Positions 1-32,000 of a DNA stretch of 32,000 nucleotides are shown one piece after another. This DNA is from Syntrophales bacterium (GTDB lineage: Bacteria > Desulfobacterota > Syntrophia > Syntrophales > UBA2185). The translations under genes and the position numbers were made by a program. The first letter of the stretch is position 1, and each line of letters starts with the position of its first letter. The stretch spans positions 31,608 through 63,607 of the forward strand of contig DATKLL010000003.1 in the NCBI GenBank assembly GCA_035542475.1. Reading direction: 5' to 3'. A model generated the notes under the pieces. That model was not told the origin of the DNA, made no database searches, and saw only the letters and a program-made list of their open reading frames with translations.

Positions 1-274
1 CTTTTTTTTGCATCTTTAAGAGCCGTCCTATTAGTTGGGGATTCATTCATTGCTATTGTTGTCTTACATAAGTGCAATGCTAACAATGCGAAATTCTGAA
101 AATTGTGGAGGTAGCTGGAGGATGTTTTTAATTCCATAAAATAAGGGTGTGAGCATAAGTAAAAAAATTACACCAAATATTTTTATAAGTGAATAATTAG
201 TTTGTTAACAGGCAAGGTGACATTGTTACTAAGTAGATAAATCTGCAACGGTAACTGATGACGCAGATGCATTA

Positions 275-496
275 TTGATGTGGTTGATATTTATGTGGAT
301 ATTTATATGGATATTGTTATTGATTGTCGGTGGACTGTTGTTTTATTTCATAATTCGTACCACAAAAACAAAGGTGCAGATGCCGAAACAGAGAGGAAGT
401 CCTTTGGATATTTTAAAGAAGCGTCATGCCAGGGGGAAGATTACCAAAGAAGAGTTCGACAAGATAAAAAGGATCTGGAGAGTCGAAAAAGAATAG
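275..496 (+). CDS. SHOCT-domain membrane protein (N-terminally short paralogue)
   Basis: One hydrophobic helix followed by a C-terminal 'SPLDILKKRHARGKITKEEFDKIKR' SHOCT-type signature. It aligns clearly with ORF 1316-1636 but lacks that protein's lipobox and Gly-rich N-terminus. An in-frame stop at 230-232 leaves only a TTG/ATG start at 275/278. Confidence 0.6.
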   Translation: MMWLIFMWIFIWILLLIVGGLLFYFIIRTTKTKVQMPKQRGSPLDILKKRHARGKITKEEFDKIKRIWRVEKE

Positions 497-663
497 CAAA
501 TTGTTCCAAGCGGGAAATCTTGGATGAGTTTTAAACATCCAAGAAACTTCGGTCAAGAAATAGGGAATGAACAGTAAGATATTTCGAAAGCCACAATCAT
601 ACTTTTCCTGATTGCCATGCCAGAGTGAATGCTACTAATATTTACTTTAAGGACTGCCAATTT

Positions 664-1182
664 ATGAAAGTATCCCTAAAGCAGCTTATCCTTTTTTTTC
701 TGATATGCGGTATGATCTACTGTCTTTCTTTCCCTGCTTATTCGCGTGGAGAGAAAAGCTATAATGTAATGGAGGGTGATCAAGCCCCAAATTTTTCCCT
801 GAAAGATTTGAATGGCCATAATGTCAGGTTAAGTGATTATAAGGGTAGACCTGTTCTTTTATTATTCATGACTACGTGGATCCGCGGATGCTGGGAGATG
901 ATTCCACATATGAAGGAGTTTCATTCCCTTTACAGCAAAAAGGGTTTGGCTCTTTTTAACATCGATATCCAAGAGTCCCAAAAAAGGGCGGAGCAATTTG
1001 CAAAGGAAAAAGTCATTCCCTATCCCACTCTTCTAGATAAGGATGGTGAAACACGCAGCAAGTTTGGTGTTTTCAGTGTACCGGTCATGATTTTGATCAA
1101 CAGTGAAGGCCGGATTATCTGTTGGGACTGTCCTGATCTCAGCAAGCTTTTAGAGAAACAATTCAGGATTAAAGAGAAATAA
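664..1182 (+). CDS. Secreted thioredoxin-fold protein (TlpA/ResA/AhpC-TSA-like redoxin) with degenerate active site
   Basis: Signal-peptide-like N-terminus 'MKVSLKQLILFFLICGMIYCLSFPAYS' from the ATG at 664; the ORF track starts at GTG 625. The redoxin context 'APNFSLKDLNGHNVRLSDYKGRPVLLLFMTTW' is followed by 'IRGC' in place of CxxC. Confidence 0.7.
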   Translation: MKVSLKQLILFFLICGMIYCLSFPAYSRGEKSYNVMEGDQAPNFSLKDLNGHNVRLSDYKGRPVLLLFMTTWIRGCWEMIPHMKEFHSLYSKKGLALFNIDIQESQKRAEQFAKEKVIPYPTLLDKDGETRSKFGVFSVPVMILINSEGRIICWDCPDLSKLLEKQFRIKEK

Positions 1183-1315
1183 TAACCGATATTGTACAAC
1201 CGTCGTATCTATTTAATTATATGTTCAAATAAGAGATGGAAGATATTCCAGACAGCGAATTGATAGGCAGGAATTAAGCAAGTCTCTGGTTCCGTAAATT
1301 AAGGGGACATAAAAG

Positions 1316-1636
1316 GTGAAAAAGCAGCATGCAATATTTTTCTCGATGATAATTAGTTTTTTAACGTCCTGTGGAGGAAATGGTTACTACGGCGGGCAAG
1401 GTCCTGGAGGCTGGGGTCCGATGATGCATTACGGATATGGTGGAGGTATTTTTATGTGGATACTATTTTTAATCATCATTGGGTTATTGGTATATTTCGT
1501 TATTCAGGCCACAAAAACGAAAGGTCAGACGACGACACATAATGAAAGTCCTCTGGATATCTTAAAGAAGCGCTATGCCAAGGGAGAAATTACGAAAGAA
1601 GATTTTGACAGGATGAAAAAGGACCTGGAAACTTGA
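1316..1636 (+). CDS. SHOCT-domain lipoprotein-like membrane protein
   Basis: GTG start. Lipobox-like 'FLTSCGG', a Gly/Tyr/Met/His-rich stretch 'GGNGYYGGQGPGGWGPMMHYGYGGG', one TM helix, and a C-terminal 'SPLDILKKRYAKGEITKEDFDRMKKDL' SHOCT signature. Confidence 0.7.
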   Translation: MKKQHAIFFSMIISFLTSCGGNGYYGGQGPGGWGPMMHYGYGGGIFMWILFLIIIGLLVYFVIQATKTKGQTTTHNESPLDILKKRYAKGEITKEDFDRMKKDLET

Positions 1637-1818
1637 GAAAATAACAAACTGGTAAAACAGAAAACCCTGGAAGAGTTTTAAACAGCCGGGAAAATTCCAA
1701 CCAAAGAAAGGAGAGAAAAATGGTGCCTTTAAAAAAAATCCTTTGCCCGACCGACTTGGCGGGATATATCCTTTCTGATAAGATTGTTTGATAAATTCCT
1801 AATGTATAGGAAGTTCAC

Positions 1819-2517
1819 ATGAGTAACGGCACAGAACAGCGGGCGAACGCCGGAAGAAAAGCGATTATGAAAGCCGCTGTGCTTGTCATATTCATCATTT
1901 CAGCTGTCTACATCATCCGTTTCACCCCTGTGAAAAATCTGCTCACGCAGGAGGTCCTGGGCAGTTTTCTTGAGGCCGCAGGCTTTTGGGCTCCCGTGAT
2001 ATTTATGTTCGTATATGCTGCCGGTATCTGTCTTTTTGTCCCGGGGACATTACTCACCGCACTGGGAGCGGCCATCTTCGGCCCCTACTGGGGATTTCTA
2101 TATGTGTGGGTCGGGGCCATGGTTGGTGCGAGCGTTTCCTTCTGGATCGGAAGGACTCTCGGGCGGGACTTTGCCGCGTCATTGATCGGCGACCGTCTTA
2201 AAAAATACGACGATGCCATAGAGCGTAACGGCTTTGCCGCTGTCCTCTATCTGCGCCTGGTCTACTTCCCATTTACACCTATGAATTTCGGCATGGGATT
2301 GACGAAGGTCCGCTTTTGTGATTACTTTTTCGGAACCGGCCTCGGTATCATAGCCGGGACGTTTATTTTTACCTTTTTCTTTGGAACCATAAAAGAGGTC
2401 TGGGCCGGCGGTGACTGGGGACGGCTTTTCTCCTTCAAAGTCTTCTTCTCCATCGCGCTCTTTGTCTTTTCGTTTTTTATCCCGAAGATCATAAAAAAGA
2501 TCAGACAGGAGTATTGA
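1819..2517 (+). CDS. TVP38/TMEM64 (DedA superfamily) membrane protein
   Basis: Polytopic membrane protein with the family core 'FVPGTLLTALGAAIFGPYWGFLYVWVGAMVGASVSFWIGRTLGRDF'. Confidence 0.85.
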   Translation: MSNGTEQRANAGRKAIMKAAVLVIFIISAVYIIRFTPVKNLLTQEVLGSFLEAAGFWAPVIFMFVYAAGICLFVPGTLLTALGAAIFGPYWGFLYVWVGAMVGASVSFWIGRTLGRDFAASLIGDRLKKYDDAIERNGFAAVLYLRLVYFPFTPMNFGMGLTKVRFCDYFFGTGLGIIAGTFIFTFFFGTIKEVWAGGDWGRLFSFKVFFSIALFVFSFFIPKIIKKIRQEY

Positions 2518-2552
2518 TTCTCACAGTACTCATTTTCACAGGAGGAAGTAAT

Positions 2553-4016
2553 ATGGGAAGCTTTGATTATGACCTCGGAATCATCGGCGGGGGTGCGGCA
2601 GGTCTGACAGCAGCAGCCGGCGGTGCCCAGTTCGGCGCCAAGACGATACTGATCGAGAAGTCCGGCAGACTCGGTGGTGATTGCCTGCATTACGGCTGTG
2701 TGCCTTCAAAAACTCTGATCAGAACCGCCGGTATATGGGCGCTTGCAAAACGGTCCGCCGAATTCGGCCTGCCGGTATTGTCCATACCCGCTGTGAACCT
2801 GAAAGCTGTCATGAACCGCGTGAAAGAAGTCATTGACAGGATTCAGCGACATGACTCGGTGGAGAGATTCTGCGGATTGGGAGCGGAGATTCGTTTTGGT
2901 GCGCCGGTCTTTGCGGATGATCATGTGGTTACCCTGGAAGGAAAGCGGATCTCCGCAAAGAACTGGATTATATCGACGGGGTCAGGTGCCGTGGTCCCCC
3001 CCGTGGATGGACTTGCTGACGTCCCCTTCTGGACGAATGAAACGGTCTTCTCTCAGGAAATACTGCCTCCCCGGCTCATTATTCTGGGCGGCGGCCCCAT
3101 CGGCCTGGAGATTGCCCAGGCTTTTGCGCGCTTGGGTTCCCGGGTAATCATCATCGAATTCATGGACCAGATTTTAGGTCCGGAAGATGTCGATATGGCC
3201 GACATTCTGAAGGCTCGTCTGGAAGCGGAGGGAATACAAATTCACACGAATACAAAGGCCGTTCGGGCGGAATCACACGGGTCAGCAATCATACTTACTG
3301 TTGCTCCTGCCGCTGGTGGAGGAGAAGAGACAAAAATCGAAGGCGATGCAATCTTCGTGGCAACAGGCCGGGCGCCCAATATAAAAGGCTTGGGGCTAGA
3401 TGCGGCTGGTGTAACATTCACGGCTAAAGGCATTCCGACGGACTCCAGAACGCGGACCAATATAGCTCACATCTATGCCTGCGGGGATGTAAACGGCCAG
3501 TTGCTTTTCACACACGTAGCGGGATATGAGGCGGGCATTGCCCTGACCAATGCGGTCCTCCACCTCCCCCGGAAGATGGACTACAGCCGGATCGGCTGGT
3601 GCACCTACACAGACCCGGAAGTGGCTAGCATCGGTTTTAACGAGAAGCGGGCCAGGAAGGAAGGTCTGGAGTATCAGATCATTGAGGAGCTATTCGCCGA
3701 CAACGACCGCGCCCTTGCGGAAGGTGAGACGCTGGGCAAGATCAAGATTCTTCTAAACCCAAACGGGAAACTCCTGGGCTGCCAGATCATCGGCGCCCAT
3801 GCCGGCGACCTTATACATGAATGGATAATCGCTACAGCCGGAGGCGTGAAGCTGTCCTCCATCGCCGGCGCCGTACATATCTATCCGACCATGTCGGAAA
3901 TCTCAAAGCGTGCCGCAGGCAAGTACTTTTCCGATAAAATATTCAGTGATACGACAAAAAATATCCTTCGCCTTCTCTTTAACCTCAAAGGAAGGGCTTG
4001 CACATTAAAACCGTGA
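2553..4016 (+). CDS. FAD-dependent pyridine nucleotide-disulfide oxidoreductase (dihydrolipoyl dehydrogenase / mercuric reductase-like)
   Basis: FAD-binding 'DLGIIGGGAAGLTAA', redox-active disulfide 'GGDCLHYGCVPSK', second Rossmann motif 'LIILGGGPIGLE', and a C-terminal dimerisation region. AGGAGG at about 2538-2545 favours the ATG at 2553 over the ORF-track start at 2514. Confidence 0.85.
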   Translation: MGSFDYDLGIIGGGAAGLTAAAGGAQFGAKTILIEKSGRLGGDCLHYGCVPSKTLIRTAGIWALAKRSAEFGLPVLSIPAVNLKAVMNRVKEVIDRIQRHDSVERFCGLGAEIRFGAPVFADDHVVTLEGKRISAKNWIISTGSGAVVPPVDGLADVPFWTNETVFSQEILPPRLIILGGGPIGLEIAQAFARLGSRVIIIEFMDQILGPEDVDMADILKARLEAEGIQIHTNTKAVRAESHGSAIILTVAPAAGGGEETKIEGDAIFVATGRAPNIKGLGLDAAGVTFTAKGIPTDSRTRTNIAHIYACGDVNGQLLFTHVAGYEAGIALTNAVLHLPRKMDYSRIGWCTYTDPEVASIGFNEKRARKEGLEYQIIEELFADNDRALAEGETLGKIKILLNPNGKLLGCQIIGAHAGDLIHEWIIATAGGVKLSSIAGAVHIYPTMSEISKRAAGKYFSDKIFSDTTKNILRLLFNLKGRACTLKP

Positions 4017-4024
4017 ACCATCCC

Positions 4025-4149
4025 TAGGCTGTTGAAAAACCCTTATCTGCTACGTTGCTCTGCAAACCGAAGCGCTCAACGTATTTCCATATACGCCTCG
4101 CACTTCGCTTATTGAGCGCCTTGCACCTAAGCGTTTTTGAACAGCCCTA
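4025..4149. repeat. MITE/REP-like palindromic intergenic element
   Basis: Imperfect terminal inverted repeats 'taggctgttgaaaaac' (4025-4040) and 'gtttttgaacagcccta' (4133-4149). A nested inverted repeat 'gcgctcaa' (4072-4079) pairs with 'ttgagcgc' (4112-4119). It lies between convergent genes and has no credible coding potential. Confidence 0.5.
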
Positions 4150-4182
4150 TAATAAGGAGGTTTTTAAACAATTCCTCCCCTG

Positions 4183-4764
4183 TTATTCAAGGGGCGGGGA
4201 TGGAATTCGTAAAAGCCCTGCTATGTTTTGCTTATGGCTATAGAAGATGAAGAGGGCGGTTATGATCGTTCCTGCCATTGCTACTGTCTCGTATCCGCAC
4301 ACGATGACCGTCCCGACCGCTAGTACGATAGTCATGAAGAAAGAGGCGATGAAGGGAACGCGGACGATCCCGTATACGCCGAGCCAGACCAGAGTGGACA
4401 AGGCAACAGCAACGGGTGAGATCAGTGCAGTAAACCCGAGATAGCTTGCCACCCCTTTCCCACCACGAAACTGATGAAAGCAGGGGAAGCGGTTGCCGAC
4501 AACAAGCGTGAACCCCACCCAGGGAACATTGTTCAGAGAGAGAAAGTGCAGCGCCACCCAAGAAACGGCGATAGCTCTTGCTAAATCAAGCAAGAGTACG
4601 ACCCCTGCCCACAGCATACCGGCCTGCCGATAGACGTTCGTAGTTCCGGCTGTCCCGCTGAAATGATATCTCGGGTCATCCCTTCCCAGCATCTTGAAGA
4701 GCAGGATGGAGAAGTTGACAGAGCCTGCAATGTAAGCTGCCAGGAGCAGAATTGCCATTATCAT
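4183..4764 (-). CDS. plsY: Glycerol-3-phosphate acyltransferase PlsY-like (acyl-phosphate dependent), divergent motif 1
   Basis: Five or six TM helices, with 'FSGTAGTTNVYR' (canonical SGNxGATN) and 'FPCFHQFRGGKGVASYLG' (canonical F.GGKGVAT). It lies 36 nt downstream of the PKS-type dehydratase on the same strand. Confidence 0.8.
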   Translation of the reverse strand: MIMAILLLAAYIAGSVNFSILLFKMLGRDDPRYHFSGTAGTTNVYRQAGMLWAGVVLLLDLARAIAVSWVALHFLSLNNVPWVGFTLVVGNRFPCFHQFRGGKGVASYLGFTALISPVAVALSTLVWLGVYGIVRVPFIASFFMTIVLAVGTVIVCGYETVAMAGTIITALFIFYSHKQNIAGLLRIPSPPLE

Positions 4765-4800
4765 GACTTTATATCCCGCAAGTATTAATTTAAAATTCTC

Positions 4801-5688
4801 CTACCCCTGTTTATCAAAGGGACGGACAAGAGGACTGTACAAGACCCAACCTGGGGGCTTGACCCGGCCGCCGGAGACATCCCTCATAATCACGCCTCTG
4901 ATCTCCTCACAAAGATCACCAGACAAATCATAAATCCATATATCGAAGAGAAGGGATTCTCCGGGCACTGCAGCAGGCAATATACGGCAACGGTAGGTCT
5001 CACCGGGTATCGTCGATTTGACGATGATGCGCTCCTCAAAACCTACAGGGAAGGCCACTATATTGTAGTACCGCTGTCCCCAGGCACAGGCGACATGAAG
5101 CGCTCCGTCGAGGGGAAAAGGGGAACCAAGGGGCTCTGATGGAGCCTGATTAACAGCAGCATACACCTTTGCCACGGCACCGCTCTTAGCGAGAAGGATG
5201 TCACCTCTGACATTTTGATATGACGGCCCGAAGGGCACCAGGTCACTGTACAATTTTTCCGGGGACATCTTATAGGGAAACCCTTCTACTGCTGACGCCG
5301 TATCCATAGGCATTCCCGCGAAACGCTCCCCTGCAGCCGTGAAACTGACAGCGGTATGCACCTTCGTCCTGGTCATGGTACCTCTTATCCTGTCGATCGT
5401 GATCAATTTGGAAAATATGCGGCCGCTCTCATAGACCTCCAGTTCATTGCAGGCCTCTATGATCTCGGCATCCTTTTCAATATTCAGAAAACGGTCGAAT
5501 GTGGCTGAACTCATGCATCCGACATGCGCATCCGGCCGATAAGCCCTCACTGATGCGGCCAGGTGCTGAAGCTCCTCAACGGCGGGGAAAATGATTTTAC
5601 TCTCGAAATGGTGGTCCCTGAGATAGGGATGAACAGGGATAATAAGGGGAAGACGAATACGCTCTATCAGTCGGGACGTATCTTCCAT
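4801..5688 (-). CDS. Stand-alone polyketide-synthase-type dehydratase (double hotdog, PS-DH)
   Basis: N-terminal 'HPYLRDHHFESKIIFPAVE' fits the HxxxGxxxxP-type catalytic His motif with Ser at the Gly position. C-terminal 'PFPLDGALHVACAW' fits the DxxxH/Q motif. Confidence 0.7.
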   Translation of the reverse strand: MEDTSRLIERIRLPLIIPVHPYLRDHHFESKIIFPAVEELQHLAASVRAYRPDAHVGCMSSATFDRFLNIEKDAEIIEACNELEVYESGRIFSKLITIDRIRGTMTRTKVHTAVSFTAAGERFAGMPMDTASAVEGFPYKMSPEKLYSDLVPFGPSYQNVRGDILLAKSGAVAKVYAAVNQAPSEPLGSPFPLDGALHVACAWGQRYYNIVAFPVGFEERIIVKSTIPGETYRCRILPAAVPGESLLFDIWIYDLSGDLCEEIRGVIMRDVSGGRVKPPGWVLYSPLVRPFDKQG

Positions 5689-5691
5689 CTC

Positions 5692-7191
5692 TTAATTCCT
5701 TTTGAACATTTCCAGATCATCAAAACGGTTCATCATTTCTAAACGGCGGATATATCTTTGATACCTTTCCTCCCAGCCGATCCTGAGGATCTGCCTTTCC
5801 GTAAAAAATTTCATGATTGGTTTGGCCATATACGTCCAAAAGGACATCCATAATCTGCCTTGCTTTCCCGCAAATGACGATGGCTTCCACCAGCCCAAAG
5901 CAGTTTCCCTGTTATACCAGAAGGAATATTGCAGCTCATCGGATTCCAGATGCCTGGTTTTCACATTTGCCCAAAAGCCGCTGTAGCGTTCATAACGGTC
6001 GTGATTCGTGACTAATCCCTCACCGATCAGATAATCTCTGAGCCGGGTCTTGGGATAGGGCGTCAGCATCTGACAGTAGGATGCGTCCACCTCCAGCTCA
6101 TTAAGAAACTGATAGTTTTTTTTGATAGCCTCTTCGTCATCATCCGGCAGTCCGAAGATCAGACCGCCGATCACCATGATGCCATACCGGTGACAATTAT
6201 CTATAGCCTTTTTTGCCTCTTTTACAATGTCTGCTTTCCCCATGGTTCTGAGATTATTGCTCGACACATTTTCAATCCCAAGGAAAATGATCCGGAATCC
6301 CGCTTCGGACATTTTTTTCACCATAGCTTCATTTCGGGCCACGGACATACAGTCGGCCTGAACGACCAGCTGCAAGTTTTGATACCGCCTTTGTATGATG
6401 GCATCACAGACGGTAATCACCCATTTAGGGTTCAGAACCATATTGTCATCGGTGATGAAGATCAGCTTTGTTTTTTTGTTGAAGTAGATGTCGTCAAGAT
6501 CGGCAATGATGCGCTCAACAGGATATGTCCTGTAAGAGCGCCCGTACATGTGATTAATGCTGCAAAAATTACAACTGTGGGTGCAGCCGCGGGAAGTTTC
6601 CATAACCTCGATCCTGGAATACATGAAATGGTATCCTCCCGTCAGACGCCTGTGATCACGGATCGGCAGTTTCAGGCGGGACAGATCACAGAGTCCGCCC
6701 CGTTCGTTGTGCACCCACCTGCCGTCCTTTCTGTAAGAGAGGGATGGTATAGTTTCCAGTCTGTCCGTCCCTGCCAGGGCGTTCACCAGCCTGCGGAAGA
6801 CCTCTTCCCCTTCCCCCTTGATGATAAAGTCGATCTCATCCCCCTCTGGTGATGAGGCAATCTCCTCACTCATCAATGTGGCATGATAACCCCCGATGGC
6901 GATTTTTACATGCAGCAGGATACTTTTAATCAGTCTAATCAATGCAAGAGCGGTTGGATACTGCCATGTCATGGCAGACACGCCAACCAGGTCGGGGCGA
7001 ATTCTTTTTAAGGTCTTTGTCAGATAGGTCGAGATGTCTTTCCGTTTCCGGATCAGATCAATCAGATAGACGTGATGCCCTTCATCGACATTTCCTCCGA
7101 TGCAGGCGATGCCATGGTTGGGCATATGGAGCGCCATTTCGTGGATAACAATGGGTATGACATCCGGCATGGATATAAGGACAACTTTCAT
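5692..7191 (-). CDS. B12-binding-domain radical SAM enzyme (class B)
   Basis: N-terminal Rossmann-like cobalamin-binding region ('MKVVLISMPD...VGVSAMT') followed by the radical SAM cluster motif 'CTHSCNFCS' (CxxxCxxC). Its start overlaps the PlsC-like stop by 4 nt (7188-7191). Confidence 0.85.
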   Translation of the reverse strand: MKVVLISMPDVIPIVIHEMALHMPNHGIACIGGNVDEGHHVYLIDLIRKRKDISTYLTKTLKRIRPDLVGVSAMTWQYPTALALIRLIKSILLHVKIAIGGYHATLMSEEIASSPEGDEIDFIIKGEGEEVFRRLVNALAGTDRLETIPSLSYRKDGRWVHNERGGLCDLSRLKLPIRDHRRLTGGYHFMYSRIEVMETSRGCTHSCNFCSINHMYGRSYRTYPVERIIADLDDIYFNKKTKLIFITDDNMVLNPKWVITVCDAIIQRRYQNLQLVVQADCMSVARNEAMVKKMSEAGFRIIFLGIENVSSNNLRTMGKADIVKEAKKAIDNCHRYGIMVIGGLIFGLPDDDEEAIKKNYQFLNELEVDASYCQMLTPYPKTRLRDYLIGEGLVTNHDRYERYSGFWANVKTRHLESDELQYSFWYNRETALGWWKPSSFAGKQGRLWMSFWTYMAKPIMKFFTERQILRIGWEERYQRYIRRLEMMNRFDDLEMFKRN

Positions 7192-7976
7192 AAGTCCGCT
7201 TTTCTCTCCATGAGGGAGCGGGTATCAGCCATGAGACCGGAGAGGGTGAAGGCATCACTATTATAATCCAGTTCAAGGCTTCCGGCCAGTTCGACATCAA
7301 TCACATTTTTAGCACAGGTATTAAATAAGAACTTCCCCGGAGGAAAGAGTTTGCCGGTGTTCCGGATCAACACGATCTTGATCGGCGCCTTACAGAGCCT
7401 GGCAATCCTGAATGCACCTTTATCAAACGGTCCTATCCGGCCGTTTAAGGAACGCGTCCCCTCGGGAAATATAAATAGATTACCTCCTGAAGAAAGATAC
7501 TCCTTCATTTTTTTTATCTGGTCGATCATGTCTTCCAAAAATATATCTTCCGTCATGGAGGGTATATAACCTGACGTCTTCAATATCCAGCCGAAAACGG
7601 GAAGTCTGAAATAGTCGCTTCTTACGATGGTCTTCTGTCTTTCAAACAGAGATACAAATAGAATGGGATCAAGAAAGGAGAGATGATTGGCAATGATGAC
7701 CGAAGAGCGTATGGCGGAGACGTCTTTGGAAACATGCCATTTCACTCCGGGAACGATGGTCCGCAAAAGGTAGAAAAAAACCCGGTGGAGCTGATGGTTA
7801 AGTTTTTGAAAGGCCTCTTCAGGCTTGCCGGAAAAGAAAAACGCATACAAATAAAAAGGTGAAAAGAACAAGATGTATCCCATAATATAGCAAGTCCAGA
7901 GAATGACCGTAATGATGAAATCCTTGGCGGATTGTAACAGTGAAGGGTATTTGGTTTGCGTATCGTTTGTCGTCAT
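7188..7976 (-). CDS. 1-acyl-sn-glycerol-3-phosphate acyltransferase family (PlsC-like) protein
   Basis: N-terminal TM helices, HX4D motif 'ANHLSFLDP', and 'FPEGTRS' motif. Confidence 0.85.
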   Translation of the reverse strand: MTTNDTQTKYPSLLQSAKDFIITVILWTCYIMGYILFFSPFYLYAFFFSGKPEEAFQKLNHQLHRVFFYLLRTIVPGVKWHVSKDVSAIRSSVIIANHLSFLDPILFVSLFERQKTIVRSDYFRLPVFGWILKTSGYIPSMTEDIFLEDMIDQIKKMKEYLSSGGNLFIFPEGTRSLNGRIGPFDKGAFRIARLCKAPIKIVLIRNTGKLFPPGKFLFNTCAKNVIDVELAGSLELDYNSDAFTLSGLMADTRSLMERKADL

Positions 7977-8008
7977 GGCGAGACCTTTACGTCACTTGGA
8001 CGACTGTA

Positions 8009-8056
8009 AAAATCCCCCCATGCCCCCCCTTTACAAAAGAAGGGACGGGGGATTTT
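8009..8056 (-). other. Intergenic stem-loop between the KS and PlsC-like genes (possible attenuator or mRNA-stability element)
   Basis: A perfect 10-bp inverted repeat 'aaaatccccc' (8009-8018) / 'gggggatttt' (8047-8056) encloses a nested ccctt/aaggg stem. On the mRNA strand the GC core is followed by a U run. It sits in a 79-nt gap in an otherwise tightly packed operon. Confidence 0.4.
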
Positions 8057-9291
8057 CAAGACATCTTTTTTATGATCAGACTGGTGTTGACGCCGCCGAA
8101 GGCAAAGTTTTGGATGGTGGCGATCCGGACCGGCTGTTCTCTCAGTTTCACAACGTGGTTGATCATGGCGCATCTTTCATCTATCTCGTCCAGGTTCAGC
8201 GTCGGGGCTATAAATCCTTCCTCCATCAGATAAATCGCGATGATGGCCTCAATAGCGCCGCAGGAGCCCATCGTGTGCCCCATATAACTTTTCAATCCGA
8301 CAACACCGGGCAGATTTCCGTAAACGTCATAAATAGCCTGTGCTTCAATCACATCGCCCATCTTGGTTCCCGTCGCGTGGGCGCTGATAAGATCCATTTC
8401 ATCCGCGTTGATCCTGGCATCTTTCAGACCGATCCGTATAGTCTCTTTGATACCGTTCAGATTCGGCAGTATCAAATCACCGCCGTTGTTGTTGCAGGCA
8501 AACCCTATTACCTCGGCGAGCATGGGAGCGCCTCTCTTCCGTGCATATCCATACTCCTCCAGCATTACAGCCCCGGCCCCCTCCCCCACGACAAGGCCGT
8601 CCCTCATGGTATCAAACGGGCGCGGCGTCAGATGGGGCGTATCGTTAAAGGCCGTAGAACAAGCGAGGAGATTATCGAACACGGCGACGGTGGTCGTATC
8701 GTACTCATCGGCCCCTCCGCAAAGCATGGCGTCCTGCATACCGTATTTTATTGCTTCATAACCGTAGCCGATGGACTGGCTGCTTGTTGTGCATGCCGTG
8801 CATGATGATATGACGCGGCCTGTAATACCGAACATCTTGGTAATATTGACGGCTGTGGTATGAACCATGGATTTCAGGTAATCTACAGCGCCGATGGTAG
8901 AAAAATCATTTTGGGATGCACCGAAAAAAGTCCGGTAGATATCCCGTTGAACAGTAGGACTCCCGTGGGTCGAGCCGAAGGCAACGCCCAAACGGCCGGA
9001 CGTGACAAATCCCTGATCCAGACCGGCGGCCCCAATCACCTCTTTGGCTACCTGACACGCGTAATAGGCTACGGGCCCCATGGTTTTTCTGTGCTGACGC
9101 TTGAAATCGTACGATACGGGGTAATCAACGGTTCCAAACACCTTGGAGTGGATATGGGAAGACAACAGGCCGTCCTCACGCAAGGTTTTTACTCCGGAGA
9201 TCCCATTAACCAGGCTGTGAATAATTTCTTCTTTGGTGCGGCCGATGGGAGTGATTGATGAACACGCTGTAATGACTACCCTTCTTTCCAT
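8056..9291 (-). CDS. Beta-ketoacyl-ACP synthase (FabB/FabF-like KS)
   Basis: Cys-His-His motifs 'SSCTACTTS', 'HATGTKMGD' and 'GHTMGSCGAIE'. The ATG at 9291 is preceded by GGAG; the ORF track extends to 9321 and overlaps the upstream ACP. Confidence 0.85.
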   Translation of the reverse strand: MERRVVITACSSITPIGRTKEEIIHSLVNGISGVKTLREDGLLSSHIHSKVFGTVDYPVSYDFKRQHRKTMGPVAYYACQVAKEVIGAAGLDQGFVTSGRLGVAFGSTHGSPTVQRDIYRTFFGASQNDFSTIGAVDYLKSMVHTTAVNITKMFGITGRVISSCTACTTSSQSIGYGYEAIKYGMQDAMLCGGADEYDTTTVAVFDNLLACSTAFNDTPHLTPRPFDTMRDGLVVGEGAGAVMLEEYGYARKRGAPMLAEVIGFACNNNGGDLILPNLNGIKETIRIGLKDARINADEMDLISAHATGTKMGDVIEAQAIYDVYGNLPGVVGLKSYMGHTMGSCGAIEAIIAIYLMEEGFIAPTLNLDEIDERCAMINHVVKLREQPVRIATIQNFAFGGVNTSLIIKKMS

Positions 9292-9301
9292 AAGGCTCCG
9301 T

Positions 9302-9586
9302 TCATGTAAGACCGGCTTCACCGCCGGACAGTACCGGCCTTGTCCTAGTCAGCGACTCAATATAATCGCAGATCTGATTGATAGTCCGGATATCCATGGC
9401 CTGTTTCTTTTCCTCTTGGGTCAGTTCGTAACCGAGCATTTTTTCGATCTTGAGGAGCAGCTCGATGGCATCTATACTGTCAAACCCGTGCTTTTCTCTC
9501 AGGTTATCATCCAATCCCGGATTTTCAATCTCAAACTCCTTGCGAAAGAAATGGAGTATTTGAGTTATAATTTCATCGCGTGTCAT
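9302..9586 (-). CDS. Acyl carrier protein
   Basis: 94 aa from 'MTRDEIITQILHFF', with the phosphopantetheine-attachment motif 'GFDSIDAIELL'. The upstream part of ORF 9302-9757 is a spurious N-terminal extension. Confidence 0.85.
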   Translation of the reverse strand: MTRDEIITQILHFFRKEFEIENPGLDDNLREKHGFDSIDAIELLLKIEKMLGYELTQEEKKQAMDIRTINQICDYIESLTRTRPVLSGGEAGLT

Positions 9587-9635
9587 ATATAGGTCAGAAC
9601 TTTCCTGAAAGTCTTTTCTATTGTTTCCTGACCGG

Positions 9636-10115
9636 TCACTGCGGGAATGTCTTCCAGAGATGAACCGTCTTCGGATCGACGGCCACAGGCTTACCCGATG
9701 CATTAAGGGCACAATGCCTGGTGAATCCCTTGCAGATGATCCCCCCTGTTTCCGCATGGGTGATCACATAATCGAACCGGAGCTTCACCCGCTCAAGCTC
9801 CCCCGGCCGCGTATAAACCAACATGAGATCATCATAAAAGAGCGGCTCATGGAAACATATACCCAGTTCTATAATCGGATATAGATAGCCGCTCTCTTCT
9901 ATTTCCCGGTAAGGATATGCCGCATGCCGCATTAGTGACGTACGACCGAACTCGAAGTAACGGAGATAGTTCGCGTGATAGACTACCGATGAACGATCCG
10001 TATCTGCGTAAAGTGTGCGCATCTCGCATCGGTGCCAGGCAAGGCCGGTTTCCTGATCACGGACATAGCAGTTATCAAGCCCGGCTGTCTCCGGTCTGAA
10101 CGGTTTCGGTTTCAT
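9636..10115 (-). CDS. 4HBT-family hotdog acyl-CoA/ACP thioesterase (YbgC-like)
   Basis: 'RTLYADTDRSSVVYHANYLRYFEFGR' is a 4-hydroxybenzoyl-CoA thioesterase-type motif. The ATG at 10115 is preceded by GAGGAG and sits 1 nt after the KS stop. Confidence 0.8.
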   Translation of the reverse strand: MKPKPFRPETAGLDNCYVRDQETGLAWHRCEMRTLYADTDRSSVVYHANYLRYFEFGRTSLMRHAAYPYREIEESGYLYPIIELGICFHEPLFYDDLMLVYTRPGELERVKLRFDYVITHAETGGIICKGFTRHCALNASGKPVAVDPKTVHLWKTFPQ

Positions 10116-10116
10116 C

Positions 10117-11382
10117 CTATACTCCTCTGAATATAACGCAACAGTTTGTACCTCCAAACCCGAAGGCATTTGACAGGGCGATTTCATGCCGCTGCCTCCG
10201 TGCCTCGTTGGGAACAAAGTCCAATCCGCCAAACTTGGGATCGGGGATATAATTTATTGTAGGGAGGATCACTCCCCTTTGCATCCCTTCGATGGCCAGT
10301 GCATTTTCTATGGCGGCGGTAGCGCCGAGGGAATGGCCTATCTGTGATTTGTTGGACGATATGGGAATATGCCTTAATTCGTCTCCAAAAACGGCTCGCA
10401 GACATTCCACCTCCATACTGTCTCCCGTGGTCGTCGACGTTCCATGGGCATTTATATATCCCACATCATTCGGCTTGAGCCCCGCATCGTCGATGGTTTC
10501 CACTATCGCCCGGATGGTCGTAGATTTATTCGGCCTCGTAAAATGATGGGCATCCGACGTCCAGCCTATACCCATGACCTCAGCCTTTGCCTTGAGTCCG
10601 TGAGCCGAGAGGGCCTCATCCGCTGCAAGAACGATCACCCCTCCTCCCTCAGACACGACAAAACCTTTCCTGTCAATGCTGAAAGGTCGCGATGCCTGCG
10701 AAGGATCATTATAGGCACGATCGTTGTGATGTATCTTTATTGTGGCATTCATATTGGCAAAACCATGGATGATCTCCGGTATGACAGGCATCTCCACACC
10801 GCCGGCGAGGACGAAGTCACAATCCCCGTCCCGTATCATCCTTGACCCGATGGCGATGGCGTGATTCCCTGTGGCGCATGCACTCTGCGGTGAAAATATC
10901 GGACCGGTGAAGCCCAGAAGCATTCCGGCCTTGCCTGACGGCAGATTGGCGCAGAGATTGGGGAGCAGGTAAGGGCTAACTTTTAGCGGCCCTTTGTCCC
11001 TCAGATTTTCCATAGCAATGCGGAAGGAATCCGTTCCGTTTATGGCAGAGCCGATCAGACAGGCCGTTCTCGGCCCAGTATCTTTGTTTATTTGCAGCCT
11101 GGAATTTTCCAAGGCTTCTTTACAGACTGCCATGGTAAGAATAACAAAGGCTGCGTTCCAGTTGTAAACTTCCTTCTCACTCGAAAAATCGTAAGTCCGG
11201 GGATCCCAGTCAGGTATCTCTCCCACTACATTACTTAGGGATTTCACATGGCATCGGGTAACCCTGCGGAAACCGGCTTCGCCTTTAACCGCGCGCTCCC
11301 AGGTCTTGCCGAAGGTCTTTCCCAGCGGTGTTGCCACGCCGTAGCCAATGACAAAGACTTTTCTGTTCTTTGGTGCCTTCAT
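10117..11382 (-). CDS. Beta-ketoacyl-ACP synthase II-like KS
   Basis: 'SPQSACATGNHAIAIG', 'NAHGTSTTTGD' and 'KSQIGHSLGATAAIE'. The ORF-track start at 11418 lies inside the hairpin repeat of the GIY-YIG element, so 'MKAPKNRKVFVIGYG' (11382) is the more natural N-terminus. Confidence 0.85.
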   Translation of the reverse strand: MKAPKNRKVFVIGYGVATPLGKTFGKTWERAVKGEAGFRRVTRCHVKSLSNVVGEIPDWDPRTYDFSSEKEVYNWNAAFVILTMAVCKEALENSRLQINKDTGPRTACLIGSAINGTDSFRIAMENLRDKGPLKVSPYLLPNLCANLPSGKAGMLLGFTGPIFSPQSACATGNHAIAIGSRMIRDGDCDFVLAGGVEMPVIPEIIHGFANMNATIKIHHNDRAYNDPSQASRPFSIDRKGFVVSEGGGVIVLAADEALSAHGLKAKAEVMGIGWTSDAHHFTRPNKSTTIRAIVETIDDAGLKPNDVGYINAHGTSTTTGDSMEVECLRAVFGDELRHIPISSNKSQIGHSLGATAAIENALAIEGMQRGVILPTINYIPDPKFGGLDFVPNEARRQRHEIALSNAFGFGGTNCCVIFRGV

Positions 11383-11412
11383 ATGTTCACAGTTTGAATA
11401 TTGCTCTTGAAT

Positions 11413-11767
11413 TGTCATTCCCGCGGAAGCGGGAATCCAGTATTACAAACAAATAGTTTCATATAAGTCATCCCATTTGGGATATCTCTCTCTATGAGAT
11501 TTAGCTTCCACTGCCTATTCCATTTCTTTATCTGTTTCTCTCTGACAATTGCGCCCTCCGCTGTCTCATGCACTTCATACCACACCAGGCGGTGGACGTT
11601 GTATTTTTTTGAGAATCCATTAACCAGTTTATTTTTGTGTTCATATACACGTTTAATCAAGTCTGATGTTACACCTATATATAGTGTGCCGTTTCGTTTA
11701 CTACAAAGAATATAAACATAAAAGTCCTTCATATATCATCTGGATTCCCGTCTACACGGGAATGACA
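11413..11767 (-). mobile_element. Compact GIY-YIG cassette bounded by 28-nt hairpin-forming inverted repeats
   Basis: The left end 'tgtcattcccgcggaagcgggaatccag' (11413-11440) matches the reverse complement of the right end 'ctggattcccgtctacacgggaatgaca' (11740-11767), except in the 6-nt centre. Each end is itself a 7-8 bp hairpin. The only gene inside is a GIY-YIG ORF. Confidence 0.5.
11415..11732 (-). CDS. Small GIY-YIG nuclease-superfamily protein (UPF0213/COG2827-like)
   Basis: 'FYVYILCSKRNGTLYIGVTSDLIKRVYEHK' carries the GIY...YIG motifs, followed by 'REKQIKKWNRQWK'. The last nine codons ('NTGFPLPRE') are read out of the flanking repeat. Confidence 0.85.
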   Translation of the reverse strand: MKDFYVYILCSKRNGTLYIGVTSDLIKRVYEHKNKLVNGFSKKYNVHRLVWYEVHETAEGAIVREKQIKKWNRQWKLNLIERDIPNGMTYMKLFVCNTGFPLPRE

Positions 11768-11798
11768 TGAGGCAATTGGCTCTCGTCAGAGTTATTCA

Positions 11799-13097
11799 TC
11801 ATCCAACCCTGCGCAGGACAATGCAGGAATTGCAGCCGCCAAATCCGAATGCATTTTTTAACACATGCTCCTGAGCCAACCTTCTCGCCCCTTCCGGCAC
11901 GCAGTCGATTATGATATCCGGATCAGGTAGATAATTTATCGTGGGGAGAACAGTATCACGTATCATTCCTTCCATGGCAAGGATTATCTCAATAGCGGAG
12001 GACGCCCCCATTGCATGGCCCGTCTGAGACTTGTTTGCCGATACCGGCGGTATATCACTGCCAAAGATATCCTTCAGTGCATCACCTTCCACCTTGTCAC
12101 CGATCTTTGTCGACGTCCCGTGGGCGTTGACCGCATCAATATCTCCCGGCTGCAAGCCGGAATGAGCAATACTTTCCGCAACGCACATCTTCACCGTTTC
12201 CAGGTTCGGAGCAACAAAATGATGCGCGTCCGACGTCATGCCCCATCCCGCCATTTCAATTCTGGGGGTTATTCCATGGACCTTCGCAAAATCCTTACTT
12301 GCCAGGATAATACAGCCGGCACCCTCAGATACGACGAAGCCCCTCCTGTTGATGGAGAAAGGACGGCTTGCCTTATCCGGAGACTCTTCCGGTTGCCCTT
12401 CCTTCGGCCGGTATGCGCCGTTCATCGTGAAAAAACCGCCCACTATGGTTTCAACAAGAGGGAAATCTACGGCGCCACAGATGACTGCGTCCGCCATACC
12501 CTGCTCTATTAACATGGCCCCGATAATCATGGAGGTGGAACCCGTGGCGCAGGCGGTAATGGTCGAGGTTATGGGTCCTGTAGCCCCGGTCATAATGGAA
12601 ATTTTTCCCCCTACCATATTGATGCAGGAGTTTGCATTGGTAAACGGATGGGGCAATTTCCCCCCGGAAACCCACATCCTGTCCGCACGAATCACTGCAT
12701 CAAGACCGCCGACAGCGGTACTGAAGGTAATAGCTACTCTGGAAGCGATATCATCCGTTATTTCAAGCCCGCTTTTTACAAGAGCCCGGTGGACTACCAG
12801 CATGGCATGGCTGAAAACAGGTGATGTCCATAGTGCCATGTCACGGGATTTCAAGAAAGGATAGGAGCTGGTGTTAATATCATCAACCTGGCCTGCTATT
12901 CTTACGGGAAATCCTTCACGGAGAGGGAAACGCGTCAATGCACCAATACCGCTTGCGCCGCGCGATGCACGCTCCCATTGGGTTTCCGTATCGATACCCA
13001 GGGGTGATACGGCGTCATAACCCAATATAACAGGTCTAATACTTTTCATCCTTGTCTGCTTGTTTTTAGGCGCAAGGGGAGTTCGTGAAGCTACCAT
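11799..13097 (-). CDS. Beta-ketoacyl-ACP synthase II-like KS
   Basis: 'TSTITACATGSTSMIIG', 'NAHGTSTKIGD' and 'KSQTGHAMGASSAIE'. An alternative start 'MKSIRPVILGYD' lies at 13049. Confidence 0.85.
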   Translation of the reverse strand: MVASRTPLAPKNKQTRMKSIRPVILGYDAVSPLGIDTETQWERASRGASGIGALTRFPLREGFPVRIAGQVDDINTSSYPFLKSRDMALWTSPVFSHAMLVVHRALVKSGLEITDDIASRVAITFSTAVGGLDAVIRADRMWVSGGKLPHPFTNANSCINMVGGKISIMTGATGPITSTITACATGSTSMIIGAMLIEQGMADAVICGAVDFPLVETIVGGFFTMNGAYRPKEGQPEESPDKASRPFSINRRGFVVSEGAGCIILASKDFAKVHGITPRIEMAGWGMTSDAHHFVAPNLETVKMCVAESIAHSGLQPGDIDAVNAHGTSTKIGDKVEGDALKDIFGSDIPPVSANKSQTGHAMGASSAIEIILAMEGMIRDTVLPTINYLPDPDIIIDCVPEGARRLAQEHVLKNAFGFGGCNSCIVLRRVG

Positions 13098-14089
13098 GGT
13101 ATGAACCGGTAGAGTTTGGCGAACATTTCGTATACTTCAATCCAGTTCTGGAGATCCTTCGTTGAATTCAGATGCTCTCTCTTATTGACCATAACCCAGC
13201 TCATATGCGCAGCGCCATCCTTGCAGGTTGAACAATCCCTTGTTGCAGAGGTGCAGCACCGGTGCATGGTTTGCAGATCCGAAGCCCAGCGGATAAAACG
13301 GATGAGCCTTTTCGGCTGAGGATTTCTGTTATCCAAAGGTTCCGTAACGGACGGGCACTCTGTCCATCCGAATGTCCTATTCATCATCCTGCCCGCGGTG
13401 ATAATCTCATGATAATATTTGCAGGAAATAACGGTCCGCGGGTATTTTTCAAGCATATCGTCCATTTCGGACCGAACGTCTCTCAGCTTATCTTTTGTCC
13501 AGAAAAAACCGTCGACTCTTTCATCATTCGTCAGCAACTGTAAGTGGACCTTCAGACCTACATCGGCAATCTTGCTGATTACACGTTCTATACGCCCGAC
13601 CTGCTTTGGCGTAATAGTGTAAAGGTAATAGGTATTCGGATCTCCTGCGTAATTCTTGCCGGATACGGCGAATGTGTCTTTCCCCCTGAGCAATTTTTCA
13701 TCTTCCTCATCACCCCACAGTGAAATACCCACCATCATATCGGGAAAACGTTCTCTGGGAATCTTGATCAAACCGTTGGTCGCGCAGTATGTCGGCAGCA
13801 GTTTGTAAAAAGCCTCGATCCGGTCGAGAAAGAGTGTCGGTTCCCCGCCGATTAGTATAGCAAGATTTACGCCCCGCTCTTTTTCCTTTTGAACAAACCG
13901 GTACCATTTTCCGACATCCGTTTCCTCGGTGGCCGCCTGATGTTCATTGGAAGAAAAGAAGAAACAGCCCTTGCAGCGCAAATTGCATTGATTGGTTACA
14001 TCGTAGATGGAACTGCGAATATTCAGACTGGATATTTTTTTGTAACGCTCATGCCATGCCTTATCCAGTAAGGAGCTGACAGTTTTCAT
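13091..14089 (-). CDS. Radical SAM enzyme (no B12 domain), paralogue A
   Basis: 'YDVTNQCNLRCKGCFF' (CxxxCxxC), 'ILIGGEPTL', and a C-terminal Cys cluster 'HRCCTSATRDCSTCK'. It aligns along its length with ORF 14169-15311. Confidence 0.8.
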   Translation of the reverse strand: MKTVSSLLDKAWHERYKKISSLNIRSSIYDVTNQCNLRCKGCFFFSSNEHQAATEETDVGKWYRFVQKEKERGVNLAILIGGEPTLFLDRIEAFYKLLPTYCATNGLIKIPRERFPDMMVGISLWGDEEDEKLLRGKDTFAVSGKNYAGDPNTYYLYTITPKQVGRIERVISKIADVGLKVHLQLLTNDERVDGFFWTKDKLRDVRSEMDDMLEKYPRTVISCKYYHEIITAGRMMNRTFGWTECPSVTEPLDNRNPQPKRLIRFIRWASDLQTMHRCCTSATRDCSTCKDGAAHMSWVMVNKREHLNSTKDLQNWIEVYEMFAKLYRFIPW

Positions 14090-14168
14090 AAATACCTATT
14101 CACGCACATTTCAATTGACGATCAAATTTGGGACAGAGGATATATCCCGCTTTTCATAACTACATTTT

Positions 14169-15248
14169 TCAGGGTGGCGCAATCATATCGCGACAGAGGT
14201 TCTCGCCCTTTTCATAACCCATGACCCAGACGGCAAGATACGTATCCACATAGTCGAGCCATGATTTGAAGGTGTCCGGGTCGGTCACATGTCGATACAG
14301 GCGTGCCGTAACAACAGCGCTGCCGGCTGCGTAATGCCTGCATTCTTCACAATCCGTGTCGGGAACACAGCAGGCCACTTCTCTGTCCCAAGAGAGATCC
14401 GCCCTATACTGCCTGAAAGACCTTCCGAGACCGATGTCTGTCGAAGGATTCCTTCTCGGGTAAGAACACCCATAAAGGGCGTGCAGGCCGTACTGGTGAG
14501 TATGTGCAACTGCGTTGTAGGGGGAAAAGAGTATATTTGCATGATAGCGGGAAAGAATATCCATCATCACTTTGCGCGTCCGGTTAAGAGAATCCTTATC
14601 ATGTCTCAACGGACCGGTGTATCCGACAGGTGACGAAAAAACATTAAAGGTGATCTTGCAATCATTTGCGGCAATGGTGTCCATCACCTCATATACTTCA
14701 TCTATATTATCCTGCGTAAAGGTATACACGAAGACCGCCCTGTGATCACCACGGTAATTGTCGATCTGTTTTGAAAGCAGATTTTTTGCCCTTCTGACAC
14801 GCAGGCTCGTTTCATCATTTCCCCAGACGGAGATATGGATCTTGTAGCCGACCGATTCGGGGATGAATTTAAAACCATTCGTGGCTATGCACCCCAGCGG
14901 CATCTCCTCGTGGCAGACCTCGAGAAGCTGAGGAACCATGGACGGCTCGGCACCGGCCAGAACTACATATGTAATGCCCCTTGCCTTTTCCTTCTTCATC
15001 AGCGTTCGCCATGCCTGCGGGTCCTCATTTCCTTGAGCGAATTGCTTTTCACCTTTATAATAATAACAACCGTCGCATCGTATGTTGCAGCGGTTTGTCA
15101 TATCATACGTGGATTCTCGGAGGAAAAAAAACTTCCTCACCTTTTCCCAGCGCCGACGTACTTCAGGCTCGGCCAGCAGCTCGGAAAATTTCCATTTTCT
15201 TGTCCCTTTATCAAATTGAGGAATTGTTATGATGTCCGTGGTATTCAT
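14169..15248 (-). CDS. Radical SAM enzyme (no B12 domain), paralogue B
   Basis: 'YDMTNRCNIRCDGCYYY', 'VVLAGAEPSM', and a C-terminal 'ACCVPDTDCEECR'. The start at 15248 ('MNTTDII') avoids overlap with the ACP; the ORF track extends to 15311. Confidence 0.8.
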   Translation of the reverse strand: MNTTDIITIPQFDKGTRKWKFSELLAEPEVRRRWEKVRKFFFLRESTYDMTNRCNIRCDGCYYYKGEKQFAQGNEDPQAWRTLMKKEKARGITYVVLAGAEPSMVPQLLEVCHEEMPLGCIATNGFKFIPESVGYKIHISVWGNDETSLRVRRAKNLLSKQIDNYRGDHRAVFVYTFTQDNIDEVYEVMDTIAANDCKITFNVFSSPVGYTGPLRHDKDSLNRTRKVMMDILSRYHANILFSPYNAVAHTHQYGLHALYGCSYPRRNPSTDIGLGRSFRQYRADLSWDREVACCVPDTDCEECRHYAAGSAVVTARLYRHVTDPDTFKSWLDYVDTYLAVWVMGYEKGENLCRDMIAPP

Positions 15249-15276
15249 GAATATTTCAAGAAGGGTCCCATTTGGC

Positions 15277-15543
15277 TCATGCTGCCTGCTTCTGCTCAAT
15301 ATATTCGGCAATCATGCGAATGTTTCTGAGTTTGGGATAATCATCCTCATCGATGGTGATGCCGTATTCGTCCTGAAGCACAAGAACCACTGTAGCCAGA
15401 TCCATGCTGTCAACGCCGAGTTCATCCACCAGATCAAGATCGGGATCGAACGTTTCCGGTGTAATCTCTTCCAGCTTCAGTTCGAGGATGATAATTTCGG
15501 CAATCCGAAATATCAGCGCCTTTTTATTCATACTCATGAGCAT
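15277..15543 (-). CDS. Acyl carrier protein
   Basis: 88 aa with the attachment motif 'LGVDSMDLATVV'. Confidence 0.85.
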   Translation of the reverse strand: MLMSMNKKALIFRIAEIIILELKLEEITPETFDPDLDLVDELGVDSMDLATVVLVLQDEYGITIDEDDYPKLRNIRMIAEYIEQKQAA

Positions 15544-15649
15544 TCACAATCCTCCCCGCGTAAATAAATCGTCACAGCCATATTTTTTCTTGAACATAAT
15601 TATATTGCACCAAAAACTGGTGACTATTGTTTCAGTCTTACTTAGCACT

Positions 15650-16024
15650 TTACTCCGACAGCAGCTCAGCCACAATGATACCGCTGCATGCCGTTTTTCC
15701 TCTCACATCGACATCAAAATGGTAGGCAAGTCTTCCATCCTGATGGGATGAGGAAGTGGATATGTGGAGCAATTCATCCGGTTTTACCGGCAGCCTGAAT
15801 CTGACCCTCCTTATACTGGTTATCCTTATCTTTTTTCCTTTCTCAGATTCATGGTGCGTAATCGCATCCGTCACCATGGACAGGATGGCAATGCCGGGCA
15901 GAATCGGGTCACCGGGAAAATGACCGGAATACCATGGTGATCCGGCCTCTGCACAGGCTTCTGCAAGAATTGCGCTGTCTGTCGGTTCTTCCTTATACGA
16001 TATACTGTACCATGCCTCATCCAT
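15650..16024 (-). CDS. FabZ/FabA-like 3-hydroxyacyl-ACP dehydratase (single hotdog)
   Basis: 'YSGHFPGDPILPGIAILSMV' matches the HFPxxPxxPG catalytic-His motif of FabZ-type dehydratases. Confidence 0.8.
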   Translation of the reverse strand: MDEAWYSISYKEEPTDSAILAEACAEAGSPWYSGHFPGDPILPGIAILSMVTDAITHHESEKGKKIRITSIRRVRFRLPVKPDELLHISTSSSHQDGRLAYHFDVDVRGKTACSGIIVAELLSE

Positions 16025-16052
16025 GATTACTTACCGTATATATAAGTTATTT

Positions 16053-16081
16053 TATTTATCATTGATCCAATAGCATGTCAA
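16053..16081 (-). promoter_or_regulatory. Candidate sigma70-type promoter for the FabZ-like/ACP/rSAM/KS sub-operon
   Basis: Minus strand reads TTGACA (16081-16076), a 17-nt spacer ending in TGA (extended -10), then TAAATA (16058-16053). It lies about 30 nt upstream of the ATG at 16024, in a 222-bp AT-rich gap. Confidence 0.3.
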
Positions 16082-16246
16082 AAAAATATTTTTAATGCTT
16101 ATATGTTCATAAATATTTTGAAAATTTAGGCCAGCGGCATGGCAATATTTTATTTATCAATCGCTTACGGAATTTCTCCCTAGTCTACCCTGAATAATCC
16201 GAAAGGGTCGAAATGGCAATAAGAATCATTTCATATAGAAGTCATG

Positions 16247-17071
16247 TTATCCTTGATTATCTCCGGTCCATATCATAACGGGTCGTCCCAGAAGTTCAGC
16301 AAGAGGCACTATCTGTAATCCCTTGCTTTTCAAACCTGAAAGTATCAAGTCAATCTCGCGCAAAAAGTATTCCTTGCCGATCGCCTTCTTTGGTTGGACA
16401 TCATGAAGAAGGATTACGTCATCCGGCTTCACCTTGTTCAATATTCTATCAGACAATTTTTTAATATACCTGTTCCCGAAGTCATTGGCCCGACAAGTGA
16501 AGGTCACGCAATAAAGCCCCTGTTGAAACAAGACTTCAGCCAGTCGCGGATTGGTGATGCCTACAGGCGGCCGGAAAGCAGCAGGTGAGATGCCAAATTG
16601 TTTCAAGAGGGCCTGCGTCGATTCGATCTCCGTATACAGCTTTTCTGAACAGCGCAGCATTAGAAAAGGATCATGCCTGTATGAATGATTGCCGATGTCA
16701 TGGCCACGTGCAAGTATCTCTGCAATCAGGTCGCCGTATTTAGCGGCCTTTTCACCGGTAACGAAGAAAGTGGCCTTTGCCGCATGACGGTCCAGCAGTT
16801 GTAGAATATGTCTGGTAGTCTCCGGATCGGGCCCGTCATCGAATGTTACAGATACCATTGGTCTTCCTGTATATCCCCGGCTGTTGACAGGCAAGAAGAA
16901 ACCCCTTGATGGGATAAAGGGGGCCGCCGCGCAGAGAAAAACAAAAACAGACAGGGGAATGACTGCAAAGTAGCCAGAAAAAAAGGACAGCACTATCGCA
17001 AGTGCAATGGCGAAAAAGCCGGTTACAGCCGCCGGAGATATATATGCCGTCCCTTCTAGGTCACGCTTCAT
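16247..17071 (-). CDS. NodB-family polysaccharide/carbohydrate deacetylase with N-terminal TM anchor
   Basis: 'VTFDDGPDPETT' and 'GNHSYRHD' NodB motifs. The start 'MKRDLEG' at 17071 shares one base with the upstream stop (TGATG); the ORF-track extension to 17167 is spurious. Confidence 0.85.
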   Translation of the reverse strand: MKRDLEGTAYISPAAVTGFFAIALAIVLSFFSGYFAVIPLSVFVFLCAAAPFIPSRGFFLPVNSRGYTGRPMVSVTFDDGPDPETTRHILQLLDRHAAKATFFVTGEKAAKYGDLIAEILARGHDIGNHSYRHDPFLMLRCSEKLYTEIESTQALLKQFGISPAAFRPPVGITNPRLAEVLFQQGLYCVTFTCRANDFGNRYIKKLSDRILNKVKPDDVILLHDVQPKKAIGKEYFLREIDLILSGLKSKGLQIVPLAELLGRPVMIWTGDNQG

Positions 17072-18417
17072 CAGATCAATCGCTCCCACAGAGGTCCCAC
17101 ACGACCCCGCGCATAAAGCTTCGTAATGTTTTTGAACATCAACTGTGATCCGGTACCAATAACCCAATTGGATCGGCCAGCGGCATGGTTTTTCACAAGC
17201 TCCATGACCGCTTCCCGCTGCACGGCCGGCGACCAGTAAAACCTCGGCTCAAGCGGATTCCAGTTTGATTCTATGTGCCCTTCCTCGAGGGCGAGGGTGT
17301 AAAGAGCGGTATGAGGATATATTCTGATCCCGCTGAAAACGAAGAAAGCGGTTTTTTCCAGCTTGTCGGTGTTGGCCAGAGTTTCTTTCAGCGTATCTTC
17401 ATTTTCTCCGGGCCCTCCCAGCATGAGATAATGAGCCACGTGCAGACCGGCAGCAAGAGCCTCCATGTGTGAGGAAAATACATCGTCAATGTGAAAAGGT
17501 TTGCCGTATGCCTCAAGTACACGGTCTGAAAGAGCCTCCGTACCGAATTCCACATGTGTAAGCCCCGCATCGGCGAGGATGTGATAATAGTCAGGCGGAG
17601 AGGCAGTCGGTACAAAAAGGCCGCCCCAGGGAATGGAAATGCCCGCTTTTTTGAATGCTCCAGCAACCTCCAGGCTATGCTCATAACTGCCATTTAACGT
17701 CGAATCCGTCACATAGAGGTATCTGGCGCCGGCGTCCTGTAGCATTCTGGCTGTATCGGCGACTTCTTCAGGCTTAACAAAGCGGAATCGCTTTCCTTCT
17801 ATATGGGGATAAGTACAATAAACACAGCTGAAGGGGCATCCTCTTTTTGTCTGGAGATTGAGGATGCCACCCCTTTCCAGATAAAAAGTTGTATAGGAAT
17901 TATTAGGGAACACGCCGCGTGGGAATGGATGCGGCCATGGTTTCGGAAACTCAATGATACTGTCTTTAGTCACTATGCCGGAAAGACCGGAAATATTTTC
18001 ATTCCTTTCCAGTGCCCTAAGTAATAGCTGGAGACGCTCGCCCTCGCCTATGATGCCATAATCAGCTTCAAGCGAGGTCATTAATTCACCGGGCATAATG
18101 GTAAATCCACTACCTCCCAGTACGATCAGCCCACTCGATCGTTTACGGATCGTACTTATCAATTCCCGAATTTGACCTATAAAGATCTGCACATTGGCAA
18201 AATCGACGTTATCGATGTTTCTGATAGATAAGCCGATGACATCAGGGACGAATTGAGATAGAACCCCGGTCAAGGCACTCCCGTCCCCTAGTTCATTCAT
18301 ATCGACTGTCTTTACCTGATGAGGAGGCGATATAGCACTCATCACATAATCGAGGCCGATCGGGTAAGACGGATGAGGCTCGGCAACTGTGTTTGTTGAT
18401 ACCAATAATACCTTCAC
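17071..18417 (-). CDS. B12-binding-domain radical SAM enzyme (class B)
   Basis: N-terminal 'MKVLLVSTN...VIGLSIRN' cobalamin-binding-like domain and the cluster motif 'KRGCPFSCVYCTY'. The GTG start overlaps the upstream stop (GTGA, 18414-18417). Confidence 0.85.
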   Translation of the reverse strand: MKVLLVSTNTVAEPHPSYPIGLDYVMSAISPPHQVKTVDMNELGDGSALTGVLSQFVPDVIGLSIRNIDNVDFANVQIFIGQIRELISTIRKRSSGLIVLGGSGFTIMPGELMTSLEADYGIIGEGERLQLLLRALERNENISGLSGIVTKDSIIEFPKPWPHPFPRGVFPNNSYTTFYLERGGILNLQTKRGCPFSCVYCTYPHIEGKRFRFVKPEEVADTARMLQDAGARYLYVTDSTLNGSYEHSLEVAGAFKKAGISIPWGGLFVPTASPPDYYHILADAGLTHVEFGTEALSDRVLEAYGKPFHIDDVFSSHMEALAAGLHVAHYLMLGGPGENEDTLKETLANTDKLEKTAFFVFSGIRIYPHTALYTLALEEGHIESNWNPLEPRFYWSPAVQREAVMELVKNHAAGRSNWVIGTGSQLMFKNITKLYARGRVGPLWERLI

Positions 18418-19895
18418 AGACCACCCCCTATGATTTCCCGGGTAAATCTCTCATAACCAATGATATTCCTCACCGTCTGAAAAGATCCAAGCATTGTCCC
18501 CATTATCCCAGGCGCCAGACTGTTCTGACCGGCGAGAAATAAGCCGCCGATGGAAGTGCGTCTCAAAGACGCTGTCTTCATTAATTGTCTTGTTGAACGA
18601 AGAACCCCATATGCCGAACCATTCGGTGAGTTCACCCGGTCCCTGATGGTCAACGGGGTATAGATGTCGAGTATCTTCATCCCTTTGAGATTTCCGAATA
18701 ACTTTGAGGCTTCATCGATGAAGAAACGGGCCTTTTCTGCCTTTGCGTCCGCGTAACTCCTGCCGCGCCGCCCTGACGTTGTCCCCTCCCACTTTCGCCA
18801 TTCCTCAATGCTGCTCGTTGTAATCATGGATAAGATATTTATTCCCGGCTGCCCGCTGTCTCGCAATTGATGGAATATCCCCCGGGACAGCGTGCCGTCT
18901 TCTTCCATGTGAAGTCGGTAGATGTTGTAGGACAGCGCTTCATGCACATAAGTATCGACCGCAACGCTGACGGAAAATAGTCCTTTCGTATTTTCAAGTT
19001 CATTGACCCTCTCAGCATAAGCGGGCCGGAGTGCATCGCCTGGCAGCATAGCGATGAGCGTCTGCGGATGAACAGCGGCAATGACGGCTGATGCCTCAAG
19101 CGCGCGGCCGGACTTTAAAATGACGCCTTTAACCTGTCCAGACTCTGTCATGATTCTTTCGACACCGTCGCCGGTAACGACATCGCCGCCCAGTGATTTA
19201 AGGCGGGACACAAACGCATCCGCCATATGGGAGCCGCTGCAGGCCAATCGCCAGGAGGACAGGAGATAGGAAGCAAGGGTCATATAATAATAAAAGGCCG
19301 GACAATCCTTCAAAGGAACTCCGATTAATGTAGAAGAAACACCCAGTACAGAGAAAAGACGGAGAGAACAATTTGCGTGCTGGAGGCGTTCCCCCATTGA
19401 CTCAAAATTCTCCGGTGAGAGAAAATTCATTCCCGGGGACGTCAGCATATCGAGCGATGAAAGGGAATGGGATATTTGCCTCAAATCCCCCATGATCGTT
19501 TTAATCTGGCTTTGTTCCAAAGGAAAGGCTTGTCTCAGGTTGTCTTCGAAGGCATCGATGCTCTCAGGAAGATCGAAAGTAAAATCATCAAAAATATATC
19601 GGTCTACGACACCATCTGTGCCTAAACGTTCGACCGGGATTGACGGGGTGACACCGAGATAATCCCACAATCTTCGGAGAGGCTGGCCTTTTTCGAGAGA
19701 GCCCATGTAATGCACGCCCACGGGACATTCAATACCGGACCGGACATAGCTCCGCATCAATCCACCCGGCAGTGGATTTCTTTCCACGACCGTAACCTGG
19801 TGATTAAGCTTCGATAGAATGATGCCAGCAGTTAAGCCGCCGACACCGGAGCCGATGATCAGGATATCTCCATCCGCTTGTCCTTTCTTCATCAT
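18414..19895 (-). CDS. CrtI/phytoene-desaturase-like FAD-dependent oxidoreductase
   Basis: 'ILIIGSGVGGLTAGIILSKLNHQVTVVERNPLPGG' dinucleotide-binding motif, about 490 aa, and a C-terminal 'GLFLAGQNSLAPGIMG' typical of the amine-oxidase/CrtI fold. The ATG at 19895 overlaps the upstream stop (ATGA). Confidence 0.8.
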   Translation of the reverse strand: MMKKGQADGDILIIGSGVGGLTAGIILSKLNHQVTVVERNPLPGGLMRSYVRSGIECPVGVHYMGSLEKGQPLRRLWDYLGVTPSIPVERLGTDGVVDRYIFDDFTFDLPESIDAFEDNLRQAFPLEQSQIKTIMGDLRQISHSLSSLDMLTSPGMNFLSPENFESMGERLQHANCSLRLFSVLGVSSTLIGVPLKDCPAFYYYMTLASYLLSSWRLACSGSHMADAFVSRLKSLGGDVVTGDGVERIMTESGQVKGVILKSGRALEASAVIAAVHPQTLIAMLPGDALRPAYAERVNELENTKGLFSVSVAVDTYVHEALSYNIYRLHMEEDGTLSRGIFHQLRDSGQPGINILSMITTSSIEEWRKWEGTTSGRRGRSYADAKAEKARFFIDEASKLFGNLKGMKILDIYTPLTIRDRVNSPNGSAYGVLRSTRQLMKTASLRRTSIGGLFLAGQNSLAPGIMGTMLGSFQTVRNIIGYERFTREIIGGGL

Positions 19896-22072
19896 GGCCT
19901 TATCTCCATCGCCGTTACGTAATTGCCGAATCCGATGACAAGGATACCCCGACCCTGCAATTGCAACGGACTCTGATGACAAGTATTTTCGGGCATAATA
20001 CCTGCTTTCACAAAAGAGACCGCTAGAACTGCTGCCACCGCTGATGCTGACGCAAACTCGCCGACGAACCGCCTGTAATCGATAACAGGATGAGGGTATC
20101 CTGTGACAGACAGAAATTCACCAAGCTGCTCTCGACCCTTGTCATTCTGTGCGGCGGGAATCCCCACCATAATGGCCCCAAATTCGTCACTGATTCTTTT
20201 TCCTCCACCATGCGCATTGACAAGCTCTGCGATGCATTTTCCGTTGTTTCCGGCGTAAGAGAAAAATGAAGGAGATATCAGTGGGGAAGACGCCGATGTC
20301 GCCGGTATGAGGCAGAGGGCACCGCCGCCGTCTGCCGGGATACCCGCCCGTGCCACAGAGGCATCGAACAGCGGTGACAACTTTTCATGATACTCGTCCG
20401 CCCCTATTACAAGCAGGGGGGCATCACTGTTACAGGCCAGAAAGCTCGCGCTCAGTAGTGCCTGTTCGAACGAGCAATCACCGCCCGTCATGGTCACATT
20501 CGGCCCGGTAGCCTTGAAGCGGATCGCGATATGCCCTGCGGCCGCGTTATGTACGGAGCCGACAAAATCCGTCGGGCTGGTGAATCTTTCACCAGACACA
20601 AAGAGTTTTGTCAGAAAATCATGAGTCTCTGAAAGCCCGCCCCAGCCTGTCCCGAAAAAGACCGATTTTGGAGGGGGCTCTGTCGCTGGATCTCCGCAGG
20701 CGGAAACTGCAAGCGACAAACCTAGACGACAGAGTCGCTTCATGCGGCGGACATATTTCTCTGAGATGAATCTTAGTATTTCTGCGGATGGGACGATTCC
20801 CCCCGCTTCTTCGCCACGGCTGATACGCTGTGTTGTTTGCCCGACATCCCCGGCCCCCGTGAAGCACGAGTTCCCCAGAACGGCAAATGCCCTGGGCCTT
20901 GCTGCGCGTGAAGGAGCCTTGAAATCTTCGCTGCGCCGCGGACGGCCGACGACGATAGAGGCGTTATTTCCGCCGAAGCCGAAGGCGTTTACGAGAACTG
21001 AATTAAGCTTCGCTTCCGTAGGCTGAACCACGGGCGTCAACCGCAACTCAGGATCAGGTTCATGAAAGCCGATATTTGCGGGTATGACGCCATGGGTAAT
21101 GCATAACGAGGAAACAGCAGCGCCCATTGCCCCCGCTGCTGCTAACGAATGCCCGACAGACCCTTTGATGGAAGAGAGAGGTGGCAAAGGCCGATCTGCG
21201 AAAAGGACATGTACAGCTCGCGCTTCGGCGAGATCATTATCGATGGTACCTGTACCGTGCAGATGAACATAATCTATATCCGCGGGGGTGATGCGGGCGT
21301 CGGAAAGAGCCTCTTTCATGGCACGCAACGCCCCGGCACCTTCCGGATGAGGCGAAGCGGGATGGTAGGCGTCGCAGGATAAGCCGGCGCCGAGTAGTTC
21401 AACGGTGGCATCTTCTGGCGGGACTTCTGCGGCAGTCAGGAGCAGCATGGCGGCGCCCTCACCGACAGACATACCACGTCTTTCTTTATCAAACGGATGC
21501 GCTCCCGTAGAATCCACAAGCTGAAGGGCATGAAAGCCGTGATAGGTCAACCGGCATAACGCATCAACGCCACCGGCAAGAACTTTTTTTATATCGCCGG
21601 ACCGCAGCATTTCAACAGCGATCTTCAGGGCAACAGACCCCGACGAGCACGCTGTGGAAACGGTGAGGACCGGGCCTTTGCATCCCACACGGCGGGCTAT
21701 GTACTCGGCAATAGTACCTGTGGAGTGATTCCTGTATTTCTCAGGATCAACAACTCCCTCTTTTAAAAGTTCTTCTGTAGTAGGCATTCCTCCCGTGGTG
21801 ATGCCGATGACCACCGCGTCAGGAATGACTCCTTCATCTTTAATTGCCTCTTGGCTGGCAGCAAGAGCTATTGCGTGAGTCCTTGGTAAATCATCTGAGA
21901 AAGAAAACGAGCTGATTTCGCCAACAGGGAGTGGTGTTTCGGCAGTCGGAAAAAGTTGAAGGGGTTTAATTTCTCGTGCGGCATTCCTTATGGCGTCGAT
22001 TGTGTCGCATATTCCTCGGCCAAATGGGCTTATTATCCCCAAGGATGTGATAAAAACTCGCATATCATTCAA
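19892..22072 (-). CDS. Fused ketosynthase / chain-length-factor-like protein (KS-CLF)
   Basis: The N-terminal half has 'TVSTACSSGS', 'HLHGTGTIDND' and 'KGSVGHSLAAAG'. The C-terminal half (about aa 395-726) looks KS-fold-like ('FFGTGWGGL', 'FVGSVHNAAAGHIAIRF') but has no HGTGT or GH motifs. Confidence 0.8.
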   Translation of the reverse strand: MNDMRVFITSLGIISPFGRGICDTIDAIRNAAREIKPLQLFPTAETPLPVGEISSFSFSDDLPRTHAIALAASQEAIKDEGVIPDAVVIGITTGGMPTTEELLKEGVVDPEKYRNHSTGTIAEYIARRVGCKGPVLTVSTACSSGSVALKIAVEMLRSGDIKKVLAGGVDALCRLTYHGFHALQLVDSTGAHPFDKERRGMSVGEGAAMLLLTAAEVPPEDATVELLGAGLSCDAYHPASPHPEGAGALRAMKEALSDARITPADIDYVHLHGTGTIDNDLAEARAVHVLFADRPLPPLSSIKGSVGHSLAAAGAMGAAVSSLCITHGVIPANIGFHEPDPELRLTPVVQPTEAKLNSVLVNAFGFGGNNASIVVGRPRRSEDFKAPSRAARPRAFAVLGNSCFTGAGDVGQTTQRISRGEEAGGIVPSAEILRFISEKYVRRMKRLCRLGLSLAVSACGDPATEPPPKSVFFGTGWGGLSETHDFLTKLFVSGERFTSPTDFVGSVHNAAAGHIAIRFKATGPNVTMTGGDCSFEQALLSASFLACNSDAPLLVIGADEYHEKLSPLFDASVARAGIPADGGGALCLIPATSASSPLISPSFFSYAGNNGKCIAELVNAHGGGKRISDEFGAIMVGIPAAQNDKGREQLGEFLSVTGYPHPVIDYRRFVGEFASASAVAAVLAVSFVKAGIMPENTCHQSPLQLQGRGILVIGFGNYVTAMEIRP

Positions 22073-22221
22073 TTCAATAACACTTGGCCTTTTTCGACGC
22101 GAAGCCGCAGATAAAGTACTTAGTCGAATTGACCCAGAGTGGGAGAAACGGATCCAAAGGATATAAAATTAACTTTCCGGCAATTTGCTGCGTGAAATAG
22201 GGTCAGGATTTACCCTGGAGT

Positions 22222-22497
22222 TCATGCCATAGATTTGACTTTCTCCGACCGATACTGTTGGACATAGTCCGCTAAAGCCGCAACGGATGCAAAGACCTTG
22301 ATGCCGAGTTCTCTGCTGTCAATCTTTACACCGTAGTCTTTTTCAAGCATCATGACCAGTTCCAGGACATCGATGGAATCCAGTCCTAGATCACCACCAA
22401 TGAGTTGCGCATTCTCATTGATGTCTTTCGGAGAAATATCGATGAGATTTAAGCTCTCAATTATTTTAACTTTCAGTTCTTGGATCAATTCATTCAT
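22222..22497 (-). CDS. Acyl carrier protein
   Basis: 91 aa from 'MNELIQELKVKIIE' with 'LGLDSIDVLELV'. AAAGGA precedes the ATG at 22497; the ORF-track extension to 22587 is spurious. Confidence 0.85.
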   Translation of the reverse strand: MNELIQELKVKIIESLNLIDISPKDINENAQLIGGDLGLDSIDVLELVMMLEKDYGVKIDSRELGIKVFASVAALADYVQQYRSEKVKSMA

Positions 22498-22746
22498 TTT
22501 AATTCCTTTGGGTATTAATAAACACAGCGAGTAGCGGATCGCCAGATATATAGCTTGGCAGAAGACAAATTTTAAATAAGCCATCACTAACGGCGTCAGC
22601 CGCTTCGTATATACACGAAGATCAACTCATTCCGCAATAACTTTTGTGGCTAAAACCTTCCGGTTGAATCGGTCCTCATCCATTCCCTTACAGCTAAATA
22701 AGATATTCGGAAGGAAGAATTCAGTCTTTCCCCGATGTTCGGGTGA

Positions 22747-22775
22747 TATATATTTTTGATACGAATATGTGTCAA
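22747..22775 (-). promoter_or_regulatory. Candidate sigma70-type promoter for the ACP/KS-CLF/CrtI-like/rSAM/deacetylase sub-operon
   Basis: Minus strand reads TTGACA (22775-22770), a 17-nt spacer, then TATATA (22752-22747). The -35 block 'TTGACACATATTCG' is identical to the one at 31800-31787. Confidence 0.45.
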
Positions 22776-22890
22776 ATAGTGAAAAGTGTACTTGTAATGC
22801 AGATTTAATTAGATATTTCTTTAAGAAATAAACTGAAAGGGAAAAGTATTATATTTTTTTATCAACCAAAACAGCACAGGAGGTGGTAAA

Positions 22891-24027
22891 ATGTTTAGAA
22901 AGATTAGATGGTTAGGGTATTTGTTGGCATTATCGCTCTTAGCTTCTATGTTTTTGATGGGGTGCGCCACTCAGAAGGCCAGCCCATTCGTCAAAGCCGG
23001 CGACCTCAGCATGAAGATGAAATCTGGTAAGTACACTCAGAACGCTGACAATTTCGAGATTATTGTCGACAAGACCGGTTCAATGGGGAGTGATTATAAA
23101 GGGGTACAGAAGTTTGTCATCGAAAAGTCTCTCGTAACCAAGTTTAACAGCTACATTCCCGATTTGAGCCTCAACGCCGGACTGAGGACTCTCGGCCAGA
23201 ACTATGTCGATTTTGACGTCACAAAATTGGAGTATGGGATTGGAAAATACGACCCGGAGGGCCTCCACGGAGTTATACAGAATTTGAGAAATCCTTTCGG
23301 GGAGAGCCCACTCGGGACGGCAATTTCAGCGGCAGGCAATGACCTGAAAGGCCTTCAGGGCAAGAGCGCCCTCATTATATTCTCGGACGGAGTAGATATG
23401 GGCGAGGAGACAGTGAAGGCGGCAACGAACGTTAAGAGTGAGTATGGCGATAGACTGTGCATTTATACCGTCCTGATAGGAAATGATGAAAACGGGGCCA
23501 AACTCCTGAATCAGGTATCACGGGCCGGTCAGTGCGGAGTTTCTGTAAAGGGTGATGATCTTGCAGACGACGCAGCGATGAGTGCTTTTGTGGAAAGGAT
23601 TTTCCTGACTACCGGGATGGCCAAGGCACCAACACCAGCACCGGTAAAGGAAGTGAAGAAAGCGCCGGCTGCCGAGCCGATGCTTGAGAAAGGCCGGGTT
23701 ACGCTCGCTGTCGAGTTCGACACGGGGAAGAGTGTTGTAAAACCCAAGTACTATGATGCCATCCGGGGTGTTGCCGTGTATATGAAGAAACATCCGGATG
23801 CAAACGTTGTTATTGAAGGACATACGGACAATGTCGGCGGAGAGAAATACAATCTCAATCTTTCCCAGAAGCGCGCCGAAGCGGTAAAAAATATTCTGGT
23901 AACCAAATTCAACATCGACCAGTCCCGTCTGACGGCAAAAGGTTTTGGACAATCTAAACCTATCGCGAGCAATGCAACCAAGGAAGGGAAACAGAAAAAC
24001 AGGAGAGTTGAAGCGGCTGTAGAATAA
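22891..24027 (+). CDS. Lipoprotein with vWA-like domain and C-terminal OmpA/MotB peptidoglycan-binding domain
   Basis: AGGAGG RBS and lipobox 'FLMGCAT'. MIDAS-like 'VDKTGSMGS', 'LGTAI' and 'IFSDGVD'. A Pro/Ala/Lys linker leads to the OmpA_C signature 'IEGHTDNVGGEKYNLNLSQKRAEAV...NRRVE'. Confidence 0.8.
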   Translation: MFRKIRWLGYLLALSLLASMFLMGCATQKASPFVKAGDLSMKMKSGKYTQNADNFEIIVDKTGSMGSDYKGVQKFVIEKSLVTKFNSYIPDLSLNAGLRTLGQNYVDFDVTKLEYGIGKYDPEGLHGVIQNLRNPFGESPLGTAISAAGNDLKGLQGKSALIIFSDGVDMGEETVKAATNVKSEYGDRLCIYTVLIGNDENGAKLLNQVSRAGQCGVSVKGDDLADDAAMSAFVERIFLTTGMAKAPTPAPVKEVKKAPAAEPMLEKGRVTLAVEFDTGKSVVKPKYYDAIRGVAVYMKKHPDANVVIEGHTDNVGGEKYNLNLSQKRAEAVKNILVTKFNIDQSRLTAKGFGQSKPIASNATKEGKQKNRRVEAAVE

Positions 24028-24069
24028 TGCCGTCGAAAGATAATGAATCTTCCTTGATCATTTAATATA

Positions 24070-24115
24070 GAAGGCCTCTCAATATCTCAAAACTGATCGA
24101 GAGGCCTTCTTTTCT
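24070..24115 (+). terminator. Rho-independent terminator after the OmpA-family gene
   Basis: An 11-bp stem 'gaaggcctctc' (24070-24080) / 'gagaggccttc' (24099-24109) is followed by 'ttttct'. Confidence 0.7.
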
Positions 24116-24182
24116 ATAAAAATTTTTCCAGCACTAAAGACTGGCGTATGATTTTACCCGCCTGTCTGGAAAGGGGAATTAT

Positions 24183-24632
24183 ATGCTTAAGGAATTTAAA
24201 GAATTCGCAATGCGCGGAAACGTCGTCGATATGGCCGTCGGCATTATCATCGGTGCTGCTTTCGGAACCATAGTGAAATCTTTGGTTGATGATATTATCA
24301 TGCCGCCTATAGGACTTCTCCTGGGTAATGTCGATTTCTCCAACCTTTTCCTGGTTATGAAATCGGGAAAGATGGCAGGCCCCTACGCGACCCTCGCCGA
24401 TGCCAAGGCTGCCGGCGCAGTTACCTTGAATGCCGGTGTGTTCTTCAACACGGTCATAAGCTTTATCATCGTTGCATTTTCTGTGTTTCTTATCATTAAA
24501 CAGATAAATATGCTGAAAAGAAAAGAGGCGGCACCGGCCATACCTATTACGAAGGAGTGTGTATATTGTTTATCGACCATTCCCATAAAAGCCTCTCGAT
24601 GTCCTAACTGTACCTCTGAATTAAAGGCATAA
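24183..24632 (+). CDS. mscL: Large-conductance mechanosensitive channel MscL with C-terminal CxxC...CxxC tail
   Basis: '[44 protein letters not shown]' is the MscL N-terminal signature. The C-terminus carries '[18 protein letters not shown]'. Confidence 0.9.
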
Positions 24633-24665
24633 TAAACCGGAGTGCTAAACAGCACTGAGATAAGG

Positions 24666-24705
24666 AAAAGGCAGAGTCTATTACAGCTCTGCCTTTTTTA
24701 TTTTT
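24666..24705 (+). terminator. Rho-independent terminator after mscL
   Basis: The stem 'aaaaggcagag' (24666-24676) / 'ctctgcctttt' (24687-24697) runs into a T-rich tract 'ttttttattttt'. Confidence 0.7.
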
Positions 24706-24745
24706 AAAATAGTTTCTCTTTACTTATAACACCATTATCTTTAAC

Positions 24746-25234
24746 ATGACGGTATACAAATTTGCCAGAGCAGATATGGAAATACAACTTTTAATTGTCT
24801 TGGTTATTATAGTTATCGTTTTGATTGCAGTGTTTAAACGGCAGGCAGGCAAACGGTTCGGAAAAATTAGACCAAACGGTAACATAACCGAAGCATATAC
24901 ACACTTTAAAGTTAACCCTGATCTCAATTATTATACCAGCGGATCTGATGTTCATCCAAATGCTATTATAGGAATCGACAAGGCATGGACATTGGAATCC
25001 GACCTGTGGAAGAAAAAGAATCTTGACTCTCAAAGCATGAAAGAACTGGTGCAGGGTATGCAGGCCAAGGCCGCAGAGCGCATCTTGACGCTCCACGGCT
25101 TCGACATTTTTGATGACCACGATATGAAAATAGGCGATTGGTTTTCCATCATGGGTGCCACTACGACTGTTGAGGTTGCAGGCGAAAAGAGAGTCATCAT
25201 ACAGACCCCTCCTGTGGATACGTATCAGTCATGA
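24746..25234 (+). CDS. Hypothetical small membrane-anchored protein
   Basis: A 162-aa ORF with one N-terminal hydrophobic helix ('LLIVLVIIVIVLIAVF') and no recognisable motif. An alternative start lies at 24776. Its 3' end overlaps the convergent acyltransferase gene by 10 nt. Confidence 0.4.
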   Translation: MTVYKFARADMEIQLLIVLVIIVIVLIAVFKRQAGKRFGKIRPNGNITEAYTHFKVNPDLNYYTSGSDVHPNAIIGIDKAWTLESDLWKKKNLDSQSMKELVQGMQAKAAERILTLHGFDIFDDHDMKIGDWFSIMGATTTVEVAGEKRVIIQTPPVDTYQS

Positions 25235-26166
25235 ATTGATGCAGGTTTAAACAAATCACCGCCGGTTTTGTCATCCAGCTTCCGACATAGAAAAGGCTCG
25301 AAGTGGAACCATTCAAACGGATGCTGCCGCACTTTTTCCTCGAGGCGGTCGGCATATGCCTGCGCCGCCCTGCTGATGGCCTCCTGTCTATCGGTCCTGT
25401 TATTTGCACGGACATACACCGGTGGTAAGTTTTGAAAGTGGTATGTTTGTTTGCCCGTACGGAACGCGAAAAAAATGTAAAGGGGCGTGCCGGAGAGCAG
25501 GGCAAAGACAAAGGGTGTTTCCGGCAGAAACGCCTCATGACCCAGGAAACGCACAGGCACAGAACGCTGGTCTTTACGCCATAAGCGGTCGCCCGTCAAG
25601 GAAACCAGGCCGCCTTCCTTCAGGAAGTTGATGCCTTCAACGATATCCGTGGGGGTTCCTCCTTCTTCTTCCACGACTATTATCTTCACGCCGCTCTGGA
25701 CAAGGTCCTCTTTCTGTGTGCGCTCGATCTGGTCCTTGTGCTTCTGCCCCAGGTAGAGAAGGAGTTTCATCCGCGGATTATTGCTGCCCCGAATCCGGAG
25801 CGAGTGCGCCGCGATTTCCCAGCTTCCGACATGGGACATGAGGATGATGCCGCCGATATTCCCGTCTACGGCATCCTCAAGATAATTCCAACCCTCGTGG
25901 GTGATGTTGAGATTTTTTTCATCGAGGAGGAGAATGCGGTCCATATAGACATGGGTGAAATTGTGAAACTGCCTCCATGCGCACCAGACATGATACAATG
26001 CACCTCTTCGCGGGAATAGGGCTTTGTAAAAGTACACACTCATGGCCACCCTTCCCGGAAAGAGAATAAAATATCCGGTAGCGACAAACCAGGCCATGAA
26101 ACGGAACACCCATAGACCCAGCCGTTTCGACAGGAAGATTAAAACCTTATAAAATATATCTTTCAT
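25225..26166 (-). CDS. LpxL/HtrB-family (lysophospholipid / lipid A-type) acyltransferase
   Basis: N-terminal TM helix and the HX4E motif 'MSHVGSWE' at the position typical of lauroyl/myristoyl acyltransferases, about 310 aa. The start 'MKDIFYK' at 26166 lies 10 nt after the MMPL stop. Confidence 0.75.
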   Translation of the reverse strand: MKDIFYKVLIFLSKRLGLWVFRFMAWFVATGYFILFPGRVAMSVYFYKALFPRRGALYHVWCAWRQFHNFTHVYMDRILLLDEKNLNITHEGWNYLEDAVDGNIGGIILMSHVGSWEIAAHSLRIRGSNNPRMKLLLYLGQKHKDQIERTQKEDLVQSGVKIIVVEEEGGTPTDIVEGINFLKEGGLVSLTGDRLWRKDQRSVPVRFLGHEAFLPETPFVFALLSGTPLYIFFAFRTGKQTYHFQNLPPVYVRANNRTDRQEAISRAAQAYADRLEEKVRQHPFEWFHFEPFLCRKLDDKTGGDLFKPASIHD

Positions 26167-26176
26167 CTTTTCACGC

Positions 26177-29100
26177 CTACGCGACAATATCTTGGATGTC
26201 CATCCTGGCAACAAACCACCACTCTTCCTTGCCCGGCGCGCTGATTTCTGTACGCATGATTTCGAAATCGGCCTCTGATATCACGGAAGCGATGGCCTCC
26301 TTTGTCCGGAAGAGCGGCGTGCCTTTGTGAAGCCTAACCCTTGTCGATTCGAGCCAGCGCGTCCAGGGAAAAAGTTTTTCCGAAGGCACAGTCGCCCTGA
26401 TGATTAAAGTGCCGCCCGGACGAAGCTTCTCGTGGAGGCGCTGTAAAGTCAAACGCAATTCCTCATCGGTTATCAGATGGATCATATCCAGGAGGAGCGC
26501 CGTGTCTGCCATGCCGGGGACATCGGGTATATCAGGAGCGCGTCCGACCGTGACGGCGCCCCTTTTGCCTATCGCCCGCGACGCGAAACGCACACGCTTG
26601 CGGTCCGGCTCGATCCCGAATACCTTTGCGCGGGGGAAGATCTCGAGAAGCCAGATGGCGGGCACACCGTAACCGGTTCCCACATCGATGATGACTTCCG
26701 GCTGTTTGACAAAAGCAGCAAGTTTCGGGAACATGGGATCAAGGATGAGCTTGAAGCGGGCGAAGAGCCGCGGATAGGCCTCCATATGCCGGTACCGACC
26801 GACTGCACGCTGCCGGTGTCTTTTTGAACCGAGTGTAATCATCTCATCCTTCAGAGGCACAGGCGTAAACATTCGTTTCAGGATGGGCGGCGTAATCATC
26901 ACGGCGCCCAGGAAAGAATAGCCGATCCCCAGGGCAAGGCCCAGCCCCGCACTCTTCAGCATGGCATTGTCGGCAAGCACCAGGACGCCGAACCCCAGAA
27001 ATGTTGTGGCGAAGGAAAGAAAAACGGACAGTCGTATAAGCCCTAGAGAAGGATCGTACTCATCGAAATAGCGCTGGTAGGAGCGCACCAGATAAAGGGC
27101 ATAGTCCGTCCCCATCCCGATGACGACAACGGATACCATGAGGGTCGGAATGGTGAGGGGCTGCCCGGTGAGATTCAATGTGCCGAGGGTGCATATCAGG
27201 GCAAAGATCGTTGGCGCCATGCCGAGCAGGGTAAGCTGCCAGTCGAAAAAATAGAAGAAGGCGGTTAATATTGTGATGATGCCCACGATGACGGCCATTT
27301 TGATGAAGGCGGAAAGGAGGGCTGATTCAAACTTCTTGCCGAAAAGGGCCGGGTCGAATACCCTCGCCAGTCCCGCTGCCGTGAAGCGCCTGTAAAATTC
27401 CTCTCCGTTATATGATGGTCCCGGCGTCAGGGTCACAACCTCTACCCAGGAAGACCGATCCCGATTCACCGATATGCCGAAGAGACCGGAAAACTTCTCG
27501 GGCATATCGGTCCCCTGCCAGTCTTTTTTATTTATCAGCCTGAAAAAATGATCGAAAGCGGACGGTGAAAAACCGAGCGGCCTTGAAACTTCTCCCACAG
27601 TCTTTCGCAACCCGGCGACGCGATCCAGCCTCCAGAAGCTTCTCCAGGCCGCGAGATTTGTACGCGCCATCTCTTCGCCGGGGAACAACATGGACGGGAC
27701 AAACGCCTGCGAAAGGCGGCCGGCATCAACTTCCTGAGAAAGCAGCTCCGCCAGACGGTCGCTTTTCTGCTGGAGGTCCTGCCGATCGCTTCCCTCCAGC
27801 ATAAGATAAAGCCTGCTCATGATATCGCCCCACGTATCGCGGACGAGTTTCTCCGCGCTCAGCGTCTCCCGGCTGACGGCATTCATGGTATTTAAATCGA
27901 CATGAAATTCCGGCCTGGCAAAGAATAGCATGAAAACGGCAAAAGCTAGTGCGGCATACACTTTCCACATACCGGTCGCAGATGCGATTCTGTTTACAAA
28001 ACGCTGCAGGGGCAGATACGGCTGGCGTTTTTCCGGAGTGACCACAGGAAATAACAGGGGAAAGAAGGCATGGACAAATATGAAAGTGAACACGACTCCC
28101 AGCGCGGCAAACTGTCCTATCTGCGAGAGTGCGGGAAACCCGCTCACGGACAGGAACGCGAAGCTGACGGCGGTCGTCAGCATGGCAAGGAGACCCAGCG
28201 ACCAGACCTCCCTGGTGGTTTCTATGCCGCGCGTTTCGTACGGGCGGTCGAGAAAAAGCAGATACGTGATGCCGTAATCGACAGTAAAGGAAATGATCGC
28301 CCCTCCGAAGCCTACGGCCAGCATGGAAATGGAAGTGTGAAAAAGCGAATACACGAAGATCGCCATCATGGTCCCGGCAAAGGCAGGCAGCAGGGACAAG
28401 AGCCCTATCAGAGGTCTGGGAAAACCCACAAAGAGCAAAATGGCGATGGCGATAGTGGAAAATAAAACCGCCTTTCTGACGTTCCTTTTCGCGCTCAGCT
28501 CATTATCAAGAGCAGCGCGGTAGGCGCCGACGGGTGTCAGGATGAATCCATTTTGCCGGCCGTATTTCCCGTGCAGATTTTCGGAGATATTATCCAGCAG
28601 CGCCGTAACTTTTCTGGAGAACTGAGTATCCATACCGGAGCTCAAAGGCTCGGCGATGATCAGGATATGCTTCCCGTCTGATGAGACAAGATGGCCTTTG
28701 TAAATGCGCGCCCCCTTCACCGGCGAGAGAAACGACAAGCGCTCAAGGATGATATTTCGCAGGGCGAGGGGGTCATCGGAGATAAGCCCCGTCTGGCCTA
28801 TTCCTTCAAGAAGGTGCAGGGACGATATATAATCCTCCATGGTCTGCCGCACCTTTTCAGGCGCCAGCAGAGGTTTGACGTTTTCTTCAAGCTCCTTCTT
28901 GTTAAAGAGGATCGGGAGATGATCGACGATATACCGGATCAGCTCCGGCATAAGTTGACCGATATGACTGAAACCCACTTCCTTGAAGAGGCCGCTTGTC
29001 CGCATCTCCGCCTCAACTAGGTTAGCCCCCTGAACGAGTATGTCAACATCTCCGCCGGGATTTCCCACATCGACGACTACCCGGTCATGAATCGGGTGAT

Positions 29101-29272
29101 GCATAATGACATGACGGGCATCGGCTAAAACCGGATCGCTCTGTGGGAGAGAGGACAGGATGTCGGTGTCAAACCGGAGACGGTATATCCCCACCGTAAA
29201 CAGTCCTATGACAGCTAAGATCACGACGCTTACAAGGGACCATCTCAAAAGGTATTTATGCGCGTTCATCAT
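26177..29272 (-). CDS. MMPL/RND-superfamily lipid exporter fused to a C-terminal class I SAM-dependent methyltransferase
   Basis: Two repeats of a large periplasmic loop followed by a five- to six-helix TM bundle (about aa 1-790). The soluble C-terminal domain carries methyltransferase motif I 'VIIDVGTGYGVPAIW' and 'RPGGTLII'. Confidence 0.8.
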   Translation of the reverse strand: MMNAHKYLLRWSLVSVVILAVIGLFTVGIYRLRFDTDILSSLPQSDPVLADARHVIMHHPIHDRVVVDVGNPGGDVDILVQGANLVEAEMRTSGLFKEVGFSHIGQLMPELIRYIVDHLPILFNKKELEENVKPLLAPEKVRQTMEDYISSLHLLEGIGQTGLISDDPLALRNIILERLSFLSPVKGARIYKGHLVSSDGKHILIIAEPLSSGMDTQFSRKVTALLDNISENLHGKYGRQNGFILTPVGAYRAALDNELSAKRNVRKAVLFSTIAIAILLFVGFPRPLIGLLSLLPAFAGTMMAIFVYSLFHTSISMLAVGFGGAIISFTVDYGITYLLFLDRPYETRGIETTREVWSLGLLAMLTTAVSFAFLSVSGFPALSQIGQFAALGVVFTFIFVHAFFPLLFPVVTPEKRQPYLPLQRFVNRIASATGMWKVYAALAFAVFMLFFARPEFHVDLNTMNAVSRETLSAEKLVRDTWGDIMSRLYLMLEGSDRQDLQQKSDRLAELLSQEVDAGRLSQAFVPSMLFPGEEMARTNLAAWRSFWRLDRVAGLRKTVGEVSRPLGFSPSAFDHFFRLINKKDWQGTDMPEKFSGLFGISVNRDRSSWVEVVTLTPGPSYNGEEFYRRFTAAGLARVFDPALFGKKFESALLSAFIKMAVIVGIITILTAFFYFFDWQLTLLGMAPTIFALICTLGTLNLTGQPLTIPTLMVSVVVIGMGTDYALYLVRSYQRYFDEYDPSLGLIRLSVFLSFATTFLGFGVLVLADNAMLKSAGLGLALGIGYSFLGAVMITPPILKRMFTPVPLKDEMITLGSKRHRQRAVGRYRHMEAYPRLFARFKLILDPMFPKLAAFVKQPEVIIDVGTGYGVPAIWLLEIFPRAKVFGIEPDRKRVRFASRAIGKRGAVTVGRAPDIPDVPGMADTALLLDMIHLITDEELRLTLQRLHEKLRPGGTLIIRATVPSEKLFPWTRWLESTRVRLHKGTPLFRTKEAIASVISEADFEIMRTEISAPGKEEWWFVARMDIQDIVA

Positions 29273-29281
29273 GAAAAACTC

Positions 29282-30016
29282 TCAATCCCTCTTTACATAA
29301 GAAGGAGGTTTAAGGAAGGGCAATACACATAATCTAGTGAAAATCAGACGGCTGAAGGCGGCGGCATTCCGGCAGAAATCGACAAACCCGCGATAATGCG
29401 AGACCCGCTGGTCATCGGCTTCGTACGTTACCTGGACGGGTGTCTCCATGACAGGCATGCCGTGCCAGTTTGCCCTGACTAGGATTTCAACCTCAAACTG
29501 GAAGCGCCTCGCCCTCACTCCAAGATGCATTGACTCCGGAAGCGGATACAGCCTGAATCCGCTCTGCGTATCCCTGATTGCTGGGCCTCCCGACGCCCGC
29601 ACCCAGAAGTTGGAAAAAGCCCTGCCGAAACGACTCTTCCAGGGAACATGACGGTGTTCCATTCCTTCCCTGCAGCCGACAATGATCGGCCTTTGGCCGG
29701 ACGGTACAGCTTTAATAAGCTCCAGGGTATCTTCGGGATGATGCTGTCCGTCGGCGTCCATGGTGACGGCCCAGTCCGCAAGTGGTGCTGCAGCAGCGAA
29801 ACCGGTCATAATAGCCGCGCCTTTTCCTCTGTTGATGTTGTGGCGGATGATGGTTATGGATGGTATGTTTTTTATGCGGTCGTAGGTGGAATCCGTCGAG
29901 CCGTCATCGACAACAAACAGCGGCAATTGAAGCTTCAGGGCTTCCCTAACCACCTGTGCAACCTTGCCCTCATGATTGAAAGCGGGAATTACGACGGCAA
30001 CGCGGTCTTTTTCCAT
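29282..30016 (-). CDS. Family 2 glycosyltransferase (DPM1/polyprenol-phosphate GT-like)
   Basis: 'VAVVIPAFNHEGKV', 'LFVVDDGSTDST' and the DxD motif 'TMDADGQHHPED'. Confidence 0.85.
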   Translation of the reverse strand: MEKDRVAVVIPAFNHEGKVAQVVREALKLQLPLFVVDDGSTDSTYDRIKNIPSITIIRHNINRGKGAAIMTGFAAAAPLADWAVTMDADGQHHPEDTLELIKAVPSGQRPIIVGCREGMEHRHVPWKSRFGRAFSNFWVRASGGPAIRDTQSGFRLYPLPESMHLGVRARRFQFEVEILVRANWHGMPVMETPVQVTYEADDQRVSHYRGFVDFCRNAAAFSRLIFTRLCVLPFLKPPSYVKRD

Positions 30017-30027
30017 CAGTCCACTTT

Positions 30028-30303
30028 CTAGTTCCTCTCCCTAAACCTTCTTACCGCTTCGGGGATCTTATCAGGATGTTCCATAAGCAAGACCAGGTCT
30101 TTGAATACTGTATCTTCACGCAGCAGCTCCAGCGGGAGGTCGACATGGAAAGTGTCATGTAAAATAATCTGTATATTCACGGCCACCATCGAATCCCAGT
30201 CCGGGATTTCACCCAGCTTCGTCTCCGGTGTGATAGATCCGTTACCGATCTCAAATAAATTATCCAGAAGGACTTCTTTCATCTTTTGCCAAATATCATT
30301 CAT
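30028..30303 (-). CDS. Acyl carrier protein-like phosphopantetheine-binding protein
   Basis: 91 aa with the attachment motif 'IPDWDSMVAVNI'. It sits between the fabH and GT2 genes with 11-14 nt gaps. Confidence 0.75.
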   Translation of the reverse strand: MNDIWQKMKEVLLDNLFEIGNGSITPETKLGEIPDWDSMVAVNIQIILHDTFHVDLPLELLREDTVFKDLVLLMEHPDKIPEAVRRFRERN

Positions 30304-30317
30304 GCCTCTTCCTCATA

Positions 30318-31298
30318 TCATATGCGTATCAGGTTCGCCCCCCAGGAAAGCCCGCCGCCAAAAGCCACTGTCACGATGAGATTGCCTTTCTTGACAACGC
30401 CGGCGGAAATTGCCTCATCGAGCGCAATCAGTACAGACGCGGCGGCAGTGTTGCCGTAAGAGGAGAGGTTCATGAAAAACCTGTCCGCGGATACGGAGAG
30501 ATTGCTCGCTATCCTGTAAATTATGTTCGCGTTGGCCTGATGGCAGATGAAACACTTGATGTCGTCTATTTTTACATCAGCCTCTTTCAAAAGCTGAAGA
30601 ATGATCTCAGAACCTTTATCCACGGCAAAATTAAATATGTCGATGCCCTTCATCTTGAATAATGCCAGCCTGGAATTCGTCATCTTCGCAAACGGCAGCA
30701 TCGTCCCTCCCGCTGGTACACTGATGGTATCACTGCCGCTACCATCAGTCCTCAAACAGGAATGCAGAACTCCTTTAAAAGAAGTGCCGCCGGCTTGAAA
30801 GAGAACAGCGCCAGCACCGTCTCCGAAAAAGGGATAGGACGAAAAATCTTTCTGGTTCATGATCTTCGAATAGACTTCCGAGGCGATTAAAAGGATATTC
30901 CTACAGTATCCCGATTTAATGAGGGCATCCGCCATTGCAATACCGAAGGCGCTTCCCGAACAGACCGAATTGATGTCAAAGGCAAAGGCCTTCTTCGCAC
31001 CGATAATATGCTGCACCCGCGTTCCTGTCGCGGGCTGCATGCGGTCCGGAGAGGAGGTGGCAAGAATAATACCTTCCACATTCTCCGGGGGATAGCCGAC
31101 ATTATTGAGGCACTTCATCGCTGCCTGCACAGCCAGATCCGATGTGCATTCCTTATCGGAGGCCACCCTTCGGAAAAATACGCCGGTTTTTTTACCGATC
31201 AGATGAATCGCCTCCTGTGGAAATTGTGTCAGATCTTCGTTGCCAACAATTTTCTCCGGCAGATAGCTGCCGGTTGATATGATAACTGAATTTCGCAT
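30318..31298 (-). CDS. fabH: 3-oxoacyl-ACP synthase III (KAS III)
   Basis: Cys-His-Asn triad contexts 'FDINSVCSGSAFG', 'FICHQANANII' and 'YGNTAAASVLIAL'; 326 aa. Confidence 0.9.
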   Translation of the reverse strand: MRNSVIISTGSYLPEKIVGNEDLTQFPQEAIHLIGKKTGVFFRRVASDKECTSDLAVQAAMKCLNNVGYPPENVEGIILATSSPDRMQPATGTRVQHIIGAKKAFAFDINSVCSGSAFGIAMADALIKSGYCRNILLIASEVYSKIMNQKDFSSYPFFGDGAGAVLFQAGGTSFKGVLHSCLRTDGSGSDTISVPAGGTMLPFAKMTNSRLALFKMKGIDIFNFAVDKGSEIILQLLKEADVKIDDIKCFICHQANANIIYRIASNLSVSADRFFMNLSSYGNTAAASVLIALDEAISAGVVKKGNLIVTVAFGGGLSWGANLIRI

Positions 31299-31326
31299 TT
31301 CGATGGCACACCCGTCTTGCTAATGA

Positions 31327-31746
31327 TCAAAATCCCAGGGCCTGCCTGATTTCATCCGGGATGGTGAACATGATTTCCATCTCCGGCGCTTTTACGGCAA
31401 CCTGTTCAGTTCTCCCGCGTGTACATACTTTTCCGTCAGCTTTAAGCCTGATTTCAAAATCCACGACAATCTTCGTCTTCCCCTCAACCACAGTAGCCTT
31501 GCAGATAAATTCATCACCATGCCTCAGAGGATAGATGTGTTTTGTGGTTGTTTTGATGATGGGGAACAGATACTGTGTCCTCAGATAAAACTCATAGAGA
31601 TCAACACCAACCTGAGCGAAAAGAGCCACTCGTGCGTCCTCAAAGTAAAGAAAATAATTTCCGTGCCACACGATCTGCATGGGATCAAGATCATAAAAAG
31701 GCACCTTGTGTGTAATCTCGCAGCTGGGGTGATGTTTACCTGTCAT
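31327..31746 (-). CDS. 4HBT-family hotdog thioesterase (YbgC-like)
   Basis: 'VPFYDLDPMQIVWHGNYFLYFEDARV' motif; 139 aa. It is the first gene of the sub-operon. Confidence 0.8.
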   Translation of the reverse strand: MTGKHHPSCEITHKVPFYDLDPMQIVWHGNYFLYFEDARVALFAQVGVDLYEFYLRTQYLFPIIKTTTKHIYPLRHGDEFICKATVVEGKTKIVVDFEIRLKADGKVCTRGRTEQVAVKAPEMEIMFTIPDEIRQALGF

Positions 31747-31771
31747 AATGATATCCCTTTTTTATTGGGGG

Positions 31772-31800
31772 AGTATAGGAAGAAGGCGAATATGTGTCAA
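31772..31800 (-). promoter_or_regulatory. Candidate sigma70-type promoter for the TE/FabH/ACP/GT2/MMPL-MT/acyltransferase sub-operon
   Basis: Minus strand reads TTGACA (31800-31795), a 17-nt spacer, then TATACT (31777-31772). It lies about 25 nt upstream of the ATG at 31746, with AAGGGA as a likely RBS. Confidence 0.5.
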
Positions 31801-32000
31801 GTGGAAACGCGAACGGGGATGATCTGAGAAATTTTGGGGAGGTTTGGGGACGCCATACCAATTAAAAAAAAGATTAACTAATATGAAGTCCCCAGAATGG
31901 AACCGGGATGACTGGAAAAACAATTTGCTTAGTATGTAAGGTGCGTTAGCACCAGTATAACGCACCCTACGGGTCGGAATAACAGCCCTTAGTGTCCCGG

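What the first reader, a model, noticed from the sequence alone, without database searches (positions are those of the whole stretch)
4183..31746. Orphan 27.5-kb FAS/PKS-like lipid locus with four radical SAM enzymes, five condensing enzymes and four carrier proteins, linked to glycerolipid assembly and export
Motifs read directly from the translations identify 24 same-strand genes:
- Chain building: FabH, three complete KS, one KS-CLF fusion and four ACPs.
- Chain processing: a FabZ-like and a PKS-type dehydratase, two 4HBT thioesterases and a CrtI-like flavoenzyme.
- Radical chemistry: two B12-binding rSAM enzymes and two non-B12 rSAM enzymes.
- Head group, lipid anchoring and export: a NodB deacetylase, a GT2, an MMPL-methyltransferase fusion, and PlsY-, PlsC- and LpxL-like acyltransferases.

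Part of the set (KS plus CLF, FabZ-like dehydratase, ACPs, 4HBT thioesterase, LpxL-like acyltransferase, GT2, MMPL, methyltransferase) matches the aryl-polyene (APE) cluster parts list. The rSAM quartet, the CrtI-like enzyme, the PKS dehydratase and PlsC/PlsY do not.

From memory, the order FabZ-ACP-rSAM-rSAM-KS-KS-TE-ACP-KS-PlsC-B12 rSAM, plus KS/CrtI-like/rSAM/deacetylase, resembles the clusters bioinformatically proposed for ladderane synthesis in anammox bacteria. I recall that those clusters also have homologues in non-ladderane Deltaproteobacteria and no experimentally established product.

Working hypothesis: an unusual acyl chain (polyunsaturated, C-methylated or cyclised) is built on dedicated ACPs, esterified to glycerol-3-phosphate or a lyso-lipid, glycosylated, and exported to the outer membrane.
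Basis: partly seen in the sequence, partly recalled or inferred. Interest (0 to 1): 0.9.

Follow-up and report, generated by a model that had tools for sequence, protein, structure and literature searches.

The report
Orphan radical-SAM lipid gene cluster
A Syntrophales bacterium carries a large, conserved gene cluster, related to both aryl-polyene pigment-lipid clusters and the unsolved "ladderane" clusters of anammox bacteria, that probably makes an unusual membrane lipid; this cluster type has been known since 2009 but its product has not.

Summary
Three corrections apply:
- Three plus-strand genes (OmpA-family, MscL and an unknown, 22891-25234) split the locus into two transcription units.
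- A 25th minus-strand gene, a GIY-YIG nuclease at 11415-11732, is a mobile insertion.
- The fourth carrier protein (ACP4) is only weakly supported.

The window comes from a Syntrophales metagenome-assembled genome. The B12-binding radical SAM (rSAM) enzyme at 17071-18417 passes NCBIfam TIGR04072 ("lipid biosynthesis B12-binding/radical SAM protein").

Relatives of that enzyme were found in 571 stretches of species-representative genomes. In 41 long loci a core keeps the same order and strand across Syntrophales, Smithella, Desulfobacterales, Spirochaetota and Leptospirales: ACP-B12 rSAM-(NodB)-dehydratase-ACP-rSAM-rSAM-KS-KS-thioesterase-dehydratase-PlsY. This is therefore not an accidental juxtaposition of housekeeping genes.

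Twelve window genes have homologues in the characterised E. coli aryl-polyene (APE) cluster, including the PlsC-like enzyme (ApeD). TIGR04072 itself sits inside APE-type clusters in Flammeovirga, Desulfomarina and a Planctomycetota genome.

The locus is best read as an APE-superfamily lipid pathway with an added rSAM/fatty-acid-synthase module. It is the "ladderane-like" cluster type first described in 2009. No product has been reported in the literature searched. Verdict: new member of a known orphan kind, moderate interest.

The parts
4183..4764 (-). PlsY-family glycerol-3-phosphate acyltransferase paralogue; last gene of the conserved core
   Evidence: PF02660 E=1.4e-33. TIGR00023 scores 90.7 bits, below the 137.2 cutoff, so it is divergent. 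It sits at the same end of the core in 14 of 41 loci within the flank limit.
4801..5688 (-). PKS-type (PS-DH) dehydratase
   Evidence: PF14765 E=1.3e-7. No PDB sequence relative. Conserved after TE1 in 27 of 41 loci.
5692..7191 (-). B12-binding rSAM enzyme, BchE/HpnR-like (not TIGR04072)
   Evidence: PF02310 plus PF04055. Best NCBIfam matches are BchE and HpnR, all below cutoff. CxxxCxxC at residue 203. Part of the movable ACP1-KS1-PlsC-B12 rSAM module.
7188..7976 (-). PlsC-type lysophospholipid acyltransferase; homologue of ApeD
   Evidence: PF01553. 25% identity to E. coli CFT073 ApeD, E=8e-17, with the HX4D and FPEGTR motifs kept. ApeD is also PF01553.
8056..9291 (-). KS1, active ketosynthase; homologue of ApeR
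   Evidence: Pfam KS N- and C-terminal domains. Cys-His-His intact. 38.6% identity over 420 aa to ApeR, E=6e-83. Likely start is the ATG at 9291.
9302..9586 (-). ACP1; ApeF-like carrier protein
   Evidence: PF00550. DSI motif; likely start at Met58 of the ORF. 29% identity to ApeF.
9636..10115 (-). TE1, 4HBT/YbgC-type thioesterase; ApeK-like
   Evidence: PF13279 and PF03061. TIGR00051 80.9 bits, above the 68.7 cutoff. 32% identity to ApeK. Present in 30 of 41 loci.
10117..11418 (-). KS2, FabF-like active ketosynthase
   Evidence: TIGR03150 379.6 bits, below the 493.75 cutoff. Triad intact. Present in 31 of 41 loci, 65-88% identity.
11415..11732 (-). GIY-YIG nuclease ORF; mobile insertion, not part of the pathway
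   Evidence: PF01541 E=4e-17. Absent between KS3 and KS2 in L001, L002, L003 and L008. Homologues lie at other junctions of the operon in L017 and L032.
11799..13097 (-). KS3, FabF-like active ketosynthase
   Evidence: TIGR03150 317.9 bits, below cutoff. Triad intact. Present in 33 of 41 loci.
13091..14089 (-). rSAM1, non-B12 rSAM enzyme with a C-terminal Cys cluster
   Evidence: PF04055. CNLRCKGC, plus a CC-x6-C-x2-C motif shared with rSAM2. The 120 best relatives listed are 79-95% identical and nearly all exactly 332 aa. Fold is nearest SkfB, anSME, CteB, PqqE and SuiB, from a low-confidence model.
14169..15248 (-). rSAM2, paralogue of rSAM1
   Evidence: PF04055. 27% identity to rSAM1, E=7e-34. 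Weak PDB sequence hits to SkfB, GDGT-MAS (7tol), SuiB and PqqE.
15277..15543 (-). ACP2
   Evidence: PF00550 E=8e-11. DSM motif. Present in 33 of 41 loci.
15650..16024 (-). ApeI/FabZ-like single hot-dog dehydratase
   Evidence: PF22818 ApeI-like and PF07977. Best PDB hit is ApeI 6qsr_A, E=3e-8; anammox amxFabZ (7qv0, 8ayb) scores only about 1e-3. 31% identity to E. coli ApeI.
16247..17071 (-). NodB-type (CE4) deacetylase
   Evidence: PF01522 E=9e-29. A homologue follows the KS and CLF genes in the APE-type cluster L084 (36% identity). L087 carries a PF01522 gene at the same position.
17071..18417 (-). TIGR04072 lipid-biosynthesis B12-binding rSAM enzyme; marker of the cluster type
   Evidence: 382.2 bits against a cutoff of 360. 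100% identical to an NCBI Syntrophales MAG protein. Best PDB relatives are TsrM (6wte) and AprD4.
18414..19895 (-). CrtI/CrtD-like FAD amine-oxidase-family enzyme
   Evidence: PF01593 and PF13450. CrtD and CrtISO hits are far below cutoff. Present in only 8 of 41 loci.
19892..22072 (-). KS-CLF fusion: active KS (ApeO-like) joined to a degenerate KS (ApeC-like)
   Evidence: Single 726-aa ORF. PF00109 and PF02801, plus PF13723. N-terminal half: best PDB hit 9s5h_B, E=5e-61, and 34% identity to ApeO. C-terminal half: 31% identity to ApeC, with catalytic Cys->Asp and His->Glu.
22222..22497 (-). ACP3; ApeE-like carrier and first gene of the core operon
   Evidence: NF006617 71.1 bits against a cutoff of 70. 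44% identity to ApeE. Present in 37 of 41 loci.
22891..25234 (+). Interruption: OmpA-family protein, MscL and a 162-aa unknown; not part of the pathway
   Evidence: PF00691 and PF01741. Conserved in 0 of 41 loci. Lower GC, 0.447. L001 has a co-directional B12 rSAM gene here instead. The same interruption appears in contigs from three independent metagenome samples.
25225..26166 (-). LpxL-family acyltransferase; homologue of the C-terminal half of ApeJ
   Evidence: PF03279. 28% identity to ApeJ residues 363-545, E=7e-18.
26177..29272 (-). MMPL/RND transporter fused to a C-terminal SAM methyltransferase; ApeM-like
   Evidence: PF03176 and PF13649. HpnN/HAE3-like. 19-26% identity to ApeM. MMPL-methyltransferase fusions also occur in L084 and L087.
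29282..30016 (-). GT2 glycosyltransferase; homologue of the N-terminal half of ApeJ
   Evidence: PF00535. Best NCBIfam match is polyprenyl-phospho-GalNAc synthase PpgS, far below cutoff. 34% identity to ApeJ, E=6e-29.
30028..30303 (-). ACP4, tentative carrier protein
   Evidence: No Pfam hit. NF003757 E=1e-4. DWDSM motif.
30318..31298 (-). FabH-type KAS III; probable starter-unit condensing enzyme
   Evidence: NF006829 313.6 bits, above the 249 cutoff. TIGR00747 283.1 bits, just below the 292.1 cutoff.
31327..31746 (-). TE2, 4HBT thioesterase; ApeK-like
   Evidence: PF13279 and PF03061. 33% identity to ApeK, E=7e-21.

Best explanation
The locus is a dedicated biosynthetic cluster for a specialised membrane glycerolipid. 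It combines two parts.

1. An aryl-polyene-lipid (APEL) type chassis.
2. A radical-SAM/fatty-acid-synthase module that marks the orphan 'ladderane-like' cluster type.

Shown here: the gene identities, the active-site states, co-conservation of the core, and homology to named ape genes.

Inferred by analogy with the APEL pathway and the anammox enzyme studies:
- ACP3, the KS-CLF fusion and the ApeI-like dehydratase correspond to ApeE, ApeO/ApeC and ApeI. Using housekeeping FabD and FabG, they would initiate and extend a short unsaturated chain. The TIGR04072 B12 rSAM enzyme, and where present the CrtI-like flavoenzyme, would modify that chain.
- ACP2 with KS2/KS3, the paralogous rSAM1/rSAM2 pair (probably a heteromer with auxiliary Fe-S clusters), the PS-DH dehydratase and TE1 would extend the chain and radically modify it by C-C bond formation or C-H functionalisation.
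- The PlsY-like enzyme would place that chain on glycerol-3-phosphate.
- ACP1, KS1 and the PlsC-like enzyme correspond to ApeF, ApeR and ApeD. They would build a second chain and put it on the sn-2 position of the lyso-lipid. The BchE/HpnR-like B12 rSAM enzyme would tailor it.
- GT2 plus the LpxL-like enzyme correspond to a split ApeJ. They would add a hexosamine head group and acylate it; NodB would deacetylate it.
- The MMPL-methyltransferase fusion (ApeM-like) would export the lipid towards the outer membrane.
- FabH and ACP4 would supply a starter unit.

The chemical structure of the product is unknown.
For: Identities:
- HMM identities of all genes.
- TIGR04072 is above its cutoff.

Co-conservation:
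- The order ACP3-(KS-CLF)-(CrtI)-B12 rSAM-(NodB)-DH-ACP2-rSAM2-rSAM1-KS3-KS2-TE1-PSDH-PlsY is conserved on one strand in loci from Syntrophales, Smithella, Desulfobacterales, Spirochaetota and Leptospirales.
- rSAM1 stays 73-92% identical across them.
- In the closest relative, L001, the export genes and the core form one co-directional array.
- Many junctions are tight, from 4-base overlaps to gaps of about 10 bases.

Direct homology to the characterised E. coli CFT073 ape genes:
- KS1 to ApeR, 39%.
- KS-CLF to ApeO, 34%, and to ApeC, 31%.
- ACP3 to ApeE, 44%; ACP1 to ApeF.
- Dehydratase to ApeI; PlsC-like to ApeD.
- GT2 and LpxL-like to the two halves of ApeJ.
- Thioesterases to ApeK; MMPL to ApeM.

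Other support:
- TIGR04072 lies inside APE-type clusters in Flammeovirga, Desulfomarina and a Planctomycetota MAG.
- APEL is a glycerol-phosphate-GalNAc lipid. Two type II PKS chains made on two ACPs are installed by ApeD and ApeJ, and the lipid is exported by ApeM (bioRxiv 10.1101/2020.12.19.423268).
- The anammox FabF2/FabFmut pair acts as a KS/CLF heterodimer that decarboxylates malonyl-ACP and prefers C6-C8 chains (bioRxiv 10.64898/2026.05.19.726425). The fused KS-CLF here is consistent with that.
- rSAM1 and rSAM2 resemble SPASM/twitch cross-linking enzymes and, weakly, GDGT-MAS.
Against: - No product is known for any member of this cluster type (PMC13459092; PMC4790861).
- The locus lacks ApeQ (KR), ApeP, ApeH or an ammonia lyase (aryl starter), LolA/ApeL and ApeN.
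- The modules are separable. Smithella-type loci lack KS-CLF, CrtI, KS1, PlsC and the export genes within 10 kb.
- In this window the export block is a separate transcription unit behind three opposite-strand genes.
- Identities to ape proteins are only 19-44%.
- The rSAM reactions are assigned from weak fold and sequence similarity (pLDDT 60, TM 0.4-0.46).
- PlsY normally needs acyl-phosphate, and no PlsX or fatty-acid kinase is in the locus.
- No expression data exist for this organism.
Confidence: 0.6

Rival explanations
1. Two or three independent pathways lie side by side. One is a 'ladderane-like' rSAM fatty-acid core (ACP3..PlsY). Another is a separate APE-like glycolipid and export set (TE2..LpxL). 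The ACP1-KS1-PlsC-B12 rSAM cassette may be a third. They would not make one product.
For: - The modules occur separately or in other positions in relatives.
- The export genes are within 10 kb of the marker in only a few of 41 loci.
- Three opposite-strand genes and a strong terminator-like hairpin after MscL separate the blocks here.
Against: - In L001 (77% relative) MMPL-MT, LpxL, a B12 rSAM gene, ACP3 and the rest are contiguous and co-directional.
- In Flammeovirga, Desulfomarina and the Planctomycetota MAG the same families (KS1/ACP1-type, KS-CLF-type, TIGR04072, GT2, LpxL, MMPL) sit in one cluster.
- Homologues of all three blocks are parts of the single APEL pathway.
Confidence: 0.2
2. 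The cluster is an anaerobic route to polyunsaturated fatty acids or hydrocarbons, as Rattray et al. proposed for Desulfotalea and Kuenenia. The CrtI-like and rSAM enzymes would act as oxygen-independent desaturases.
For: - D. psychrophila, which carries a syntenic cluster, contains polyunsaturated hydrocarbons and no ladderanes (PMC2649909).
- The APE-type KS-CLF and ApeI-like dehydratase, with no enoyl reductase in the locus, would give conjugated unsaturation.
Against: - The CrtI-like gene is present in only 8 of 41 loci, so it is not core.
- The link between that cluster and the hydrocarbons was never tested.
- It does not explain the B12 rSAM enzymes, NodB, GT2 or the two glycerolipid acyltransferases.
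Confidence: 0.12
3. It is a canonical aryl-polyene or flexirubin pigment cluster.
For: Twelve genes are homologous to ape genes. ACP3 passes NF006617. The ApeI-like and Ketoacyl-synt_2 domains are present.
Against: - There is no ApeQ KR, no ApeP-like dehydratase, no aryl-activating ligase or ammonia lyase, and no LolA.
- The most conserved genes (rSAM1, rSAM2, KS2, KS3, ACP2, PS-DH, PlsY) have no specific counterpart among the ape genes: ACP2, KS2 and KS3 give only secondary hits to ape genes better matched by other window genes, and the rest give none.
Confidence: 0.05
4. It makes ladderane (concatenated cyclobutane) lipids, as in anammox bacteria.
For: TIGR04072 membership and the shared architecture with Kuenenia Cluster I and kuste3335-3352. 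The KS domain's best PDB hit is 9s5h_B, probably amxFabF2.
Against: - Ladderanes are reported only from anammox Planctomycetota, and D. psychrophila with a syntenic cluster has none (PMC2649909).
- The family occurs across many non-anammox phyla.
- The dehydratase and the ACPs are not specifically anammox-like.
Confidence: 0.02
5. It is an accidental juxtaposition of housekeeping fab and pls genes.
For: FabH passes a FabH subfamily cutoff. The KS genes are FabF-like.
Against: - PlsY, FabZ and FabF equivalog scores are all well below cutoff.
- There are four ACPs and four rSAM enzymes.
- The order is conserved across phyla.
- No FabD, FabG or FabI is present.
Confidence: 0.01

Closest known systems
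Proposed ladderane clusters of anammox bacteria (Kuenenia 'Cluster I' KustE3603-3608 and kuste3335-3352) and their Desulfotalea/Geobacter/Pelobacter homologues (Rattray 2009)
   Same: - A TIGR04072-type B12 rSAM enzyme next to an ACP, a KS plus a catalytically dead KS (CLF-like), and a phytoene-desaturase-like flavoenzyme.
- A second set with a FabZ-like dehydratase, an ACP, two adjacent non-B12 rSAM enzymes, FabF paralogues and a polysaccharide-deacetylase-like protein.
- Product not experimentally established.
   Different: - Here both sets are merged in one operon, and KS and CLF are fused into one protein.
- PlsY- and PlsC-like enzymes and an APE-type export block are attached.
- The dehydratase is closer to ApeI than to amxFabZ.
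- The host is a Syntrophales bacterium, a group not known to make ladderanes.
- A direct sequence comparison with Kuenenia proteins could not be run, apart from the PDB entries.
Aryl-polyene lipid (APEL) cluster apeA-R of E. coli CFT073 / Xenorhabdus doucetiae
   Same: - Homologues of ApeR, ApeO, ApeC, ApeE, ApeF, ApeI, ApeD, ApeJ (split in two), ApeK and ApeM.
- The same logic: chains built on dedicated ACPs are attached to a glycerolipid and a sugar, and the lipid is then exported.
   Different: - No KR (ApeQ), ApeP, aryl-activating ApeH, LolA/ApeL, ApeN or ApeG.
- Adds four rSAM enzymes, a CrtI-like enzyme, NodB, PS-DH, PlsY, FabH and two further FabF-like KS.
- Identities are only 19-44%.
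TIGR04072-containing APE/flexirubin-type clusters (Flammeovirga aprica L084, Planctomycetota MAG L087, Desulfomarina profundi L085)
   Same: - TIGR04072 (35-38% identical).
- An ACP, KS, CLF and NodB gene run in L084 and L087 (no deacetylase in the L085 stretch).
- KS1/ACP1-type pair, LpxL-like enzyme, GT2, MMPL, with a methyltransferase domain fused in L084 and L087, and 4HBT thioesterase in L084 and L087.
   Different: - Those clusters keep KR, ApeP, LolA and an aryl starter enzyme (ammonia lyase or AMP ligase).
- They lack the ACP2-rSAM2-rSAM1-KS3-KS2-PSDH-PlsY module; L085 and L087 instead have a single SPASM rSAM gene.
Highly reducing type II PKS KS/CLF pairs (ishigamide Iga11/Iga12; ApeO/ApeC)
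   Same: The KS half ranks next to Iga11 (6kxd_A) and ApeO (6qsp_A) in the PDB. The CLF half weakly matches Iga12, ApeC and 9s5h_C (probably amxFabFmut).
   Different: The two are covalently fused. The CLF half is very divergent: Cys->Asp, second His->Glu.
SPASM/twitch rSAM cross-linking enzymes and the lipid C-C bond-forming GDGT-MAS/Tes
   Same: rSAM1 and rSAM2 have the rSAM core plus a C-terminal Cys cluster. Their nearest sequence and fold neighbours are SkfB, anSME, CteB, PqqE and SuiB, and weakly 7tol and Tes.
   Different: Similarity is weak: E=1e-5 to 4e-4, TM 0.4-0.46. They are far below every family cutoff, and the C-terminal domain was not modelled with confidence.

Membership tests
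TIGR04072-marked 'ladderane-like' lipid cluster | B12-binding rSAM enzyme scoring above the TIGR04072 equivalog cutoff | tested here: met
   382.2 bits against a cutoff of 360, full length 2-448. NCBI gives the identical protein this name.
TIGR04072-marked 'ladderane-like' lipid cluster | Two adjacent non-B12 rSAM enzymes flanked by an ACP, a FabZ-like dehydratase and FabF paralogues (the Kuste3342/3343 = DP1853/1855 arrangement) | tested here: met
   DH-ACP2-rSAM2-rSAM1-KS3-KS2, conserved in 31-35 of 41 loci depending on the gene. Orthology to the Kuenenia genes themselves is taken from the description in PMC2649909 and was not computed.
TIGR04072-marked 'ladderane-like' lipid cluster | Active KS paired with a catalytically dead KS (amxFabF2/amxFabFmut type) | tested here: met
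   The fusion protein has an N-terminal half with Cys-His-His and a C-terminal half with Asp and Glu in their place. The N-terminal half's best PDB hit is 9s5h_B, E=5e-61. That this entry is the anammox heterodimer is my inference.
TIGR04072-marked 'ladderane-like' lipid cluster | Sequence orthology to each Kuenenia cluster protein (reciprocal best hits) | not testable with these tools
   No Kuenenia or Brocadia sequences could be retrieved. The searches listed only closer relatives or unnamed representatives.
Ladderane producers | Ladderane fatty acids or ethers in the lipids | not testable with these tools
   This needs chemistry. The literature reports ladderanes only in anammox bacteria and none in D. 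psychrophila (PMC2649909).
Aryl-polyene (APE) cluster (core set of Grammbitter et al.: apeO/R, apeE/F, apeC, apeI/P, apeQ, apeM) | KS ApeO and ApeR homologues, ACPs ApeE and ApeF, CLF ApeC | tested here: met
   39%, 34%, 44%, 29% and 31% identity respectively. PF13723 is present in the fusion.
Aryl-polyene (APE) cluster | Dehydratase pair ApeI plus ApeP | tested here: inconclusive
   An ApeI-like domain is present (PF22818). No ApeP-like PF22817 hit and no tblastn hit to apeP. A PS-DH protein is present instead.
Aryl-polyene (APE) cluster | Dedicated ketoreductase ApeQ | tested here: not met
   No SDR/KR domain in any ORF of the window. No hit to apeQ.
Aryl-polyene (APE) cluster | Aryl starter activation (ApeH ligase or aromatic ammonia lyase) | tested here: not met
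   No AMP-binding or Lyase_aromatic domain in the window. FabH is the only candidate priming enzyme.
Aryl-polyene (APE) cluster | RND/MMPL exporter ApeM | tested here: met
   PF03176. 19-26% identity to ApeM over more than 580 aa, and 26% over 711 aa to the Desulfomarina MMPL.
Housekeeping FAS II / Pls genes | Scores above the equivalog cutoffs for FabF, FabZ, PlsY and AcpP | tested here: not met
   - FabF 380, 318 and 276 bits against a cutoff of 494.
- FabZ 44.5 against 113.
- PlsY 90.7 against 137.
- ACPs below TIGR00517.
- Only FabH passes, and only a subfamily model.

The most novel reading that the evidence does not exclude
The most conserved block is ACP2-rSAM2-rSAM1-KS3-KS2 with the TIGR04072 enzyme. 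rSAM1 is about 80% identical across phyla. This block may build a previously undescribed class of radical-SAM-modified fatty acyl chain, for example carbocyclic, cross-linked or methylated at unactivated carbons. The carriers would be common anaerobes (Syntrophales, Smithella, Desulfobacterales, some Spirochaetota). The same enzymes might perform the shared early steps of ladderane synthesis in anammox bacteria. If so, culturable non-anammox carriers would be the missing genetic and biochemical entry point to that pathway.
Probability: 0.3. Interest if true: 0.85.

Novelty: new member of a known kind. Interest (0 to 1): 0.5.

Why it matters
How ladderane lipids are made has been open for about twenty years. 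No in vitro activity has been reported, and there is no genetic access to any producer (bioRxiv 10.64898/2026.05.19.726425). A 2026 review counts ladderanes and jawsamycin as the only fatty-acyl lipids proposed to be modified by rSAM enzymes (PMC13459092).

This window shows the same enzyme families in a compact, near-complete arrangement in a non-anammox anaerobe, wired to glycerolipid acyltransferases and an APE-type export set.

The comparative results give concrete handles:
- A minimal 13-gene core.
- A natural KS-CLF fusion, consistent with the heterodimer model.
- Carriers in culture: Desulfomarina profundi and the aerobic Flammeovirga aprica. D. psychrophila carries the cluster type that Rattray described (PMC2649909).
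- A clear homology bridge to the chemically solved APEL pathway.

The value of the finding lies in making that question testable. It does not reveal a new kind of system.

Tried and rejected
Led nowhere:
- A DNA search of KS1 against E. coli genomes found nothing. I found the CFT073 ape cluster by fetching an annotated region instead.
- Rfam and the tRNA scan found nothing, so there is no riboswitch such as a cobalamin element.
- Searches meant to reach named anammox homologues listed only closer Syntrophales/Desulfobacterota relatives or unnamed representatives. The one Planctomycetota hit (L087) is an APE-type cluster and not evidently anammox.
- The PS-DH protein has no PDB sequence relative.
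- The AlphaFold model of rSAM1 was only moderate (pLDDT 60, C-terminal Cys domain unmodelled). The fold search gives a subfamily, not a reaction.
- A literature search for TIGR04072 or its name returned no paper. No paper assigning a product to this cluster type was found.

Considered and rejected:
- Housekeeping juxtaposition: scores are below the equivalog cutoffs and the synteny is conserved.
- Assembly chimera at the OmpA/MscL interruption: the same arrangement appears in contigs from three independent metagenome samples.
- Specific kinship of the dehydratase and the ACPs to amxFabZ and amxACP: ApeI and generic ACPs score better.
- LpxL-like as the ApeD counterpart: it matches the C-terminal half of ApeJ, and ApeD matches the PlsC-like gene.

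Full report
**What is in the window**

In transcription order, block A runs from 31746 down to 25225:
- 4HBT thioesterase TE2
- FabH
- a tentative 91-aa ACP4
- GT2
- an MMPL/RND transporter with a fused C-terminal methyltransferase
- an LpxL-family acyltransferase

Block B runs from 22497 down to 4183:
- ACP3
- a single-ORF KS-CLF fusion
- a CrtI-like flavoenzyme
- a B12 rSAM enzyme
- a NodB deacetylase
- an ApeI/FabZ-like dehydratase
- ACP2
- rSAM2 and rSAM1
- KS3
- a GIY-YIG ORF
- KS2
- thioesterase TE1
- ACP1
- KS1
- a PlsC-like acyltransferase
- a second B12 rSAM enzyme
- a PS-DH dehydratase
- a PlsY-like acyltransferase

Three plus-strand genes lie between the blocks, at 22891-25234: an OmpA-family protein, MscL and a 162-aa unknown.

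Motif inspection shows:
- CxxxCxxC in all four rSAM enzymes.
- An intact Cys-His-His triad in KS1, KS2, KS3 and the N-terminal half of the fusion.
- Asp and Glu replacing the catalytic Cys and the second His in the C-terminal, CLF-like half.
- A DS[IM] serine motif in all four ACPs.

Refined starts give many tight junctions, from 4-base overlaps to gaps of about 10 bases, as expected for operons. The locus has no ketoreductase, enoyl reductase or malonyl transferase. No Rfam family or tRNA is present.

**Origin and marker**

The B12 rSAM enzyme at 17071-18417 scores 382 bits on TIGR04072, "lipid biosynthesis B12-binding/radical SAM protein" (model name rSAM_ladder_B12), against a cutoff of 360. 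It is 100% identical to a protein that NCBI names this way in a Syntrophales metagenome-assembled genome, on a 79.6-kb contig.

**Co-conservation**

A scan of one genome per species found 571 stretches encoding relatives of this protein. The best 80 come from Syntrophales, Smithella, Desulfobacterales, Desulfatiglandales, Spirochaetota and Leptospirales.

I ran tblastn with all window proteins against the 41 loci of at least 20 kb. A core keeps the same order and strand: ACP3-(KS-CLF)-(CrtI)-B12 rSAM-(NodB)-DH-ACP2-rSAM2-rSAM1-KS3-KS2-TE1-PSDH-PlsY. Each core gene is present in 30-37 of the 41 loci, except where the 10-kb flank cuts it off. rSAM1 stays 73-92% identical, and the 120 best relatives listed in the wider protein search are nearly all exactly 332 aa long.

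None of the three plus-strand genes is ever conserved (0 of 41). This rules out a chance juxtaposition of housekeeping genes. So do the sub-cutoff scores on the FabF, FabZ, PlsY and AcpP equivalog models.

**Modularity**

The cluster is built from modules:
- Smithella-type loci lack KS-CLF and CrtI. There a FabA-like gene, a DUF268-family gene of unknown function and a small membrane protein precede ACP3.
- The ACP1-KS1-PlsC-B12 rSAM cassette lies between TE1 and PS-DH in the window and its closest relatives. In Desulfobacteraceae it lies upstream of ACP3.
- The export genes are next to the core mainly in the closest relative, L001. There MMPL-MT, LpxL, another B12 rSAM gene, ACP3 and the rest form one co-directional array with no OmpA/MscL genes.
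- The interruption seen in the window recurs in contigs from three independent metagenome samples, so it is not an assembly artefact.

Beyond the window end lies a divergent operon. It encodes a third B12 rSAM enzyme (HpnJ/BchE-like), a 712-aa coiled-coil protein and a 122-aa membrane protein. Homologues of the 122-aa protein sit directly upstream of ACP3 in Smithella-type loci. The functional cluster probably extends past coordinate 32000.

**Relation to the 'ladderane' clusters**

- Rattray et al. 2009 (PMC2649909) described Kuenenia clusters with rSAM enzymes, phytoene-desaturase-like enzymes and many FabF paralogues. They reported striking synteny with Desulfotalea psychrophila and similar clusters in Geobacter and Pelobacter. 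D. psychrophila contained polyunsaturated hydrocarbons but no ladderanes.
- Kuenenia 'Cluster I' encodes amxACP, amxFabZ, amxFabF2, the dead amxFabFmut, a phytoene-desaturase homologue and a B12 rSAM enzyme. FabF2 and FabFmut form a KS/CLF-like heterodimer that decarboxylates malonyl-ACP and prefers C6-C8 chains (bioRxiv 10.64898/2026.05.19.726425).
- Heterologous expression of 34 candidate genes failed to produce ladderanes (PMC4790861).
- A review dated August 2026 still lists only hypotheses (PMC13459092).
- antiSMASH 'ladderane' calls in Desulfobacterota and other phyla are expressed in anoxic water but remain unexplained (PMC9902471).

Direct sequence tests against anammox proteins were possible only through the PDB.
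- The KS half of the fusion hits 9s5h_B best (E=5e-61, against 1.6e-51 for a canonical FabF). That entry holds two different KS chains, so it is probably the amxFabF heterodimer; this is my inference.
- The dehydratase is closer to ApeI (3e-8) than to amxFabZ (about 1e-3; entries 7QV0 and 8AYB are confirmed as amxFabZ in PMC10139942).
- ACP2 and ACP3 are not specifically anammox-like.

**Relation to aryl-polyene clusters**

I fetched the characterised E. coli CFT073 ape cluster and compared it directly.

| Window gene | ape homologue | Identity |
|---|---|---|
| KS1 | ApeR | 39% over 420 aa |
| KS-CLF, N-terminal half | ApeO | 34% |
| KS-CLF, C-terminal half | ApeC | 31% |
| ACP3 | ApeE | 44% |
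| ACP1 | ApeF | 29% |
| Dehydratase | ApeI | 31% |
| GT2 | ApeJ, N-terminal half | 34% |
| LpxL-like | ApeJ, residues 363-545 | 28% |
| PlsC-like | ApeD (HX4D and FPEGTR kept) | 25% |
| TE1, TE2 | ApeK | 32-33% |
| MMPL | ApeM | 19-26% |

TIGR04072 proteins themselves sit inside APE- or flexirubin-type clusters:
- In Flammeovirga aprica, alongside an aromatic ammonia lyase, KR, ApeP, ApeI, LolA, NodB, GT2 and an MMPL fusion.
- In a Planctomycetota genome.
- In the cultured Desulfomarina profundi, alongside an amine oxidase, a PlsC-like enzyme, an AMP ligase and a SPASM rSAM enzyme.

These three are TIGR04072 relatives whose neighbourhoods I inspected; two of them carry the NCBI family name. 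How common this embedding is across the family was not measured.

What has no APE counterpart is the most conserved block: ACP2-rSAM2-rSAM1-KS3-KS2, together with PS-DH and PlsY.

The APE end product is known. It is a glycerol-phosphate-GalNAc lipid carrying three chains:
- a saturated chain;
- a conjugated C26:5 chain, proposed to be made on ApeF and placed at sn-2 by ApeD;
- the aryl polyene, made on ApeE and attached to the sugar by ApeJ.

ApeM exports the lipid (bioRxiv 10.1101/2020.12.19.423268).

**Most likely mechanism**

The steps below are inferred unless marked as shown. By homology, the window encodes an APEL-like assembly with three dedicated chain-building sets.
1. ACP3, KS-CLF and the ApeI-like dehydratase would initiate and extend a short unsaturated chain. 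The TIGR04072 enzyme would modify it. That enzyme's nearest solved relatives are the methyltransferase TsrM and AprD4. The CrtI-like enzyme would also act where present.
2. ACP2 with KS2/KS3, PS-DH, TE1 and the rSAM1/rSAM2 pair would extend and radically modify a chain. rSAM1 and rSAM2 are paralogues (27% identity, shown) with a shared C-terminal CC-x6-C-x2-C motif. Their nearest relatives are SPASM/twitch cross-linking enzymes, and weakly the lipid C-C-forming GDGT-MAS. The PlsY-like enzyme would put that chain on glycerol-3-phosphate.
3. ACP1, KS1 and the PlsC-like enzyme (the ApeF, ApeR and ApeD homologues) would make a second chain and attach it at sn-2. The BchE/HpnR-like B12 rSAM enzyme would tailor it.
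4. GT2 plus the LpxL-like enzyme (a split ApeJ) and NodB would handle the sugar head group, and the MMPL-methyltransferase fusion would export the lipid. FabH and ACP4 would provide a starter.

Housekeeping FabD, FabG and possibly PlsX would be needed. The nature of the rSAM chemistry and the product structure remain unknown.

**Verdict**

- The locus is a new member of a known orphan kind: the TIGR04072-marked 'ladderane-like' branch of the aryl-polyene cluster superfamily. It is not a new kind of system.
- Its interest is moderate. It bears on a long-standing open problem and offers a compact arrangement, a natural KS-CLF fusion and, through relatives, culturable test organisms. However, the cluster type has been in the literature since 2009, NCBI names its marker protein, and relatives were found in 571 stretches of species-representative genomes.

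Noticed in passing
window 11415-11732 (-); L017 20684-20941; L032 17003-17257: A 105-aa GIY-YIG nuclease ORF is carried on an insertion of about 380 bp between KS3 and KS2. Close relatives (L001, L002, L003, L008) have those two genes no more than 40 nt apart. Homologous GIY-YIG ORFs (48-51% identical) sit at different junctions of the same operon in two Smithella genomes. This suggests a mobile element that repeatedly lands in this cluster.
   Followed up: partly
window 22891-25234 (+): OmpA-family, MscL and a 162-aa unknown gene interrupt the cluster on the opposite strand. GC is lower there (0.447), and a strong hairpin terminator follows MscL at 24664-24699. In the 77%-identical relative L001 a co-directional 499-aa B12 rSAM gene occupies this position instead. 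The interruption is present in contigs from three independent metagenome samples (L081-L083).
   Followed up: partly
L081 5411-9492 (just beyond window coordinate 32000, opposite strand to the cluster): A divergent operon encodes a third B12 rSAM enzyme (483 aa, HpnJ/BchE-like), a 712-aa coiled-coil protein and a 122-aa protein with hydrophobic stretches suggesting 2-3 membrane helices. Homologues of the 122-aa protein lie immediately upstream of ACP3 in Smithella-type loci, and L079 has all three genes embedded in its cluster. The cluster therefore probably extends beyond the window.
   Followed up: partly
L081 1188-2297 and 1-452: About 8-10 kb beyond the window end lie a genuine cyclopropane-fatty-acyl-phospholipid synthase (NF008686, 570 bits against a cutoff of 400) and a Cu-type superoxide dismutase. 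These are another lipid-modifying gene and an oxidative-stress gene near the cluster.
   Followed up: no
window 19892-22072 (-): KS and CLF are fused into one 726-aa protein, also in L001. They are separate adjacent genes in Flammeovirga, Desulfomarina, E. coli and anammox bacteria. This natural fusion fits the KS/CLF heterodimer recently shown for the anammox FabF2/FabFmut pair.
   Followed up: partly
window 1-4016 (+): Upstream on the plus strand are a ResA-like thiol-disulfide oxidoreductase, a 106-aa unknown, a DedA/VTT membrane protein and a pyridine-nucleotide-disulfide oxidoreductase. The first 2 kb has low GC (0.39). None of these genes is conserved next to the cluster in other loci.
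   Followed up: no
L035 7796-9694: Smithella-type loci carry a FabA-like dehydratase, a DUF268-family protein of unknown function and the small membrane protein in front of ACP3, in place of KS-CLF and CrtI. This suggests a different way of making the unsaturated primer.
   Followed up: no

Follow-up and report, generated by a model that had tools for sequence, protein, structure and literature searches.

Described systems related to the locus

Anammox Cluster I (kuste3603-3608) encodes amxACP, amxFabZ, amxFabF2, amxFabFmut, a phytoene-dehydrogenase homologue, and a B12 radical SAM (rSAM) enzyme (PMC4790861), and the proposal that desaturation is followed by radical chemistry is the ladderane/PUFA hypothesis put forward by Rattray et al. 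in 2009 (PMC2649909). The aryl-polyene core is composed of genes for KS (apeO/R), ACP (apeE/F), chain length factor (CLF, apeC), dehydratase (DH, apeI/P), KR (apeQ), and a transporter (apeM), together with an aryl-starter activation gene. Aryl-polyene lipids are built on a glycerol-phosphate-GalNAc backbone formed via ApeD and ApeJ and are exported via ApeM (preprint 10.1101/2020.12.19.423268), and the flexirubin deacetylase FlxP has been grouped among export genes (PMC3992019).

The window analyzed here is the whole 32,000-nt stretch taken from contig DATKLL010000003.1 of the Syntrophales bacterium (UBA2185) assembly GCA_035542475.1. Its central region is read, with a probability of roughly 55% for the explanation as a whole, as the core of an approximately 27-kb type II FAS/PKS-like lipid cluster of a family labeled 'ladderane-type' in databases. 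It corresponds to clusters of the anammox/Desulfotalea type reported in 2009. Because this family is already recognized, the locus is a good representative of it and not a novel type of system. It represents a real, tightly packed lipid-building gene set with a two-in-one chain-extending enzyme, originating from an anaerobic bacterium.

Organization of the cluster

All five ORFs of the module delineated in the first-pass annotation were confirmed at their positions on the minus strand (Table 1). The whole cluster contains four KS genes, a FabH gene, three or four ACP genes, and four radical-SAM genes, in addition to GT2, an MMPL exporter, PlsC, and PlsY. The downstream part was assigned by Pfam and NCBIfam matches and by synteny with relatives L084 and L085, and the upstream part by Pfam matches and ORF listing, with an identical order in relatives L085 and L087.

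Table 1. Features of the Syntrophales cluster, in window positions.
Feature	Coordinates	Strand	Description
Upstream part	25225..31746	-	Thioesterase, FabH, ACP-like ORF, GT2, MMPL exporter fused to methyltransferase, LpxL-like acyltransferase
ACP1, 91 aa	22222..22497	-	Serine attachment motif LGLDSID; Pfam PP-binding 4.4e-11
Fused KS-CLF, 726 aa	19892..22072	-	Pfam PF00109 + PF02801 + PF13723 (ketoacyl-synt, Ketoacyl-synt_C, Ketoacyl-synt_2)
KS domain, residues 1 to ~377	20942..22072	-	Catalytic residues intact
CLF domain, residues ~395-726	19895..20890	-	PF13723; truncated KS-like fold without triad
ATGA overlap, KS-CLF stop/flavoenzyme start	19892..19895	-	Overlap in 23/23 relative loci
FAD-dependent CrtI/PDS-fold oxidoreductase ('phytoene dehydrogenase-like', PDH), 493 aa	18414..19895	-	Pfam Amino_oxidase/NAD_binding_8
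GTGA overlap, flavoenzyme stop/B12-rSAM GTG start	18414..18417	-	Overlap in 16/16 relative loci
B12-binding radical SAM enzyme, 448 aa	17071..18417	-	Pfam B12-binding + Radical_SAM; NCBIfam TIGR04072
TGATG overlap, B12-rSAM stop/NodB start	17069..17073	-	Overlap in 14/15 relative loci
NodB-type deacetylase (FlxP-like), 274 aa	16247..17071	-	Hydrophobic N-terminus; Pfam Polysacc_deac_1 7.3e-29
ApeI-like hot-dog dehydratase, 124 aa	15650..16024	-	Pfam ApeI-like/FabA
ACP2, 88 aa	15277..15543	-	Pfam PP-binding 8.1e-11; kept 3' of dehydratase in relatives
Downstream part	4183..15311	-	Two non-B12 rSAMs, KS2, GIY-YIG insert, KS3, thioesterase, ACP3, KS4, PlsC, second B12-rSAM, PS-DH, PlsY

ACP1 scores 69.9 bits against NCBIfam PRK09184 (cut-off 70), and an ACP lies upstream of KS-CLF in nearly all relatives. 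Translation of KS-CLF begins at a TTG at 22072, with an alternative ATG at 22063. The dehydratase, which comes after NodB or the rSAM in relatives, has 6qsr_A as its top PDB match (3.3e-8), better than FabZ.

The enzyme types of anammox Cluster I recur here: a dedicated ACP, a dehydratase, a CrtI-like flavoenzyme, a B12-rSAM, and a catalytically active KS paired with an inactive KS-like protein. In the wider cluster, paired non-B12 rSAMs, multiple FabF paralogues, and genes for a GT, a deacetylase, and a membrane exporter are common to the Syntrophales locus and to the anammox and syntenic Desulfotalea/Geobacter clusters of Rattray et al. (PMC2649909, PMC4790861). A link to Cluster I is tentatively suggested by the TIGR04072 score and the PDB match 9s5h, the KS domain having 9s5h_B as its top PDB sequence match (4.9e-61), while the CLF matches 9s5h_C at only 4.6e-5. 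In contrast to Cluster I, the Syntrophales cluster has KS and CLF in one polypeptide, a CLF of the truncated PF13723 type (~335 aa) instead of a full-length FabF-like one, an ApeI-like rather than FabZ-like dehydratase, a NodB inside the module, and a host without known ladderanes.

The Syntrophales CLF, DH, and ACP are closer to aryl-polyene types, and the scaffold is common to aryl-polyene/flexirubin clusters, a superfamily that the cluster overlaps: the PF13723 CLF, ApeI-like DH, APE-type ACP, GT2, LpxL-like acyltransferase, and MMPL exporter all recur there (PMC3992019; PMC8358021). These components, and the PRK09184/PRK09185-like ACP and KS, would also fit an ordinary aryl-polyene or flexirubin pigment locus whose product, a conjugated polyene with an aryl cap, sits in the outer membrane and guards against oxidants. 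This reading also draws on one relative (L081) that additionally has an AMP-ligase, ApeP-like DH, KR, and LolA, and on the KS-CLF-NodB and GT2-MMPL-flavoenzyme sets shared with Bacteroidia loci. In flexirubin-type loci, NodB lies beside KS/CLF as it does here, and the flavoenzyme, 25-29% identical, adjoins the exporter. However, the pigment reading is improbable. KS, ACP, CLF, DH, and MMPL transporter of the aryl-polyene core are present, but across the window plus 10 kb past its right-hand end (the 5' side of the cluster) no aryl-starter gene (AMP-ligase, ammonia-lyase), KR, or LolA was found, and ER was likewise absent from this range. Furthermore, the radical-SAM enzymes and the intact KS, four of each, are not aryl-polyene features, and neither are PlsC and PlsY; the host lineage is strictly anaerobic.

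The fused KS-CLF protein

The first-pass annotation described the 726-aa protein as a single-chain KS-CLF with an intact N-terminal triad and a KS-like C-terminal half lacking both His motifs, and this description is borne out, the Cys being absent from the C-terminal half as well. Within the KS half (PF00109 and PF02801), the Cys-His-His triad and the conserved Lys typical of elongating ketosynthases are present, with C142, H272, K303, and H308 invariant in 40/40 aligned homologues. The CLF half aligns with the FabF N-terminal domain and with the CLFs Iga12 and ApeC. In the hhalign alignment, Asp532 lies opposite Cys142 of the KS, and Gly637, Arg667, and Glu672 occupy the positions of the first His, the Lys, and the second His, respectively. 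The column at the Cys position is composed of D31/N5/E2/Q1/A1 among 40 sequences, so that D, N, E, or Q is found in 39. The alignments show in silico that condensation would be carried out by the N-terminal half only, with an acidic or amide residue conserved in the CLF half where the KS has its Cys. The nature of this residue may bear on chain-length control or decarboxylative priming; the latter is uncertain because the residue is mostly Asp, whereas CLFs of type II PKS carry Gln there.

Structure prediction, proposed earlier as a check for an intramolecular KS/CLF heterodimer-like fold, returned one compact body (AF2, pLDDT 90, pTM 0.94), and the top Foldseek match in the PDB was the PfaC KS-CLF didomain of PUFA synthases (6RIW; TMq 0.81, E 3e-43, full length), with Iga11 and Iga12 among the best sequence and fold matches. 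The protein is therefore predicted to be an intramolecular KS/CLF pseudo-heterodimer with a heterodimer-like interface, the same architecture as that of the covalently fused PfaC. The two are only 18% identical, however, and PfaC belongs to a type I-like megasynthase of several domains, DH domains among them; the Syntrophales didomain is free-standing and of type II, with discrete ACPs. The heterodimers of type II PKS (actinorhodin, ishigamide Iga11/Iga12) likewise combine an active KS and a partner lacking the triad, but as separate subunits.

An assembly or frameshift artefact joining two separate genes could be conceived, given that a Bacteroidia locus (L006) encodes KS and CLF in two neighboring genes with 1 nt between them and that they are also separate in aryl-polyene (PMC8358021) and flexirubin systems. 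Against this stand more than 120 independent full-length homologues (53-91% identity), the fused form in 80/80 retrieved metagenomic relatives and in at least 46 representative clusters at 50% identity, and the confident single-body model, and the artefact was rejected as having a practically negligible probability. A non-KS fold and a full triad in the C-terminal half were also checked for, and neither was found. The same counts, together with the solved precedent of PfaC, contradict, for this lineage, the earlier view that covalent fusion is unusual.

Flavoenzyme, B12 radical SAM enzyme, and NodB

The enzyme encoded next to KS-CLF had been annotated as CrtI-like, which is valid for its CrtI/PDS-type fold and not for family membership. 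The AF2 model (pTM 0.90) matches 4REP (TM 0.73), PDS (0.71), and CrtI (0.54) in Foldseek, yet the protein falls below every named NCBIfam CrtI-family cut-off, with 50 versus 238 bits for crtI_fam (TIGR02734), 80 versus 550 for CrtD, and 70 versus 587 for CrtISO. What it has in common with the CrtI/phytoene desaturase family is limited to the fold and an N-terminal FAD-binding region. The protein is 100% identical to one from a Syntrophales MAG.

The B12-rSAM of the module contains the cluster motif CPFSCVYC (CxxxCxxC) and, at 382.2 bits, exceeds the cut-off (360) of TIGR04072 (rSAM_ladder_B12, lipid biosynthesis B12-binding/radical SAM protein), whereas the second B12-rSAM of the cluster reaches only 105 bits. 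NodB belongs to the deacetylase family, with PF01522 at 100.7 bits and the motifs TFDD, HSYRH, RPPVG, and LLHD in its translation. As NodB adjoins KS/CLF in Bacteroidia flexirubin-type loci, its place would by analogy be among the KS/CLF core and export/anchor genes of such clusters rather than in chain tailoring (PMC3992019). The roles given to the flavoenzyme and the B12-rSAM are likewise analogies.

Overlapping junctions and the question of a four-enzyme unit

The three stop/start overlaps read exactly as previously reported and are conserved in relatives. The TGATG junction places the true NodB start at 17071, and a purine-rich, SD-like stretch can be read in the sequence 6-17 nt 5' of each overlapping start. 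ACP1 is uncoupled, with ~147 nt separating it from the KS-CLF start. Three further overlaps occur in the same operon (11415-11418, 7188-7191, and 13091-13097), and those of the module are ordinary for packed operons. Stoichiometric co-production of four enzymes, which the overlaps had been taken to indicate, is not implied, and the gene set 3' of KS-CLF differs between relatives. The orders observed there include flavoenzyme-rSAM-NodB, rSAM alone, flavoenzyme-NodB, NodB alone, and rSAM followed by flavoenzyme. Since relatives carry such variable accessory genes between KS-CLF and the dehydratase, the comparison argues against an obligatory four-enzyme unit.

A rival reading, which takes up the first-pass annotation and coincides with the hypothesis of Rattray et al., holds that the four coupled enzymes act as one stoichiometric unit, in which the chain made by KS-CLF undergoes O2-free desaturation by the CrtI-like enzyme to a polyunsaturated chain and then radical cyclization or rearrangement by the B12-rSAM, the route suggested for ladderane precursors. 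Adjacency, the conserved 4-nt overlaps, and the TIGR04072 membership of the B12-rSAM are consistent with such a unit, as are the same enzyme types in anammox Cluster I (PMC4790861; 10.64898/2026.05.19.726425) and the syntenic cluster and polyunsaturated hydrocarbons of Desulfotalea (PMC2649909). Among the 45 relatives with enough flanking sequence, the flavoenzyme-rSAM-NodB order is kept in 14, but in 24 the rSAM comes after KS-CLF and an intervening flavoenzyme is missing; three relatives carry the flavoenzyme but lack the rSAM, and the order is reversed in one. Moreover, the anammox flavoenzyme homologues do not replace CrtI, and no new fatty acid appeared in E. coli with the six-gene homologue set kuste3603-3608 (PMC4790861). 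Ladderanes are known from anammox bacteria only (PMC9902471), and overlapping junctions are common elsewhere in the operon. This scheme is thus regarded as rather unlikely.

Proposed pathway

The preferred reading, a type II lipid cluster in which KS-CLF builds a chain that is tailored into a specialized envelope glycerolipid, carries as a complete pathway the slightly better than even odds given above. The negative E. coli result with the anammox gene set weighs against it as well, as do the flavoenzyme scores below the CrtI-family cut-offs. With ACP1 as the carrier, the KS-CLF didomain would prime by decarboxylation of malonyl-ACP1 and then extend the chain, the CLF setting its length; decarboxylation of malonyl-ACP by an anammox KS/CLF-like heterodimer has been described (preprint 10.64898/2026.05.19.726425). 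Ketoreduction would be provided by housekeeping FabG, proposed because the cluster contains no KR or ER, and the ApeI-like dehydratase would leave double bonds in the chain. The flavoenzyme may then alter their state by isomerization, saturation, or desaturation, and the TIGR04072 B12-rSAM may functionalize an unactivated carbon, with C-methylation as the class default and C-C bond formation as an alternative; both would be accessories, optional and placed independently of each other. NodB, as a membrane-anchored enzyme, would deacetylate an N-acetylhexosamine head group made with GT2, and the LpxL-like, PlsC, and PlsY acyltransferases, together with the MMPL exporter, would assemble and export the glycerolipid. 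The grouping of FlxP among export genes, the glycerol-phosphate-GalNAc backbone of aryl-polyene lipids, and Bacteroidia loci in which a split KS and CLF with NodB occur alongside a DH-GT2-MMPL-flavoenzyme set are counted in support of this pathway.

Sequence and Predicted Fold of the KS-CLF Fusion

The 726-aa protein of the module combines an N-terminal ketosynthase (KS) half, which matches PF00109 and PF02801, with a C-terminal chain-length factor (CLF) half, in which residues 440-563 match PF13723, the ApeC-type 'Ketoacyl-synt_2' family (Pfam). In an alignment of 40 homologues with 53-91% identity, every sequence has C142, H272, K303, and H308. For the C-terminal 335 residues, alignments were obtained to the N-terminal subdomain of FabF (3.6e-7) and to two chain-length factors, Iga12 (1.3e-5) and ApeC (7e-4). 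Profile alignment of the two halves with hhalign, which covered the N-terminal subdomain only, placed KS Cys142 opposite CLF Asp532, a position occupied in the 40 sequences by Asp (31), Asn (5), Glu (2), Gln (1), and Ala (1). The CLF counterparts of the other KS residues, namely Gly637 for His1 (40/40 sequences), Arg667 for Lys (40/40), and Glu672 for His2 (36/40), were assigned from motifs and the register of secondary structure, with less certainty than for Cys. The first-pass annotation, which had described an intact N-terminal triad and a KS-like C-terminal half without either His motif, is thus supported.

The structure check that it had proposed was carried out with AlphaFold2 and Foldseek, and the protein was predicted as one body. 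With a homologue alignment as input, the model reached a mean pLDDT of 90 and a pTM of 0.94, low confidence being limited to the linker near residues 381-390. The best PDB match was 6RIW, the fused PfaC KS-CLF didomain of PUFA synthase, over the full length (TMq 0.81, E 3e-43), while single-domain FabF and KS structures span just half of the query. KS-CLF is shown in silico, at the level of this model, to form a predicted intramolecular KS/CLF pseudo-heterodimer with one active site.

Distribution and Origin of the Fusion

More than 120 full-length homologues (~720 aa) with the same three-domain architecture are among the matches listed in a search of 5.8 billion proteins; they are named as originating from Syntrophales, Syntrophobacterales, Desulfobacteraceae, 'Deltaproteobacteria', and Spirochaetota; one homologue is already titled 'beta-ketoacyl synthase chain length factor'. 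A metagenome scan seeded with the CLF domain alone yielded 397 loci, and in all 80 that were retrieved the CLF is fused to a KS (48-83% identity). The best 150 matches among 1.84 billion 50%-identity representatives include 46 proteins of 650-1050 aa that match at approximately residues 390-725, and standalone CLFs, of 313-356 aa, appear among them at 28-31% identity only. The Bacteroidia locus L006 encodes its KS (414 aa) and its CLF (346 aa, of the same type) in two genes with 1 nt between them and NodB next, and this CLF carries Asn at the Cys position and an FIHSTHN motif. From the homologue searches and this split pair, KS-CLF is thus an old fusion of adjacent KS and CLF genes, and the fusion is the norm in the lineage.

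The separation of KS and CLF in aryl-polyene systems, pointed out at first pass, agrees with the published record (PMC8358021), and the two are likewise separate in anammox bacteria (10.64898/2026.05.19.726425). Calling the fusion unusual was nevertheless an overstatement, given its presence in every retrieved locus and the PfaC precedent. An assembly artefact is ruled out by the full-length homologues listed, the 80 of 80 loci, and the 46 representatives. Since the C-terminal half is KS-like and triad-less and the fusion is no artefact, all three grounds on which the initial reading might have been abandoned, namely a non-KS fold, a second complete triad, and an artefact, fall away.

Translational Coupling and Gene Order

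The domain assignments of all module genes agree with Pfam (see table). The ATGA, GTGA, and TGATG junctions read as originally described, and a purine-rich, SD-like stretch lies 5' of each overlapping start. The gap of ~147 nt between ACP1 and the KS start leaves ACP1 uncoupled from KS-CLF. Three more overlaps occur in the same operon; the overlaps are therefore real, yet a general trait of a packed operon. Among relatives, the module overlaps are kept wherever the genes adjoin, which supports co-translation and not a fixed complex.

Coordinates of the module genes, stop/start overlaps, and other cluster features
Feature	Position	Strand	Assignment
ACP1	22222-22497	(-)	
KS-CLF fusion, 726 aa	19892-22072	(-)	PF00109 + PF02801 + PF13723 (Pfam)
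Flavoenzyme	18414-19895	(-)	FAD-binding N-terminus + PF01593 (Pfam)
B12/radical-SAM enzyme	17071-18417	(-)	Pfam + NCBIfam TIGR04072
NodB-type deacetylase	16247-17071	(-)	Pfam; motifs in translation
Dehydratase	15650-16024	(-)	Closest solved relative ApeI 6qsr, 3.3e-8
ATGA overlap, KS-CLF/flavoenzyme	19895-19892	(-)	
GTGA overlap, flavoenzyme/B12-rSAM	18417-18414	(-)	
TGATG overlap, B12-rSAM/NodB	17073-17069	(-)	
Further overlaps, same operon	11415-11418, 7188-7191, 13091-13097		
Two neighbouring non-B12 rSAM genes	13091-15311	(-)	380 + 332 aa; weak matches only
GIY-YIG nuclease-domain gene	11415-11732	(-)	105 aa
PlsC, PlsY, second B12-rSAM, PS-DH	4183-7976	(-)	
OmpA-family protein, MscL, 162-aa protein	22891-25234	(+)	Weak VWA match (OmpA-family protein)
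Exporter-methyltransferase fusion	26177-29272	(-)	1031 aa; MMPL/RND type
91-aa ORF	30028-30303	(-)	No Pfam match

A stoichiometric four-enzyme pathway unit, as first proposed, is not supported: an obligatory unit is rejected because gene order after KS-CLF differs among relatives. Across the 45 loci in which 3.5 kb or more of sequence follows KS-CLF, the fusion is followed by flavoenzyme-rSAM-NodB in 14 (the dehydratase, DH, being next in 13), by rSAM-DH with neither flavoenzyme nor NodB between in 24, by flavoenzyme-NodB-DH in 3, and by NodB-DH in 1. Individual loci illustrate this range: L085 has the gene order of the window and the same overlaps, L084 is without the rSAM, L003 has the rSAM ahead of the flavoenzyme, and L086 contains just ACP and KS-CLF, while L081 is without flavoenzyme and rSAM and has an extra AMP-ligase, ApeP-like DH, KR, and LolA. 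These comparisons indicate that ACP1 plus KS-CLF forms the constant core, that flavoenzyme and TIGR04072 rSAM are mobile accessories, and that NodB moves with the KS/CLF core, as in Bacteroidia. A flexirubin-like arrangement, ACP / NodB / CLF-like / flavoenzyme / KS / ACP, was observed at ~5300-13000 of L007, a locus titled MAG: Klebsiella pneumoniae; this order is unexpected for such a label, and the contig may be mis-binned.

Accessory and Tailoring Enzymes

The B12-rSAM scores 382 bits against a cut-off of 360 on TIGR04072 ('rSAM_ladder_B12, lipid biosynthesis B12-binding/radical SAM protein'), the next-best NCBIfam family being BzaD at 130 bits, and among solved structures TsrM and AprD4 are closest to it. 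The flavoenzyme falls far under the cut-offs of the NCBIfam CrtI, CrtD, and CrtISO models; its AlphaFold model (pTM 0.90) matches carotenoid desaturase 4REP (TM 0.73), plant PDS (0.71), and CrtI (0.54) at no more than 17% identity (Foldseek), and it is therefore placed by fold only, as a CrtI-fold enzyme. It is 100% identical to one database protein, from a Syntrophales MAG, and its homologues carry the JGI titles 'all-trans-retinol 13,14-reductase' or 'phytoene dehydrogenase-like'. A genome scan with the flavoenzyme alignment, whose patterns included the generic FAD motif GSGxGGL, gave four close loci and no anammox locus among the matches listed; the four include paralogue contexts (L001, L002) in which a flavoenzyme paralogue adjoins ACP3-KS4-PlsC or the second B12-rSAM. 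The translated NodB protein contains TFDD, HSYRH, RPPVG, and LLHD motifs and a hydrophobic N-terminus, and FabZ-type dehydratases match the module dehydratase less well than ApeI does.

Relation to Known Clusters

A cluster type common to Kuenenia stuttgartiensis, Desulfotalea psychrophila, Geobacter, and Pelobacter, marked by divergent FabF paralogues, radical-SAM enzymes, 'phytoene dehydrogenases', a deacetylase-like protein, a GT, and a membrane protein, was described by Rattray et al. in 2009 (PMC2649909), and the window cluster is of this type. In anammox bacteria, Cluster I (kuste3603-3608) encodes ACP, FabZ, FabF, a non-canonical FabF, a phytoene-desaturase homologue, and a B12-rSAM; no new fatty acid appeared when it was expressed in E. 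coli, and anammox flavoenzymes did not complement CrtI (PMC4790861). The two FabF homologues pair as a KS/CLF-like heterodimer with malonyl-ACP decarboxylating activity (10.64898/2026.05.19.726425). The best PDB match to the KS half described here is 9s5h, which is probably this heterodimer, the preprint text carrying no PDB codes. 'Ladderane' clusters of unknown function are routinely reported by genome mining in Desulfobacterota and other non-anammox phyla (PMC9902471), and the literature found contains only such statements of unknown function and no characterised product of Desulfobacterota/Syntrophales 'ladderane-type' clusters.

The window also has in common with the aryl-polyene/flexirubin superfamily the PF13723 CLF, an ApeI-like DH, GT2, an LpxL-like acyltransferase, and an MMPL exporter. 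In the flexirubin cluster, the polysaccharide deacetylase FlxP is grouped with an acyltransferase, LolA, a GT, and an exporter (PMC3992019). In aryl-polyene lipids a conjugated C26:5 acyl chain sits on a glycerol-phosphate-GalNAc backbone; assembly is carried out by ApeD and ApeJ, with ApeM as the exporter (10.1101/2020.12.19.423268).

Proposed Pathway

On the model of type II PKS, ApeO-ApeC, and the anammox heterodimer, the KS-CLF didomain would prime and elongate on ACP1, the CLF setting chain length, with ketoreduction supplied by housekeeping FabG. The ApeI-like dehydratase would then act with no enoyl reductase after it, so that double bonds would stay in the chain. The flavoenzyme could alter their state as an isomerase, saturase, or desaturase, and the B12-rSAM could change an unactivated carbon, by methylation as the class default or alternatively by C-C bond formation. 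NodB would deacetylate a hexosamine head group put on with GT2, and the LpxL-like, PlsC, and PlsY acyltransferases and the MMPL exporter would assemble a specialised glycerolipid of the envelope and export it; the final three steps are proposed because of the aryl-polyene lipid precedent. The overall picture is given a probability of roughly 0.55; the identities of the parts are near certain, and the individual tailoring reactions, suggested by analogy, are much less certain.

Implications

The anammox versions of these genes are leading candidates for ladderane biosynthesis. To our knowledge, among enzymes of the cluster family, reactions are known for ACP, FabZ, and KS/CLF only. It seems unlikely that the set of ACP, KS-CLF, flavoenzyme, and TIGR04072 rSAM performs in Syntrophales/Desulfobacterota the same oxygen-independent chain remodelling as in Cluster I, whose flavoenzyme and B12-rSAM are kuste3607 and kuste3608. 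Were this true, those steps would not be ladderane-specific, widespread anaerobes would make undescribed modified acyl lipids, such as radical-methylated, cyclised, or conjugated chains, and natural variants with flavoenzyme, rSAM, both, or neither would form a comparative series assigning each step, which is impossible in anammox bacteria, as far as we know not genetically manipulable.

The present survey shows that fused KS-CLF with TIGR04072 rSAM and CrtI-fold flavoenzyme is widespread and diversified in non-anammox anaerobes, where the accessory enzymes vary and the core is common with aryl-polyene/flexirubin systems, leaving fewer candidate ladderane-specific genes. The fusion lends natural 'Rosetta-stone' support to the anammox KS/CLF pairing reported in 2026, and cultured relatives and natural variants provide experimental handles. 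The locus typifies a cluster family that is known, widespread, and functionally unsolved, and it embodies no new principle; its chief value lies in comparative evidence on the chemistry of that family.

Other Features of the Cluster

The lower-coordinate side of the cluster comprises ACP2, two non-B12 rSAMs, KS2, a GIY-YIG insert, KS3, a thioesterase, ACP3, KS4, PlsC, a second B12-rSAM (BchE/HpnR-like), a PS-DH dehydratase, and PlsY, and the higher-coordinate side an LpxL-like acyltransferase, an MMPL exporter fused to a methyltransferase, GT2, an ACP-like ORF, FabH, and a thioesterase. Neither a ketoreductase nor an enoyl reductase was found across the window and the 10 kb past its right-hand end (L087, the source contig copy). 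The Rfam scan of the whole window gave no RNA family and no cobalamin riboswitch, and promoter and terminator counts were at shuffle level.

The best named match of the non-B12 rSAM pair is the tetraether lipid synthase Tes, at ~30 bits, and the pair is strongly conserved with ACP2, KS2, KS3, and thioesterase among relatives. The glycerol-3-phosphate acyltransferases PlsC and PlsY lie within the cluster near the second B12-rSAM and PS-DH, a placement that suggests direct loading of products onto glycerol-3-phosphate. Three (+) genes break the (-) cluster between the LpxL-like gene and ACP1 and are absent there in L085. Just past the thioesterase/FabH end and beyond window position 32000, L087 contains a third B12-binding radical-SAM gene (8041-9492) beside a gene for a 712-aa protein without a Pfam match, both divergent.

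The stop of the GIY-YIG gene overlaps the KS3 start by 4 nt; in L084 and L085, KS3 directly follows KS2, so this gene looks like a small mobile insertion in the operon. The 91-aa ORF between FabH and GT2, also called as a gene at the same position in L087, has an ACP-like 'IPDWDSMVAV' serine motif and is a possible fourth carrier protein of divergent type. The exporter in the window carries a C-terminal SAM-dependent methyltransferase domain, a fusion also present in L085 and L087, whereas ApeB (methyltransferase) and ApeM (exporter) of aryl-polyene clusters are separate.
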